Shown here piece after piece: positions 1 through 64,000 of a stretch of DNA of 64,000 nt. The notes below the pieces were generated by a model. It was given only the letters and a program-made list of their open reading frames with translations, did no database searches and had not been told where the DNA came from. The number at the start of each line of letters is the position of its first letter. Position 1 is the stretch's first letter. Position numbers and translations under genes: made by a program. The stretch lies in NCBI GenBank assembly GCA_026770705.1, contig JANJGN010000131.1:372001-436000 (forward strand). Direction: 5' to 3'. This DNA comes from Isurus oxyrinchus (lineage: Eukaryota).

Positions 1-150
1 GATTCCCATTGACTCCAGGTTTGCTAGGGGCCCTTGATGCCACACTCTGCCAAATGTTGCCTTGATGTCAAGGGCAGCCGCTCTCACCTCCCCCCGGGAG
101 TTCAGCTCTTTTTTCCATGTTTGAAACAAAGCTGTAATGAGGTTAGGATA
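1..150 (-). mobile_element. LINE reverse transcriptase fragment (decayed)
   Basis: Reverse strand reads approximately EVRAAALDIKATFGRVWHQGAL, resembling the non-LTR RT 'LDI.AFD.VWH.GL' motif. Confidence 0.55.
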
Positions 151-164
151 CAGCAATATAGCAA

Positions 165-700
165 GTGAATAGGATAATAAATGGCATTCTTCCCTCTATT
201 CGAGTAAGGAACTTCTGATAGAATTATGCATGTGATTGGTGAGAAAACATATCGATTAATGTATACAGTTTTGGCCTTCTTGCCTAAGGAAAAATATACT
301 TAAGTAATCAATCAGTCAATCAAATTTGACATGCATCTTCTTAAATTTAGAGGATGTGTGATTATCTCATCGAGTCATAGAAAATAATTTAGTGTCCTCA
401 TAGCATGGATGCTGAGAGAATGTTTCCCTTAGGTGGGGAGTCGAGAACTCGATCCCTGAGATAAAATGTTGGCCATTTGGAATTGAGATGAAGAGAATCT
501 TCTTCACTCAGAAAGTGGAGAAACGTCCGAATTATCAACTCTAGAGGGATGTTGGTCGGTAGATTTTTGTGCTCTAAGGCCATTAAGATAAATGTTGATA
601 GTTTTGGATGGTAGAAGTCGAAGAACGGTCATGGGCTTAGCGAACATTAGAGTTGACCAAAGGGAAATATGGCTTGCTCTTGCTCCTAGTTCTTGCATTC
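165..700 (+). mobile_element. CR1-like LINE 3' end, decayed
   Basis: Contains 'gatgctgagagaatgtttcccttagg...gagtcgagaac' and 'gagatgaagagaatcttcttcactcag'; alignable to the CR1 3' ends at about 3900-4270 and 12480-12800. Confidence 0.6.
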
Positions 701-1449
701 TTATGTAACAACTTCATTTCCCAACCATTGGCCCATTTAATTCCTGTCCCAAAACACAGACATTAGATCCATTGGTAAATTCTCTCCTGCTTGCCAGCCT
801 GAATTTTGGGTGCTGCCACTCTCTGCTGTTCCTTCGTGTTGGCCAGAATCCAGCTCTGATTCAATCTCTAATCTATTTTCTTCAGTCTAGCGATCCATTT
901 ACCTCCCTGTTCTTTATTTATTTTCGAGAGTCTATTTGTTACTGGGATACAGTCTGAGCGTTCATTGTGCCTTTTGGCAAAGGCAATAATTATCAGGAAG
1001 GCACATTTGGACATCCTGATTTGAAATACAATTTCTGAATTTAAATCTGTATTTACTTCTTTACACAACCTTAATGTTCCACTCAAATGTCTTCTCAAAA
1101 ATAAATGAACCATTTTCCTTCAGTACAAATCATAGCCCAACATATCGTTGTGATGCAGTTTGCAGCATTTTCATGGGATATTGAGCAGGACTAGTAATGG
1201 GGTGAGTGATTTTCACTCCGAATTCCATGAATAATTTAGGGAAGTGGCGATGGGACCTGCTGCAGGATTTGTTTTCCTGCTACAACAGGATGGTGTTTAA
1301 CTCGAAACACTCCCTCCAGCATAAAGCTCAAACACTGGTAAAGTAATTAGATTCTGACCTTGGATAACTCTGTTCAAATGTCACTCCATCAGTCTGTAAC
1401 AGTTGCTCTAAGTTAAACAATAGCTATCCTGCCTTTCTCTTCCTTACAG

Positions 1450-2351
1450 TGAACATACTGACTATTGTGACCCTGTCTCGGGGAAAGTGCGGTCTCTCAA
1501 AATGTGTTTCCCTTTACCTGGTGTCCATGGCAACCGCGGATCTACTGGTCGTTATCCTTGATCTCATATTCAGGCAAATTGCTATTCTTTACTGGGCTCA
1601 GTTTCAGTTCATGTGGAGGTTTAAAGTGTGTAATATCCATGCAGTCCTGCTTTATTCAGCCACAGATTGTTCTGTCTGGTTCACAGTCTCTTTCACCTTT
1701 GATAGATTTCTGGCTATTTGTTCCCAGAAGTTGAAAACAAAATATTGCACCCAGCATACGGCGGCTGTGGTTCTCGGAACAGTCAGTCTGCTATTCTGTG
1801 TGAAGGATACATTCTGGTACTTTATGTATGTAGGTCAATATTCGCTTTCCAATGCTCCTTGGTTTTGCACATTAGTGACGGATGCTGAATTCTCATCAAT
1901 GTGGGCAGCAATCGAATGTCTTCATTATATTTTAACACCATTTGCGCCATTTGTTTTGATTTTGATGTTGAACGCTTTAACTGTCAGATATATTTTAGTG
2001 TTGAGCAGAGCCCGCAGGAGACTCCGGGCTCACTGCAGTGGGGAGAGACCCAGGGACCCACAGATGCAGAAACGCAGGAAATCCATCATTTTACTGTTTG
2101 CTTTATCTGGGAATTTTATCCTGTTGTGGGTAGTTTTTATGATAAATTCTGTTTGTAATAGGTTATATGTGTTAGATGCTATTCCTGCATACCTTCCTAG
2201 GTTTGTGCAGGAACTGGGATTTATATTTTAGCTCCTGAGTTGTTGCACTAACACGGCCATTTACGCAGTGACCCAGACTCAGTTCAGAAATGAGCTGAAG
2301 AATGTGGTGAAATATCCCTTTTCTGTAATTTTTAAATTTATTAAACAGTGA
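1450..2351 (+). pseudogene. GPR139/GPR142-like class A GPCR, exon 2, premature TAG in TM7 (locus 1; exon 1 not found in window)
   Basis: Polypyrimidine tract plus AG acceptor at 1448-1449 (phase 1). Motifs: LYLVSMATADLL (TM2), SVWFTVSFTFDRFLAIC (TM3), LTPFAPFVLILMLN (TM5), RRKSIILLFALSG (TM6). TAG at 2229-2231 stands where the intact paralog has CAG. The frame continues LLSCCTNTAIYAVTQTQFRNELKNVVKYPF to TGA 2349-2351. Confidence 0.9.
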
Positions 2352-3239
2352 CAAGAATATCCATTATCAATACGAGTTGACCCTGTTTTATTCCCAATCT
2401 CTTCACCTCGGTGATGAGCACAGGGTGAGGCCAGTTTTCATCTTTCACCGCCAGGATTCAATGACTAACAGAAACGGTGCATTTGGGAAGTAATTTACCT
2501 CAGTCCTGTTTGTCCTGCTGGTTTCCAGGCTATTCCAACTCTCTTGTTGTCCTTGGGCCTGGTGTGTGAAATTCCCACCCACCAGGCTCGAGTTCCATGT
2601 CATTACCCAAAGGGGCTTTGGAGGATAAGACCATTTGTGCAGGTTACAGTCCAGGGGCGGACATGCTGCAGTGTCTCCACTATCCCAGGGAAATCTTGTT
2701 CAAAACATTTCGGACCAACCTGCAGATGGGAGGGTGGGTTTTAGAGGTTCGAAAGTCAGTGATTTCAGCTTTTCAAAATCTTTCTGTGATTTTATTCCAG
2801 TGTTTTTAGAGCTGAACAGTCACAGTATCTCAGAGCGGGAAGTCTCCTCGTTTCAAATAAAGATTTATTTCCACTGCACAAGTTATGTTCCAGTGAAATT
2901 CGTCAATTCAAATGTCCCCTGAATTCATCTGCAAAAAGTATGTTCAGGAGAGGAGAGAGAGGGGGGCCAATGTGTTCGGAACTGAAATAAAAAACAGCAA
3001 TGCTGGGAATAATCAGCAGCCCTCGCTACCTTTGTGTAGCGAGAAACAGACTAATGCTTCAAGGGCTTCCATCAGTGTTGTGACACTCTTACGTGATCCA
3101 AAGGACTCCTGCTACTGCAGCAGTAACTGAAGCATGTCATTTCAAAGTGTGAGGTGTGGGGTGAGGGGCGCCGGCGACCTAAGTATGTGTTTTTTATTGT
3201 GGCGGTGGGGGTGGTGGGGGTGATGGAGTATAGAGTGAA

Positions 3240-4280
3240 ATATCAAACTTTGTCAGCATCTGGCCAGTGGGGAATTGGAAGGCTCACTACTTGAGAGCCA
3301 GCTGTTCACAACACATGAATGATTTGGATATGATCGCCAAATGTAATATTTCCAAGTTGGAGGATGACACAAAGCTTGGTGGGAACGTGTATTGTGAGGA
3401 AGGTGAAAAACGTTTTCAAGGCGATTTGGACAGACTTGGTGAGGGGGACAGAACAGGAAAGATGAAATTTAACGTGGAAGAATGCGAGGTTAACCAGCTT
3501 GGTAGGATCAACAGATGTGCAGATTATTTCATAAAACGTGAGAGCCTGGAAAATGTAGCTGTACAAGGGGGCCTGTGTACCCTCATCAATAAGTCTCTGA
3601 AACCTGGCATACATATGAAGCATTTAGGAAGGCGAAAAGAATGTTAGCTTCTCTCACAAGTGGATTTGAATACAGCCATAGTGAAGTCTCATTTCCTTTG
3701 TATATAATCTTGGTTAGGCCACCCCTGGGGTACAATGTGCATGTGTGGCCCCCTTACATTCGGAAGGGAGTCATTGTTATTGAGGGAGTGAATCGAAGGC
3801 TCACCAGATTTGCATCAGGGATGGCGTGACTGTCCTGTGAAGAAGGATTGGGGACACTGGACCTGTATTCTCCAGAGTTTCCAAACATGAGCAAAAAGAT
3901 CTCATTATAACAAACAAAACACCTGAATGGAAGAAAGTGTAAATGAAGGTCAGATGTTTCCCCTGGTCGGGGAATCTAGAAACAGGGGACACAATTTCAA
4001 AATAAGGGTAAAGCCACTAGGACTGACATGAGGAGAATTGTTTTTTACTCAGTGGTTTGCGAATGTTTGTATTTCTGCATCCCGGAGAGCTGTCGAAGCA
4101 CAATCATTGAGTATGTTTAAAGCAGAGAATGGCAGATTTCTAAATACCAAAGATATAAACGGTATGAGGATAGTGTGGGTGAAAGATGTTGAAGGAGATG
4201 ATCATCCATGATCGCAATGAAAGGTGGGACAGGTTCGATGGGTTGAATGGCATTCTCCTGTTCCTCTGTTCCGATGCGAT
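3240..4280 (+). mobile_element. CR1-like LINE ORF2 3' part, decayed
   Basis: ISKLEDDTKLGG, FQGDLDRLGE, MKFNVEECEV and LVRPPLGYNVHVWPPY match CR1 RT C-terminal motifs; frameshifts and stops are present. Confidence 0.9.
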
Positions 4281-4299
4281 AGGTTTGGATTTTTATTGC

Positions 4300-4660
4300 A
4301 TTCTTCATTTGAATGGAGCATTGCAGACAAAGCCAGTGTTTATTTCCATCCCTCATTTCCCTGGGGAAGGTGTTGGTGGGGACGTTCTTGAAGAGAAGTT
4401 GTCCATCTGGTTTGGCTTGTCTGCAGCGGTTTGATATAACTCACGGTGTCCAGACTATTTCAGGGCCAGCCACATTGCTGTGAGTCTGGAATCTCGTGGA
4501 GCAGCCAGAATGTGGGGAATTCCTGGAGATTACCAGAGATTTCATATTTAGACCAAAATCATCTCCATTCCTGAAAGGGTTTCAATTCCTGATTTTTTGA
4601 CGGAAATTCAGCCAGTTGCTGTAACAGGGTTTGAACATCTGTGCTAGAGCGGGAGCCTGC
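4300..4660 (-). mobile_element. tRNA-derived SINE-like element, decayed
   Basis: Similar in reverse complement to the SINE copies at 14118-14480 and 41040-41370 (for example 'ccacattgctgtgagtctggaatc' and the 'gggtttgaac' B-box-like end). Confidence 0.5.
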
Positions 4661-5072
4661 CTTTTTAGCTCATCCACATCGTGACATTACCAATACACCA
4701 GGATCTCCCTTTGGGTGTGGAGGGGGCGGGGGCATAGCAGAGAATGCCTGGGATGATATTTACAGCGCTGGACGAACAACAGAAGAAAGTATGGATCCGC
4801 CAAAACACTAATTGTCTGTTCTCACTGGGGAACGGTTGTTCAGCTGCTCCAGGAGCTAGAAGTGTGTCGCTCACACATCCATTCTGCTGAAACAATAAGG
4901 ACACCCTGGTCTCGTTGCACATTCCCTTCTCTCAATTTATAGCCATTCAGATAATAATCTGCCTTACTGTTTTATCCCCATTATATTGCATCAATAAGCC
5001 ACTCCAAAATCTCATGTGCAATGACAGCGATTAAAAAAAATGCAGCCATGAGAGGAGGGAAGTCCTGAACAG

Positions 5073-5320
5073 TAAAAGCTAAATATTGCGGTTTCTGGAA
5101 ATCTAAAACTAAAAGAGAAACTGCTGCAAAACCTCAGCATGTCCAACATCACCTGTGGAGATAAAGACAGGATTAACGTTTTGAGTCTTTATGACTTTTG
5201 TTCAGATAAGAAGACTCTGAAGTAGAATCATGCGGGCTCGAAACGTTAGCCCTGTGGTTTTCTTCACAGATGCTTTATGAACTGTTGAGATTTTCCAACT
5301 TTTTCTGTTGTTGATTCAGA
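5073..5320. mobile_element. Palindromic Penelope-derived mini-element with two inverted decayed hammerhead-like motifs
   Basis: Left arm 'ctcagcatgtccaacatcacctgtggag...gattaacgttttgagtctttatgacttttgttcag' is the reverse complement of right arm 'ctgaagtagaatcatgcgggctcgaaacgttagc...cagatgct...ctgttgagattttcca'. Confidence 0.7.
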
Positions 5321-5650
5321 TGTCCTGATGGGCTTTGCGGTAGAGGAAGGGAGAGAGATTGGGAGAGAGACAGGGTTTAAGCAAAAACTCCACTCATTCA
5401 TAAATATCATTCCGAGTCTTGAAGATGTGTAGGTAAGTTTTCTCTGCCTAACCCTTCCTTTATTCAACAACATGGAACCTCGCGCCTGAACTCTGAGGAA
5501 TTGGAGAAAAGTGGCGCAGTTTCAGATGGATGATATTGGAAGATAGCAGGATATGAAGAGAAACTTCTGCTGTTATTCCCGTGATCGGGAGGCTCTGAAG
5601 TATCGTCTGACGAAACGATGAAGCAGGTAGAACGAAATCCCTGGGGTGAT

Positions 5651-5857
5651 AAATGCAAAATACTGCGGATGCTGGAAATCTGAAACAAAAATAAAATTGC
5701 TGGAAAAACTCAGCAGGCCTGACAGCATCTGAGGAGAGAGCAACAGAGTTGACCTTTCGAGTTCAGCTGAAGAAGGGTCATAACGACTCGAGAATCTGTT
5801 TCTGCCTCTGCAGATTCTATCAGACCTGCTGATATTTCCAGCGTTTTCTGTTTTCAC
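5651..5857. mobile_element. Palindromic Penelope-derived mini-element flanked by a 12-bp direct repeat
   Basis: Arms 'gctggaaaaactcagcaggcctgacagcatctg' and 'cagattctatcagacctgctgatatttccagc'; centre 'ctgaagaagggtcataacgactcgaga'; CCCTGGGGTGAT at 5639-5650 and 5858-5869. Confidence 0.75.
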
Positions 5858-8800
5858 CCCTGGGGTGATGTCCAGCGAGTTCAGGGAGATGGTATCAGTA
5901 GGAATGAGCTGATCAGGAATACAGTTCATTATCAAAGCAGAAGGGAGAATGACAGCGCTAATGGATTTAACAGAAAAGGTGGAAGTGGAGAGTCGGCCTG
6001 TGTTTACTGGAATAAGGGCCATGTATATGCTGAACGGAAAGGGGTGTGGCAGGGCGAGGTGCAGGCTGCGTCTGTTTGTGTATTTAAGAGAAAATGGAAA
6101 GGCAGTGTCTCAGTATCCGATCGGCCCCAGGATCTGTGAACAAGCCCCATGTTTATGGTTACTTGCAGCATAAAGTTGGACCCCATCTTTGAGTATTTTG
6201 ACGGTTTTGAACCCCCACCCCCCCCCCACCCCGCACCCCCCCCCCCACCCCCGTATGTCCAATAGACCTAATGCTCTGTAATAATTTGCAGGATTTGTAC
6301 TTAATAATACAGCAGTGCCAGACACGCCCCAGCCCCTGGAAACATCCCTTGGTTTGTGCTCCGTATTCTGCCTGTGTTATATATCTAGCCTGTGGCATCC
6401 CCACTTCAAAATGTTTAATCGGACATTGCAGAGGGATCTTGAACAATTTTCTGACCCTGATTGCACCAACGGTGGGAGTGTTTGATGGGGTATTTTAAAG
6501 GATGTTTTCTGCTCCAATTTCCTGTCCTATATCAGCCTCCGATGAAGCCGAACCCTACAGTTTAGAATTGCCAGACATGTGTCTGTGAGCGCCCAGAGTG
6601 AAATCACCGAGGTGACCCTCCCTGTTCAATCATTCCACCTCGGGCAATAGCCAGAACCAGGCAGAGGTAAAGGTCTCCTTACACGGATGGGGCGATGGGT
6701 GTAAACAGAACCCCGACAGGAATGGTAAAACAGGGAGAAATGTGTAACCGGGAAAATGCAGCGGTGTCGATGGGCCTTGGGGAAAGGAATTCAGCAAAGT
6801 CACAGTTAGTTCACTTTTCATTCCAGATTTATTAGTAATATCAGAGAATATTTCACAGGAAATTTTATTTTAAAGTTAACAGAAGTGAATATAATGCCTG
6901 AGGTCACGTTGGGAACAGAACACATGCGCTCTGATTTGGTAAATTGTATGTACCACTGGAACATAGATCAGAAAGAGAAAACTGAGGCTCAAAGGAAAGG
7001 GAAGGGGGTAATAACGAATAACGAATGAAAACGTTACTTAATTACAATTCAAATCCTAACTCCAGGGAAATTAGATGCTACAATTACATTACAACCATTT
7101 TCATCTCACACCTTTCATACATGAAATCGGAAATACTGCTACAGGTTCGGTTACAGATTCGGGATCACAAAGTGAAGACATTTCACCTTTAGAATCACCA
7201 AGAGAACAGATTTTATATTGGAATAGAGAGACCTGAAAAAACAGCTGAGGAAAAGCTACGAGGTCCAAATTCAACCGATCACTTGATCTGTAAAAGAAGG
7301 AGACAATAATGAAGCAGATATTTATGATCAGGTGCATTTATGTTATTACTTTTAATTGTTGAAATGTTTAGAAAATTTTCAGACCGCTTCTGCCAGATTG
7401 TAGCATGAGTGGATTGAATCTTCTCACCTTTACCAGAGTGACGGCAATGCTGTCGAAAATGCTCAGGAAGCACAGGACGATGAATGTTAGAGATTTTGTC
7501 CAGATGTTCCCGTTATCGTCCTCATAGCCTTCAATCCAGATGTGGTCTGTGGAATCTACACTGATATTACCGAGGGGTTGGCCAATGGGAACCTCAATTA
7601 ATCTCAGCAAAAAAAAAAATAACGACAAGAAATCATATAATACATTAAAAATTATGTGATGTCGGAATGAAGCTGGAATTTATCCATGTGAAAGTACCTG
7701 TTATTATATAGAAACAGATAACACTCACGAGGAGAAAGATGGAAAGCCAAGGTGTCACGTCGACGCCATTTCATCGGAACATTCACGTCTTCAGCATCCA
7801 GTGCCTTTTGTTATGTTTATGCCATTGCTTTTTTGACTTGTGCACGTTTGCCTACCATTTTATAGCCGTTTATTTAATTGAGGATAAAATTATTAATATT
7901 TTATTTCAGTTTTGCGGTAGCTAAATGGATAACAAAGTTTAGCATTGCACTGCACGGATGGAGGCCAGTACATGCATTATTCCTGTTCCTGAAAGTGCTA
8001 TTCCATTTGTCCGGTTCCAATGCTCTTTCTCATAGTAATTTATTTTCCTTTCTAAATAGTGATTCGTTTTTGGAAGAAATATTATCCAGTCTGCTTCTAC
8101 CACGTGTTCAGCTTGTGCATACACAGGTCACCATGAATAACTTATTTAAAAAGTCCAGATATCCCCAGTGGTTTTTTAACCGCTCCCACCAAAATAAAAC
8201 AAACAGAAAAGAAAAGCCGAGCGCAGGAATTGAATATAGTTATTACTACGGGTGCCAAGTAGGAGCGATAACCCATGGGGATAGCAACTTTAGCCACCAT
8301 TTACCACAATGGACTTGAATGAGCTGATCTCAGTGTTGGGAAGTATAGTATAAAACATTTGCGTACCACGCTAATTTAGGAAGGGCTGAGGTTTTGCTTA
8401 TGCTAAGGATAAATGTGACCAAATGCAAGAATATCAAAAACTCGTGAGGATAAATGGCAAAGTAATTTGATTCTGAACAAGATTGAAGTGGTGTAATTTG
8501 GTAGGAAGATTAAGCCGAGGAAATCTACTGGTTGGAAATTATTATCTTAAATGAGATTAAGACTCGGGGTCATCCAGAATGGTCGTGCTTCAAAAATCAA
8601 GGAATTCCCATTGAGATAAATGCCGCAACATTTGCAGATGATTGGGAAATTTCACCTGATTAAATGTTCCAAGATAAATTTTTCACGAATATGTCCACTG
8701 AATAGTCCACGCATGTTGACTGAAAGTCCAATCAGCACGTCCATAAAACTCCCCTAACACTTTTCAGTTTCGTTGATAGCTCATCGACCTGAAACAGTTA

Positions 8801-9959
8801 ACTGTTTTTTTGTTCTCAATCCCGAGATGTTATACAGCCGAGGAAATGTGTCCAGCATTTCCTCGTGCATATAGAAACACTCTCCGAAGAGAGCACAATA
8901 AATTGATACTGTATTTTTTTCATGTTATTGGTGTGGAATATTGAGACAGACAAATTTTCAATCATCAGTAATTGCGACCCAGAAATATATTCTTTCACTG
9001 TTAGTAGAGAAGTGGGAATAGGCGAATTTCGTGCAGATATTTAAAACATCTCCATGGATTAAAAAAATGACTTTTTTTTATAGAGCGTGTCAGAGAATCG
9101 TTGTGACTCAGGTCACATTGCGATCAACATGGTTGATGAACAGCTGTCCAAAATTCAATTCTGATTCGTCGACCTAAGTGGCCACTTAAATTTAATCGAG
9201 CTTCCTTATGCAAATACGTAAGCAACCTGCAGGGTGCCGCACACAAATCAAAGAGAAAGCCCTGACTATTAAAGAGTGGTTGGTGCTCCAGAAAAGCAGA
9301 TGCAAATTTGATCCAGGAAAGTACAAAGTAATGAGTTTGATGTTCAGAGTGTGTAATGCTGTGCAACCGTTGCTGCAAATAAAGCCATGGAACAGAAGGA
9401 TGTAAAGTTATCTCAATATATAGTCGATATATGTTCATGAAAGGGAGTCTGTATCATTAAACTTCACTAGGTAGGGTCCATTTAATAGATGTGATACCCT
9501 TGGCTTTTTTAGTCCTTGTACGTAGTTCATCAAGGAATCAGTTGCTGGAATCAGTGGATATATTTTTCAAGGGGTTACTAGCATGTTGATGCATAGTGCC
9601 TATAAGGCATGGATACAGAGATGAATTGGCCTGAGGGGCTGTTAAAGTGGATATCCTACAGTCTCCTTATTTGAACCTTTTTTTAATGCCGTTAATAATT
9701 ACCCGAAGCTCGATGACACAACAACAATGGCCGAATTTGTGGAGGAAACAAAGCTGTTGAAGATGGTCGACTGCAAAACCTGAAGAAGATAAGCTGTAGG
9801 AAGATGTTTGGAATTGGAGAGACAGACATTATTTGCACTTCAACAGAGAGAGATGGTAAAAAAAAATGCCACATGTCGACCAGAAATACAGTGAGCCTTT
9901 CTTCGGTCACCAGGAACTGTGGGAAACGATTGTTAAGAATTCTGAACAACTCATTAATA

Positions 9960-10500
9960 GATTTATGCTATGATTGGGGAGGATCTTCATGGGTTATGAT
10001 AGTGACATCGTTTTTGCCCCCTTTTAGATACCAGTTGATGTCATAGACTTGGACTTCGAACTTAAATCCCTCAAGATTCCACACAAAGGTTAGTTCGTAA
10101 GATGATAACTCTTGGGTTTGAAGCGAATACATTAGCATGAGTAGAAGATCGGTCAATGTCGAGGAAGCAAATAATACGGTTTACTGGGCACTTTCAGGCT
10201 GGCAGGCTGTCACCAGTGGAGTGCCGCAACTTTCAATGATGGCCTCAGCTACAATTTGCATTAATCACTTCGGAAAAGACCTGGAAAATAATTGAGTTGC
10301 TGACGATTCAATGCTAGGTGCGGGTGCAAGCTGTGAGGTGAACACAAGGAGGCTGAAAGTTGATGTCGAAAGCTTAAGGGAGAGGGCAACAGATGGACTT
10401 CCTATCGGAGCACAAAGTGCACAAATGTGAAGTTGTGCACTTTGGCGGTAAGAAAGGGAGATATAATGTTTCTAAATGGCGTAAATCATCCAAATGTTGC
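9960..10500 (+). mobile_element. CR1-like LINE RT fragment, highly decayed
   Basis: 'caccagtggagtgccgcaac' (SGVPQ), 'gttgctgacgattcaatgctaggtg' (FADDTKLGG-like) and KCEVVHFGGK. Confidence 0.7.
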
Positions 10501-10519
10501 TGCTCAATGAACCTCGAAA

Positions 10520-11040
10520 CGGGCAAAGTACAGAACATATCCAACCGGCCGGGCCATGCTGGTAAAGCTCAAATTACAGTGTTCAACATTGGATGCGATT
10601 CCAGAACTCGAGAACATTTGTTAAAAAAAATGAATTGCACTAAGAATAACGCTGACAACCAATTTAGATTATCATTTGGGCTTGCAGAATGTTGCATTTG
10701 CATGTATTTGGACGCTGCATATTTTAATACACAGGGCCCTGTTCTTTGCAAGCAGAAAAGACATGCACACACATTGTGCCTGGTTCAGCTAAACACAATA
10801 AGTGACAGCCATTCGCTGACTCATTCCTCAAGGCAATGCATTGACTAATCAAGGCCAAGCTGCCTAGCTAAAATTTCAAACAAAGCTTGGGAGTTAACTT
10901 TCAGTCGCCATAATTGGTGCATTCTCCATGACAATTCCTCTGCTGGAGTCCACTTGCCAAGCAATCAGCACTCTCTTCACATGCAGTATAAATTGCTGTT
11001 TTCCTCTTACATCGGTATTCTTAAAAAGTGACCTTACGAG
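10520..11040 (+). mobile_element. Penelope-like element 3' fragment (GIY-YIG endonuclease C-terminus plus terminal repeat)
   Basis: CDSRTREHLLKKMNCTKNNADNQFR...LDAAYFNTQGPVLCKQK resembles the PLE GIY-YIG C-terminal 'SAIGQHL...F.I...LEA.YI...P.LC.QK'. The downstream sequence matches 18010-18390 in reverse. Confidence 0.65.
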
Positions 11041-11089
11041 TCAAAAAATGTTTCTAATTGGAAGAAGATTTCGCCAGGAGTTGGTGTCA

Positions 11090-11545
11090 GCACCCTTTTT
11101 CTGGATATATATAATGGCTTTGACTTGGGTGTACGTGACATAATTTCAAAGCTTACAGATGTGACAAAACTTGGAAATATTGCAAACCAATGTGACGAGG
11201 GTGCTGAACTTCCAAAAGCCATAAACAGATTTATAAAATGGGCATACAAGTTGGTTGATTAACTTTAACGTAGCTATCTGTCAAGTGGATCATCTTCGAA
11301 TGAAGAATAAGGATAAGAAAACTCGATTAAAGGATATGATGTTAATGGGATTGCAGGAGCAAAATACATGTCCCATATGTTTATAAATCGGCATACAGGA
11401 TGTTTGATTCTATAAGTAGCAACCTAGGATAAAAACACAAGAACGTTTTGGCTCAGCTGGAGCATTTGAGTCCAGTTCTGGGAAGAACATTTTGCAAGGA
11501 ATTTATAGCTTTCGAAATAATGACAGGGATGAGGAACATCTGTTA
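11090..11545 (+). mobile_element. CR1-like LINE RT fragment, decayed
   Basis: 'atttcaaagcttacagatgtgacaaaacttgga' (ISKFADDTKLG-like) and 'gctcagctggagcatttgagtccagttctgg'. Confidence 0.65.
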
Positions 11546-11549
11546 CAAG

Positions 11550-11655
11550 TTAAAAACAAAAACAGAATTACCTGGAAAAACTCAGCAGGTCTGGCAGCAT
11601 CGGCGGAGAAGAAAAGAGTTGACGTTTCGAGTCCTCATGACCCTTCGACAGAACT
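11550..11655 (-). mobile_element. Apparently young Penelope-derived terminal fragment with a minimal hammerhead motif
   Basis: CpG-rich. Minus strand 11655-11617 reads AGTT-CTGTCGA-AGGGTC-ATGAG-GACTC-GAAAC-GTC-AACT. Confidence 0.75.
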
Positions 11656-11659
11656 TGAG

Positions 11660-12810
11660 GGAACTTGACAGAACTTATTGCACAAGTTAAGAGCCCGTGG
11701 TATTGAGAGAAATGTAGTAGCATGGACTGAGGATTGGATAACAGAGAGGAGACAAAGAGTCTGGATTAATGGGTCCTTTTCAGAAGCGTTGGAAAGACGC
11801 AACAAATGGAGTGCCACAGTATCAGTCCTAGCACCTCAACTATTTATTAGCTATTGCAATGACTTGGAGGAGCGGACAGAGTGTGATGTATCCAAATTTG
11901 CTGATGCTACAGCAATAGGTGAGAAGACATGTTGTGAAAGGACATAAGGAATGTAAAAGGTGTTGTAGATAGGTTGAGTGAGTGAGCAAAAACACTTGGC
12001 AGATGGAGTTTAATGCTGGAAAGTGTGAGGTCATTCACTTTTGTAGGAAGAATCAAAAGACAGACTATTATTAAAATGGAGAGAGACTTCAAAAACGTGC
12101 AGGCTCTGATTGTTCCTGTGTACGAAGCACAAAACGTTAACATGCAAATGTAACAAGTAATTAAGAAGGCAAATGGCATTTTGGTCTGTGTTGCTAGGGG
12201 GTTACAGTTTAAAAAATAGAGAGGTCTTGTTACAAATATGCAGGATTCGGTGGGGCCCCACCTGGAGTGCTGTGAACGCTTTCGGCCCCTGTATTTAAGA
12301 ATTGATATATTGGCATCAGATGCAGTTCAAAGGGGATTCGTTAGGCTGATTCCTGGGATGATGGAGTTGACTTATCAGGAACGACTAAACACATTAGGAC
12401 TTTATTTATTAGCCCTTCGAAGAATGAGGAATGATCTTATTGAGACGAACAGAATCCTGAGGGGAGGGGTTGCTTGACAGGTAGATGTTGAGAAAATGTT
12501 CGCTTTAGTGGGGGAATCTCGAGCAAGGGGACATAGTTACATAATAAGGGGCCACACATACAAAATGAGTTGCGAAGGAATATCTTCTCTCTGAGAGTAT
12601 TGAATGTCTGGAATTCTCTACCCCAGAGAGTTGTGGAGGCTTGATCTCTGAAGGTATTTAAAGAAGAGATGGATAGATTTTTGAAATATCGTGAGTTGAG
12701 CTTCATGATGAGCTGTCAGTAAAGAGGATTTGAGGCCTGGTGCAGATCAGCCATGATGTTATTGAATGGCGGGGCAGGCTTGAGCGGCCTAATGGCTTAC
12801 TGCTGTTGCA
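11660..12810 (+). mobile_element. CR1-like LINE ORF2 3' part and tail, decayed
   Basis: LHKLRARGIE...WTEDWITERRQRVWING, SVLAPQLF..NDLEE..VSKFADAT, VGPHLECCERF and LRRMRNDLIET. Confidence 0.92.
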
Positions 12811-12829
12811 ATTTCTTATCATCACTTAG

Positions 12830-13255
12830 CTATTACCACCGCATCGACAAACAAACAGTCCCTGCACCACCGATGCAAAGAGGCAGCAGTTGTGAACAAC
12901 GTACAGGATGCATTTCAGGAACTCACCAAGGCTTCTTAGACATCATCTTACCAACCTACGATCTCTACTGCCTAGAAGATCAAGGGCAAGAAATAAATAA
13001 GGACACCATCGAATTCAAGTTCTCCTCCACGCCACACACCATCCAGACTTCGATCAGATCATCGCTCCTTCACTGTGGTGGAGGTTAAATCTTTGAACTT
13101 CCTCGGTAAATGCACTGTGCTGTATGTACACCACATGGACTGCAGTGGTTCAAGAACGCGGCTCACCATCACCTTCCGAAGGACAATTGGCGATTGGCAA
13201 TAAATGTTAGCCTAGCCAGTGAAGCCTAAATTCTGGACACAAAATTTGAAAAAAA
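12830..13255 (+). mobile_element. LINE/SINE 3'-tail element
   Basis: 'ccacatggactgcagtggttcaagaacgcggctcaccatcacc...ggcaataaatg' is shared with 26290-26580 and 44225-44845. Confidence 0.7.
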
Positions 13256-13399
13256 CCTAGGAAAATTTATTTAGTTTGCAGAGATCGAGTCCTTGTTTAT
13301 GAATGCATGTTGCCCCTGACAAGTTTTAATGAACCACGTGAACAACTTGACTGATTACCTTGAAGTTCTTGCTAGTGTGCCGCAATTAGCGCGCTCAAG

Positions 13400-13830
13400 G
13401 CTTCTCAATGACTGTGACCATTCGTGGAATCATTTCTAACTGTTGGAGTTTTGATTCGAGTTTTACAAGCGCGGGCTGCTTCAATTGGATCTTTGTTCTG
13501 TATATTACGTACCGGGTGGAGGGACATTTTGTTTGACTTGACCGACCAATCGCTGAGATCTCTGACTCACTTTGCTGGTGCTGGGATTCATACATTGCGT
13601 TACTCAATTGCCTGGTGCGTAGAAACTTGGCTTGTTCTATTATCTTCAACCAATTCGTGGACAATACCACTCGTGTCGCCATTGCATCGTGCCAACATTT
13701 TTTTTTTGTTGCTCCAATTTTGGGCTACCTGAGTCTTCCCGAATAATTTGAGATATACCCAGGTCTTTTCAGGCCCGAAAGGGAAAGCTGTGACCATTTA
13801 GCGAGTTTGCCTAAAGCACTGCGGACAAAG
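13400..13830 (-). mobile_element. Penelope-like element ORF remnant (linker plus GIY-YIG N-terminal part)
   Basis: Minus-strand peptides FGPEKTWVYLKL, ATRVVLSTN, QLSNAMYESQ and IGRSSQ resemble PLE 'VYL.LP...', 'SNVVYEF.C...YIGRTSQ'. Confidence 0.6.
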
Positions 13831-14117
13831 AGACTGCAGATTTATTTTTGTATACTTGCTTTTCAAATAATTTCATCCATTTCGATGAATTATTGTTTCT
13901 TATAATTGGTTAATTGAGATACAATAGTTTACATCTCAAATAAACTTTCTTCAAATATCTGGATTGGACAAATGAAACCAATATATTGGTTGAAGTAGAA
14001 TCTTAAACTGAAAGGAGATACGTATCCCCAGTGTAACCTAAAGCAGCACAATTGTATGTGTGATTTCCAAACCTCTCTGTGTTTCTCTGCATGTTTTTTC
14101 TCTCCATATCATTGGGA

Positions 14118-14480
14118 TGATGGTGGTGCCGTTGCACTGTCATAAAGCTAATAATCCAGGTGTGAAGGCTAACACCTTAGAGAGGGAGGATCAAATCAAA
14201 CCACGGCAGCAGATAGAGTTTAAACTCGTTGAATGAATCAGAAATTGTGAAACTAGCCCCAGCAATAGTGACCATGGAACTATCACAGTTTGTTGTAAAA
14301 ACTCATCTGGTTCACTTAACTAGCCTGGCCTACTTGTGACTCCAGTCCCACAACAATGTGGTTGACTCTTAACAGTCCTCTGAAATGGCCTAGTAAGCCA
14401 CTCAGGACAAAAGTCATTAGGGATGGGCAACAAATGATGGCCTGTTCAGTGACATCCATGACATGTGAAAGCATCAAGAA
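14118..14480 (+). mobile_element. tRNA-derived SINE
   Basis: A-box-like 'ggtggtgccgttg', B-box-like 'gatcaaatc', a core 'gaccatggaactatc...ttgtaaaaactcatctggttcac' shared with 26050-26275 and 51478-51760, and a tail 'gggatgggcaacaaatgatggcc'. Confidence 0.7.
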
Positions 14481-16594
14481 GAAATAAACAATTCAAATCC
14501 CTGATTTTAATAGCACAACCTGGTATAAGAAGCAATCAAAATTCACATGACATTTGCTAACTAGACAAAATTCAAATTGGCATATAATTATGAAAACACT
14601 TCCACATGGGAGTCTATGTGTAATATAACTACACTGGATGCCTGGTATTATTACTTTCAAAGATGGATCACAATTGCAACATTCAACTACTGAAATGATG
14701 TCCACTTTGAAAACGACTTCTCTATATGGATCATCCCAATTAAGAAGATGGCTACAACAGGTCAATAACTGAACTCGTGTGTTTTGCTTCGTATGCTTTC
14801 TGATGCCTGGCGGTTAAAAACTACATTGGCTCCAAAACTATAGGCGCAAATTTGAAAGATTGACGTTTTTATAATTACTAGCCATGGAATGCACAATGTA
14901 TTATTTTTACTGCAATGATATAGTTGTATTCAAGATTACAAAGCTTTTTTCTTCAAGGCCAGGAGATCTAATTGCTCTTCGCAAAACTCAAAGAGGTATC
15001 TGAACATTGTCTAAATTTAATTGTGATTTAGCCCGTTTCGAGTTTGAAGACAACTGTTCCGTTCTGTTGTGGCCAAATAGCGTGCCACATTTTACTATAC
15101 ATTTTGTCATTATGCCTTTGGGACAGTACATGAATAGAGCTGGTGATGGAAGAGTTTGGAACATTTTCTCAACGGTTTGATTCGGCGAGTCCGACAATGT
15201 CAGACTTTCCATTGGCTAGTTTGAGGGTCAGCTCTCATGTCCCAAGATGTGAATGAGGAGAGCTTTGCAGGATCGATTGGGCTGGCTTTCCCTTTGTAGC
15301 TTCCAGCAGCTGGGAAAATCACGAGTGTTCCTCACACTGTTACTTTTCTTTTTTTGTTTCATGGCGGCTTGCTCGACCATTTCAGACAATGGTTAACACT
15401 TAAATACATCTCCATGGGTCTGGAATCACATGTTCTCCAAGCAGGGGAACTAAAGCACAATCCTTGCACTAAGATGCATTAATGAAACAGAACGCAATTT
15501 TTTCCTTCTTGATAAGAATATACTTTCATGGTCATTATTCGTGATGTGTCATTTTTCTTTTTCTTTGCCTTCTTAATTTCAGTTGCATTTAGAGAACTTA
15601 ATTCAACTACTTTAGCCACTGCTGTGGGATCTTAAATTAATCAATAAAATGGATTTCGTGTTTTAGTCCATTAAAATAATTACTGTGTTACCATGCCCCT
15701 GGACCATTTTCTCCTAAAGATTCAAAGAGAATTGGTGTCAATCGAACATGTGAAAATGAGATAGAATGACTACTTTCAGGAAAACCATTGAAAGAGAATA
15801 AAACTAAAGTCGGTAGATGCAAGTTATATATAGATTACCCATGATCTAACTGAATTATAGGAAATATTAGAGCAGCTGGATGTATCCTGCTTTTCCTCTG
15901 AGTCAACATCTTCAGGAGAGGAACTCCAAGGCTGTTGGGTAAATGCAAAACTAAAAACCATCCAAAAGCAATTCTTTCAGGCGACAGCAAGAGGGGAACC
16001 CACGAATGGAGAACAGAAAGTAAAACAAAAAAAAGGAGCAATGTTTGCCAATACAGACAGTGGAATTTAATTTCAAAGGCCAGTGTTGCTGGAAGCACAA
16101 TAAAACAGGCACCCAACTGAGAGTGTTCTAATGCAATGACGATGCAAAGATCTGCAATCACTTACATAGAATTACAATTGAAGTTGCAGCATTTGCAATG
16201 GGGAGAGACCCTGCAACACTTCTGTCTGTGGAATAGATTTCAATGGATTACCCAACCTGGGCAGAGACAGGACGTACTCTACAGAAGCAAACCTTGGAAA
16301 TACCTGGACCATAGAAAGGGATTCGTTTGCCCACCCCAGCTGGAGATTTATTGAAATGTTTCCACAGGTAATAAATCGTTCACCTGCACCATCGGCGAGG
16401 AAGCATATTGCCAGTTGTCCCATTCTTTCAAATTCAAGTGCATTCACTCAGATAATAAAATGATTAAAACGATGTTTAGGCGAGAAGAGAGTCAGTCATT
16501 CGCTTCAATTGTTGATAGGTCAGCGAATTTAGAGATTTGATTCTGCTGTTTATAATCATGACAATCACTTCATGGAAAAATTAATAAGTAGTCA

Positions 16595-17985
16595 CAGAAT
16601 CAAAGGATCGTAGAGTGCAGAAGAGGCCCTTCGGCCCATCGAGTCTGCACTGACACGTGAGAAACACCTGACCTACCTAACTAATCCCATTGACCAGCAC
16701 TTGGCCCACAACCTTGAATGTTAGGACGTGCCAAGTATTCATCTAGACACTTTATAAAGGACGTGAGGCAACCCGCCTCCACCACTGTCCCAGGCAGCGC
16801 ATTCCAGACGGTCCCCAATACCTGGGTAAAAAAGGTTTTCCCTCACATCCCCACGAAACCTCCTGCCCCTCACCTTGAACTTGTGTTCCCTCGTGACTGA
16901 GCCTTTGACTAAGGGGAACAGCTGTGCCTATCCATCCCTTCAATACCCCTCACAAGCTTGTACACGTTGAACTGGCCGCTCCTCAGTCTTCTCTGTTTCG
17001 CCGAAAAAAACCCAACTCTATCCAACCATTCTTTATAACAGAAATGGTTCATCCCAGGCTGCATCCACGTGTACTTCCTCTACACCGCCTCTAGCACAAT
17101 CACATCCTTCCTATCATTTGGCGATCAAAACTGTACAGAGCGCTCCAGCTGTGGTCTCACCAAGGTTCTATACAACTCCAACATGACCCCTCTACTTTTG
17201 CAATCGTGCCTCGATTGAGAAAGGCAATTTCCAAAATGCCTTTTTCACCACCCCACTATCATGCCCCTCTGCCTTCAGAGACTTATGGACACGTGCACCA
17301 AGGTCCCTTTGTTCCTCAGATCTTCCTAGTGCCATGCCGTTCATTGAATACTTCCTTGTCAAATTACTCCTTCCAAAGTGTATAACCTCACGCTTTCCAG
17401 TGTTAAATTCCATCTGCCACTTATCTGCCCATTTGACCACCACGCCGATATCTTCCTCCAGCCCAAGCCTCTCAACCTCACTGTAAACCAACTGGCCAAT
17501 CTTTGTGTCATCCGCAACCTTACTATTCCTACTCCCCACATAGTCATCTATATCATTTATATAAATAACGAATAATAGGCAACCCAGCACAGATCTCTGT
17601 GGTACACCACAGGACTCGGGTTTTCAGTCACCAAAGCAACCTTCTATCATCACATTCTGTCTCCTACAACTAAGCCAATTTATAATCCACCTTTTCAAAT
17701 TACCATGTATCCCATGCGTATTTGTCTTATTTATAAGGCTGCCATATGGGACCTTGTCAAAGGCTTTTTCTGAAATCCGTATTAACTACATCAACTGCAC
17801 TACCATCATGTACACACCTGGTCACCTCCTCAAAAATTCAGTCAAATTTTTTAGGCATGACCTACCTCTGAAAAAACAATGCTGAATATCTCTTATCAAA
17901 CCTTCTCTCTCCAAATTAAGGTAGATTCTTTCCTTCAGAATTTTCTCCAATAGTTTCCGGACCACTGACGTGGGACTCACTCGTT
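16595..17985 (-). mobile_element. CR1-like LINE ORF2 3' part and tail, decayed
   Basis: LFVIYINDID..SKVADDTKIG..WADKWQMEFN, SVVRKLLEKILKERI and QHCFFRGRSCLKNL. Confidence 0.92.
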
Positions 17986-18009
17986 GTTTGGTAGAACAGA
18001 ATGTGAGAG

Positions 18010-18390
18010 TGCTGATCAAAGACACATGCTTTCGAAACTTTTCATCTTGGACTCCTCTGGACAATTCGCATGAGTAACAAAAAAATCAAAGGGAACAACA
18101 CTTAAAACGTCATGAGAAGAGAGTGATGATTGATGGGCGAGTGAAAATGGATTACTCGTGGCGTTGTAATAGAGAATGCGATAATGACCTGATGACTGGA
18201 AGTTAACTGTCAACCGTTGTTTACATTCAAATCAAGTATGTTGACTCTGATTGGTCAAGACATTTCATGAGGCCATAAGCCAGAGACAGACTCTCCCATC
18301 CTTTGTTCAGTTGAAATCGGCGTTACTCTTGCAAATTGTCCTGATAAGTGCAAGAGCATAAGCTTCTAAAACATGTGCATTTTTCTGCTA
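18010..18390. mobile_element. Penelope-type terminal repeat with inverted, decayed hammerhead-like ends
   Basis: Reverse complement of 18010-18070 'gcgaattgtccagaggagtccaagatgaaaagtttcgaaagcatgtgtc' versus 18330-18380 'gcaaattgtcctgataagtgcaagagcataagcttctaaaacatgtgc'. The interior matches 10800-11030 in reverse. Confidence 0.55.
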
Positions 18391-19348
18391 CTTAATCCTT
18401 TAGTCAAATCCCTTATAAAGTGCAGAGCAATCGGTTTGTTTCAATTAACATCGGAAGACATAACAAATGATAATATGTACACAGCATGAATGCCTTGGAT
18501 TGGATTTTCTGCTGAGAGCAATGCTGAGTCTTGAGACTTTCGGTGTGGGTGTAAGTCACGACACGGGAAATTCCAAATAACAGCAAGTGTGTAGCATTTA
18601 TCCACGATTGGGAAAGGGGGTCATTGCGAAGCGTAACCTACAATTCCATTCTAATTACTGTTTCTGTATCAGGATGGCAATAAACTTTTATAATGCATTG
18701 TGGATGGTGAAGATAATGTTTCCATTAAATTTGTTTTTTTTTGTTCTGGCCAGTTGCGATTTGTAATCATTTAAAAGGGGAGATTGTTGCCAGTGTGACT
18801 TGTACTGTATGATGACTCTGCGGATTTCGCCTCCATTGCCAAATGGAAGAGGCAAACAAAATGTTTCCTTTATCTGTGTCTGTAATACTCCAGTTCTCTC
18901 TTGCTATGTTTATGGGAAAAAGAGTTCAAGTGTGAAGCGGAGCCTGCTCAATATAGAACAATGGGTGGGGACAGTGTCCGTTTCCATTTCAGGGCGCCAT
19001 CTACCATCAAGTTCCAAAACATAGGAAGGAGAGACAGCGAGGTTCCTACATTTAATAGTGAAACTTTGTTGCCAAGTTATCCATTCTTGTCGGACACTTT
19101 GTCTCTTAAATGAACGTCGAGACACCCCGAGACCTTAGGGACAGTTGGGAATGTACCTGGCCCGCTCTGGAAAAGGGACAAAAAATAAAAACTAACTGGG
19201 AAAATGCAGAGTTAGTTACATAATTCTGAATTCACACCTCGGGCAGGAGGTAACTCTGTTTCTGCGGGTAGAAGCCATATGTAACATGTACAGCAACAGC
19301 AATGGGTGGGGTATAATGTAGAATTCATGTTCGATTTCACTGCTTTCA

Positions 19349-21717
19349 TCATTTAAAAAATTTAACAATCAGACTCAATGGATATTTCACACCATTCTTT
19401 AACTCCTCTCTGAATTTACTCTGGGTACCTGCCTAAATAATGGGGTTGATGCAGGAACTTAAAAGCTACAGCATAAGTCCGCATTCTTCCAGTATAACAT
19501 TTGATTGATTGAAATTCGAGCCATCGAAATAACTAACGCTGGCAATTCGTGCGTAGAGGAAAGTTATAAGAGCGAGAAAATATAACAGGATGAAACTTCC
19601 CGAGATGGCAAAGAGTAAAACGATGGACCTTCTCCTCTTCTCCATCTCTGGGTCGCTTTGTTTCTCGCTCTTGCTGTGGGCTCGCAGTCTTCTGCGGGCT
19701 CGACTGGCCACAACAATGTGCCTGACCGTCAGAACATTGAGCAGCAAAATAAGAACGAATGGGAGACAAGGGGTTAAAACGGCATTTATGCTGTCATATG
19801 CCACCCATCCGGGTGACAAATAATATATTGGCTTTAGTTTGCAGTACCAGGGTGTATTGTCCGTGATAACAGAATGTTCACAAGCAAAGTACAAGGGTAT
19901 TTTTTTAGCACAATGCACAACGCAGACAGTTCCTATGACCACAGCTGCCGATTTCTTGGTGCAATATTTGGTTTTCAGCTTCTGACAACAAATGGCTACA
20001 AATCGATGAAAGGTGAAAGCAACTGTCACCCAGACAGAAGAATCCCTGACGCCATATATGAACACAAGACTAAGAGCAAAGGCCGGAGTGATGGAGAGGA
20101 AACTGAATGGGAAATATGTACCTACAATCCGGTTTAACATCACAGCAAGGATCATGATCAGGAGATCCGTCACGGCCATGGACATCAGGTAGTATGTGAT
20201 ACATCCAGTGAGACCGCATCTTCCTCGAGACAGGATCACAATTACTGCCAAATTAGCTGTGACAGAGGAATATAACCAGTAGGTTTGCGGTGGGGACAAA
20301 TGAATATAGAACAGGAAATGTTGATAAACTCACAAATACAGCATTGGTCATGAAAAGAGAGCAATGTTCCCATTTCAGTCCTATGACTTATATGCTCCAG
20401 TGGAGAAAGAAAGACTCTTTCCAAAATGCAGCAAATTGTCAATACTGTGCTGATTTACAGGAAGAATGCAGGCTCGGCCCTATAGTGAATATTCAAATTG
20501 CTGCATTGTTACTCAGTTAAATGAAAAACGATCAAATATCCTCCTGCTTGCTGTTTAGAGAAGAACAGGCTAGGACATTGGAAACAGAAAGGTACGCAAT
20601 ATTAAATCGACCTAAGAATTTGACAGAAACTGAGTAGATGGCGTTGAATGGAATTAAATACAAAGTGTTACTTTTGTGGGCATAATCCAGCAAATGAGAA
20701 CAGCTAAAATGAAAAAAAAAACTCCTTTGGAAGGAAATAAAAGGTAACTAAAACTCCTGAGTTATGATGACGTGCAGTGAACACAACTGTCCTTCACAGC
20801 AGGGAGGAAATCCACACACATTTTAATGTCCAGTTGCTGTTAAATTGAAAGACGTCAAGCTTTAGAATCAAAATGGCCTGGATTCAAGCCCAACTTCAGC
20901 TCCCTGAGAATTCCTCTCCGCCCAGGGTGCCAGGTTTCCGCTAAGGCAAGAAACCCTGGGCCAGTCATTTAATATTCAGCACAGATTTATCAGATAAATA
21001 CTGTTCATATTCCAGCGAAATGTTAAAGGGAAAAGAATGAGATAATGCATAATACAAATACAATTCCTCTGTAATAATTCACCCACGGTGACAATGCCGT
21101 TGAAACAATAGAAAAACCTTTCCTCAGTGGTAACAGCGTTATACATTACGCTTTTTGAAAAATACCAAGAATAAAATAAAAGAACATCTAAAACCTCGAA
21201 CGGTGGCAGTTAACAGATGAAAGTGTCCAATTAAACTGACTAAATGTTACTAGCTCAGGGAAGATAGTGCATTGTCACTGCTGAATTATTATTCTTGCAT
21301 TGGGGAGAAACTATGTTCAAGGGAAGAAATGACACAGTCAAACTTGAGCGACTCGGCATGTGATGACGACTAATCATGTCAGTAAAAGAAAACAATTGTG
21401 TTGATAAAATGGAGAATTAAATTAAGCATTTCCCTTGAAGTGGAAAAAAGTCACATTGTCGAGGGTGATAAAGTGGGACGATGTCGCCGTAATGTTGATA
21501 GATTGTTCTGTTTAATGGGAGAACGAATATCGTACCATGTAGAAGCAAAGCTCCTAAATACGAACAATGATTCACTAAAATGAAAGCAAACCAAAGAGAA
21601 GTGATTAAACAATGATTTCAATAACATAGCAAACCAAAATACTTAACCTGGAATCCCGATCGCTGCAATGACGGGATAATATATGATGAAAATAAGACCT
21701 TTTGGCAATCCGTGCAT
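19349..21717 (-). pseudogene. GPR139-like GPCR pseudogene (locus 2): exon 1 21717-21648, exon 2 20256-19349
   Basis: The 70-nt exon 1 encodes MHGLPKGLIFIIYYPVIAAIGIP and ends at a GTTAAGT donor; the acceptor is CACAG. The 7TM frame has DRF changed to HRF, TAG at 19466-19468 (TM7 Gln) and a second TAG replacing the Tyr of NPIIY. Normal end is TGA 19349-19351. Confidence 0.92.
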
Positions 21718-21764
21718 TTCTGTCACCAGCTGCGAGTGTGTTCTGCACCACAACTAAAGACAGT

Positions 21765-21866
21765 CAGAGATATATCTCAAGCCAGCCTCCAGGGAGACAA
21801 TTAGACGCTTTGATCTTTTGCAATAATTACGCTAATTGAAACAAAGATGCTCGTGCTGCAGCTGAC
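21765..21866 (-). promoter_or_regulatory. Conserved promoter of locus 2: E-box, TAAT sites, HD plus O/E-like composite, TATA-like element
   Basis: Minus strand: CAGCTG 21864-21859, CTAATTG 21804-21798, TCCCTGGAG 21795-21787 (-78 from ATG) and GATATATC 21776-21769. Confidence 0.7.
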
Positions 21867-22784
21867 AGGAAATTATTTTTATTTTGACGGAGTAGAAGGC
21901 TCTTCAAGCTCACTGACATTGTTCTGGAGGAACATCCTCACAAAGTGCCCTTCTGTCTTCCACATTAACACAAACCTACATTGATGTTTCTTTATCATCT
22001 GTCCTTTACCACAACCGTTTCCCGCCGCTATAGTGAAAACAAGAACTCTTCCATTGCTACCTACTCCCCAACTTCGATGTAAAGTCATGGATCTGAACCT
22101 TTTACCGTTTTCTCTGCACAGATGCTGAACGGTCTATTGCGTATTTCCAGCATTTGCTGTCTCATTCTGTTCGCATTTGGTATGGAAATGTTCAACTCAT
22201 CACCTTTACTTAGCTTTCAAGTACTCAAATCTTCTTCACGGCTTCTTGCAGTGTGGATTATTCCATATCAGTTAAATTCATTGCAGACATGTCAAATCCA
22301 GTTGTAGTGATTGTGCATAGCTGTGTAGCTGTGAACGGCTACGTTTTACTTGGTCAGATGCAGTCAAGCGCTTATGCGTTAATTCTGCATAATTATAGAG
22401 AGTACGCTTAAACTCCGTAAACGGAGGTCCAGTTGAGCACGATTCTAGTTAATGTGGATCGTTCCAGTTCGGTATGGTTATGTGATGTGTCGAGGCTCCA
22501 TTTCTGCCACGTTACATTAATTCATGACGGATAAGGAAGGGTAAATGTGCACGTCCTTTTCCCGTAAATCGCTTTCCGTGGCGCCAGGCGAGATTATGCA
22601 CGGCTGCACTAAGTCTGCAAAGGCCCAGTTCAGTCATCTTGCAATGAATATGGACAGGCCCCATTTTAACTGCTATCTTCAATGCGCACATGTGAAGCAG
22701 TGTTATAAATCTTGTGCAGATAGTTAATTCCTCATGCTTTCTTCAGTGTGCGGAAAAAATTATCCACCGAAATATTGAAAATAG

Positions 22785-23713
22785 GAGTAGGATTACTCCT
22801 TCGAGCCCTTCGAGCTTGCTCCGCCATTCAGTTTGATAATGGCTGTTCCTCTATCTCAACGCCTTAGTCAGGCATTCTCCCCATACCCCTTGATGCATTC
22901 GAAGGCTAGAAGTCTATTTATTTACTTCTTAAATATATCCAGTGACTTGACCTCCACAGCTTTCTGTGCTAGAGAATTCCGCAGGTTCGCCACCTTCTGA
23001 TTGAAGACGTTTCTCGTCATTTCAGTCCTAAATGGTCTACCCCGTATCCTGAGTCTGTGACCCCTTGTTCTAGACGCCCGAGCCAGAGGAAATATCATCC
23101 CTGCACCAGCCTGTACATCCCTGTCAGAGTTTCATATGTTTCAATGCGATCGCCTCTCATTCTTCTGAGCTCCAATAAATAAAGGACTAGCCGGCCCAAT
23201 CTCTCCTCATAGACAATTCTACCAGCCCAGACATCAGCGTGGCGGACCTTTGCTGAACTCCCTCTACAGCAAATATATCCTTTCTTAGGTAAGGAGACCA
23301 GAACTGCACACTCTACTCCAGGTGTGATCTCACAATGACCATGCACAGCTGCAGTAAGACATCGTTGCTGCTGCTCTCAAATCCTATCGCAATAAAGGTC
23401 AACGTACCATTTACGTCCTTAACTGCTTGCTGCACCTGCATGCCTGGTTTCAGTGATTGCTGCGTAAGGGCATCTCGGTCCCTTTGCACATCAACATTTC
23501 CAAATGTATCACCAGTTAAATAATATTCTGCCAATCTGCTTTTCCTGCCATAGTAGATAACCTCACACTTATTTTCCCAATCACTCAACCTACGTAAGTC
23601 GCCTTGAAGCGTCTGAACACTTGCCTCATCGCTCACATCCTCACCAAGTTTCGTGTCATCAAAAATTGGAAATATTGCCTGTTGTTGCGTCATGCAAATC
23701 ATTGATATATCTA

Positions 23714-23764
<51 letters not shown>

Positions 23765-25390
23765 CATATATTTATATATATTGTAAATAGCTCGGGCCAA
23801 AGCACTGATCCCTGCTAGTCCACTCGTCACCGCCTGCCACGCCAAAGAAGACCCACTTATTCCTGCTTTCTTCCCTGTCTTTAATTTTGCACGCTAACCT
23901 TTTATGTGGGTCTTTGTCAAAGGCTTTCTGATATTCCAAATACATCACAGCCACTGGTTCTTTCTTATCTTTATTGCAGGTTACGTCCTTAAAAACTCCA
24001 GTAGGTTTGTTAAACATGAGTTCCCCTGATGGATACATGTTGACTTTGTCTCATCCCATTTATATTTTTAAAATGTCCTGTTATCACATACTGTACAATA
24101 GACTCTAGCATTTTCTCTACTATTGAGGTTCGGCTGACTGGTCTGTAATTCACTGTTTTCTCCCTCACTCTTTTTTAAAATAGCGGGGTTATATTTAACA
24201 CCTTGCATTCTGCCGGCACTGTTGCAGAATCTACATAATTTTGGAAGATGACAACCACTACACTCACTATTTACATGGCCACCTCCTTTAGTACCCCAAG
24301 ATGTATATTATCAGGCCTTGGGGATTGATTGTCTTTCAGTCCGATTAATTTCTCCAGCCCAATTGTGTTTGTAACATTAATTTCGTTGAATTCTTCCTTC
24401 TCAATAGACCCGACGTTCCTTCCTATTTCTGTGAAGCTATTTATGTCTCCCTAAGTGAAGACAGAGCTAAAGTAACTGTTCTATTATAAATTCTCCCGTT
24501 TCAGACTGTGAGGTTTTTTAATAAAAATATTTATAGATGCTTTTAATGACCACTTTTATGTTACTTGCAAGTTTACCCTCATCCAATATTTTCCCCCCTT
24601 ATTCGAACTCTTGGTCGTCCTTTGCTGAGTTCTAAACTGTTCCCAATCCTTAGGCTTGTTAATTTTTCTAGCAACTTCACAGGACTCCTCTTTGGATCTA
24701 AAGCTATCCTTAATTTATTTTGTTACCCATGGTGGGGCCGTTTTTCCTGTCCTGTTCTTTTGGGCCAGAAAATAAAGTATAACTTTTGAAATGTATGCAC
24801 ACTTTCGTTAATCATTGGACGTTGTCTACACACCATCTTTCCTTTTAATAAAGTACTCCAATCGATCTTAGCCAACTCAAATCTCCTACCTTTGTCGATT
24901 CCTTTGTTAGATTTAGCACCCTCGTTTCAGACCAGACTACTTCACTTCCCATTCTAATGAAGAATTCTATCATGTTGGTCACTGTTCCCCAAAGGACCCA
25001 ACACAACAAGATTATGATTTAAGTGCTTCTCATTTCACTATACCAAATCTAGGATAGCCTGATCCCCAGTCTGTTCCTCAACATACGAGTCTGAAAAAAA
25101 AAACATTTCGTACTCACGACAGGAATCCATTCGCCATTGTAATTGCTAATTTGGTTTGGACACTCTATATGTAGCTAAAAGTCATCCATGATTTCTGGAA
25201 CACCATTGTTACATGCACATCCAAATTCCTATTTTATGCCGTCCCCTATGTCGACACTGCTGTCTGGAGGTCTACAGATAAGTGATCTTTTCCACTCATT
25301 GTTGCTTCTTAGCTCCACCCAGGTTGCATCTACATCTAGATTTTCTAAGCCAATATCCCTCTCTCACTCTCGCACTGATTTCATCGACAT
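22785..25390 (-). mobile_element. CR1-like LINE ORF2 (long, decayed), interrupted by a (TA)n microsatellite
   Basis: YLEYQKAFDKDPHKRL, FDDTKLG, LQGDLRRLSDW and LELRRMRGDRIET; endonuclease-side remnants towards 25000-25390. Confidence 0.88.
23705..23780. repeat. (TA)n microsatellite
   Basis: Visible TA dinucleotide run inside the CR1 RT region. Confidence 0.95.
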
Positions 25391-25999
25391 GGTTTCCTTC
25401 AAGTGTGAAATGCTCAATTTATGTATCTTTGTTTTCCACAAAGACGGGGCCTGCTGGTCCATAATGAGTGTGAAATGACTCAGGTCTGCACAGTAATTCT
25501 CAACGTCCACATCTCATTTCTCGACACCGGTGTTCAAAGAGGACTGGGTCAGTTATACACTGTTACTTCTGGCGTGGGCTGCTCCAGTTCAACCTCATTA
25601 GATTCAATGTTAAAAATCCCAAATCATCAGTATTGCAAGCAATGAGACCTCCTTAAAATCATCGTAGTTAGGTTTAGTGTGCACATTGCCTCTTCAGTAC
25701 GGTTACATTCAGTGTGTGCAGGTCCAGTTGTGAGCAATATCTACTATTCTGGACTGGTCTTTTTCAGCAGTATTATATGTTTATCGTGACAATGAACAGT
25801 ATTTTGTGATTCTAATCTGTATCAAGAGATCCAGGTGTGCAGAATGTATTCAGTAAGGATACAGCAGAATGTTACCAATTCCAGGATGAGGACGTCAAAC
25901 AACTTCCCCTTGGAATTTAATGTAATTGCGATAGTCGACCCCCCTATGTCAACATTCGGGGCAGCGTGATAGGGTGATCCAGAGGCCGAGGCACATAAC

Positions 26000-26580
26000 T
26001 TTGTGACATCGTTTTAAATCATAACATGGCAGCTAATTCATTTAACGCGACTAGATTATCAAGCTCGTCTCAGTAACTGTGCCCACAAAAAACGGTCATC
26101 GATTGTTACAAACACCCATCTGCTTCACTACAGTCCTTTAGGGAAGACAATGTGCCGTCCTTACCCGATCTGGCCTACATGTGGCTGCAGACCCACAGTA
26201 AAATGTCTGCCTCTTAACTGCGCTCAAATTGATAACAAATATGGCCTTCTGCGCGATGCCCACATCCCATGGGGCAAAACAATCAAGTTATCAGTATTCT
26301 GCAACTGCACCTTCCAAAGTCCGGGTTTTACTGTCTTGGAAAACAAAGGTAACAGGCACATGGAAACACCATCAGCTGCATTTCACTCACGCTCGAAACT
26401 TGAAAATATTTTTCATCACTTGGTCAAACTGTGAAACTTCCTGCCTTGCAGTATTATGGATGAAGATAGCACACATGGACTGAAGAGGCTCAAGAAGGCA
26501 GCTCACCACGAAATTCTAAAGAAAATTAGCAATTCGCAATAAAGATTGAGCTTGCCACCTAGGGCCATATTGCAGGGATA
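26000..26580 (+). mobile_element. SINE core followed by LINE/SINE 3'-tail fragment, decayed
   Basis: Similar to 14118-14480 ('acacccatctgcttcactac..tcctttagggaag') and to 12830-13255 ('catggactgaagaggctcaagaaggcagctcacc'). Confidence 0.6.
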
Positions 26581-27299
26581 AATAGAAAAGGTGGTATCAG
26601 TATTAAGTGGAGACAATATTGCAGTCCTAGTAATAATGTGTTCCTCATATCAAACACATAACCCAACTGCTGGGAGCTGATAAATTGCACTTGAGCTGCC
26701 ACATTACCTGGGATGTTCCATCACTCGCAGAACAGTGGGAAGATGAGAGACGTTTACTTTGCAAAGAGTTAAAAGGAATGATTCAAAAATGCATTGCAAA
26801 CAGGAATATGAAACTTTCAATCACCCCACATATTGTGGCAGATTTCTATTATCGTTAGAATATCATATTCCCCTTTGACCAATCTTTGTACTTTTAAGCA
26901 CATGCACTCCGATACTTCTGTGTATGTTTCAGTATTAATAAATAACTTGGGTTGACGCACAGTCCACAGCAACAGGGTTTTGCTCAATGTGACCGAAGCT
27001 ATGGGCAAAAATAGGGATATTTTTAATTCATATAAAGCGCCTCCAAGCCAAATTCTCCACATGATGTTTCTTGCATCCACCTGGGATCGTGAAAATGGCT
27101 TAAGTTTTAGATGCCACACGATTTGCTGAACTTCAATCAGCGCAGCTTTCCATTAATACTGCAATGAACTATTATTCATTTTAAATTTATGCTCATGCCT
27201 CAAAGAAATCGACCCCACACCACATGCTCTAAATTTTCCATCACTTAAGTGGCCAACGTTCCAGGGAAGGACAGGGAAACATTACAAAGATACCACGAA

Positions 27300-28600
27300 G
27301 CTCTTATTGAAGCGCAGCGCCATTCAAATGAATGATTTCGACCAACCATTAACAAAAATGGCAAGACTTTCCATCACTTTGCTTGTAATGCAATGTAGAC
27401 TAATGTGGCGATATTTGACCGGACTGGATTGTTCCTTCCTTTTCTGGACAGGCCATATTTGGGCAGCTTCCAATTGTTTGAGTCATTGCCAGCTTTCTAA
27501 GATGTGCAGAAGTCGGAAATAGAGTCAGCTTGTTCTGAAGCACTAATCTTCAATTCTACAGCCGGCTCTTTTTTCGGGCCCGTTGCCTTTGTGGCATCCT
27601 TTGTACTCAATCGTCTTTAATATTAAATGGAATCAATTGAATAGGGTGAGGACAGAACACTGGGACGATGGAGACCTCAGAAGGAGTCTGAGATGGATCT
27701 TCCACTCGGGAGTTCTGGCTGAATGTGGATTAAAATCCTTCAGCCATCTCTTTTTGCACCGATATGCTGGACTCCCCCATCTTTAGGGTTAGGGATATTT
27801 TTGGAATACCCTCTTTCTCTTTATTCTTCTATTGTCCACCGCTGTTCATGATTGGATGTGGAAGGATTGCAGATCTTTGGTTTGACCAATTCTTTGTGGG
27901 ATATCTTAGTGCTGTCAACACATGCTTTTTAAGCTGCTTGGATTGCACAGGTTTCTGTTTTTTTTTTACTTCACCAGGTCGAAACCTCCTTTTTAGGTCC
28001 GGTGGGTGCAGGCCTTGGCGTGCTGTCCGACACCCTTCACTTTATCAGAATTGATCCCTTCATCTGTTGGTAATGTCAAAGTGAGGGATATAACGGGCCA
28101 TGAGTTTACAAACTAACATTTGATACAATGCTACAGCTGCTGATGGCTCACTGCACCTAATGGAAATCCGGCTTTGATTTTCTTGATTTGATTTAGCACA
28201 ATGGGAGCTCCACATAACACGACAGTGTGACAGTTTTCATGTTTACACAGAATGTGTACTGGAGGCTTCTCCCAAAACTATGGTGGATAGGTGCCTCTGC
28301 ATCTACTACAGGTAGTTTGCGTATGATCAAGTAAGGTGTGTTCTTCCCTGTTTTTGGCTCCCTCACCACCTACTACAGGCATAGTCTGGTCAGTGTTTCC
28401 TTGAGCATGCAACCAGGTCAATTTTTACCGGTGCTTCAGAGACGCGCTTGGTGATGAACACTGAAGCCCCTAGAGTTCATTCTGTGACCTTGCACCTCTT
28501 AGTCTTTCTTGCAAGTGGCGCTCAACATGGAGCAGTACGGATTCATCAGGGAAGTGTGGGAAGTGGAGTGGGTGGTCATGTGGGGTGGGGAGGGGGAATC
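27300..28600 (-). mobile_element. Highly decayed LINE remnant
   Basis: Patchy resemblance to the reverse complement of LINE ORF2 sequence ('cttcctttttctggacaggccatatttgggcagcttcc', 'cttcaccaggtcgaaacctcc'); no intact motif. Confidence 0.4.
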
Positions 28601-28829
28601 AGCTGGAGGCACTTCTTCAGTAGGGCCGTTGTGCAAAACAACAAAGCTGCGACCAGTAATGTTGCACAGCTAGTGTAGTTGCAAATAATTTAAACTAAAT
28701 TAGCTAAGCCTGTGCTCGCCCAATTACTGAAATAAAAGCGCGAAACAAGCTGAAGAAGGCAATGTTAGTTTTAGATCAAACTAGAAACGCAACATTTAAT
28801 CTGTTTCATAGACAATAATACGAGGACTC

Positions 28830-29545
28830 TGACATATCAGAATGTTGGAAAGAGTTAGGAAGAGGAGTTCCGATTTCAAAAGTCTACAGCATCTGAATAA
28901 AAGTGGCATGTGGGATTTAACCCAGGAAATGCTAGATTTAGTAAAATGGCCAGTGAGGAACAATATCCATTCAATGTTAAGGTTCTAAACAGTGCACAAG
29001 GACAGAGGGACCTGAGGGTCCGTGTGAATCGATATTCGAAGGTGCCATGACATGTTGAAAGTATCGTTACAACAGGCTGCGGAATTTTCGAGTTCATAAA
29101 TCGAGAAATTGACCATAAATATGTTAACAAGGATGCGGCGCCTTGGCAGCAATATTCGGTGAGTGGAGCTTGGGTTGTTCTCATCGGAGGAAAGGGAATT
29201 GATGAGATGTTTGGTAGAAACTTCCTAGATGAAACGGGTTGACATAAGGTAGACAGCAGAAAATATGTTCCCAGTTACCGATCGTAAAGTTGCTTGGGTG
29301 CAACGTTTTAAGGACCTTCCGAAATGTGCTGGCAGCACGTGATGAACAAAGGTGTTGATGCAGCGAGTGGTCACGACCGCAAAGTGCTGCCTACAATTGT
29401 GGTGGAAACGGAGATGACTCGTGATTTCAAATGGAAATGTGATAGCTACTTAATGGAAATAAACGTGAAGGGCCACTGAGATAAAATGGGGAGGAGGAGA
29501 CTGACTAAACTGTGCTTCACAGATCCTGAATGTTTGCGAAGGACT
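28830..29545 (+). mobile_element. CR1-like LINE 3' fragment, decayed
   Basis: 'aaagtggcatgtgggatttaacccaggaaatg' (KWQMEFNPEKC-like) and 'cagagggacctgagggtccgtgtg' (QRDLGV). Confidence 0.65.
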
Positions 29546-30819
29546 GAATGAGTTCCTTCTGTCTCCAAATGTCCTGGTAACATTATGATATGAGGATTTC
29601 CCAATGTGAATAGATGAAAGCAGAAAGCCAAATTGTTCACAGTGCCTTACTCTATCACCATGGCCCTGTATCATCCCTCAACAATTTTGTCGGCCCTGCA
29701 CTCTCACTACAGGCCTAAATGCATCGAAAATCATTCATTGTTTCGTCTATATCCCTACACTAAAAGAATCCTTGAAATTCACACATTGCTGCCTTTTCAC
29801 TCCAGTCCTGTATCAATCCAAGGGGCATTCATACTGCTCGGCTCTCTCATTACATGCCTGTCTCAGTTCAAAACATTTCACATTGCCTAGCAATTCGCTT
29901 CAACCTGGTACGAACCTGGAATAATTCACTCTGCCCTATTTTCTAAGTGTAAGCCTCTGGCAATCCGAGATATTTCACCCTGGTGTTTTATTCTCACAAT
30001 AAGACTGTACCAATCCAAAATAACTCACAATTTTCTTTCTTCTCACTATAGGCTAGTATCTATCCAAAATAATTGGCACTGCCCGTCATTCGCATTGCAG
30101 CACAGTATTCATTCAAAAATATTCTCTCATTATAGGTATGTATCGAACCTAATCAATTATTACTCCCTATGGCCTTTTCGAAATGTAACATTGATCCGAC
30201 TGCTTTACTCCCCCACCGCCGCTCCCTGCCCCCAACAACTGCTCTGTACAAATTCAAAACAACTCAGACAGCTCCTCGGAGTTGTCGAACCAACAAAATT
30301 ATGCCAGGGTAGAACATTACTGCAGGTATATTACAGAAAGAAAAAACTCTTTAAAAGTTTACCAATATCTGCACTTAGAAAGGAAACTTAAGATTTCTAC
30401 TATATGGTTACTTATATGTGGGTTTGTGAGGAATTCAGTATGAGGCTACAACTCATATGTATATCAATACTATACCACCGGATATAACCTAGCAATCCTA
30501 TGTAAGAAAGCATAAGATTATAAATCCACTTTATTGAACAATCTGGATATTCAAACAAATAATGATTTGAAGAAGTTATTCTTAAAATCTAGTATAATTT
30601 CTTCACCGTATAGTGTACATTTTTCTTAACTTTTAAATGGAATTCTCTCATAACTCAACCCTTTTTATCCTACAGATGGCTGAGCTATGTCTCTGTAGTT
30701 TTGTGTCTGGGTAATGGCTTTCACAGGGGCATGCGTCTTGTCTCTGTAGCTTACTGTACTATCTAGCATTGTTCGTTGTATTCTCTATTTTTCTCCAGAA
30801 TTAGTTCTTATCAACATTT

Positions 30820-31650
30820 GCTAAACTGTGAATCCTTGAGGGTCAGCTGTTTACCATATAGCTTCTACGGGTTTTTGGCTGCGCTCCAATGGCGAGACAT
30901 TTAAGATTGATTTATGAGTTCCCAGGCGTTCTGTTTCTTGTGTTGACAGGATTTTTGGCAATGATACAGATGCTGCATAATATAGTTTAATTATTAATTC
31001 AAATTGTAATTTACTCCTCAATTTCTTCATTAAATGGGTCATTTATTTTACATGCTTAGTTGTTAATTTACATTGATATACACGATGGCTGCGGTGTGTA
31101 CAAAGCTCATCTAATTTGTTGATGGATCATGCAAATACAGTTGAATTGGCAGGGAGTGACAGCTGATTCGCAGGATTTGTATGTGGGCCTCAGCTTTTCA
31201 CCGCATTTAGAAGGATCAAAATGAAGCAACAGAAAGTTTCGAATCCAAATTGCTGCCGAAAATAAGCCATGTGGTACAGTAAATAGTTTACAGAAGGACA
31301 GGACATTGCGAAGGGTTGTTGTTGGATAACTGAATGAGCAAACTGTGGGAGAAAGAATACAATTTGTGGAAGGGTGTTTTTCTCTGGCGCTTTATGTTTA
31401 TCCATTGCACGTCACCATATTTTCTAATTAGCGTGAAACTATAAATGATAGTGGTAAGTATTTTCCATATTTTTGTTTACCCGCCACATGTTTATTGGTG
31501 TTCGATTTGCAATGCGTAACTTGAACAGCAATCATTGCAGTCGATGACCTGTGATGACCACCATTTTTAACTCCGTTGCTGCGGTTAACAGCCGCATTCA
31601 ATTCTCCTTAGAAGTGCACTTTGTTTTCAAGGCTGTGTGATACCCTTCGG
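30820..31650 (+). repeat. Local direct duplication, copy 1 (paralog 32740-33570)
   Basis: About 800 bp alignable, for example 'gcatttagaaggatcaaaatgaagcaacag', 'aaataagccatgtg' and 'gttgttggataactgaa..agcaaactgtgggaga'. Confidence 0.92.
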
Positions 31651-32448
31651 AGCCGGAATTCATTATACTCGGAGCCACATTATTTAGCTGAGCTAAATTT
31701 TGAAATCTCAGTGTTCGTTCGGAAAGCCCTGTGTTTGTTCCCTACTTCCGATCGCGTGTCTGTAGCCCAGCTCCATGCCGCTGAAGAATTCTACTCTGTC
31801 GTCCCTCTTTCGAGGCTCTAGATCGAGGTCTTTCTGCTATATCAGTTGAAAATCCTCACTACTGCTGCGAGACCTAATCTGCCACTACAGCAATCACTGA
31901 ACTGCAAAAAAGCCTTTGATGCGCTTTGACTAGTTTCCACAAAGGCAAAGCCCAAATTGAATCAATGGTGTTCGCTCAATTTTTCTTTTTCATCGTACCT
32001 TGGTTCCTTCTGATATTTAATAGGAATCCGTTATTACCCATAACTTATTTCCTGTCATTCGATTGGTTTCATTATTATAGCGGTTTAACGTTTCATAACG
32101 TTATTATTTACTGTATTTATAAATGAATAAATGTATTGAGCTTTGACCTGTATTTTAATGCCATTTTCAGGTTGTCCTTATGTCAATTTAATACGTTAGT
32201 GAAGATCAAATCCCTCTATTTCTAGATTACATAAAATTTACATGAAACGGAAAGTAAGTGTTTTGTGTCATTTTATATTCCGACTTCCACTTTATTTGGG
32301 ACAATATAAATCAAAAAATGGACTAGCATTAATACATTGGCAAATTAATCAGTTCCAGCGTTGAATGAAGTATTGATGGTCCGTGTGCCATACCATTCTC
32401 CCGCCAAACGGATGTTGTAGCTGGGAGTTCCAGCACTAATTTTTCCCT

Positions 32449-32454
32449 TCTCTC

Positions 32455-32494
<40 letters not shown>

Positions 32495-32500
32495 CTCTCC
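32449..32500. repeat. (CT)n microsatellite forming the polypyrimidine tract of the GPCR fragment
   Basis: Visible CT run directly before the CTTACAG acceptor. Confidence 0.9.
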
Positions 32501-32507
32501 CTTACAG

Positions 32508-32665
32508 CTAACTAGCTGACTATCGTGATCCGTTCCAGAGGAAGATGTGGTCTTTGCAGATACGCAGAGTCCATGGCGGTGACAGATCTCCATGTTATTA
32601 TCATTACACTGATATTAAGCCGGTTTACGGCTGTTTATTTTCCAGTCAGTTTTCTGAACCACTCA
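32508..32665 (+). pseudogene. GPR139-like exon-2 5' fragment (locus 5)
   Basis: After the AG at 32506-32507 it reads (A)N*LTIVIRSRGRCGLCRYAESMAVTDLHVIIITLILSRFTAVYFPVSFL, homologous to TM1-TM2-ECL1 of the paralogs, then breaks off. Confidence 0.85.
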
Positions 32666-32739
32666 AAATACGAAACGGAGACATTCTGAATCTGAATTCT
32701 ACGTTTCTTTTTCCGGAATTAAGTCCTTTCAATCTTTGT

Positions 32740-33570
32740 TCAACTGTGAAGCCTTGAGGGTCAGATGTTTACTGTGTAGCTTCTCCGGATGTTTGGCTGT
32801 CCTCCAACAGCAAAACATTCAAGATTGTTTTATGTATGTCCGCGATTTCTGTGTCTTGTGTTGACGGACGTTTTGGAAATGATACAAATGCTGCACAATG
32901 TAGTTTAATTGTTACTTCAGTAATGTCATTAAAACCAGAATTTCTTAGTTAAACAGGTCATTTATTTTACATGCCTAGATGTTAATTTAAATTGATATCG
33001 ACATAAATTTAACGCGCGATGGCTGTGATATGTACAAAGCTCATTTAATTTGTTGATCGGTAATGTGAATACAGTTCAATTGACAGGGGGTGACAGCTGA
33101 TTCGCACGATTTGTATTTGGGTCTCAACTTTTCACAGCATTTAGAAGGTTCAAAATGAAGCAACAGTAAGTTTTGTACCCAAAGTGCTGCCAAAAATAAG
33201 CCATGTGATACAGTAATTATTTTAGATAAGAAGAGGACATTGCGAAGGATTGTTGTTGGATAACTGAAAGAGCAAACTGTGGGAGAAGGAATATAATTTG
33301 TGGGAGGGTGTTTTTTTGTGGCGATTTGAGCTTAACCATTACAGATCAGCATATTTTCTAATTGGCGTTAAACTGTAAATGATAGTGGTATGTATTTTTC
33401 CATATTTTTGTTTACCCTCCACATGTTTATTCGTAAATTTATCAAATAGTTGCAATCGATTAACTGTTATGAAGAGCAATTTTAACTCTGTTGCTGCTGT
33501 TAACTGCTCCATTCAATTCTCCTAAGATGCATTTTGTTGTCAACACTGTGTGAAACCCATCGGAGTTCAT
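32740..33570 (+). repeat. Local direct duplication, copy 2 (paralog 30820-31650)
   Basis: See copy 1. Confidence 0.92.
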
Positions 33571-34859
33571 GACTAATGTAATCCTGGCCTTAACTCCATT
33601 TTCCTGTCAGACTGAGTAACCATTGGATCTCTTGTCGATCAATAATTTGTCTAACTATGCCTTGAATATATTTAGTGCCCCTGCCGTCTCTTGTTTTCTG
33701 GAGAAGACAATTCCAAAGTCTCCAGAACCTCCTCATCCCCTGGTACTTTGCCTATGAACCTTCCTTTATCATTAACAATAGACCTGGATTTTGCCGTGGA
33801 AAATCACAATGAATAAAATCTCTCCGGCCGAGATCAGTCTGCACTGAAAATCATGCTACAGAACTGCAATTACGCAAATTGAATGTAACCTCACTGATCA
33901 AGACATCTGCACACGAAGCATAGCTGCTGGGAAATTAAAAGGTTCACAGTGATCCATTGGGACTGTCCACCACAGTGAACCACAGAAGGTCAAATTAAAA
34001 GTAAGAATGCAGAACTAAACCAGTCCAGTCTGAATGCAAATGTCCATGTACACATTTATTAACACCGAGCTGACTTTCATAAATCTACACGAAACATAAC
34101 CATGCTCGGCCAGTCCTGTCTCCATCGAATACAGCAGTAATGAAATTGATTATTCTATATGGAATGTAATCACGCTGAAGTGAAATTTTCCACTGCAAGA
34201 AAGAAAGTGTTCACAGCCGGGGCTGTGCACATTGTACGTAGTTGTCTTCCACCGGACAAAGTTGACAATAATCGGGCAAAAAGTCGTCCATATACATCAG
34301 TGTAACAGGATAGAAATTGGCCTGTTCGTCCTGAGTGCAGCTGTGCACAATTTAACCTGAATGCAGTGAATGCAATTTCCTTTTCAAATCTCACAATGGC
34401 AAACTATGAAACAATGTAACTTCATCTGAAACAGATGGAAATGGGTTTGTACTCGAAAGAGTTACTGAACTGGACAGTCACACCAGCGTGATAATCTCCT
34501 AAACTGGTTTTCCACTAAACAGTGATTGCTAACGAGCTGAACAGGACTTTCTACATGGTATATAACCATGTTGATTTGGAGCGCTCCATCATTAATTTAA
34601 TCATGCTCAACAGGAGGTTGTCTTCTCTGAATGTGAGTGGACTGAGCTTAAACTGAAAGCACCAAGCACACACGTCCTGAACTGGATCTTGCCACACAAA
34701 ATGTAAATTCACACACCTGTGCACTTTCGTTATTGCCAGGATTGACATGGCTACACTAACTGAATTGAACTAGTCCACAATGGAAGTAACCGTGCCAAAC
34801 CAGGCATGCGCACAGTGAATATGACCGTGCTGAGCTGCACATTTCTACACTGAATGTAA

Positions 34860-36480
34860 ACACCCTGAATGGAATTAAACAGGAAACGATGGAAATACTC
34901 AAGATATCCGGCAGCATGTGACCTTTCATCAGATCAGTCAAAAGTTACAGATGGAACAGTTTTAATGCAAGTGTAGAGGCAAAAAACGGATTTGGGGGAA
35001 AATGGTTCAAAAGGAGATGCTTCTGGTAAATGGGAAAACAGGAGAAATCAAATGACAAAAGCAGTGATGGTCGAAGTCAAAGTGGAACAAGGAAAAGCAG
35101 AAGAGGAATGTCTAAAAGATGGCAAACTGTTTATAACAGAATCAAAATCAAGAAATGTTTTCCCAACGCAATAACAAAGAGCAAAGAAGGAAGAAAAATG
35201 CAGTGGGTAAGATCACGATTGTTGAAATTTATGGAAAATCCAAAAGCCTAGAAAGTGCCTGAAGGAAATATGAGATTTTACTCCTGAAGCACAGGTTCCA
35301 TTTCCTTGGAGCAGTCGGAGGGTTCAATGACAGTCATGTCAAAGTGAGAGCGGAACAGATAATTAGGTTGACAAGTGACCAGAAGATCACACTTGTGGAC
35401 CGAATGGATGTACCTGAGAAATTATCACCAATCTACATTTAACCTCCAGAATGTGGAGCAGACGGCATATTGAGCAGTTAACAGGGTATACTCAATAGAC
35501 AGAAGTTCAAACAAATCGATTTTCCATTTAGAAGCATTGTTTGGGACGTAGGACAGAGAGAAGGGCAGGGAGGCAGGGGCTGGCGTTGCATGTTCATTGC
35601 GTGCATGGGAATGTTCTTCGGAAAAGGAAGGGTTGGATTGATTTTGGAGGAGGCAAGTGCGGAGTGGAGCAAAGACCCATTCTCAATGTTAAAGAGTAGA
35701 AGTGAGTTGGGCATATTGGGCAGTGACAACATGCCGATGAGTTTGAAAATGCAGAGGTGGAACAAATGATACAAGAGATGTGTGGAATGGTATGCAAGGG
35801 CAAGGAGAAGCCTATTGTGGATCCTGGAGGGGGAGAAGGTGTGAAAGCAGAAGTGTGAGACATGTTACATGCACGGCGCTGGGTTCTGTCAACCACGGTG
35901 CGCTGGAAATACTCAGCTGAAGTAATTGGAAGCTCTATTGGAGAAAGCTAGAAGGGATAATCGAACATATTCAGCAGAAACTGAGATTCTGAGAGAACGG
36001 AAAAGTTCCTTTCCAGTAAACGATGTGCATGGATGTGTATTCAAGATAGCTGGTTGTTGGTGAGCTTCTGTTGAATATTGGGCCATAGCCAATTGCCCGA
36101 TGTGTCCACATCAAAGTGGCAGAAGAAAATATAAATTTCAAACATGGAGCAAGTAAGTGCAGCGGGGGGATTACATTCCAAAGCAAACGTAACCTCATTT
36201 TCCAGTTCGGGGGTTGAACGAGATCAATACTGATCTGGTCATGAATATACCAGGCAAAAGTGTGATGGAGGTGCTTGAGTGGGACTGGATCAATAATTCT
36301 GCTACAAATCCATCCAAAAGCCAAACATAAATAGGACACAAGCCAATACCCATAGCATTGGCGTTTCATTTACAGAGTTAATTGAGACACTTTTCGTCGT
36401 GAGTTGACGTCCAAGCAGGCAGAGAGGCTGATGATGGATGGCTACTGATTGGTTCCTCATTCCAGAAGGAAAAGGGAGCC
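34860..36480 (-). mobile_element. Decayed Penelope-like element remnant
   Basis: Terminal motif 'tggaaatactcaagatatccggcagcatg', similarity around 35220-35300 to the GIY-YIG tail at 61480-61580, and a minus-strand 'gccaatgctatgggtattggc' resembling RT G.AMG. Confidence 0.5.
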
Positions 36481-36728
36481 ACATTACACGTGATCCATGT
36501 ACACACGGGCTGAAAAATGATCAAGACTGAGAACTTTGTAATGTTTTCTTGCGGGGTTTAAAGCCATGGATGTTCGTGCATAGTGCTCACTTTCACAATT
36601 ACAATGGCTTATTTGGCTTGTTATTTAAATTTTAGGAAAAAATGCAACTTGGACCGTACTCTCCTGTCGCGCCAATGTCCTTGAAAACAGATTCCATTCC
36701 ATCAAAAATATAAACGCGAGCGTGGCAG

Positions 36729-36825
36729 CAGCTGCACTAAAATGTTTTTTTCAGTTAGTGTAATTAATGTAAAAAGCCAAACCTTCTCATTGTCTCCCTA
36801 GAGTCTGACATCATGTATAAATCTA
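36729..36825 (+). promoter_or_regulatory. Conserved promoter of locus 3: E-box, TAAT sites, HD-like plus O/E-like composite, TATA box
   Basis: CAGCTG 36729-36734, TAATTAAT 36761-36768, CTCATTG 36786-36792, TCCCTAGAG 36795-36803 (-78) and TATAAA 36816-36821 (-57). Confidence 0.7.
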
Positions 36826-36872
36826 ACAGTCTTTCGGTGTAGCACAGAGCCCACTTGGAGCTTATGAGAGAA

Positions 36873-39100
36873 ATGCATGGGATACCAAAAGGTCTGGTGT
36901 TCGCCATTTACTATCCCATTCTTGCAGCTATCGGTATTCCAGGTAAAGTATTAGGGTTAGTTACCAGTTACCAGAATGATTTTTCACTCTATCACTTCTT
37001 TAATTTAGTTGTACTGCTTCTCTATGATTCACCCCATTAACAGGATAATTTGTTTTTTTATAATGTTTTCCCTTTTTTGCAGTAGCCTTATCTCCAACGT
37101 TTGGTGCATTCTTCTTTTAAATGAGATTTAACCTTCCCTTTCCTTGCAATATTACTGGTCATTACTGGTCTCTTTTCTCCACTTTAAGGCTACAATTTCT
37201 CCCCTTCACGAGAACAGTTTCTTCCCATTGCCACTATACTTACTTCCATTTCAGGGATTACTATGTTTGCTTCGTCAATGCCGTTTCATCTCTTTAAATA
37301 AAACTTTTCTGCCAACTTAGCAGTGCCGCCTCTCAGTCTAAACGTAATTAGATGTTGTTATTGTCATTATCAATGTGGGCGAAGTATTTAGCACACTAAT
37401 ATCACAGTGCAATGTAAATCAATTGTATTATTGACACTGTCACCATGGCTGATTTATCACGCTGTAAATGTAGCTCTATGGTGTTATTGACACAGCTGTT
37501 GAATTACCTCACTTTGCCATGTGCATATATTGCTCCTTGCGCTGGAATGTGAATAGCAGCAATTTCTTAAGTAAGATTTTGTATTCACGACCGGTCCTCA
37601 GTCTTTTGTTTTAGCTGAAATATAGCATATCGGGCAGTGCAACGTTGCTGAAGTCCAACAGTTGGGCTTGAACGCTAAACCTTTTGACTCAAAAGTGAGA
37701 TTGCTGTAAGCTGAGTCATAGTAAGCATGATTAGCTTTACTCGTGGCTGTGAAGCCTTGTTCCTTTAACTTCGAATTGTTACAACTCAGATGCATCACAT
37801 CTCCTTCATCTTCTTTTCAGTTAAGTAGTAGCTTTTTTTTTGCTGAACTTTTTTCAAGCTCTATAATGTATTTGTTAACCTTCGATTTTCCAATGTTTCA
37901 GAGTATTGTTACATTTTCCCGTCTCTAAACGTTGAATGAGAACAACATTGACTGTATTTCAGGGTCACAATGCAGGACGTTCAATGTTCACCTTGAGTTG
38001 GCCCTTAGTGTTGCTGATAGTACAGAACAGATTGCTGTGTTTTAGGATATTTTCCTCCAGATCATCTTTCTGACATGCTAACTTGTTCCTCTCTTTTCAA
38101 CTGCTGCCTGACTGAGAATTTCCAACATTTTATATTCTAAATTTCTTTCCCAAAATTGGTTATTCGCTGGCTGCGTTTCGCTGTCACAGCTAATCTGGTC
38201 GTGATTGTGATACTGACTCGAGGAAGATGCGGTCTCTCCAAATGTATCACTTACTACTTGATGTCCATGGCTGTGACGGATCTTCTTGTCGGGATCACAG
38301 TTGTGATATTAAACCGGATTATAGGTATTTATTTCCCGTTCAGTCTCCTGGCCATCACTCCGGTCTTCAGCCTCAGACTTGTGCTAAATTATGGAGTCAT
38401 CGATTCTTCTGTCTGGGTAACAGTGGCTTTCACCTTTGACCGATTTGTAGCCATTTGCTGCCAGAAGCTGAAAATTAAATATTGCACTGAGAAAATGGCG
38501 GCTGCGGTGATAGCAACTGTCTCTGTACTTAACTGCGTTAAAAGCATTCCCTTTTATTTTATGTGTGAACCTGCCTTTATCATTGACAATATACCCTGGC
38601 AATGCAATTCAAAATCAATATTTTATACGGCACCTGAATGGGTCGCTTATGAAAGCATAATCGCCGTTTTAACCCTTTGCCTCTCCTTCTTCCTTATTTT
38701 ACTGCTCAATGCTCTGACCATCAGACACATTGTAGCGGCCAGTCGAGCCCGCAGGAGACTCCGGATCCAGAGCAATGGAGAGAATCAAAGTGACCCAGAG
38801 ATGCAAAAGAGAAGGAAATCCATGGTTTTGCTCTTCTGTATCTCGGGCAGTTTCATCCTGTTACATTTGTTAAGACTTATAAACTTCCTCTATGTCCGAA
38901 TTGCGAATCTTAGCTATGTAGACTCTACCAATTTCAATGAATCAAATTTTCTTATGGAGGAAAGCGCACGTATGCTTCAGCTCCTGAGTTCTTGCATCAA
39001 TCCGTTTATTTATGCAGGGACCCAGAGTAAATTCAGAGAAGAGTTAAAGAATGGTGTGAAATTCCCATTGAACCTGCTTGTTAAATTATTTAAAAGATGA
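36873..39100 (+). CDS. Intact GPR139/GPR142-like class A GPCR (locus 3), join(36873..36942,38190..39100), 326 aa
   Basis: Exon 1 encodes MHGIPKGLVFAIYYPILAAIGIP with a GTAAAGT donor; acceptor CACAG at 38185-38189; 70+911=981 nt open. Motifs: GIPAN, YYLMSMAVTDLL, SSVWVTVAFTFDRFVAIC, RRKSMVLLFCISGSF and LLSSCINPFIY. An in-frame upstream ATG lies at 36864 and AATAAA at 39105-39110. The family is recognised from motifs; this is a paralog, not an assigned GPR139 ortholog. Confidence 0.93.
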
Positions 39101-41039
39101 TAGCAATAAAATTCAACATGAGTCATAATGAGTGTTCCATCCATTGCTGCTTTTGTTTATCTCACACAAAAGTTTTGTCTCCCGGAAGCAGCGTCATTTT
39201 CTTTGAGTCCCTTTTCCTCCGTGTGAATTTAACAATGTATAAAGAACGTTGCCTGCTCCCTGTTAGTTTGTAGTTGTCTTCCTCGTGCTAGCAGGGGCCT
39301 GGTACATCCCTACCAGCCCCCAGGGCCTTGGAAATCCATGTGGGAGACAGAGAGTCCGGCTTAGATCTGATATTGGATACCAAAATTTAACAATTTAAGG
39401 TAGGAACCTCAATGTTATTGCTTTGTGTAGTTTATACCTTATAGGTAAAAGGCGTTCTGAAACGGTAACAAATGCTGCTCCCATGCATTGTTCTCAACTC
39501 ACTAGTCACCGCTTCACACTCGCTATCCCTTGTCATTGAACATAGGAATAAGGGGCAGGAAAAAATGAACAACAGTAATTCGCCTTCTACACTTTGAATC
39601 GGACAATTACGATGACATTTCCAGTGTTATCAAACAGCATAAATCGAGTCTAACTACAGTGTCTTATTTTCAACGGGCATCAATCGTGAACAACAGAATT
39701 ATTAAAAATAACTCATCAAATGTAATGGCAAATTCAAAATTTTATGGCCCCTCTCGGCGGCGAGATTTTTTAGTTCTGCCAAAGCCAATGAGCTTTTGAA
39801 TGACTCGCCACACTTCACAGCACTGCCGCTCCCCACTGACCATGCACAAACGCATTTCTTGCCATCCTGGTAGCCACAAAATCTCACGCCAGAGAAGTTA
39901 TTGGCTACTCATTGCAACAGATCATTATCCCAATCTCGGGTGAGTACTGCACATGCGCTTGGGGTATGGCAGTTCTCCTGCTCCCCAAATGCAAAATGCG
40001 GCACAGGTCTCAATATTTGTCACTGTTGCCAGCGGAAGATCGTGAGTAAGGAAGTAATTATTTGTTATACCTCGATAGAACTTTCAATGTCAGGCCGAAA
40101 CTGATCCATTAGCCTTCGCTTTATATGCCCTTTGTCCAGATTATTAAATAACCCCAGATGTGATTAACATCATTAGTAAGAACATAGTTGAAATTCTGCT
40201 GCTACTTGAAATTTCACTCATCTGTCAGCAATTGAAATGCACGACTGAGTCACTCGCCAACTACATATTATTTGAAAGGTTTTTCCTACGTCTACTTCTT
40301 GAACATAACGGACTGTGAGAAGAAGAAACAACTGTTAACATCTTCCCTAATCCATGCAGCATGTGAACAACTTCTTCTCAGTGGGAATATATCGAATAAT
40401 TTGCAGGCAGGCTGAGGAAGCGAGTCCCGTCCTACTGTGTCCTCATTTGCAATGTTTCGCAGTATACCGCATCCTTGTGCTACTGAGGTTGGATGATTTG
40501 TTGAAACTTCGTCCAGTCATTGAAAACGTGCAAGACGCAAGACCTCTCCCCACTGTGAATGGTGCGATGCATTTATTTATTCATGCTGTGCTAACCAGTG
40601 AAAATTTGCCACATCCATTGCATTGGAGCACTCTCTGTCCAGTGTGCATCACATTCTTTTTGCTGTCACACTAACTATTGAAATATAGTCATACTTACTA
40701 TACTGGCGACCATTTTTCCAATCTGCTTGGTGCTGTTCTATGCCTCCTTGTTCCCTTCTCGCTGCTTTGCAGAAATTGCTGACTATAGCTGGTTTCTGGT
40801 TTCAGTTATGCATTTACCAGTGCAATTTTGGATCCTATCCCGAAGTTGTTGACCCATAGCAAAAGGAGAAGGATATTCTGGTCCGGGAATCTTCCCTGTC
40901 CTTCAATTAGTGCATTGCTAATATGCAGAATGTCTCCATTTGGACACCTTAGTTTAAAGCAGTTGGTACCAAATCCTATCAATCTCAGTTTTGATATTTT
41001 CAATTGAACCCTAGTCTCAACTTCTCGTTGGTAAACAAT

Positions 41040-41600
41040 TGCCTTGATGTATGTTGGAATAGTGGTCAGGTTCATGTACTAGTAAATCTGAAGGCAAGGT
41101 TAGTGATTCAGGGACGAAATTTAAATCCCACCACGTCAACTGATGAACATAAATTCAGTTCACGAAAGTAAGTTGAAAATTAAAAAAGAGCAATTATGAA
41201 TGATGACCATGAAACTACAGAATTCTCATGAATTAGCACAATCCATTTCTTTCATTTACTTTCATGAAGGAATTCAGTTGTCTTTCCCAAGTTTGGCCTC
41301 TATGTGACGCTACGCCCAGGGAGATGCAGTGGAGTGACAACTTCCCCCTTAACTGGCTTAGCAAGCGGGAGAAAATGTTTGAAAATAGAACCGATGGAAA
41401 ACCCGGCATCGAGCTAAGCACCAGAAACAACAAAAAGACAGTCAGCTCTGTCGATCCTGTAAAGTCTTCTTCACACAAATGTGGATGCATGAGATCTGCC
41501 CCAGAGAGCATTCAGGCAACAGGCTGACATAATCATATTTTGAATCGTACTGTTCAGCCAATATTCCAGGTTTCTATCACCATTCAGAGTTAGGTTCGGC
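41040..41600 (+). mobile_element. tRNA-derived SINE plus adjacent LINE endonuclease-like fragment
   Basis: 'tttaaatcccaccacg', 'gatgaccatgaaactac' and 'ccccttaactggcttagcaagc' are shared with the other SINE copies. Confidence 0.55.
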
Positions 41601-42819
41601 CATAGCGCGAAAAAAAAAAATCTTAAAGTGTTGGGCGTTTTTGTCCACAACTAGAAAGTGACCTGCACCAAACTGGCCCAATGACAATTAAGTAATGATT
41701 AAGTTCAAATACCTCTTTGATATTTATTTAGAACAATTAGATCTCCTGACATTAAATAAACTTGTTATCTTTAAAAGAGCCGAACCTTTCCACTCAAAGT
41801 GAATGTCCATATTGTTTGGTTAGTTTCTCTGTCACTATCAAACAACCTACCATTTCCGTTTGCATATTTGCTGTTAGTCTTGGAGCCGATGCACTTATGC
41901 TGCAGGACACCCATCACAAAACATGTGTCACACTTTGTTACAAATACATAAGAATTTTTTAAAAACGAGAATTCTGGCGACGGAACAAGAAGCTGAAACT
42001 TAAAATAAAAAGTAATTATCCTCTTGGTTGGATTTGTGCATTTTGAGAAATTGCTATTAAAGTGGAGGTCTGGTTAGCAGTTACATGTAACAATTATGTT
42101 TCACCTCTGAGACGACACGTAAACAACAATGCCCGATATCTAGCTTAGTAAACTTACAGATCGACTTCCATTTCAAAGTCTTTTCTTAATTACATGTTCA
42201 TTTGAACTTTGTGAAATTAAGAAGACTTCATGATTCAAATTAGTGTGTTTCCTATGATCGGCCGGAGTCTACAAAACAGGGATTGGAAATTATATGTAGC
42301 AAAGCAAACAGAGGTTAATAAATCAATGGAATAGAATTGCTCTGTTTTAAGCCACACCTTGGTCCGTATCTCATCTCGGTTTAATGATGTGCTTGAATCC
42401 CTGATTACTGTAATTTTTACACTTAAGGTATTTGAACAAAGCATTGGTTGTAAAAAGTGATACTGTAATTAAGCCATTAGAGCCAGTAATCACAAGCTGA
42501 AAAAGATGAAAGTAATTCAAAGGCAACTATGTAACATGGAAAGAAATCTGAAAATCTCATAAAGAAACAAAAAGAAAAAACGCTGGAAGTTATCAATCGC
42601 ATCACCAGCTCCTTGACAAAAACATACTCACCGAACTGGGTACAATACACAGGGGCCTGTGACTGTGCAGAGTCTATTTTACAATAATTATCTATAAATA
42701 ACATTTAAAGCAGCGGTAATATGATGCTTTTCTAGTAAACTTCCAAATAATCCCTTGCGGAGCTCTGACAAATGTTCCCTGCAGAGAGCGCACTGTTCAA
42801 TTTATGGGTGAATCAACAT

Positions 42820-43060
42820 TATTTTTAGGGGACAGTGAAGATTGGATTCGGGGACATTAATGATTGAACTTAGGAGAAGATGAACATTGTAGTTAGGGGA
42901 CATTCAAAGATTGTATTTAGCAGCCAGTGATCATTATGGTTATGGTACAGTGGTCATTGTTTTAGGGGACAGTGAAAATTGTATTGGGGACAGAGATCAT
43001 TCCATTTACAGGGCAGAGAGCATTGTATTTAGGGGCAGAGCAGACTATATTCAGGGAACC
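42820..43060 (+). repeat. Degenerate short tandem repeat (about 25-bp unit, 'ttaggggacagtgaa.attg')
   Basis: Recurrent 'ggggaca' / 'cattgt(a/t)tttagggg' units. Confidence 0.7.
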
Positions 43061-44210
43061 ATTGTCATTCGCACTGAACTTCCGAATTCGGTACGTGGGG
43101 GTGCGTGGGGTTGTGCACGGGGAGTGCCCAGAAGATGCACCCGGGGCCCCCACAGGAATTTCTCATGTAAACATTACACAGATATTGCACAGGATCTTCA
43201 AACTTCCGATGGGAAATTATCCTGGATGCCTTGGAATCATCTGGAAATCAAATTTAAATTGCAGAACATACGTAGCTCCACCACTCTTAGCAGAATAGGT
43301 ATCCAGGAAAAGTTAGGGAATTTGAAATAATTTCCTACTTCCCGATTCCCCACTTGACGCCCAATATTCCCCTCCACCATTCCTCACTCGGTTGCCCTGA
43401 TTATCCTCCTGACAGCCCGACTACCTTCCTACCCCGGACTACAACCCCATCCCCCTGAATAACCCGACTAAAAAAACACCACCCGATTTTTCCTCCCTCC
43501 ACAAATCGTCTCACCCATGCCTCGACTGACACCCGCAGACACAAAATACCCCTGGACTAATTCTACACCCTCCGACCCATCCTACCTACTCCACCTATCC
43601 TAATCCCAAAGTATCCTATTCCCCTGAACGATGCTACCACCCTACCCTTCCTATCCCATTCCACCTACACTAAACCCGGGACCATCCTATGCCCCTGACC
43701 CATACTGCCCCACTCAACTCATCCAACCAGCCAGCCACAGATTACATCACTGAATCATCCTACCATACTCCACCATTCTACCCCTGATCCATCCATCCTG
43801 AATGGCACACCCAACCCCACTCGCCCCGTCCTACCTCCAACCCATCATACAGCACTCCAAGTATCCTACCTTGAAGCACCCAATTCTCCTAGCCCAACCT
43901 ACCCCCCTCAACCCATCCTGCCTCCAAGAACTATCCTACAGTCTGGACTATTCTAACCCACTGGACCTATACTACCCACTCTACCTCCCCGACCCAACAG
44001 ACATCCTGAACCAGACAACCCGTCTGATCATTTCTGCCCTGAGCTATCCTGCCCCTCTTGAACTGGACTACAAGCCCGACCATTCCGCAACTGCCAACGA
44101 AACCTACTCCTGACACAAGTTGCACTACGTCAACTGTTCACAACACCTTACACATTCTGTCAGTTCAAAGCATCCTACCTCACGCCGGCTTTTCTAATCC
44201 TGAACTACTC
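43060..44210 (+). repeat. Repeat element with C-rich low-complexity arm, related to the foldback at 47995-49495
   Basis: 'cagaataggtatccaggaaaagt' at about 43291 matches 48921 directly and 48500-48475 in reverse; followed by a C/A-rich tract. Confidence 0.65.
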
Positions 44211-44224
44211 TTCCCCTGACACAT

Positions 44225-44845
44225 CCATTGACTAGAAATTGAACTGGGCTAGCCATCTAAACACTGTGGCTACAAGAGCAGGTAAGAGGCTAGGCATCCT
44301 GCGTCGATTAACTCACCTCCTGATTCCCCAAAGCCTGCCCACCACCTACTAGGTGCAGGTCAAAAGTACTTCCCACTTGCCTGGATGAGTGCTGCTGCAA
44401 CAAGGCTCACGAAGCTTGACACCATCCAGGACAAAGCAACCCGTCCACAATTATTCACTCCCTCCACCACCGGTGCACAGTGGCAGCACTATTTGTCATC
44501 TACAAGTTGCAATGCAGGAATTCACCTTAGACAGCACATTCCAAACTTCCGGCCACTTCCTTCTTGAATGACAAGGGCAGCAGATATATGGGAACTCCAA
44601 CAACTGGAATTTCCCCTCCAAGTCACTCATCATACTGACTTGGAAATATGTCGCTGTTCCTTCAACGTCCCTGGGTCAATATCCTGGAACTCCCTCCCTA
44701 ACAGAAACGTAGGTGTACCAACACTACATGGACCACAGCAGTTCAAGAAAGCAGCTCATTAACACCATGTTCTCAAGGGCAATTACGGGTGGGCATTAAA
44801 TGCTGACTGGACCTGGGACACCCACATCCATGAATGAATAAAAAA
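44225..44845 (+). mobile_element. LINE 3' end (ORF2 C-terminus plus tail)
   Basis: WMSAAATRLTKLDTIQDKA; the tail 'catggaccacagcagttcaagaaagcagctca...gggcaattacgggtgggcattaaatgctg' ends in 'atgaatgaataaaaaaa'. Confidence 0.8.
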
Positions 44846-46549
44846 ACTGTTACAGAAACATCACTTTACCCTTTGACTTTTTAACTGATATTGTGCCTAA
44901 TTGTGACGAAGTATTGATATCTGACTCTAACATTGACGGAGTAAATGATGCTTTGGTCAATTACGTTGAATGACCATATGTGTTGGGCTCCATATCCTCT
45001 TGCAAGTAATTGACCAATTCCCTTTTGAAGGATTTTCTGCGGAGTGCTCGCACAGATTGCCTGAATAAACAAACTTTCTTGATGGAAAGACACGAAGAGT
45101 TGGGCTTGTGATTATTATACAGTTTTCGACATATGCAGTGTTTACTTGTGCAATTGAATTCATACCAAAGAGCCAAAAGTCGTTTTTTTCTGATCAAGAG
45201 GGTTTTCATTACTCTGAATGGATATGCACAATGTAAGTCTATTTACTGTACCGTGAACTGAGGCTGTAACAGAAAAGGGGAAAGGCTTTGCTACAGCTAT
45301 ACAAATCCCTGGTTCGATTACATGCTGGATTACTTGTATAGTTCTGGGAACGGAACATTAGAAATGATAAACATTGGTCTAGAAGCAGGCCAGCACTGTT
45401 CTACCAGAATGCTTGGAAGGTTTTAATATTTAGACTCAGGCGCCATGCCAGTTATTACAGCAGGACAACTGTTTGTTTCCGCCTGGTGCCTCAGCTTGTA
45501 ATGAATTTCAGGATGTTAGAAGCTATGTCCAGCAAATATCCAAATGTATAAATACTTTTACTCAATCATTAGTAATACCATGCAAATTCAAATAAATATA
45601 CTCAGTATTTGTTCCATGATTCAATGTTTAAAATCAAAGTTGTAATATTTGTATTCTCATTTTGAAATTAGGCACTCCGCACTTTGCAACACAAAATGCA
45701 TTGTAAACCTGGCGGAGTTGCACCATATGTTGCAGTGAAGAAACAACTCCGGCCTGGAGTGCTGCTTTCAAAGGTCAGTTGTGATCGGTTGATCAGGAGT
45801 AATGTGTGTATCTGTGTAAACAGCAAGCAGAAACATCTGTCCCATTGCAACCCATATTCAGCCTTACACCACCATCCTTAGTCAGTTAACTTTTTGTGCA
45901 TTGTGCATTAGCACAGCCCATCTCACCCCTTTCCTTCACTTCTAATCTCCGCCTCTATAGCTGTTCTCGACCAGTGGACACGTGAATTTTCCAAAACCTG
46001 ATGCGAAATTTTAACTCTCAGCCCTCGTTTCATTCTTTCAATCAATAAGTAATTCATGCTAGTTTTGACAATTCGCATGATATCAAGTGTTGTGACTAGC
46101 CAATCTGGTAACTCGTGTTTTCTTTTAGTTTTAGTAATAATAATTGATGTGGGGAAGCATGGATTTGTGTAGTGGGTAAACAATAATTACAATTCACTGG
46201 ATAGTCCATGTCTGCATAAAGAGGCCAGATCTGCCAGTGTGAAATCCTTAAAAAATAGGCAGCTTTTCATGGTGTGGACGTACTATCTGCAGTTGTCTTC
46301 ATAAGGGGTTCAAGTAGTCATGCAGCTCCCAGATCAAAGAAACTAAAAGTGCCAGAGAAGGCATTAGGGTTTGTGTATTAGAGAGGCCCCGGTTTTTGGG
46401 CCACATCACTTTGTTTAGGCTGATTTCCTTTTTGTGTCATAGAGGCCCCAATGTCCAATGGGTTCTGCTCCCTCTTAAGCCTGAGGGAAGACAAATTCTA
46501 GCGAAAGCTTGTAGAATTTCTGTTCAATAGTATGTCCATATCAGATCTG

Positions 46550-47940
46550 CATTGGTCCCAATCTCTCGGAATCGTTCTCATGTTTTTTGCCCGGTTCAGC
46601 ATAAGAGGGCCGACAAGATTTTGTCTCGATGGTGTTTATGTGCCATATATTTCCTGGCCTCTAGGAATTAGCCTATGGTTGTGCCAACGGTAATATCAAT
46701 GTTATATATCGGCTCTGCAACTGCTCTGCTTTGTAAGTGTTTAGCCGGACAGTGCGGGGGGGTGGGGGGGGGGGGGGGGGGTGGGGATGGGGGGGGGGGG
46801 TGCGGGGTTGGGCGGTGGTGGCGTGGGTGGGGGCAGTTTACTCCGCGCCTAACCAGAGCTGTAGAGGCCTGGGAATATTTTATGTGATATGTAAAGAACG
46901 TATTCTTCCTCAAACATTGTGCTGCATTAACCTCTGAAGAAGAGTGCCTTTATTATTTAGAACGACCCGTCGCTGACTGTGACAGATCAGAGACGTCACT
47001 GAGTTGCTCTTCGCCATTCCATCATTCTGCTTCTGGTTTTTACCATAAAAGGGAAGGGGAAAACATCTCTTTACATGGGTGGGGCGTTGTGTGGTGAATC
47101 GCGCTTTGACTGAAGGGCCTCAAGTTCAAACACTTTGCAGACAGGAATCGTGATAAATACCAGTCGGGAAAGGAGGAAAACGTGAAATAGGGAAAATGCA
47201 GCCATGTCGATGAAGCGAGGAGAAATGAATTCAGCAAACTCATACTTGGTGCAATTATCATTTAAGATTTATTAACAATTTCAGAGCATGTTTTGTAGAA
47301 ATAGTTCATTTAAAGGTCACAAAAGTGAATTTATCGTTTGAGCGTCACATCGAGACAACCCCATATGCTCTGAGCTGCCAACTGTAAGTAGAAGTGTAAC
47401 ATAGGCCAGAAAGAGAAAACAGAAATTTAGCATAAAGGGAAGGGGACAACAGCGAAAGAAAAGACATATTTACAAATGCAATTCAAGCTATAGTGAAATT
47501 ATAAGCGACAGTTATTTTAAAATAATAATTATCTCGCGCATTTCAGACAGAAAGGCGGAAATACTGTCCACGAATGTCTTAATTACAGATTCAGAATCAT
47601 AAAATGAAGACACTTCACTGTTAGCGTCACCAGGAGAACATATTTTAAAGTCATAATACAGAGATCTCAATAAACAACTGAGGAACAGCCAAGGAGGTCC
47701 GAAAATCAACCGATCACTTAAACTGTAAAAGAGGTTACTAACACCACAGCCGTTCTTGCTTTACATTCCACGTGCTGTCCGTATCAGTACATTGTATTTT
47801 TAAAGATTCAGTGCCAGTGTGTTTTGGATCAATTTCATATGACCTATTACTGGATTACGCAGGAAAATTAGTAGTTCAAAACGGTTATTTTAACGACAGG
47901 TACTTATGGCTACTAATTGCAGGCTCTGTAGCTCTAGCTA
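46550..47940 (+). repeat. Copy C (most diverged) of the unidentified low-copy repeat
   Basis: 'gggaaaatgcagccatgtcgatg', 'gaattcagcaaac' and 'caaccgatcacttaaactgtaaaag' match copies A and B; 47820-47940 matches 60430-60560. Confidence 0.85.
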
Positions 47941-47994
47941 CCGTTTAGCAGTAGCTTTAATGATTCCAAAACCAGATTGGCACAGCGCAGACAG

Positions 47995-49495
47995 CAGGGT
48001 CAGGTAGTCGGGTGGCAAGTAAAGGGGTGAGGGAATAGGGTAGTTCGAGGGATATCAGGGAGTTCGAGGTTGTCGACATTTAGTGGGGGAAGGGGGCTAG
48101 ACAATTAGACGGAGGGCTGGTTAGCGGTTGGGTGTTCAGGTGCTGAGTAGGCAGCGTGGGGTGGGACTGTGAGTAGTGTTTGGGTTATCTGGAGGGTTGT
48201 CTGGGGTAGGGGGAGATTCGGGTGTTCTGGAGGGTAGTCGGGGGTTGGGAGTAATGGGAATGTGGGGGATTAGTTTGGGGATGGGTGTTGTCCCCGTCGT
48301 CTCGGCAGCAGTTAAAGTTTCAATGTATTAGTCAGGGTATGGGTAATTGGATTTTGGATGGTAGTCGGGGACCTGGGCCACACTCGGGCTGTCTGGACAG
48401 TAATTGGGGTGTCCATTTCAGAGTTGGAGATCTGAATTCTGGTTACCCAGGAGCTAGAACTGGTATTAATCCTTCTCACGTTTCCTGGGTACCTATTCTG
48501 CTATGTATGCCAGGACAATCCAACTCCTCCAAATCTAACCCAGGGTTCTGGAATGTTCCAGATGCAGTACTAATTGCCCAAAGGATGTGGAAATTCCGGA
48601 GGAAGTTGCCGGGCAGTCCTGAAGTGCGGACTTACAAGGGATCGAACACTGCATCTCTCTGGTACCTCGGGGTCAGGCCATCCACTGGTCAGATCTGGGA
48701 CATATTGAAAATACATTCTGATCTCCGTAGGGCCGCAGCCATGAGGCACCCCAAAGATGCTCTGGGAGAGGCACAACCTCCACCATCCGCCCCCGGTCCG
48801 GAAGCCCCCATATGAGGGCTGCATGTGTATTGACCGGAAAATTCAAACTTCTGAAGAACATCACAAACCATCCGACACGTGGATTTAAATGAAAAACTTC
48901 AGTTCATTATGCCTGTCCCGACAGAATAGTTTCCCAGGAGGAGTGAGAAGAACGAAAATCGCTTCTAACTCCTGGGTCACGATAGAAATGAGAACCCCGA
49001 CCCCCCACTGGAAACCTCAAATATATCTCCCACCTCCCCGACTGCTGAAGCTCCCCCGCCTATCCTCTCAACCCGCCCCCGACTACGCCCCATTACCTTC
49101 CCCAACCCCTGACAACCCTCCCGCCCCCAGGCTGTCTTCCCAACAATCGACAATCCACAAGAACCCGACTGCACCCTCACCCAGTTAGGACCCAACCAAC
49201 CTCGCGAATACTCCTGATAACCTGCCAAACACCCTCCCAACACATCGAGTACTCGCCAAGCATGACATCGACAATCTCCCCCGATTCCCCAAACACCCTG
49301 CAGACCCCTCATTACCCCATACGCCTTCCAGCCGCCCCCTGTACAGCCCAGGGTATCACTCTAACACCTCGACAACCATCCCAACCACGCCGAATTCTCT
49401 CCTGGTATCCAAATGTAACAACCCTGGACACACCCGATGATTCCAACACTGCCCCCCACCCTCTCCCCCAGCGGCCAATCACCTCCATCCCCAAT
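47995..49495. repeat. Imperfect foldback: G-rich left arm, C-rich right arm, inner inverted repeat
   Basis: The reverse complement of 48441-48500 'cagaataggtacccaggaaacgtgagaaggattaataccagttctagctcctgggtaacc' matches 48921-48980 'cagaatagtttcccaggaggagtgagaagaacgaaaatcgcttctaactcctgggtcac'. Confidence 0.75.
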
Positions 49496-51477
49496 CCTGG
49501 AAAATTGGATTCTGGATGTCTGATATCTAATAGCAGTAGTTTTCCTCATCCATGTTTGATTTGATGTTCTCTGATGCCATGAGACTTGATGGATTCCACA
49601 GCAGATGTTGAGAACTCCCAAGGCCCTCCTTCCAGAATATACACCACTGTACTGGTATCACCGAAGGTTCTAGCCTGTTGGGTTATGTTGCTTCCCAACT
49701 CGATTTATTTCCAATTAAAGCATTCCAAATCATATTTTTTACAGTAAATTCCATACCCCATGCGCCTGGCATTCCAGCTGTCTTTCCTGAATTATGTCAA
49801 CTAGCCTGCACACAGTTTTCTCCATATCCATGTCTTGCGCTATCAGCAAAGCTTAGATTTTTACCCTTTGTTCCCGTGTCCATATGACTAACAGATATCA
49901 CAAATGATAATTGACACCGATACTTGTGGGACACTGTGTTAACTTGCTTCACGATGCAAAACCATTGGGACCCACGAATACCATCCAGTCTATTACTTCA
50001 GAGAAAAGATCAGTCAAGTTTGTCTATTTTGCCTTATTACAAATCCATGTTAGCTGTCGGTTATTAACCGAAAATCTTCAAATTCACCATTAAAATTGCC
50101 CCGATTCTGCTCACTGGACGTTCACCTGGCGGCAATGTTAGGCTGACTGATTGTAATGCAGCAATGATTTTCACACAGGATAGGAAATGTCTCTGGTGAA
50201 TTTGCATGGGGGCTTCTAGATTGTCACGTGACATTCAATGTCAACATGCTTCATTAACATTCAACATCATAACGTGAGTAAAGTGCAACTTTTAAAGATA
50301 TTGTAAGATATCATGAGGGTAATGTTTCCTGTTGAATAGGTTTTAAAAAATATAGTTTGTAACGGAGAACATGAAAAAAATAACGACTGATCTTATTGGG
50401 AATTACAATGGATTAATTGATGCAACAGAAATAACGAGACAACCCGACTAATAAATTCGTCAAATTCTTTCTGTACCTGCCTTTTGAAAGACGAATGTGC
50501 TCCTGAGCAGTGTCAGTGTCATCCAGCATCCGCCCAAAATGAAAACGAATGGAACGTCTCGCCAATCAGCCCAAATTGCCGAGTTGTAGGCCCCTACTGC
50601 ATTACAAAGCAACACTGCTGCACCAACATCCTGTTATTCTCTGGAATCCATTAAGTGTCAACTAAACTCGCTTGCATTTCACGCTATGCACACCCCAAAA
50701 TCCTGCCCACCAGATCATTGATAAATGGTTCTATTGAGTATTGTCAGAAGATAGAGTGAGATTGTTAATATTGGTTCATACAATGCAATGGCAACTCTTG
50801 CCGCTGTCAAGGAGCATTAAAGAGTCTGGCTCCATTTCAACAGATTGCATTTGCCAGAGCTTCGTCTCTTCATAGCTGACACTGCATTTCAGCTGTAACG
50901 TTGCTGGTCCAGAGGCATCGCTGGCCCCGTGGACACATCATCAGATCTGCTGCCTCTCCTTACAGGCTGCAGAACAGTCATCTGGGAAATCCAGAAACCA
51001 ACCACAAGGCCTCCAAAAACAAGCCTTAATAACACCAAATAGTTTGTGACTGGAGAACTCCTCCAAATTAAATTCCATGATATTAAGGTACCAAGCCCAT
51101 TGTGAAACACTGGTGGAGTGTCAGTTTTGCAGAACTGGAGCTTCTGTTTGCCGAATGATGTATTAATGCGTTTTCTAGTCCACATTCGGTATACTGCCAT
51201 CACTTCAGTCGTCAGGATGTGTGACTTCAGTGTAACATCGATTCACCTCTTTCAGGCAAATACGGGGCATACTCCCACAGGCCTCTTTCACAAATGGAAT
51301 TCTGGGTCATGGTAGAGGGTGCCTCAGCAAACCACAGCTAAACCTCGGTACCACTGCTGCAACTAAGTTCGTGCCCCGAATATTGAAGCTATCCACTGAC
51401 ATTTTAGTTGATCACGTCTGGGCCTGTTGTCGAATAACTGTAAATATAAATTGGTAGGACCAGCTAACTACTGATGG

Positions 51478-51762
51478 GAGGTGATGGCGTAGCAGCATTA
51501 TGACCAGGTTAACATTGCTTAAGGCCCAACCTAATTCTCTGGGGACCTATATTCACATCCCACCGTGGAAGGTTGGGCAATTTGAATTCAATAAAAATCT
51601 TTAATTAAGCGTCTGATGATGATCATGAAACCATTGCTAATTGCTGTAAAAGCTCATTTGGTTTAATTATTTCCTGCAGGAAAGAGCATCTGCTGTCTGG
51701 CCTCTACGTGACTCTTAAATGCTCTCTGAACAAGAGCATTTAGCGATTGAACGAATAAAAAA
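51478..51762 (+). mobile_element. tRNA-derived SINE, decayed
   Basis: 'ggtgatggcgtagcag' A-box-like, 'attcacatcccacc' B-box-like and the core 'gatcatgaaaccattgctaattgctgtaaaagctcat'. Confidence 0.65.
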
Positions 51763-52473
51763 ATCCCTTCTACCTTTATCAACGTGGCTAACAGGACAGC
51801 TGGAAACGAAATCGGCTGAAGATTTATAAATGATAAATGAAGATAACGTTCTTATGCAGTTTTATAACTTTTTAAAAAATGATTTTGTTGGTCATTTTTG
51901 GGACCCCTTTAGAGATGGGATTCTTCCCAATTGGCCAACGGAAAGTGCAGAAGATGAATTGATGGTGTTTTGCCATCGCAATCCCACAGTCCGCTGTTTG
52001 TATATTTAGGGGCTCAGGTGTTTGCTGTAAAGCAGTGCTTGGTCAGTGAAGAACAATTCCTGAGGATAGTATGTGCATCCATTTCGAAGCGTATCCAACA
52101 ATCAAGATCAGAATCATTACTGGGGTGGGACGCGGGGAGATTGTAGCTGCTTTATCCACATTTCATGTTGGAATGTGTAAGAAATCAGAGATACGACACT
52201 TAGCCATCCACATGAACGTAGAGATACTACGAGGACTACATGGACCCTGGATTCTGATTGGAATAAGACAGACCACAGAAAATATGGGGAAGAGAACATT
52301 TAACTACCAGAGAACAGATACTGACACTTAATTGTGCTCGGATGTATTGCGCCTTTAACAGTCTTATTTTCAAACTGAGTGACTGTGAACTAGAATGGAA
52401 AACGATACGTGGCATCGACAAGAAGGGGCAAGGATGGAATCTTGTGTACAGTTGAAGTTGGATTCTGCTGTCC

Positions 52474-55400
52474 TTATCGTCCAAATAATTTAACAATTTC
52501 AAGTAGTGGATATTTCACCCCATTCTTTAACACCTCTCTGAATTTACTCTGGTCCCTGCATAAATAAACAGGTTTGCGCAGGAACTCAAAAACTGAAGCA
52601 TGTATGCTTTTTCCTCAAGAATGAATGTTGAAAGATTGATTTCCGAGCTTGATAAGTATTTAACATTTCCAATTTGCACATAGAGGAAAGTTATAAAAAG
52701 TAACAAATATAACAGGATGAAACTTCCCGATATACAGAAGAGTAAAATGATGGACTTTTTCCGCTTCTCCATCTCAGGGTCACGCTGATTGTCTCCATTT
52801 CTCCGGGTCTGGAGTCTCCTGCGAGCTCTACTGGCTGCGAGAATGTGTCTGACTGTCAGTACATTGGGCAGTAAAATCAGAATGAATGGGAGACAAGGGG
52901 TTAAAATGTGATGAATGCAGTCATAGGCGATCCATGCAAGTGAGGTATAAAATATCACTTTTACATCGCAGAACCAGGGCACATTGTCAACTATGTACAA
53001 AGATTCGTATATAAAATACTGGAAGGTGTTTTTGACACAGCTGATTGCGCAGATTGTCCCTATAACTCGTGCCGCCGTTTTTTTGGAACAACATTTTACT
53101 TTCAGCTTCTAGCAACAAATGGCCACAAATCGATCAAAGGTGAAAGCTGTAGTTAACCAGGCAGAGCTGTCTATGGCTGAATATATTAGGGCTTCACGGA
53201 GACTGCATACTGGTGTGATTGACAGGAAACTGAGTGGGAAATAAATAGCAGCAATCCGGTTCAATATCACAGCGGTTATAATGAGCAGGGGATCTGACAC
53301 CGCCAGGGATTGTAAATAATAGGTTATACAGGTGGAGATACCGCATTTCACTCGAGAAAGGATCACAATCACCGCCAGGTTAGCTGCAATAAAGAGAGAG
53401 AGAGAAAGAGAGAAGTTGGAAAGAGACTGAGTTTGTGTGTGTGTGAGTTTGGGATAGAACGAATACAGGAAGGTTACTGCTCAAACTATAAACAAATCAA
53501 CAATTGTATAGGATTCTGCATGAATTTGTACATTTGAGATGTGTTCCCCAGTTGCACAATTGCAATGGGCAAGTGTTTCAGCTTTGTAAATTGAAATCTT
53601 AATTCAATATAGGGCAGGTCAAAGTTATATGAATGTCAAATATTTTAATAAAAACTAATGGAGAACAAAAGACATCGTTAACACTAAGAAACCAACCTAG
53701 AAGTTTTGTATAAGCAAGAAGAAAGTGTAAGCATCTGCAAGGCATTGCAGGAAATAATGACGAAGGTAAGTAACAAAACAAGCAACAAGAAGTGTGGAAA
53801 TTAACAAGGGCGTGGATTATATCTCACTGAAGATCAATATAGTTCCTTTCCTATATAATAATTGGCAATAATTATTGAAAATTATTCGTTGTTGTGAACT
53901 TTGGGAATTAAACCTGCTCAAAAATATCGACATAAAGCGAGGAGTAAAGGGGCAATGAATGAGTTCTGATCTTCCAGACAGGGCGTTTGCCTGCATGTGA
54001 AGATACATCCTAGCTCCTCACATATAGTCAACTGGAAGATTGGTGTCGATCTGAACCTTTGGAAATGGCGGAAGCCGAAGTCTCCTTCCGAGTGAGGTCC
54101 CTCTTGCAATGCAGCACTGACTCCGTACTGCACTGCACTGTCGGGATCAACTATCAACGTTGTCCTGTAATGGATATTTCAAATCAAAACATTGCGCCTG
54201 GGCTGTGAAAGATGCAGCCAAGTAGGCAGCCTCATTCAATATGGACAAACAGCCGAGACGGGAAAATGTGGGACATTGCTCGGTGATATCAGCAGAAGGA
54301 AATTCCGGCGTCATCAGTGGTCAAGTCGAAGCATCAGCAGCAGTTGAAGAACCAATTAGTGTTGGAGACTGAGAGCAGAAACACACCTCTGTGATCGTGG
54401 TGCTAATATAGAATATTCATCAAAAGTCTATTATTACATTGTTCATACATCTGTCAAAAACCGGGTGCTCATGATGTCCTTCCATCAAATTCATTGGGGG
54501 AATATTGAATGTTACATTGCTCTCTATCAATGAAACATTCGTGAGAATTGTTCGATCATTGTCATTGTGAACAACACAACAGATTTACATTTGCACCGTG
54601 AAAACAGTGTGATAGCTCATCCACAGTTCGACTGTCAGTAACAGAAGATGATCCATTTCACAGTGTGTTTAAAGTGTGATAGCATAACCACAGTTCGACT
54701 GTCAGTAACAGAACACGAACATATTCATACTGTGATTAAAGTGTGATCACTCAACCACAGTTAGACTGTCAGTAACAGAAGGTGATCACATTCACACCGT
54801 GATTACAATGTGATAATTCACCTTCAGTAACGATACCGGAAACACAATGGAAAAACATTTAGACTGTAATGTCACTGTTAAAATACACCTGCAGTAACAG
54901 AAGACAATTACACTTGCACCGTGATTACAATGTGATAATTCACCTTCAGTAACGATACCGGAAACACAATGGAAAAACATTTAGACTGTAATGTCACTGT
55001 TAAAATACACCTGCACTAACAGAAGACAATTACACTTGCACCATGATTACAATGTGATAATTCTCCTTCAGCAACAATGCCAGTAACAGAATGGAAAGGC
55101 AATTGCACTGTGATAACAGTGTGAAAATACACCAGTACTAAATTGTGCAAAACACCGTTGAAGACGGTAATATAATACCACTTACAACAAAAAATTACAC
55201 CCTTATAAGGGGGATGTTATACCGCTAACAACGAGAAATTTCACCCAGAACAGGGTAATATTTTTCCATTAACAGCGAGAAATTGCACACTTTGCAGGGT
55301 GATATGATAGCACTTAAATTGTGAAATTTTGTTTTTAACTAGGTTATATTATGCCACTAACAGCGAAGAATTGCACCTTTCATAGCATATTATTAAGCCA

Positions 55401-55735
55401 TTAGCGGCGAGAATTTTAGGCAAAGGGAACAACTTATATTGTCAAAATTGAGACATTATACCTATAAAGTGGGTAAAATGTTCTTTTAGAGGGGTAAAAT
55501 ATACTTGTTAAAAGAGGGAAATTGCTCCATTAATGGGGAGAATTGTACAGATAAAGGGCGAAATGGGAGAATGGGTATAACGTTATGGATATACAATGCT
55601 TTTAAAAGGTAGAATTCCTGCAGATAACCGATTTCCGTATCAAAATACTAATTACAATACTTTACCTGGAACCCCGAGAGCTGCAAGGGCTGGATAATAA
55701 ATGGCAGACAGAAGGTCTTTTGGTGATCCATGCAT
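52474..55735 (-). pseudogene. GPR139-like GPCR pseudogene (locus 4): exon 1 55735-55666, exon 2 53383-~52474
   Basis: The 70-nt exon 1 encodes MHGSPKDLLSAIYYPALAALGVP with a GTAAAGT donor; acceptor TTGCAG. TAG at 53109-53111 directly follows DRFVAICC, and the same frame continues through TM4-TM7. A 1-nt deletion after IYAGT shifts the tail. Confidence 0.92.
54590..55130. repeat. Intronic tandem repeat: 67-bp units changing to 122-bp units
   Basis: 'ccacagtt(c/a)gactgtcagtaacagaa' at 54621, 54688 and 54755; 'gattacaatgtgataatt' at 54801, 54923 and 55045. Confidence 0.92.
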
Positions 55736-55782
55736 TTTCAACAAATGTTCTGAACGCCTTCTGCACATCACTGAAAGATTGT

Positions 55783-55885
55783 CACATTTATAACTGATGT
55801 GAAGCGCCAGGGAGTTAATTAGATGGTTTGATCTCTTGCATTAAATGCATTAATTTTAAATAAAAACAGTTCAGCCCAGCTGCTT
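55783..55885 (-). promoter_or_regulatory. Conserved promoter of locus 4: E-box, TAAT sites, HD plus O/E-like composite, TATA box
   Basis: Minus strand: CAGCTG 55882-55877, CTAATTA 55822-55816, TCCCTGGCG 55813-55805 (-78) and TATAAAT 55792-55786 (-57). Confidence 0.7.
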
Positions 55886-56619
55886 CAGGACTGACGTTTA
55901 TGTTTTGGGAGAATAAAAAGTTTTTTTTTCAATGGAGTTGACACCCAGAGATTGCAGCATGATCACAATTTATTTTCTCATAAAAAGATACCAGCCTGGA
56001 TTTTGTGGTCAGGGGTGAATGAGAGGGCTTTGGCCCTGATTGCTCTGGAGAATCCCAATTTGACTGGTTCACTGGCTGCCGCCAGAATTTAAGCCTTTGG
56101 CTGGTGCATGGCCCATGGACAAAATGATCTGTGAAATGTAGCATCGGGGTGACTTCTGACGATGGCCGCCCCTCCTGACGTCACGAGCCTGATACAAGTT
56201 CCCTGCGGTCCCTTTTCAGGCCAAAGGCAGATGGGTGTTTTGTTATGATTTAAAACACTTCTACAGACTTTAAAAATTTTCAAATTTTTCTAACACTTTC
56301 ATATATTTGAAAAGCCCTTTACACACTAAGTGAGTGCTGCACAAGTGAATGCACGCTGTGGTAGAAAATGTTCCGATGCAAGAATTTTCAAACAGGACAG
56401 GAAATGTGACACAGGCTGCAGGATTGTCATGTGATATTCGATGTTCACATGCTTGTCTAATGTTATAAGTTACAACGCGAGTTTTTAAAGCAGCCTCAAG
56501 ATAATTGTACACTTACTGCTTTGGAAATTATGCACTGCATCACCTTACTGCAATTCTCTCATAAATTCGGCCACGCTGCCTCTGGCTTTTCGTTTCATAG
56601 ACTTCCGTTTTCAACAGGA

Positions 56620-57210
56620 TCAAGGAAGTGCAGGACTGGATGCTAAATATTTCTCTGTAAAAGGTATGCAGTAAAGATTGTGCAGGAAGAAAAGGACGGG
56701 GGTGACGGTATTGTTTAAGGAGAGCATTGCAGTGCTGCAGAAAGAGGATGTCCCAGAAGGTTGAAGGACGGAATCAATTTGGCGAGAGCTAAGGGGGAAA
56801 AAATGTGCCATTAAGTGCGAGGTGTTGCCTACCGTCCACCTGCCAGTAGGAAGGATGTAATGGAACAACTCTGCAGGGTAAACACAGAGGTCCAATCATG
56901 AAAGAATAGTAATAATGGGGGACTTTAATTACCGGAATATAGACTGGGATACTCGCAGTTTAAAGGACAGAGAAGGGCAAGAGCTCCTCGATTGTGTTCA
57001 GGAGAATGTTGTATAGCAGTATGTGTCCGGTACAACAAGAAAGGAGGCACTGCTCGACCTGGCTCTTGCAAATGAGGTTAGACAGGTAGATCAAGTGTCA
57101 GTGGGGAACATCAAGGAGGAAGCGATCATTGTCTCATAAGGTGCAGGGTGACGGTCGAAAAGCATCTTGGAATATCCAGAGTAAGAATAATGAACTGATG
57201 CACAGCCGAC
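56620..57210 (+). mobile_element. CR1-like LINE ORF2 AP-endonuclease fragment
   Basis: 'ataatgggggactttaattaccggaatatagactgg' (IMGDFNYRNIDW), 'taccgtccacc' (YRPP), 'gaggcactgctcgacctg' (EALLDL) and 'agcgatcat' (SDH). Confidence 0.85.
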
Positions 57211-57639
57211 TTTTATGGAACAAGAACCAATCACGGTGCAGTGACGTGTTGGAAAAATTGTGACATCATTCGCTGCAGGACCAATCGACGAAGGCCATGT
57301 TATTGTGAAGTCATACCCTGCTTGTGCCTGCTGTTAATTAAAAAGAGCATTTCAATTGAATGAAAAGATGACTTCCGTTCTCAGTAAAATAGCCACTCAA
57401 TTTCAACACTCATTGAACTGTAACATATATCGACTGTAATTGGCAATTTCCCGCACTGATTCAGCAGCGAGTGATCACAGGCCGTCCACAGCCCCCGCTC
57501 AATGGGGAGGTTTGTTCCGCCTGTGACCCCTGACTGAGGACTGTGGGCCCGTGGGAGTGAGTTCTTGGCATCTTATTGGGGCCGTGCGTCCATTGAGTGT
57601 TTCCGAGACTGGGAAAGGACAGAGAAACACAGGAGCACA

Positions 57640-60560
57640 ACGGTGGTGGCTAAAAATAAATGCAGCCAGCAGTGGAGAGATATCCTGAACGGTAAAAGCA
57701 AAATACTGCAGATGTTGGAAATCTGGAACACAGACAGAAAATGCTGGAAAAACTCAGCAGGTCTAACAGCATCTGTGGACAGAAAGGCAGAATTAACGTT
57801 TCAAATCCGTATGACTTTTCTTCAGAGAAGAAGACTCTGAAGAAGAGTCATACGGACTCGAAACATTAACTCTGTCTTTTCCTTCGCAGATGCTGTCAGA
57901 CCTGCTGAGCTTTTATTGCATTTTCTGTTGTTGTTTGAAATGTCCTGAACGGTAGTGTGGAAGAGGATGGGAGTCAGATTGGGAGAGATAAAGGGTTTAA
58001 ACATTAACTTCACCGATTAACAAACAGCATTCCGAGTCTTTAAGATGCGTCGGCAATTTTTCCCTGCCTCACTCTTCCTACATTCAACAACAAGGAACCT
58101 CGCCCGTGAACTCTGGGATTTTAGAGAAAATGTTGGAAGATATTAGGTCGTGGAGAGAACTTCTCCTGATATTCCCATGATTGGGAGGCGCTGAAGGAAC
58201 CACTGAAAAAACAATGAAGCAGATGGAACAAAACCCCGAGGGTGATAAAAGAATAAAACTGCAGATGCTGGAAATCTGAAAGAAACACAGAAAACTCTGC
58301 AGGTCTGACAGCATCTGTGGAGAGAGAAACAAAGCTATAACGTTTCATCAGACAGACTCGAAACGTCAACTCTATTCCTTCTTGCACAGGTCCTGTCCGC
58401 CTGCTGAGGTTTAGCAGCATTTTCTGTGTTTACGTAACCGTGGGGTGATGTTCATTTAGTTCAGGGAGATTGTATCAGAAGGAATGGAGCAGGCAGAGAG
58501 GATCCCTGGGGTTATGCTCAGTGAGAACAGGGAGATGATATCAGGGGGAATGAGCTGATCAGGGAAACAGTTCACAATTGAAGGAAAAGGGAGAATGACA
58601 GGGCTAATGGATTTAAAAGAAAAGTTGGAAGTGGACTTTCAGTGTGTATTTACCGGAATGTGGACCGTATATATTCTTAACAGAAAGGCACTGGTTTGGG
58701 TGGGGTGCGAGTAATGCCTGTTTGTGTATTTAAGAAATACTTCGAAGCCAGTGTCTCAGTATTCGATAGGCCCCTGGATCAAGGAACAAGCCCCATGTTT
58801 ATGTTTACTTGTTGCATCACGTGGAACCCCGTCTTTGGGCATTTTCGCGGTTTTGTCCCCCTGGTATGTGCAATAGACCTAAAGCTCTGTAATAATTTAC
58901 AGGATTTTCACTCGATCATATATCAGTGCCAGACACGTTCGAGTCTCTGGAATCGCCCCTTGGTTAATGCTCCCAATTATGCCTGTGTTATATATCTAGC
59001 CAGCGGCACCCCTGCCTTCAAAGTGTTTAATTGGACAATGCAGAGGGATCTTAACCCTGTTATGACCCTGGCTGTACCAACCGTGGGAGTGTTGGCTAGG
59101 GCAGTGTAAAGGAAGTTTTCTGATCCAACATCCTGTCATGCGTCAGCCTCTGAAGAAGCCGAACGCAACTATATAAAATTAACTGACATGTGACTGTGAC
59201 TGCCCAGAGTATGAGTCAAATCACCGAGGTGGCCCTCCCTGTTCAATCATTCCGCCTCAGGCAATTGCCAGAAACAGGCAGAGGTAAAGGTCCCTTTGCA
59301 CGGAAGGGGCTATGGGTGGCCCATTGGGGCCTTCTGGGCAAATAGATCCCAGACAGGACTGGTGAAATAGGGAGAAATGTGTAATAGGGAAAATGGTGGA
59401 GTGTCGATGGACTGCAGAAAAAGGAATTCAGCAAAGCCATAGTTAGTTCACTTTTCATTCCACATTCATTAGCAATTTCAGAGAATATTTTACATGAAAG
59501 TTTAATTTATGGTTAACAGACGTGAATATAATGCCTGAGCGTCACATTGGGAACATGCACTCTGAGTTGGTAAACCGTATGTACCACGGAAACATAGATC
59601 AGAAAGAGAAAACAGCAGCTCAACGGAAAGGGAAGGGAACAATAGTGAAAATGGAACGAGAAAAGTTAATTAAAGACAAATGGAATTCTAAGTCCATGGA
59701 AATTAGATGCTCCAGTTTCATTACGACCATTAACACCTCGCACATTTCAAACAGAGAAACAGAAATTCTGTGGCAGGTTCGGTTACAGATCGGGAATTAC
59801 AAAGTGAGAACATTTCACTTTTACAGTGACCAAGAGAACATATTTTAAATTGGAATTAAAGGAAAAGCTACGGGGTCCGAAATTCAACCGATCACTTGAT
59901 CTGTAAAAGAGGGAGAATATAATGAAGCAGATGTTTATGATCTGGTGCATTTATGTTATAGATCTTAATCGTTGAAACATTAAGAAAGTTTTCAAACCGC
60001 TTCTGTCAGATTGTCCTGTTAGTAAATTCAATTTTCTCACATTCACCAGAGTGACGGCAGTTCTGTAGAAAATGCTCAGGACGAACAGGGCAATGGATGT
60101 GGAAGCTGTTCTGCAGACGTTCCCGTGATCGTCCTCATTGTCTTCAATCCACATGCGTTCTGTGGAATCTACAGGAATGTAACCGAGGAAATTTAATTAC
60201 ATTGTTAGAATCCGAGGGCATCTTACTTTTTAAAATATATATTAAATCTATTGTATTTCCCTCAAACTATTGATTTGTCTTCTCATTAAATTTTCAGTGC
60301 ATATCTGGTAATAAATTGGCGACTCTCAGCAATCTCTGCCTGTCACTAACCCCACAGCTGTTCTCACTTTACTTTCCTCATCCTGCCCGTATTGGAAAAA
60401 AGTGTCTTTTCCCCCTTCGGTACCAGTTCATTTTGGATCAATTTCGTGCGGCCTATCATTGGATTATATTATGCAGTTAATTGCAGGACGTTTAATAATT
60501 GATAACAATTATTTTAATAGTAGGTACTGATCGCTATTAATTCTGAGATTCTGAACTCTG
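57640..60560 (+). repeat. Copy B of the unidentified low-copy repeat, including both nested palindromic mini-elements
   Basis: Colinear with 5020-7580, including insertions at about 57693-57935 and 58245-58430. Confidence 0.9.
57790..57872. ncRNA. Pair of inverted minimal hammerhead ribozyme-like motifs (decayed)
   Basis: Plus strand 57837-57867 CTGAAGA-A-GAGTC-ATACG-GACTC-GAAAC-ATT; minus strand CTGAAGA-A-AAGTC-ATACG-GATTT-GAAAC-GTT. Confidence 0.6.
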
Positions 60561-61002
60561 TAAATTTTCAACTTGTTTGTTTATTTGTGATAGTAATGTA
60601 TGGCACATAGTTAACTTAAATCAGTTTATAATTCAGAACATTGCTTCCTTGTGTTTCCTGGGTCTTTATGTGCTCCCAGAAATTATTGGAAGATGTGCCG
60701 GCTAAAAAAGGACACTTGAAATAGACTTTCGTCTGGCATTTGTTTTTTTAAAAGCATATATTTGCGTATAGCGTGCAGGAGTGTCTCGTGCTCTGCATTT
60801 AACTGTGTTTGTGTGCCATGTTGTATGAATGCTGATGTGTGTGTTGATGTGGAATGAATGTTGATATGCTTATTTATGTGTGGCGCACCTGTGTATGTTT
60901 GTTTGTTCATTTGTAAATGTTTGTGTATCAGTGTGCCTGTTTATGCGTTGATGTTTATGTTCACTTATTAATGCCTGTGTCAAAGAGTTTGTTTACGTCC
61001 AT

Positions 61003-62170
61003 AAAAGCAAAATACTGTGGGTGCTGCAAATCTGAAACAAAAACAAGAATAGCTGCAAAAACTCAGCAGGTCTGACATCATCGGCGGCGGGGAATAGAGT
61101 TAATGTTATGAGTCCGGATGACTCTTCATCAGAACTGAGGAAAAATAGAAATGAGGTGAAATATAAGCTGGTTGAGGAGGGTGGGATAGGTAGAGCTGGA
61201 TAGAGGGCCCATGATAGGTGGCGGCAAAGAAGAGATTTCCAATGATGTCAACGAGTAAAGGATAAAGGGGTGTTGATGGTGGAAATGTGATGGGGTTGCG
61301 GTGGGGGGAAGAGACCGAAACAGGCTAAAAGGTGAAGAAAAAAATGAATGGAAATCAATTTAAAAATAATTGAAATAGGTGGGAATAGGAAAATATATTT
61401 AAAAAATCATATTTAAAAAATTATAAATTTTTGGAAATAGGGGATCGGAAAGGGGGTGGGGTTGGAGGAGAAAATTGATGATCTGAAGTTGTTGAAATCA
61501 ATGTTAAGTCTGGAAGTCGGTAAAGTGCCTAATCAGAAGATGAGGTCCTGTTCCTCCAGTTTGCGTTGACCTTCCCAGAACATTGCAGCAGGCCAAGGAC
61601 GGACAGGTGGGCATGAAAGCAGGGTGGTGTGTTGAAATGGCAAGTGACCAGGAGGTCTGAGTCATGTTGCGGACAGACCGGTGTCTGCGTATAGTCTAAT
61701 ATTTGCAATACTTTATAATTTAAAAAAATATTTTTTAATATGTTTTTCTTTTTCCACCTATTTCTAATATTTTTAATTTAATTTCCACTCATTGCTTTAC
61801 CTCCACCTTTTAGCCTATTTCGATCCCTTTCCCCCACCACAGTCCCACGGAGGCTATCTGTCACTTGCTCGTCCTACTTTCTACCCTTAATGTCACCATT
61901 AGCATGTTCCTTTGCTAACATCACCACCGTTAACATTCATTTGTCCTTTTGCCTATGACATCTTTGTCAATCTCTTCTTTGCCTCCACCTATCACTGGCC
62001 CTCTATCCAGCTCTACCTGTCCGAACCCCTTCAACCAGTTTACATTTCACCTCATTTCTATTTTTCCTTAATTCTGATGAAGATTCATGCGGACTCGAAA
62101 CGTTAACTGTGATCTTCTCCGCAGATGCTCTCAGACCTGTGGAGTTTTCCAGCTATTTTTGCGTTTGATT
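61003..62170 (-). mobile_element. 5'-truncated Penelope-like element with an inverted terminal (pseudo-LTR) copy
   Basis: Arms ~61003-61420 and ~61705-62170 are reverse complements. The spacer on the minus strand encodes EGQRKLEEQDLIF*LGTLPTSRLNIDFNNF, typical of a PLE GIY-YIG C-terminus. Confidence 0.8.
62070..62108 (+). ncRNA. Minimal type I hammerhead ribozyme motif
   Basis: AATT-CTGATGA-AGATTC-ATGCG-GACTC-GAAAC-GTT-AACT: intact catalytic boxes, one mismatch each in stems I and II. Confidence 0.65.
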
Positions 62171-62179
62171 CCGTCCTTG

Positions 62180-62720
62180 CTTGTTAATGTATCTGATATT
62201 ATGACTTTTTAGGTTCTCTGTTTGCTATGTTAATAATTTTGCCTGCATGAGCGTGTGAGTATGTTACGGCGTGCCTTTATGTGTTGACGGATGTTTATAA
62301 CTATGTGTTTATGTCTGTTTAGTTGTCCATGTGTACTAAAATGTGTGTTTCTATGTGTTTGTGTTATTGTGGGTGTGTGAATATATTCATCTTCGTTTCT
62401 TGTTCAGTGTTTGTGAAAATGCTATTGCCTGTTCATCTAAGTGCCCGTGTGTCAATTTGTTAATGTGTGTATGGAAATGCCTATGTATTTGCATTACTGT
62501 GCATGATAGTGTGTCTTTAGATCTATATTTTTGTGTTCGTTGAAGCATAGTAATGAACATATTCATGTATATGTTTACATGTCCTGCATGAGTCTGCTTA
62601 TGGGGTTGTGTATATCTTGCATTTGTATCTGTTGTGTATATGTGTGTGTGTGTGTGTGTGTATGTGTGTGCACACACACATTTGCATTTGTGTGACTGTG
62701 AGGCCATGTGTTTGAGAGAG
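62180..62720. repeat. TG-rich low-complexity tract with (TG)n; continues 60780-61000 on the other side of the Penelope insertion
   Basis: Visible TG-rich composition; TG run at about 62641-62670. Confidence 0.8.
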
Positions 62721-63229
62721 TATGAAATCCCTACAGCTGACAAAAGTTTTAATTCTTGAAGCAAACACCGCGAACTTGAACCGAATTTTGATCACAAATA
62801 TATTTTTGCACTCCATCTTTTTCTAAACTCTCAACTGAGCTCCAGTTATCTTCACATAAACATGGCACACATGGTCTGTTACCGTGTAGAATGGCAAAAT
62901 AATTATCCGTTAATTCCAAAACTTTCCTTAATTCTGGTAAACCACGTAAATAGCTTTTAATTCATTGGAATAACTACAGAAGTCCTGTTCCTGTTCCACA
63001 GCTAATTAAGACCACCTGCAGTATGAAGGCCTTAACTTCCTGGCTGTTAAATCTTAAGTCAACATGGCTCCAGCCTTCTAAGAATAATAAACACCAAGGC
63101 TGTTTCCATTGCATTAAATTTAGGGCTGCATTTGCCAGTTTCGTCACCAGATGTACCCACTGCCATCAGTTAAATCTCTAATTTCCTAAGCTAAAGATTA
63201 CATTGAAAAAAACATATCTGAACAATGAC

Positions 63230-63680
63230 ACTAACGTAACAAAAGGTCAATTTCAGGCCGTAGGATCGGGTAAAAAGTCACTATTAAACTGGGATATCAG
63301 TCACAACGTCATTGTCAGCCAGAGCCTCAAATAAATGATCAGGGTTAAATTGGGACATCCGGTACAAAGTCACTGTTAGATTCAATTATCAGTTAAAATG
63401 TCACTGCTGGACTGGACTATCAAGTACATGGCCAATGTTAGATCATGATATCAGTTACAAGGCCACTGTTAGGCTGGATTATCAGTTACAAGGTGGCGAT
63501 TAGAACAGACTGCTGGTACAAGGTAAATTGTGGATCGGGACATTGGTTACAAGGTCACTGTTAGATCGGAGTGTCGGATATAAGGCCAGCAGAACATTAG
63601 GTTTCAATCCCATGGTAACCGTTTGATGACAGTATCTGTCAAACACCCACTGCTGGATTTCGGAATCATTTAAACGAGCA
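63230..63680 (+). repeat. Degenerate minisatellite (~31-bp unit 'atcagttacaaggtcactgttagatcgg')
   Basis: Recurrent 'tatcagttacaagg' and 'gtcactgttaga' units. Confidence 0.75.
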
Positions 63681-64000
63681 CTGTGCAACTCGGTATCAGT
63701 TATGTGATCACTGTAAGTCTGTGGTGTCAGGCACAAGGTCATTTTAGATTGTCCGTTTTCTACATGGGCACTAATATTCCATGGATTTCAATTACATGGT
63801 TTTTGTTACACCGGGATATCATTTGCAAGGCCAGTTTTCAAGTTAAACTGTTTTATCATTTCCATAATAAGTGTCACTCGGAGGTATCACTTAAAAGTTT
63901 AGTGTTAGACCAGACATAAGTTTCAAATTATCAGTTCACTTTTTACTTTCTGATCACGGGATGATCATCAACCATACATCCTTTAGGACTGTTACTGCTT

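What the first reader, a model, noticed from the sequence alone, without database searches (positions are those of the whole stretch)
1450..55735. Birth-and-death cluster of five GPR139-like GPCR loci, only one intact
SEEN: five loci in 54 kb in mixed orientation (+,-,+,+,-). One is intact, three carry nonsense or frameshift lesions and one is a fragment. Intracellular motifs (SRGRCGL, DRFVAICCQKLK, SRARRRLR, DPEMEKRRKS) are highly conserved, while TM3 outer half, ECL2, TM5 outer half and ECL3 diverge. Locus 1 is a clearly more distant subfamily. KNOWN: GPR139 and GPR142 are low-copy genes in mammals; clustering, high pseudogene load and variable ligand-facing regions typify chemosensory and immune receptor repertoires. 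INFERENCE: a lineage-specific receptor radiation with diversified ligand pockets.
Basis: partly seen in the sequence, partly recalled or inferred. Interest (0 to 1): 0.75.

Follow-up and report, generated by a model that had tools for sequence, protein, structure and literature searches.

The report
Large overlooked shark receptor gene family
This stretch of shark-type DNA holds five copies (one unbroken) of an orphan cell-surface receptor from a family with over a hundred variants in at least one shark species; their variable binding pockets and shared promoter suggest an overlooked sensory repertoire, but where they are expressed is untested.

Summary
In detail: five class A GPCR loci (+,-,+,+,-), one open, three with stops or a frameshift, one fragment, and no sixth. 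They are not GPR139 orthologues (35.7 bits to human GPR139). They belong to a well-supported clade that NCBI auto-labels 'probable GPR139'. All 240 listed nearest hits are elasmobranch; 122 distinct members come from Heterodontus alone, against 20-62 known olfactory receptors per cartilaginous fish (PMC10869828). In subfamily A, pocket positions evolve at 1.56x the protein mean, against 0.48x in the nearest single-copy vertebrate gene. In locus 1's subfamily the deep pocket is conserved. Regional dN/dS stays below 1 within subfamily A. New here: three genes share a promoter with homeodomain-like, Ebf-like and TATA-like sites at fixed spacing, the layout of olfactory-receptor promoters (pattern chosen post hoc). 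IgM membrane-exon remnants are interspersed. The one open gene has lost P5.50 and C3.25 and may be drifting. Best reading: an undescribed chemosensory repertoire (0.5); immune, internal-sensor and drift rivals remain. Nine literature searches found no description. Expression and ligands are untested.

The parts
1450..2351 (+). L1 exon 2, subfamily B GPCR; premature TAG at 2229-2231 before TM7; exon 1 not found in the window
   Evidence: 78% to Heptranchias P0121
19349..20256 (-). L2 exon 2, subfamily A pseudogene; TAG 19468-19466 and 19435-19433, D3.49H, C3.25F with Cys149
21648..21717 (-). L2 exon 1 (short N-terminus and outer TM1), GT donor, 1391-nt intron
21718..21917 (-). L2 conserved promoter block; homeodomain-like plus Ebf-like element at 21786-21803
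32508..32659 (+). L4 fragment, start of exon 2 (TM1-TM2) with an early stop and deletions; no exon 1 or promoter found
33735..33809 (+). L4 second remnant (TM4/ECL2), separated from the first by about 1 kb of unrelated duplicated DNA
36671..36872 (+). L3 conserved promoter block; CAGCTG at -144, homeodomain-like plus Ebf-like element at 36787-36804 (-86), TATA-like at -57
36873..36942 (+). L3 exon 1, GT donor, 1247-nt intron
38190..39100 (+). L3 exon 2; the only open gene (326 aa); lacks P5.50 and C3.25, carries Cys149
52474..53383 (-). L5 exon 2, subfamily A pseudogene; TAG 53111-53109, 1-nt frameshift near 52555
55666..55735 (-). L5 exon 1, GT donor, 2282-nt intron
55736..55942 (-). L5 conserved promoter block; element at 55804-55821
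7279..7555 (-). Interspersed Ig heavy-chain mu-type membrane exons: TM1 7555-7428, 140-nt intron, TM2 7287-7279 (context, not part of the GPCR genes)
59892..60168 (-). Second Ig mu-type membrane exon pair: TM1 60168-60041, 140-nt intron, TM2 59900-59892 (context)
47714..47730 (-). Third, partial copy of the same block: TM2-like exon only (context)

Best explanation
The window is a slice of a tandem array of an elasmobranch-expanded family of class A GPCRs, distant kin of GPR139/142 and of a single-copy vertebrate orphan. SHOWN: copies arise by duplication, stay under purifying selection (overall dN/dS 0.29-0.39) and die by stops and frameshifts; the cytoplasmic face is held constant while, in subfamily A, pocket-lining positions change fast; three genes keep the same core promoter. 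INFERRED: the family works as a chemoreceptor repertoire. Different copies bind different small ligands (amino-acid- or peptide-like, by analogy with the clade) and feed one shared G-protein pathway. The homeodomain-like, Ebf-like and TATA-like promoter drives expression in sensory cells, most likely olfactory neurons. Tissue, ligand and G protein were not tested.
For: Size: 1824 clusters at E<=1e-10 among 4988 candidates (only the top 120 seen); 240 of 240 listed hits are sharks (239) or a ray (1); 127 are Heterodontus, 122 distinct below 95% identity; Heptranchias 66, 60 distinct. Clade of 48 sampled rows with support 100 (LG+G4) and 97 (mixture model). Species-specific subclades. Outer-half entropy 1.12 against inner 0.69 in subfamily A. 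Site rates at 29 canonical pocket positions are 1.56x the core mean in subfamily A, against 0.48x at 28 positions in 87 named orthologues of the single-copy gene (paired p=6.5e-6). Outer dN/dS 0.39-0.49 against inner 0.18-0.22 among L2, L3, L5. Promoter: 101 of 208 columns invariant against 23 of 200 further upstream; elements at -86 and -57 in all three genes. A homeodomain-core plus Ebf-dyad pattern matches with 8 mismatches in total, reached by 0 of 4000 column shuffles; the published OMP Ebf probe site by 1 of 4000; four recalled immune motifs are not enriched. OR promoters carry O/E, homeodomain and TBP motifs (PMC12547500, passages). Nematode Srw chemoreceptor clusters are among the feature look-alikes (score 0.95; a lead only).
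Against: No expression or ligand data. In subfamily B the deep pocket is conserved (0.68x). In subfamily A pocket positions are not significantly faster than other outer-helix positions (p=0.088). No regional dN/dS above 1 within subfamily A; only saturated comparisons with L1 reach about 1, with wide intervals. The promoter pattern was picked after seeing the sequences, and the three promoters share one ancestor. The spacing is 2 nt where the published composite has 1 nt (13 of 300 shuffles at 1 nt). The published degenerate composite pattern does not discriminate (708 of 1000 shuffles). Window-wide the pattern has 6 hits against 5.7 expected. EBF and E-box sites also run B-cell genes (EBF: reference title; E-box recalled). 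Catshark olfaction is reported to rest on V2Rs (PMC10116579, passages), and the top 50 genes of a brain-plus-olfactory library held no GPCR (PMC11979771, passage). IgM exon remnants lie within the array. L3 itself may be decaying.
Confidence: 0.5

Rival explanations
1. Immune receptor repertoire: a leukocyte-expressed family sensing microbial or damage-derived peptides, working like formyl-peptide or MRGPR clusters (analogy recalled), possibly co-duplicated with immunoglobulin clusters.
For: Three copies of an IgM-type membrane-exon block lie between the GPCR genes. EBF is needed for B-cell differentiation (reference title), and the promoter also keeps a CAGCTG E-box. Birth-and-death and variable pockets fit immune families equally well.
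Against: No octamer, NF-kB, ISRE or PU.1-like motif is enriched in the promoter block (122, 488, 111 and 287 of 500 shuffles). The Ig pieces lack constant domains and RSS in the stretches tested and may be passengers of segmental duplication. No Ig membrane stretch occurs in the stored homologues. The Ebf-like site abuts a homeodomain-like core.
Confidence: 0.2
2. Internal nutrient or neuropeptide sensors (gut, skin, brain), an amplified version of the GPR139/142 and MIP/FMRFamide-receptor role rather than an external sense.
For: GPR139 is the best solved relative; protostome MIP, FMRFamide, proctolin and myosuppressin receptors share an origin with GPR139/142 (PMC8514136 and PMC11004728, passages). 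Subfamily B keeps a conserved deep pocket.
Against: An endogenous ligand predicts a conserved pocket and few copies, as in the single-copy control (0.48x); subfamily A shows the opposite, with over 100 copies in one species.
Confidence: 0.15
3. Mostly genomic drift: a duplication-prone array in which copy number is nearly neutral and outer-surface variation reflects relaxed constraint, not a repertoire.
For: 4 of 5 loci here are broken and the fifth carries unusual substitutions. Regional dN/dS stays below 1 within subfamily A. Unrelated DNA is co-duplicated. Gene-model fusions with unrelated neighbours (hemopexin, integrin, sodium channel, trypsin) suggest scattered copies.
Against: Inner-half dN/dS of 0.18-0.26 and a promoter far more conserved than the DNA further upstream show long purifying selection. 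Two subfamilies persist across sharks and a ray. Loss of C3.25 goes with a new ECL2 cysteine in two separate lineages.
Confidence: 0.15

Closest known systems
Human GPR139 (PDB 7VUG, 9M42) and GPR142
   Same: Best solved-structure sequence hit for L3 (35.7 bits) and for the family profile (61.4 against 47.7 bits for the next); class A fold.
   Different: Weak similarity; the fold search does not single it out (rank 5, not among the 50 shown). P6.50 is rare in the family (12 of 120 in subfamily A). Over 100 copies instead of one. No tree with GPR139/142 could be built.
Single-copy vertebrate orphan (Latimeria P0347 group; possibly one of the GPR210 subtypes of PMC6504862, identifiers not matched)
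   Same: Closest named non-family relative (196 bits; 32% identity); also lacks P6.50; also auto-named 'probable GPR139'.
   Different: Found across sharks, sturgeon, teleosts, amphibians, turtles and squamates, with no mammal or bird among the named hits listed. Sharks keep their own orthologue in a separate clade (support 99-100). Conserved pocket. Sister placement to the family is model-dependent (88, not recovered).
Vertebrate OR, TAAR, V1R and V2R repertoires
   Same: Tandem arrays, pseudogenes, species-specific clades, variable pocket, short N-terminus, and a promoter with homeodomain-like, O/E-like and TATA-like sites.
   Different: Not members by sequence: only Pfam 7tm_1 is hit. The coding region has a TM1 intron. 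Olfactory expression is untested. Cartilaginous fishes have only 20-62 genes in those four families (PMC10869828, passage).
Nematode srw chemoreceptors
   Same: A large expansion from the same broad peptide-receptor branch (recalled); Srw-bearing clusters are among the feature look-alikes.
   Different: No Srw Pfam hit for the window proteins; an independent expansion if related.
Lhx2/Ebf composite motif of mouse OR enhancers (PMC5608512)
   Same: A TAATT-type core directly followed by a pyrimidine-then-purine Ebf-like site; L2 and L5 fit the published degenerate pattern with 1 mismatch, L3 with 2.
   Different: The Ebf dyad sits 2 nt, not 1 nt, from the core; it lies in a proximal promoter, whereas the composite is depleted from mouse OR promoters (PMC11643329, passages).

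Membership tests
Class A (rhodopsin-like) GPCR | Pfam 7tm_1 above cut-off | tested here: met
   L1 61, L2 60.2, L3 70.6 bits, cut-off 30.5
Class A (rhodopsin-like) GPCR | Seven-helix bundle | tested here: met
   AlphaFold model of L3 exon 2, mean pLDDT 78.7; Z about 24 to class A structures
Class A (rhodopsin-like) GPCR | N1.50, D2.50, D/E-R at 3.49-3.50, N7.49, Y7.53 | tested here: met
   Present in L3 and near-invariant in 240 relatives
Class A (rhodopsin-like) GPCR | TM3-ECL2 disulfide (C3.25), P5.50 and P6.50 | tested here: inconclusive
   C3.25 in 238 of 240 relatives but absent from L2 and L3; P5.50 in 236 of 240 but absent from L3; P6.50 in only 12 of 120 of subfamily A
GPR139/GPR142 orthologue | High sequence similarity to human GPR139 | tested here: not met
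   35.7 bits, E 5.8e-8; other non-orthologous relatives score 59-80 bits
GPR139/GPR142 orthologue | Placement inside the GPR139/142 clade in a tree | not testable with these tools
GPR139/142-related receptors, broad sense | GPR139 is the best human receptor match | tested here: met
   61.4 against 47.7 bits among PDB sequences; limited to receptors with solved structures
Single-copy vertebrate orphan (P0347 group) | Orthology (same clade as the shark single-copy gene) | tested here: not met
   Separate clades, support 97-100 and 99-100
OR / TAAR / V1R / V2R / T2R | Family profile match | tested here: not met
   Only 7tm_1 at E<=0.1 or 1
Chemoreceptor-type repertoire (works like) | Tandem clusters, pseudogenes, lineage-specific clades | tested here: met
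Chemoreceptor-type repertoire (works like) | Excess variation at pocket positions | tested here: inconclusive
   Met for subfamily A (1.56x against 0.48x), not for B (0.68x); A pocket against other outer helix p=0.088
Chemoreceptor-type repertoire (works like) | Positive selection at ligand-facing sites | tested here: inconclusive
   Pairwise regional dN/dS 0.46-0.75 within subfamily A; four coding sequences only; no site model
Chemoreceptor-type repertoire (works like) | Homeodomain + O/E + TATA promoter | tested here: inconclusive
   Conserved at fixed spacing; 0-1 of 4000 shuffles, but post hoc and one ancestral origin
Chemoreceptor-type repertoire (works like) | Sparse expression in sensory neurons; response to external ligands | not testable with these tools
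   No expression data; the catshark supplement could not be read
Lhx2/Ebf composite motif | 1-bp spacing between the two sites | tested here: not met
   Best fit at 2 nt (8 mismatches); 1 nt gives 15 (13 of 300 shuffles)
Ig heavy-chain mu membrane exons | TM1 exon with the IgM transmembrane motif, GT-AG intron, two-codon TM2 exon | tested here: met
   6 of 6 and 6 of 7 PDB hits are membrane IgM, best E 0.0021 and 0.00085; exon structure
Complete IgH cluster | V, D, J with RSS and constant exons | tested here: inconclusive
   None in 123 further ORFs or in 60170-63999 read through; RSS at chance level; heavily broken exons elsewhere checked by motif only

The most novel reading that the evidence does not exclude
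This is an unrecognised vertebrate olfactory receptor family, derived from the GPR139-related peptide-receptor branch, larger in some sharks than all their known olfactory families together and run by OR-type Lhx2/Ebf promoter logic. It would fill the gap between sharks' large olfactory organs and their small known repertoire.
Probability: 0.3. Interest if true: 0.93.

Novelty: new variant of a known kind. Interest (0 to 1): 0.74.

Why it matters
Cartilaginous fishes are described as poor in GPCRs (PMC8455134, passage) and as having many olfactory neurons but only 20-62 olfactory receptor genes (PMC10869828, passages). A family with at least 122 distinct members in one shark, hidden under an automatic 'probable GPR139' label, challenges the first statement and offers a direct test of the second: existing tissue RNA-seq and one in situ experiment would decide it. 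If it is immune instead, it is a large unrecognised innate receptor family. Either way it would be a second case of this peptide-receptor branch turning into a large repertoire (the nematode case is recalled, not tested).

Tried and rejected
Further GPCR loci: the duplicated stretches 30790-31652/32708-33565 and 5033-7575/57653-60188 looked like candidates, but the family profiles do not hit them; the second turned out to hold Ig membrane exons. L1 exon 1: not found by profile, nhmmer or short tBLASTn. Fold searches confirm class A but cannot rank relatives. Sister relation to the single-copy gene: 88 under LG+G4, lost under the mixture model, and the bootstrap tree did not finish, so it is not claimed. 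Naming of the deep unnamed representatives (for example P0338) was not possible, so the family's range outside elasmobranchs is open; no chimaera or bony-fish member was seen among named hits. Greek-Island composite: rejected as membership (spacing; non-discriminating pattern). The -86 element as a branch point plus splice acceptor: fits L3 only, L5 has no AG there and the branch point would be too close (splice rules recalled). Stop-codon readthrough: three stops are TAG at glutamine positions and L1 and L2 share the same codon, but L2 and L5 carry further lesions, so independent C-to-T changes are simpler. No Rfam match. RSS at chance level. Literature: nine searches found no description; the library lacks most subscription journals. 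PMC11979771's supplement was unreadable, files 13-24 of PMC8455134's 24 were not searched, PMC13188829's 8 files had no hit, and bioRxiv supplements were closed; expression tables there could bear on the tissue question. The bacterial, phage, plasmid, viral and metagenome collections were not used.
Full report
1. Observation. Labels follow my scripts: L1, L2, L4 (fragment), L3 (open gene), L5 in positional order. tBLASTn and profiles built from 240 homologues, run over six frames with stops as X, give five loci and no sixth. L1 (+, exon 2 at 1450-2351) has one TAG before TM7 and no exon 1 in the window. L2 (-) has two TAGs and D3.49H. L4 (+) is two remnants. L3 (+) is open, 326 aa. L5 (-) has a TAG and a frameshift. 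The three complete genes share a 70-nt first exon and a phase-1 GT-AG intron in TM1. Identities are 63-72% among L2, L3 and L5, and 47-49% to L1. Inner halves are more alike than outer halves in all six pairs. The open gene is atypical: 16 departures at 141 conserved columns against a median of 5, including loss of P5.50 and C3.25; the comparison set is 84 of 120 Heterodontus, so lineage effects inflate this, and 5 of the 16 are shared with L2.

2. Identity. L3 finds 1824 clusters at E<=1e-10 among 4988 candidates, L1 1815 among 2753; only the best 120 of each were listed, with no overlap. All 240 are elasmobranch (239 sharks, 1 ray), nearly all auto-named 'probable GPR139'. Of these, 127 are Heterodontus (122 distinct below 95% identity) and 66 Heptranchias (60 distinct); these are lower bounds from predicted gene models. 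About 62 of the 84 Heterodontus hits to L3 (hand count) and the nearest Heterodontus relative of L1 list the same 59.5-Mb contig length, suggesting both subfamilies also share one array there. The tree shows species-specific subclades; L2 and L3 are sisters (94) and L1 lies in a second subfamily. Human GPR139 is the best solved relative but weak (35.7 bits single, 61.4 profile, next 47.7). A profile search of 50%-identity representatives (135 hits at E<=1e-30; best 150 listed) reached a closer outside gene at 196 bits. It is a Latimeria protein whose relatives span sharks to squamates and may be one of the GPR210 subtypes of PMC6504862 (passage; identifiers not matched). In a 66-row tree the family is one clade (support 100 and 97) apart from that gene, which has its own shark orthologues. 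Their sister relation depends on the model.

3. Variation. Entropy is 1.12 in the outer half against 0.69 in the inner half in subfamily A, and 1.25 against 0.58 in B. Helix limits and generic numbers were set by motif and agree broadly with the AlphaFold helices. As a control I used 87 named relatives of the single-copy gene (33 unnamed hits left out). Pocket positions run at 0.48x the core mean there, 1.56x in subfamily A (paired p=6.5e-6) and 0.68x in B, where the loops vary instead. Within A the pocket is not significantly faster than the rest of the outer helices (p=0.088). Both family sets were chosen by similarity to the query. Pairwise dN/dS is 0.29-0.39 overall, and 0.39-0.49 outer against 0.18-0.22 inner among L2, L3 and L5. 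It never exceeds 1 within subfamily A. So the broken copies were constrained for most of their history, and positive selection is not shown. One structural detail: only 2 of 240 relatives lack C3.25, and both carry a cysteine at position 149, as do L2 and L3; only 1 of the other 238 has it, in the same Heterodontus clade. The two groups are separate on the tree. A replacement disulfide within ECL2 is the likely reading; I did not measure it on the model.

4. Promoter. About 200 bp upstream of L2, L3 and L5 is conserved (101 of 208 columns invariant against 23 of 200 beyond), with CAGCTG at -147, -144 and -147, an element at -86 and a TATA-like site at -57. The element is a TAATT-type core followed by an Ebf-like site. 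A pattern of that layout has 6 window hits (5.7 expected), and 3 are these sites; 0 of 4000 column shuffles match as well, and 1 of 4000 for the published OMP Ebf probe site. Against this: I chose the pattern after seeing the sequences; the three promoters have one origin; the published composite has 1-nt spacing, which fits worse (13 of 300); and the published degenerate pattern is reached by 708 of 1000 shuffles. Mouse OR promoters carry O/E, homeodomain and TBP motifs (PMC12547500, passages), but EBF also serves B cells. This is a lead, not proof.

5. Neighbours. A 2.5-kb block occurs at 5033-7575 and 57653-60188, and partly at 46738-47918. It carries Ig mu-type membrane exons: 6 of 6 and 6 of 7 PDB hits are membrane IgM (best E 0.0021 and 0.00085), each with a 140-nt GT-AG intron and a two-codon TM2. 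No constant domain or RSS was found in 123 further ORFs, in the last 3.8 kb read through, or by motif. Other intergenic stretches were not scanned through stops. The rest includes LINE reverse-transcriptase remnants.

6. Mechanism and rivals. Most likely a chemoreceptor-type repertoire: constant cytoplasmic face, diversified pockets, shared sensory-type promoter (0.5). Birth-and-death, constraint pattern and promoter conservation are shown; tissue, ligand and G protein are inferred. Rivals: immune repertoire (0.2), internal peptide or nutrient sensors (0.15), near-neutral array (0.15).

7. What is known. Papers seen as passages: PMC11979771, PMC6504862, PMC7270403, PMC10869828, PMC8514136, PMC11004728, PMC8455134, 10.1101/2022.10.17.512540, PMC10116579, PMC5608512 (plus two supplementary tables), PMC7804114, PMC12547500, PMC11643329; PMC13188829 by supplement search only. 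None describes this family in the passages seen. Nine searches found no description, within a library that lacks most subscription journals. The genes are in public annotation under a misleading name; the family as such appears undescribed.

8. Verdict. New variant of a known kind (a lineage-specific receptor repertoire). Interest 0.74; if it proves to be an olfactory family (probability 0.3), 0.93.

Noticed in passing
window 7279-7555, 59892-60168, 47714-47730 (all -): Orphan immunoglobulin mu-type membrane exons inside a block duplicated three times among the GPCR genes; no constant or variable exons found in the stretches tested.
   Followed up: partly
window 21718-21917 (-), 36671-36872 (+), 55736-55942 (-): Conserved core promoter with E-box, homeodomain-like plus Ebf-like element and TATA-like site at fixed distances from the ATG.
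   Followed up: yes
L2 and L3, residues 83 and 149; P0011, P0058, P0065: Loss of the TM3 cysteine goes with gain of an ECL2 cysteine in two separate lineages, suggesting a swapped disulfide.
   Followed up: partly
window 2229-2231 and 19468-19466: L1 and L2, from different subfamilies, carry a TAG at the same TM7 glutamine codon; L5's stop is also at a glutamine position.
   Followed up: partly
L3, residue 251 and relatives: The family and its nearest single-copy relative largely lack the class A TM6 proline (P6.50).
   Followed up: partly
window 30790-31652 and 32708-33565: An 80%-identical 0.86-kb duplicate of unknown nature; one copy splits the fragment locus. No GPCR-profile, Pfam or Rfam hit.
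   Followed up: partly
P0347 group: A single-copy orphan GPCR from sharks to squamates, mis-named GPR139 or TMEM183A isoform in databases, with no mammal or bird among the named hits listed.
   Followed up: partly
window 54606-55141: 67-bp and 122-bp tandem repeats fill part of the L5 intron.
   Followed up: no
window 17195-17623, 23316-24050, 3234-3647, 11669-12477: Degenerate LINE reverse-transcriptase remnants (Pfam RVT_1 E=0.0014 for the first; the others by eye).
   Followed up: no
window 36864-36872: An in-frame upstream ATG could add three residues to L3.
   Followed up: no
P0253, P0302, P0314, P0335, P0364: Database gene models fuse family members to hemopexin, integrin, sodium-channel, trypsin and uromodulin-like domains, probably annotation artefacts from scattered copies.
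   Followed up: no

What the first reader, a model, noticed from the sequence alone, without database searches (positions are those of the whole stretch)
36729..36875. Odorant-receptor-type promoter (homeodomain plus O/E composite) fixed at -78 in three GPR139-like paralogs: candidate new chemoreceptor family
SEEN: the upstream regions of loci 2, 3 and 4 keep the same ordered motifs. CAGCTG lies at -147/-144/-147. An AT-rich TAAT cluster follows, then CTAATTG-TC-TCCCTGGAG (locus 2), CTCATTG-TC-TCCCTAGAG (locus 3) and CTAATTA-AC-TCCCTGGCG (locus 4), with TCCC starting exactly 78 nt before the ATG in all three. TATAAAT is at -57 in loci 3 and 4, and GATATATC is at the equivalent place in locus 2. 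KNOWN: adjacent homeodomain (Lhx2/Emx2) and Olf/EBF sites are the hallmark of mammalian odorant receptor promoters and enhancers. GPR139 and GPR142 respond to aromatic amino acids (L-Trp, L-Phe). Amino acids are major fish odorants, and cartilaginous fishes have few classical OR genes. INFERENCE: this expanded GPR139-like family may have been recruited as olfactory-neuron chemoreceptors, a class separate from OR, TAAR, V1R/ORA and V2R/OlfC. Caveat: paralogous promoters share sequence by descent, and the O/E matches are imperfect palindromes.
Basis: partly seen in the sequence, partly recalled or inferred. Interest (0 to 1): 0.92.

Follow-up and report, generated by a model that had tools for sequence, protein, structure and literature searches.

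The report
Conserved promoter of shark GPR139-like receptors
Three neighbouring copies of a receptor gene family that has expanded enormously in sharks share a short, truly conserved promoter that looks somewhat like a smell-receptor promoter, but nothing available shows that the genes are used in the nose.

Summary

**What holds:**
- About 200 bp upstream of three two-exon GPR139-like GPCR genes are homologous.
- For loci 2 and 3 this stretch is 70% identical, against 55% in their intron (p=1e-4).
- The intact gene's promoter changed half as fast as its pseudogene sister's (16 vs 31 changes).

**What weakens the reading:**
- Only locus 3 is intact; loci 2 and 4 are pseudogenes.
- The "O/E" site has a perfect TCCC core but two mismatches to the palindrome. 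Sites that good are no more frequent than chance (180 vs 199).
- The HD/O-E block is the best-conserved stretch, but not significantly so.
- In the intact gene, 3 of 10 lineage-specific changes hit the proposed cores.
- The residues GPR139 uses for aromatic amino acids are not kept.

**Not tested:** tissue expression.

**Verdict:** a real, constrained TATA-type family promoter. The olfactory reading remains a hypothesis (about 0.3). The scan had already noted this layout on other pieces of this genome.

The parts
36673..36872 (+). Locus 3 proximal promoter (-200..-1), upstream of the only intact gene
   Evidence: Homology with loci 2 and 4 begins at about -200/-243. 70% identical to locus 2 against 55% in the intron. 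Profile hit E 4.6e-87.
36729..36734 (+). E-box CAGCTG at -144
   Evidence: At -147 in loci 2 and 4.
36760..36769 (+). Homeodomain-type site (GTAATTAATG), TAAT cores at -112 and -108. This is the one HD site intact in locus 3.
36786..36803 (+). HD-like heptamer (CTCATTG, TAAT core lost in locus 3), 2-nt spacer, then the TCCC-core O/E-like site TCCCTAGAG at -78
   Evidence: Most conserved 19-nt stretch of the promoter, but not significantly so.
36816..36822 (+). TATA box TATAAAT at -57. The transcription start is inferred about 25-30 nt downstream and is not mapped.
   Evidence: The start-site position is an inference from general knowledge of TATA promoters.
36873..36942 (+). Locus 3 exon 1: ATG plus 23 codons and 1 base, followed by a GT donor
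   Evidence: A 24-residue N-terminus of this type is present in 73 of 88 homologues.
38190..39100 (+). Locus 3 exon 2. In frame from 38192, 302 codons plus stop. Intact 7TM receptor.
21718..21917 (-). Locus 2 promoter: CAGCTG at -147, CTAATTG-TC-TCCCTGGAG with TCCC at 21795, GATATATC at -59
19352..21717 (-). Locus 2 gene body: exon 1 at 21717-21648, exon 2 in frame at 20254-19352. Pseudogene with TAG stops at 19468 and 19435.
55736..55935 (-). Locus 4 promoter: CAGCTG at -147, CTAATTA-AC-TCCCTGGCG with TCCC at 55813, TATAAAT at -57
52477..55735 (-). Locus 4 gene body: exon 1 at 55735-55666, exon 2 at 53381-52477. Pseudogene with a TAG stop at 53111 and a frameshift near 52550.
1452..2348 (+). 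Locus 1 exon 2, a more distant paralogue (47-50% identical in protein). Pseudogene with a TAG stop at 2229. Its exon 1 and promoter were not found in the window.
7060..7110 (-). Intergenic cluster of TAAT sites with TAATT directly abutting TCCCTGGAG. Either a promoter relic or an enhancer-like element.
   Evidence: Not matched by the promoter profile.

Best explanation
The finding is the roughly 200-bp TATA-type proximal promoter of a tandemly duplicated family of two-exon class A GPCR genes. NCBI labels relatives of these genes 'probable GPR139', and the family is hugely expanded in sharks and rays.

The promoter was copied with each gene duplication. It has since evolved at roughly half the intronic rate with almost no indels. 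That is why the order and spacing survive: E-box, two or three TAAT sites, a TCCC-core site and a TATA box.

Inferred mechanism:
- A homeodomain factor at the TAATTA-type site(s) and a factor that reads the TCCC core (EBF is the leading candidate) act about 20 nt upstream of the TATA box.
- Together they give cell-type-restricted transcription starting about 25-30 nt upstream of the ATG.
- Exon 1 supplies a 24-residue N-terminus and the start of TM1.

The expressing cell type is not shown. Olfactory neurons are the single most likely candidate, but at below even odds. In this window only locus 3 is a working gene; loci 1, 2 and 4 are recent pseudogenes.
For: - Motifs and distances verified. 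Three homologous promoters and no others in the window.
- L2-L3 promoter 139/198 identical with 2 gap columns, against intron 672/1213 with 212 gap columns and 3' flank 58-61%. Fisher p=9.9e-5.
- With locus 4 the promoter still aligns (66% over 289-342 nt) while most of the intron does not.
- Relative-rate test with locus 4 as outgroup: 31 changes on the pseudogene L2 branch against 16 on the intact L3 branch in -200..-1 (p=0.04). Exon 1 shows 8 vs 7.
- Gene structure and integrity. Pfam 7tm_1 E 3.2e-19.
- Family size: 1824 proteins at E<=1e-3 among 4988 candidates, and all of the best 120 come from sharks. 109 representatives of 50%-identity clusters at E<=1e-30. Rays and skates are included.
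- Mouse OR promoters are enriched for O/E, HD and TATA motifs (Table 1 passage; passages).
Against: - Identity at 4-fold degenerate sites of exon 2 is close to promoter identity: 0.68 for L2-L3, 0.60 for L2-L4 and 0.615 for L3-L4. Against that yardstick the constraint is slight. Those sites come only from codons whose first two bases agree, so they may understate neutral change.
- Two of the three promoters belong to pseudogenes.
- Indel-freeness of -150..+69 is only marginal (0 events seen, 2.9 expected, P=0.054).
- Across the genome, unitigs at least 80% like locus 3 pile up on exon 1 and exon 2 but hardly on the promoter. X1/X2 depth is 267-316 / 118-190 in the promoter bins, 1319 / 913 in the exon-1 bin, and up to 13656 / 4084 in exon 2. 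Family-wide, the promoter diverges faster than coding sequence.
- The transcription start is not mapped. In run X9 (RNA only by guess), two contigs of paralogues extend a median of 161 letters upstream of position 36884. If these are RNA, the start would lie further upstream for those copies.
Confidence: 0.7

Rival explanations
1. The promoter is an odorant-receptor-type Lhx2/Emx2 plus Olf/EBF promoter. The family is a so far unrecognised class of olfactory-neuron chemoreceptors in cartilaginous fishes.
For: - E-box, HD (including a TAATTAAT Lhx-type site), TCCC-core O/E-like and TATA motifs lie within about 150 bp. This matches the motif types enriched in mouse OR promoters (Table 1 passage: V$NOLF 6-7x, LHXF 1.4-1.6x, AP4 CAGCtg 1.98x, TATA peak at -60..-10).
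- The core TCCCYNGRG of that O/E consensus is rare: 8 sites on both strands of 64 kb. It is met in loci 2 and 3.
- TAATT followed within 0-4 nt by TCCCNNG occurs 3 times against 0.82 expected (5 of 100 shuffles reach 3). One of the three is a non-homologous intergenic site.
- An unrelated receptor family (TAAR) uses Lhx2/Ebf composites. Mouse OR and TAAR enhancers work in zebrafish olfactory neurons, so the code is old (passages).
- The family behaves like a chemoreceptor family: a huge lineage-specific expansion, tandem clusters, and 3 of 4 full-length copies plus one relic dead in this window.
- The catshark has few OR, TAAR or ORA genes (passages).
Against: - The O/E-like sites have 2 mismatches to TCCCNNGGGA. 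Such sites are at chance level (180 vs 198.8 expected). None of the three appears among the 15 sites with one mismatch or fewer.
- Locus 4 also fails the R at position 8 of the MatBase core.
- The motif block is not significantly better kept than its neighbours.
- In the intact gene, 3 of 10 lineage-specific changes in -150..-30 hit HD or O/E cores (-119, -85, -73).
- Composites are reported as enriched in OR enhancers, not promoters, and adding 2 bp impairs them.
- The catshark paper found no GPCR among its top 50 'brain & olfactory epithelium' genes and never mentions GPR139. That is weak evidence, since single receptor genes are lowly expressed.
- No expression data could be obtained here.
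Confidence: 0.3
2. The same constrained promoter drives expression in a non-olfactory cell type, for example brain neurons (as for GPR139 itself), other sensory cells, EBF-positive lymphoid cells or germ cells. On this view the resemblance to OR promoters is generic to HD- and EBF-regulated genes.
For: - TAAT and TCCC cores are recognised by many factors. Young 2011 lists more than 10 homeodomain matrix families and an overlapping Ikaros matrix that hit the same sequences.
- Shark 'olfactory' families are often expressed elsewhere. Catshark OR genes lack olfactory specificity and some peak in the ampullae of Lorenzini (passages). OR-kappa is expressed in immune cells (abstract only).
- GPR139 is a brain receptor (abstract of PMC5430874).
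Against: Hundreds of fast-turning-over paralogues with many pseudogenes would be unusual for a neuromodulator receptor. No positive evidence points to any tissue.
Confidence: 0.35
3. Pure descent. The similarity is only what remains from tandem duplication. The HD and O/E look-alikes are chance features of an AT-rich stretch and have no motif-specific function.
For: - Promoter identity (0.56-0.76 per 50-nt block) is close to 4-fold-site identity (0.60-0.68).
- The motif block is not significantly special.
- The fixed -78 distance is expected by chance fairly often.
- Pseudogene promoters carry the best motif matches.
Against: - The promoter is clearly better kept than the intron and the 3' flank of the same gene pair (p=1e-4).
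- The intact gene's promoter evolves at half the pseudogene's rate.
- First readers noted the same layout on six other pieces of this genome. These are unchecked notes and not independent proof.
Confidence: 0.15

Closest known systems
Mouse odorant receptor proximal promoters (O/E plus homeodomain sites, frequent TATA)
   Same: Short, CpG-island-free, fairly AT-rich promoter (GC 35-43% in -200..-1). It carries HD-type TAAT sites, a TCCC-core O/E-like site and a TATA box within about 150 bp of the start, and an E-box of the CAGCTG type.
   Different: - In mouse, sites vary in position between genes; here order and spacing are inherited from a common ancestor.
- The O/E match is core-only.
- No binding or expression data exist.
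- The genes are two-exon with a coding exon 1, and they are unrelated to ORs.
Lhx2/Ebf 'composite motif' of OR enhancers (Greek Islands), the J element and TAAR enhancers
   Same: A homeodomain site and a TCCC site lie side by side in one orientation. The spacer is 2 nt in the three promoters and 0 nt in the intergenic element at 7062-7073.
   Different: - The composite is reported as enriched in enhancers and not in promoters, and as sensitive to a 2-bp insertion.
- Its exact letters and spacing appear only in a figure and a supplement that I could not see, so the spacing could not be compared.
- The TAAT core of the composite is lost in the intact gene.
GPR139 (human orphan receptor for L-Trp and L-Phe; PDB 7VUG)
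   Same: It is the closest solved structure by sequence (E 5.8e-8, 35.7 bits; the next family is at 4.3e-5). Both are class A receptors with a very short N-terminus and a DR(Y/F) motif.
   Different: - About a quarter of aligned residues are identical (my count, about 73 of 283, from the printed alignment).
- Pocket residues are not kept. 6x48 is Y in 69 of 89; 6x51 is F/Y/L in 75 of 89 and R in only 4; 7x38 is Y/F in 79 of 89 and N in 5 (residue roles).
- Single-copy 'GPR139' look-alikes of coelacanth and salamanders that sit next to the shark family score only 70 and 53 bits against GPR139. This lineage is therefore separate from true GPR139.
Conserved promoters of vomeronasal V1R paralogues in mouse (recalled from memory; no call)
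   Same: Paralogues of a chemoreceptor family keep a recognisable shared promoter block after duplication.
   Different: Recalled only and not checked here. It is a different receptor family in a different taxon.

Membership tests
OR-type proximal promoter (homeodomain + O/E) | O/E (Olf/EBF) site within about 200 bp upstream of the start | tested here: inconclusive
   TCCC core in 3 of 3 at -78. The core TCCCYNGRG of the MatBase V$NOLF consensus is met in 2 of 3. All three have 2 mismatches to the recalled palindrome TCCCNNGGGA, a level found 180 times in the window against 199 expected.
OR-type proximal promoter (homeodomain + O/E) | Homeodomain (Lhx2/Emx2-type TAAT/TAATTA) sites near the O/E site | tested here: met
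   Each promoter has 3-6 TAAT/ATTA cores between -158 and -84 (6 in locus 2, 3 in locus 3, 6 in locus 4). The background is 0.65 cores per 60 nt. In locus 3 only the -112/-108 site keeps its core.
OR-type proximal promoter (homeodomain + O/E) | TATA box 10-60 nt upstream of a mapped transcription start | tested here: inconclusive
   TATAAAT at -57 from the ATG in 2 of 3 and GATATATC in locus 2. No start site is mapped.
OR-type proximal promoter (homeodomain + O/E) | Binding by Lhx2/Emx2 and EBF, and expression in olfactory sensory neurons | not testable with these tools
   Runs are coded without tissue.
Greek-Island Lhx2/Ebf composite motif | HD and O/E sites juxtaposed at the stereotyped spacing | tested here: inconclusive
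   The sites are juxtaposed with a 2-nt spacer in 3 of 3. The reference spacing is only in Figure 3A and Supplementary file 7 of Monahan 2017, which I did not see.
Greek-Island Lhx2/Ebf composite motif | Located in intergenic enhancers rather than promoters | tested here: not met
   The three sites lie 78 nt upstream of start codons. Only the extra element at 7062-7073 is intergenic.
GPR139/GPR142 subfamily | Orthology or close sequence relationship to GPR139 | tested here: not met
   It is the best solved match, but only at 35.7 bits. The neighbouring bony-vertebrate relatives score 70 and 53 bits.
GPR139/GPR142 subfamily | Agonist pocket residues F109 3x33, W241 6x48, R244 6x51, N271 7x38 (Nohr 2017) | tested here: not met
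   Family residues among 89 sequences: 3x33 is Y 68 / F 13; 6x48 is Y 69 / W 14 / H 2; 6x51 is F 44 / Y 16 / L 15 / R 4; 7x38 is Y 50 / F 29 / N 5. The mapping comes and the residue roles. H187 5x43 was not mapped because the TM5 alignment is poor.
Class A (rhodopsin-like) GPCR | Pfam 7tm_1 above the gathering score | tested here: met
   69.9 bits against a cut-off of 30.5, covering profile positions 2-260 of 260.
Vertebrate chemosensory receptor multigene family (as a kind) | Large lineage-specific expansion in tandem clusters with many pseudogenes | tested here: met
   1824 hits at E<=1e-3. This 64-kb window holds four full-length copies plus a relic, of which 1 is intact.
Vertebrate chemosensory receptor multigene family (as a kind) | Expression in a chemosensory epithelium | not testable with these tools
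   The tissue tables of the catshark paper are in supplements that I did not see.

The most novel reading that the evidence does not exclude
The GPR139-like expansion is the missing main odorant-receptor repertoire of sharks and rays. Each gene is chosen singly in olfactory neurons through an Lhx2/EBF-read promoter. Intergenic HD+TCCC composites such as the one at 7062-7073 act as Greek-Island-like cluster enhancers. If so, the OR-type choice machinery was recruited independently by an unrelated class A receptor family.
Probability: 0.2. Interest if true: 0.9.

Novelty: new member of a known kind. Interest (0 to 1): 0.55.

Why it matters
Sharks are famous for their sense of smell, yet they have only a handful of OR, TAAR and ORA genes and a few dozen V2Rs (passages). 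A family of hundreds of fast-evolving class A receptors has no described function, and I found no mention of it in the papers I could search. It is therefore an obvious candidate to fill that gap.

A shared promoter with an OR-like motif make-up gives a concrete, cheap test. One can look for these transcripts in olfactory rosette RNA-seq, and mutate the TAATTA and TCCC sites in a reporter.

If the genes turn out to work elsewhere, the promoter still defines the regulatory unit of one of the largest lineage-specific gene expansions in cartilaginous fishes.

Tried and rejected
**More promoters from other sharks.** Two scans of metagenome contigs found no relative: one with the exon-2 protein and one with a 17-sequence family alignment.

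**Family-wide conservation through reads.** At 80% likeness or more, paralogous unitigs cover exon 1 and exon 2 but hardly the promoter. Only the best-supported differences were printed (40 shown, 225 not shown). No per-base profile of the promoter came out of it.

**Expression.**
- No listed holder is on record as RNA.
- X10 gave 0 contigs.
- X9 gave 18 contigs, none 95% alike or more, so paralogues only.
- One X9 contig reads on from exon 1 into intron-like sequence, which means unspliced RNA or DNA.
- Tissue is coded, so this says nothing about the nose.

**Strict O/E palindrome.** Rejected as evidence.

**Octamer (POU) reading of the ATGCAAA-like stretch at -105.** Rejected by eye, because each locus differs there.

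**CRE-like TGACATCA between the O/E-like site and TATA.** Present in locus 3 only, so rejected.

**Gene conversion as the cause of promoter similarity.** Rejected. Promoter identity (70%) is below that of exon 2 (79%) and there is no tract of near-identity.

**Literature.** Ten searches were run. Five aimed at the family and found nothing relevant. The scan's own index had no note on expression.

**Supplements.** I did not ask for any supplementary file. Two may bear on the claims:
- Supplementary datasets S7/S8 of the catshark paper (PMC11979771), for tissue specificity of these genes.
- Supplementary file 7 and Figure 3A of Monahan 2017, for the composite's letters and spacing.

**Joined protein model.** The spliced protein (exon 1 joined to exon 2) was never built or searched. 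All protein searches used exon 2 alone. Exon 1 was used only as a separate query in a local tblastn.
Full report
**What is in the window.** The window has GC 41.6% and no N. It carries four full-length copies and one relic of a two-exon class A GPCR gene.

- Locus 3 is on the + strand. Exon 1 runs from the ATG at 36873 to 36942 and is followed by a GT donor. The intron ends with AG at 38188-38189. Exon 2 runs from 38190 to the stop at 39098-39100. It is the only intact copy.
- Locus 1 (exon 2 at 1452-2348, +) has one TAG stop.
- Locus 2 (-) has two TAG stops.
- Locus 4 (-) has one TAG stop and a frameshift near its 3' end.
- Fragments at 32510-32656 and 33735-33806 are a further relic.

All protein searches used exon 2 alone.

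**The observation.**
- CAGCTG lies at -147/-144/-147.
- TCCC starts 78 nt before the ATG in loci 2, 3 and 4.
- TATAAAT lies at -57 in loci 3 and 4, and GATATATC at -59 in locus 2.
- The three versions of the homeodomain-like heptamer, spacer and TCCC site are as written.

A profile built from the three upstream regions finds these three places and nothing else. Their E-values are 1e-80 or better, and the next hit has E 0.51. Locus 1's promoter is not in the window.

**Is it more than shared descent?** For the region as a whole, yes, moderately.
- In a global alignment of loci 2 and 3, the promoter (-200..-1) has 139 of 198 aligned bases identical and 2 gap columns.
- The intron has 672 of 1213 identical and 212 gap columns.
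- The 3' flank is 58-61% identical and exon 2 is 79%.
- The promoter-intron difference gives Fisher p=9.9e-5.
- Locus 4 still aligns with the others over the promoter plus exon 1 (66% over 289-342 nt) and over exon 2 plus 3' flank, but not over most of the intron.
- With locus 4 as outgroup, the promoter of the pseudogene locus 2 took 31 changes and that of the intact locus 3 took 16 (p=0.04). In exon 1 the counts are 8 and 7.

Three points cut the other way.
- Identity at 4-fold degenerate sites (0.60-0.68) is close to promoter identity.
- The absence of indels in -150..+69 is only marginally unusual (0 seen, 2.9 expected, P=0.054).
- Over the 78 nt that fix the TCCC site, about one indel per pair is expected (my arithmetic). 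A 'fixed -78' is therefore not remarkable.

**Are the motifs themselves special?** This is not shown.
- The stretch covering the heptamer and the TCCC site is the best-conserved 19-nt window: 13-14 invariant columns, against 49% overall. The longest invariant run is CTCCCT.
- However, 94% of permutations of the invariant columns give some window as good.
- In the intact gene's own lineage, 3 of 10 changes in -150..-30 fall in the proposed cores. Position -119 turns CAATTAG into CAGTTAG. Position -85 turns CTAATTG into CTCATTG. Position -73 turns TGGAG into TAGAG.
- The proposed motifs cover about a third of that stretch, so they are not spared.
- The best motif matches sit in front of the two pseudogenes.

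**How O/E-like is the site?**
- Against the recalled palindrome TCCCNNGGGA, each site has two mismatches.
- Sites with one mismatch or fewer number 15 in the window against 17.6 expected, and none is in a promoter.
- Sites with two mismatches or fewer number 180 against 198.8 expected. By that yardstick the match is worthless.
- Against the MatBase V$NOLF consensus printed in Young et al. 2011 (Table 1 passage), whose conserved core is TCCC followed by y-n-g-r-g-a-r, loci 2 and 3 fit TCCCYNGRG and locus 4 fails one position.
- That 9-mer pattern occurs only 8 times on both strands of the window. The site is therefore a fair core match with a degenerate second half.

The same paper reports O/E sites 6-7 fold enriched, Lhx and other homeodomain matrices 1.4-1.6 fold, an AP4-type CAGCtg matrix 1.98 fold at low stringency, and a TATA peak at -60..-10 in 200-bp mouse OR promoters. 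A 2025 review says the same in prose (passages). In its types of motif the shark promoter does resemble an OR promoter.

In mouse it is the hallmark of OR enhancers and is said not to be enriched in OR promoters. Two inserted bases already impair it (Monahan 2017 passages; review). The composite's letters and spacing are only in a figure and a supplement, which I did not see.

**The family.**
- Exon 2 is a 7tm_1 domain (E 3.2e-19).
- 1824 proteins match at E<=1e-3 among 4988 candidates.
- All of the best 120 come from sharks: Heterodontus above all, then Heptranchias, Rhincodon, Stegostoma, Scyliorhinus, Pristiophorus, Carcharodon, Chiloscyllium and Mustelus. They are 56-74% identical and mostly named 'probable G-protein coupled receptor 139'.
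- Among representatives of 50%-identity clusters, 109 match at E<=1e-30.
- I looked up ten of these. At 37-55% identity they come from sharks, skates and a stingray. At 32-34% they come from coelacanth, salamanders and a teleost.
- The coelacanth and salamander proteins score only 70 and 53 bits against solved GPR139, and locus 3 scores 35.7 bits. The lineage is thus GPR139-like by nearest neighbour, not GPR139.
- In 73 of 88 homologues of 300-345 residues, the part before exon 2 is a 24-residue N-terminus like that of locus 3.

**The amino-acid inference.** Nohr et al. 2017 (abstract and passages) showed two things. F109, H187, W241 and N271 are needed for activation of GPR139 by L-Trp and L-Phe, with R244 binding the polar end. 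W241H abolishes the amino-acid response. I mapped these positions through the printed alignment onto 89 family sequences:

| GPR139 position | Family residues (of 89) |
|---|---|
| 3x33 | Y 68, F 13 |
| 6x48 | Y 69, W 14, H 2 |
| 6x51 | F 44, Y 16, L 15, R 4 |
| 7x38 | Y 50, F 29, N 5 |

The polar residues that hold an amino acid are mostly gone, so GPR139 pharmacology gives no guide to the ligands. Locus 3 itself has H, R and R at the last three positions, which is unusual for the family.

**Expression.** This is the decisive question and I could not answer it.
- The run search returned six DNA-like holders and eight small runs guessed to be RNA. All are of one coded organism, with no tissue given.
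- I laid 3000 letters on X1, X2, X9 and X10 at 80% likeness or more. X1 and X2 gave 630 and 784 contigs, X9 gave 18 and X10 gave 0.
- In X1/X2 the summed depth is 267-316 / 118-190 in the two promoter bins and 1319 / 913 in the exon-1 bin. It reaches 13656 / 4084 in exon 2, against 51-383 / 59-168 in the intron.
- Dozens of paralogues are therefore at least 80% like locus 3 in coding sequence, but few are in the promoter.
- None of X9's 18 contigs is 95% alike or more, so they are paralogues. One reads from exon 1 on into intron-like sequence, and two extend a median of 161 letters upstream of 36884. This is unspliced RNA or DNA, and the tissue is unknown.
- The catshark 'Sensory Shark' paper (passages only) found no GPCR among the top 50 'brain & olfactory epithelium' genes and never mentions GPR139. 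Its gene tables are in supplements that I did not see.

**Literature and earlier notes.**
- Five searches aimed at the family found nothing relevant.
- The scan's own index holds 142 notes with 'GPR139' on this genome. Six of them describe the same promoter layout on other pieces.
- Two of those were followed up with the same verdict as mine: a conserved promoter with no evidence for the nose.
- These are unchecked AI notes. I use them as a lead that the layout is family-wide, not as proof.

**Verdict.** The finding is a real, moderately constrained, TATA-type proximal promoter shared by descent among members of a huge elasmobranch GPCR expansion that I did not find described in print.
- Its motif make-up is compatible with an OR-like Lhx2/EBF promoter, and olfactory neurons are the leading single guess (about 0.3).
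- In this window the motif evidence is statistically weak.
- Two of the three promoters belong to dead genes.
- The amino-acid analogy fails.
- No expression evidence exists.

Noticed in passing
window 7060-7110 (- strand): Intergenic cluster of TAAT sites in which TAATT directly abuts TCCCTGGAG, the same 9-mer as in locus 2's promoter. There is no TATA box and no exon-1-like ORF downstream, and the promoter profile does not match it. It could be a decayed promoter relic or an enhancer-like HD+O/E element.
   Followed up: partly
window 2229-2231 (+) and 19468-19466 (-): Loci 1 and 2, only about 50% identical in protein, carry a TAG stop at the same codon, which is CAG (Gln) in loci 3 and 4. 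All four in-frame stops in the window's copies are TAG. This may be coincidence, gene conversion or a mutational hotspot.
   Followed up: no
window 32510-32656 and 33735-33806 (+): Two short fragments of a further GPR139-like exon 2 (53% and 58% identical over 53 and 24 residues). This is a heavily decayed fifth copy between loci 2 and 3.
   Followed up: no
window about 34530-36670 (upstream of locus 3): Locus 2's -797..-354 aligns with locus 3's -2343..-1901 (60.6% over 467 columns). Locus 3 therefore has about 1.5 kb of extra DNA between that block and its promoter, probably an insertion.
   Followed up: no
window 36510-36822 and 38471-38641: The DNA-like runs X1 and X2 carry a version of locus 3 about 4-6% different from the window. 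It includes a 21-letter insertion behind 36667 and A>G at 36789, inside the degenerate homeodomain heptamer. This is either high allelic diversity or a very close paralogue.
   Followed up: no
window 38192-39097 (locus 3 protein): At the positions aligned to GPR139 6x48, 6x51 and 7x38, locus 3 has H, R and R, whereas 88 homologues mostly have Y, F and Y/F. The one intact gene here has an atypical predicted pocket.
   Followed up: partly
window 36884-36959 (exon 1), run X9: In the small run X9 (RNA only by guess), exon-1-like contigs reach a summed k-mer depth of 196 over 2 contigs. Exon-2-like contigs reach only 3-20. One contig continues into intron-like sequence. Unexplained.
   Followed up: no
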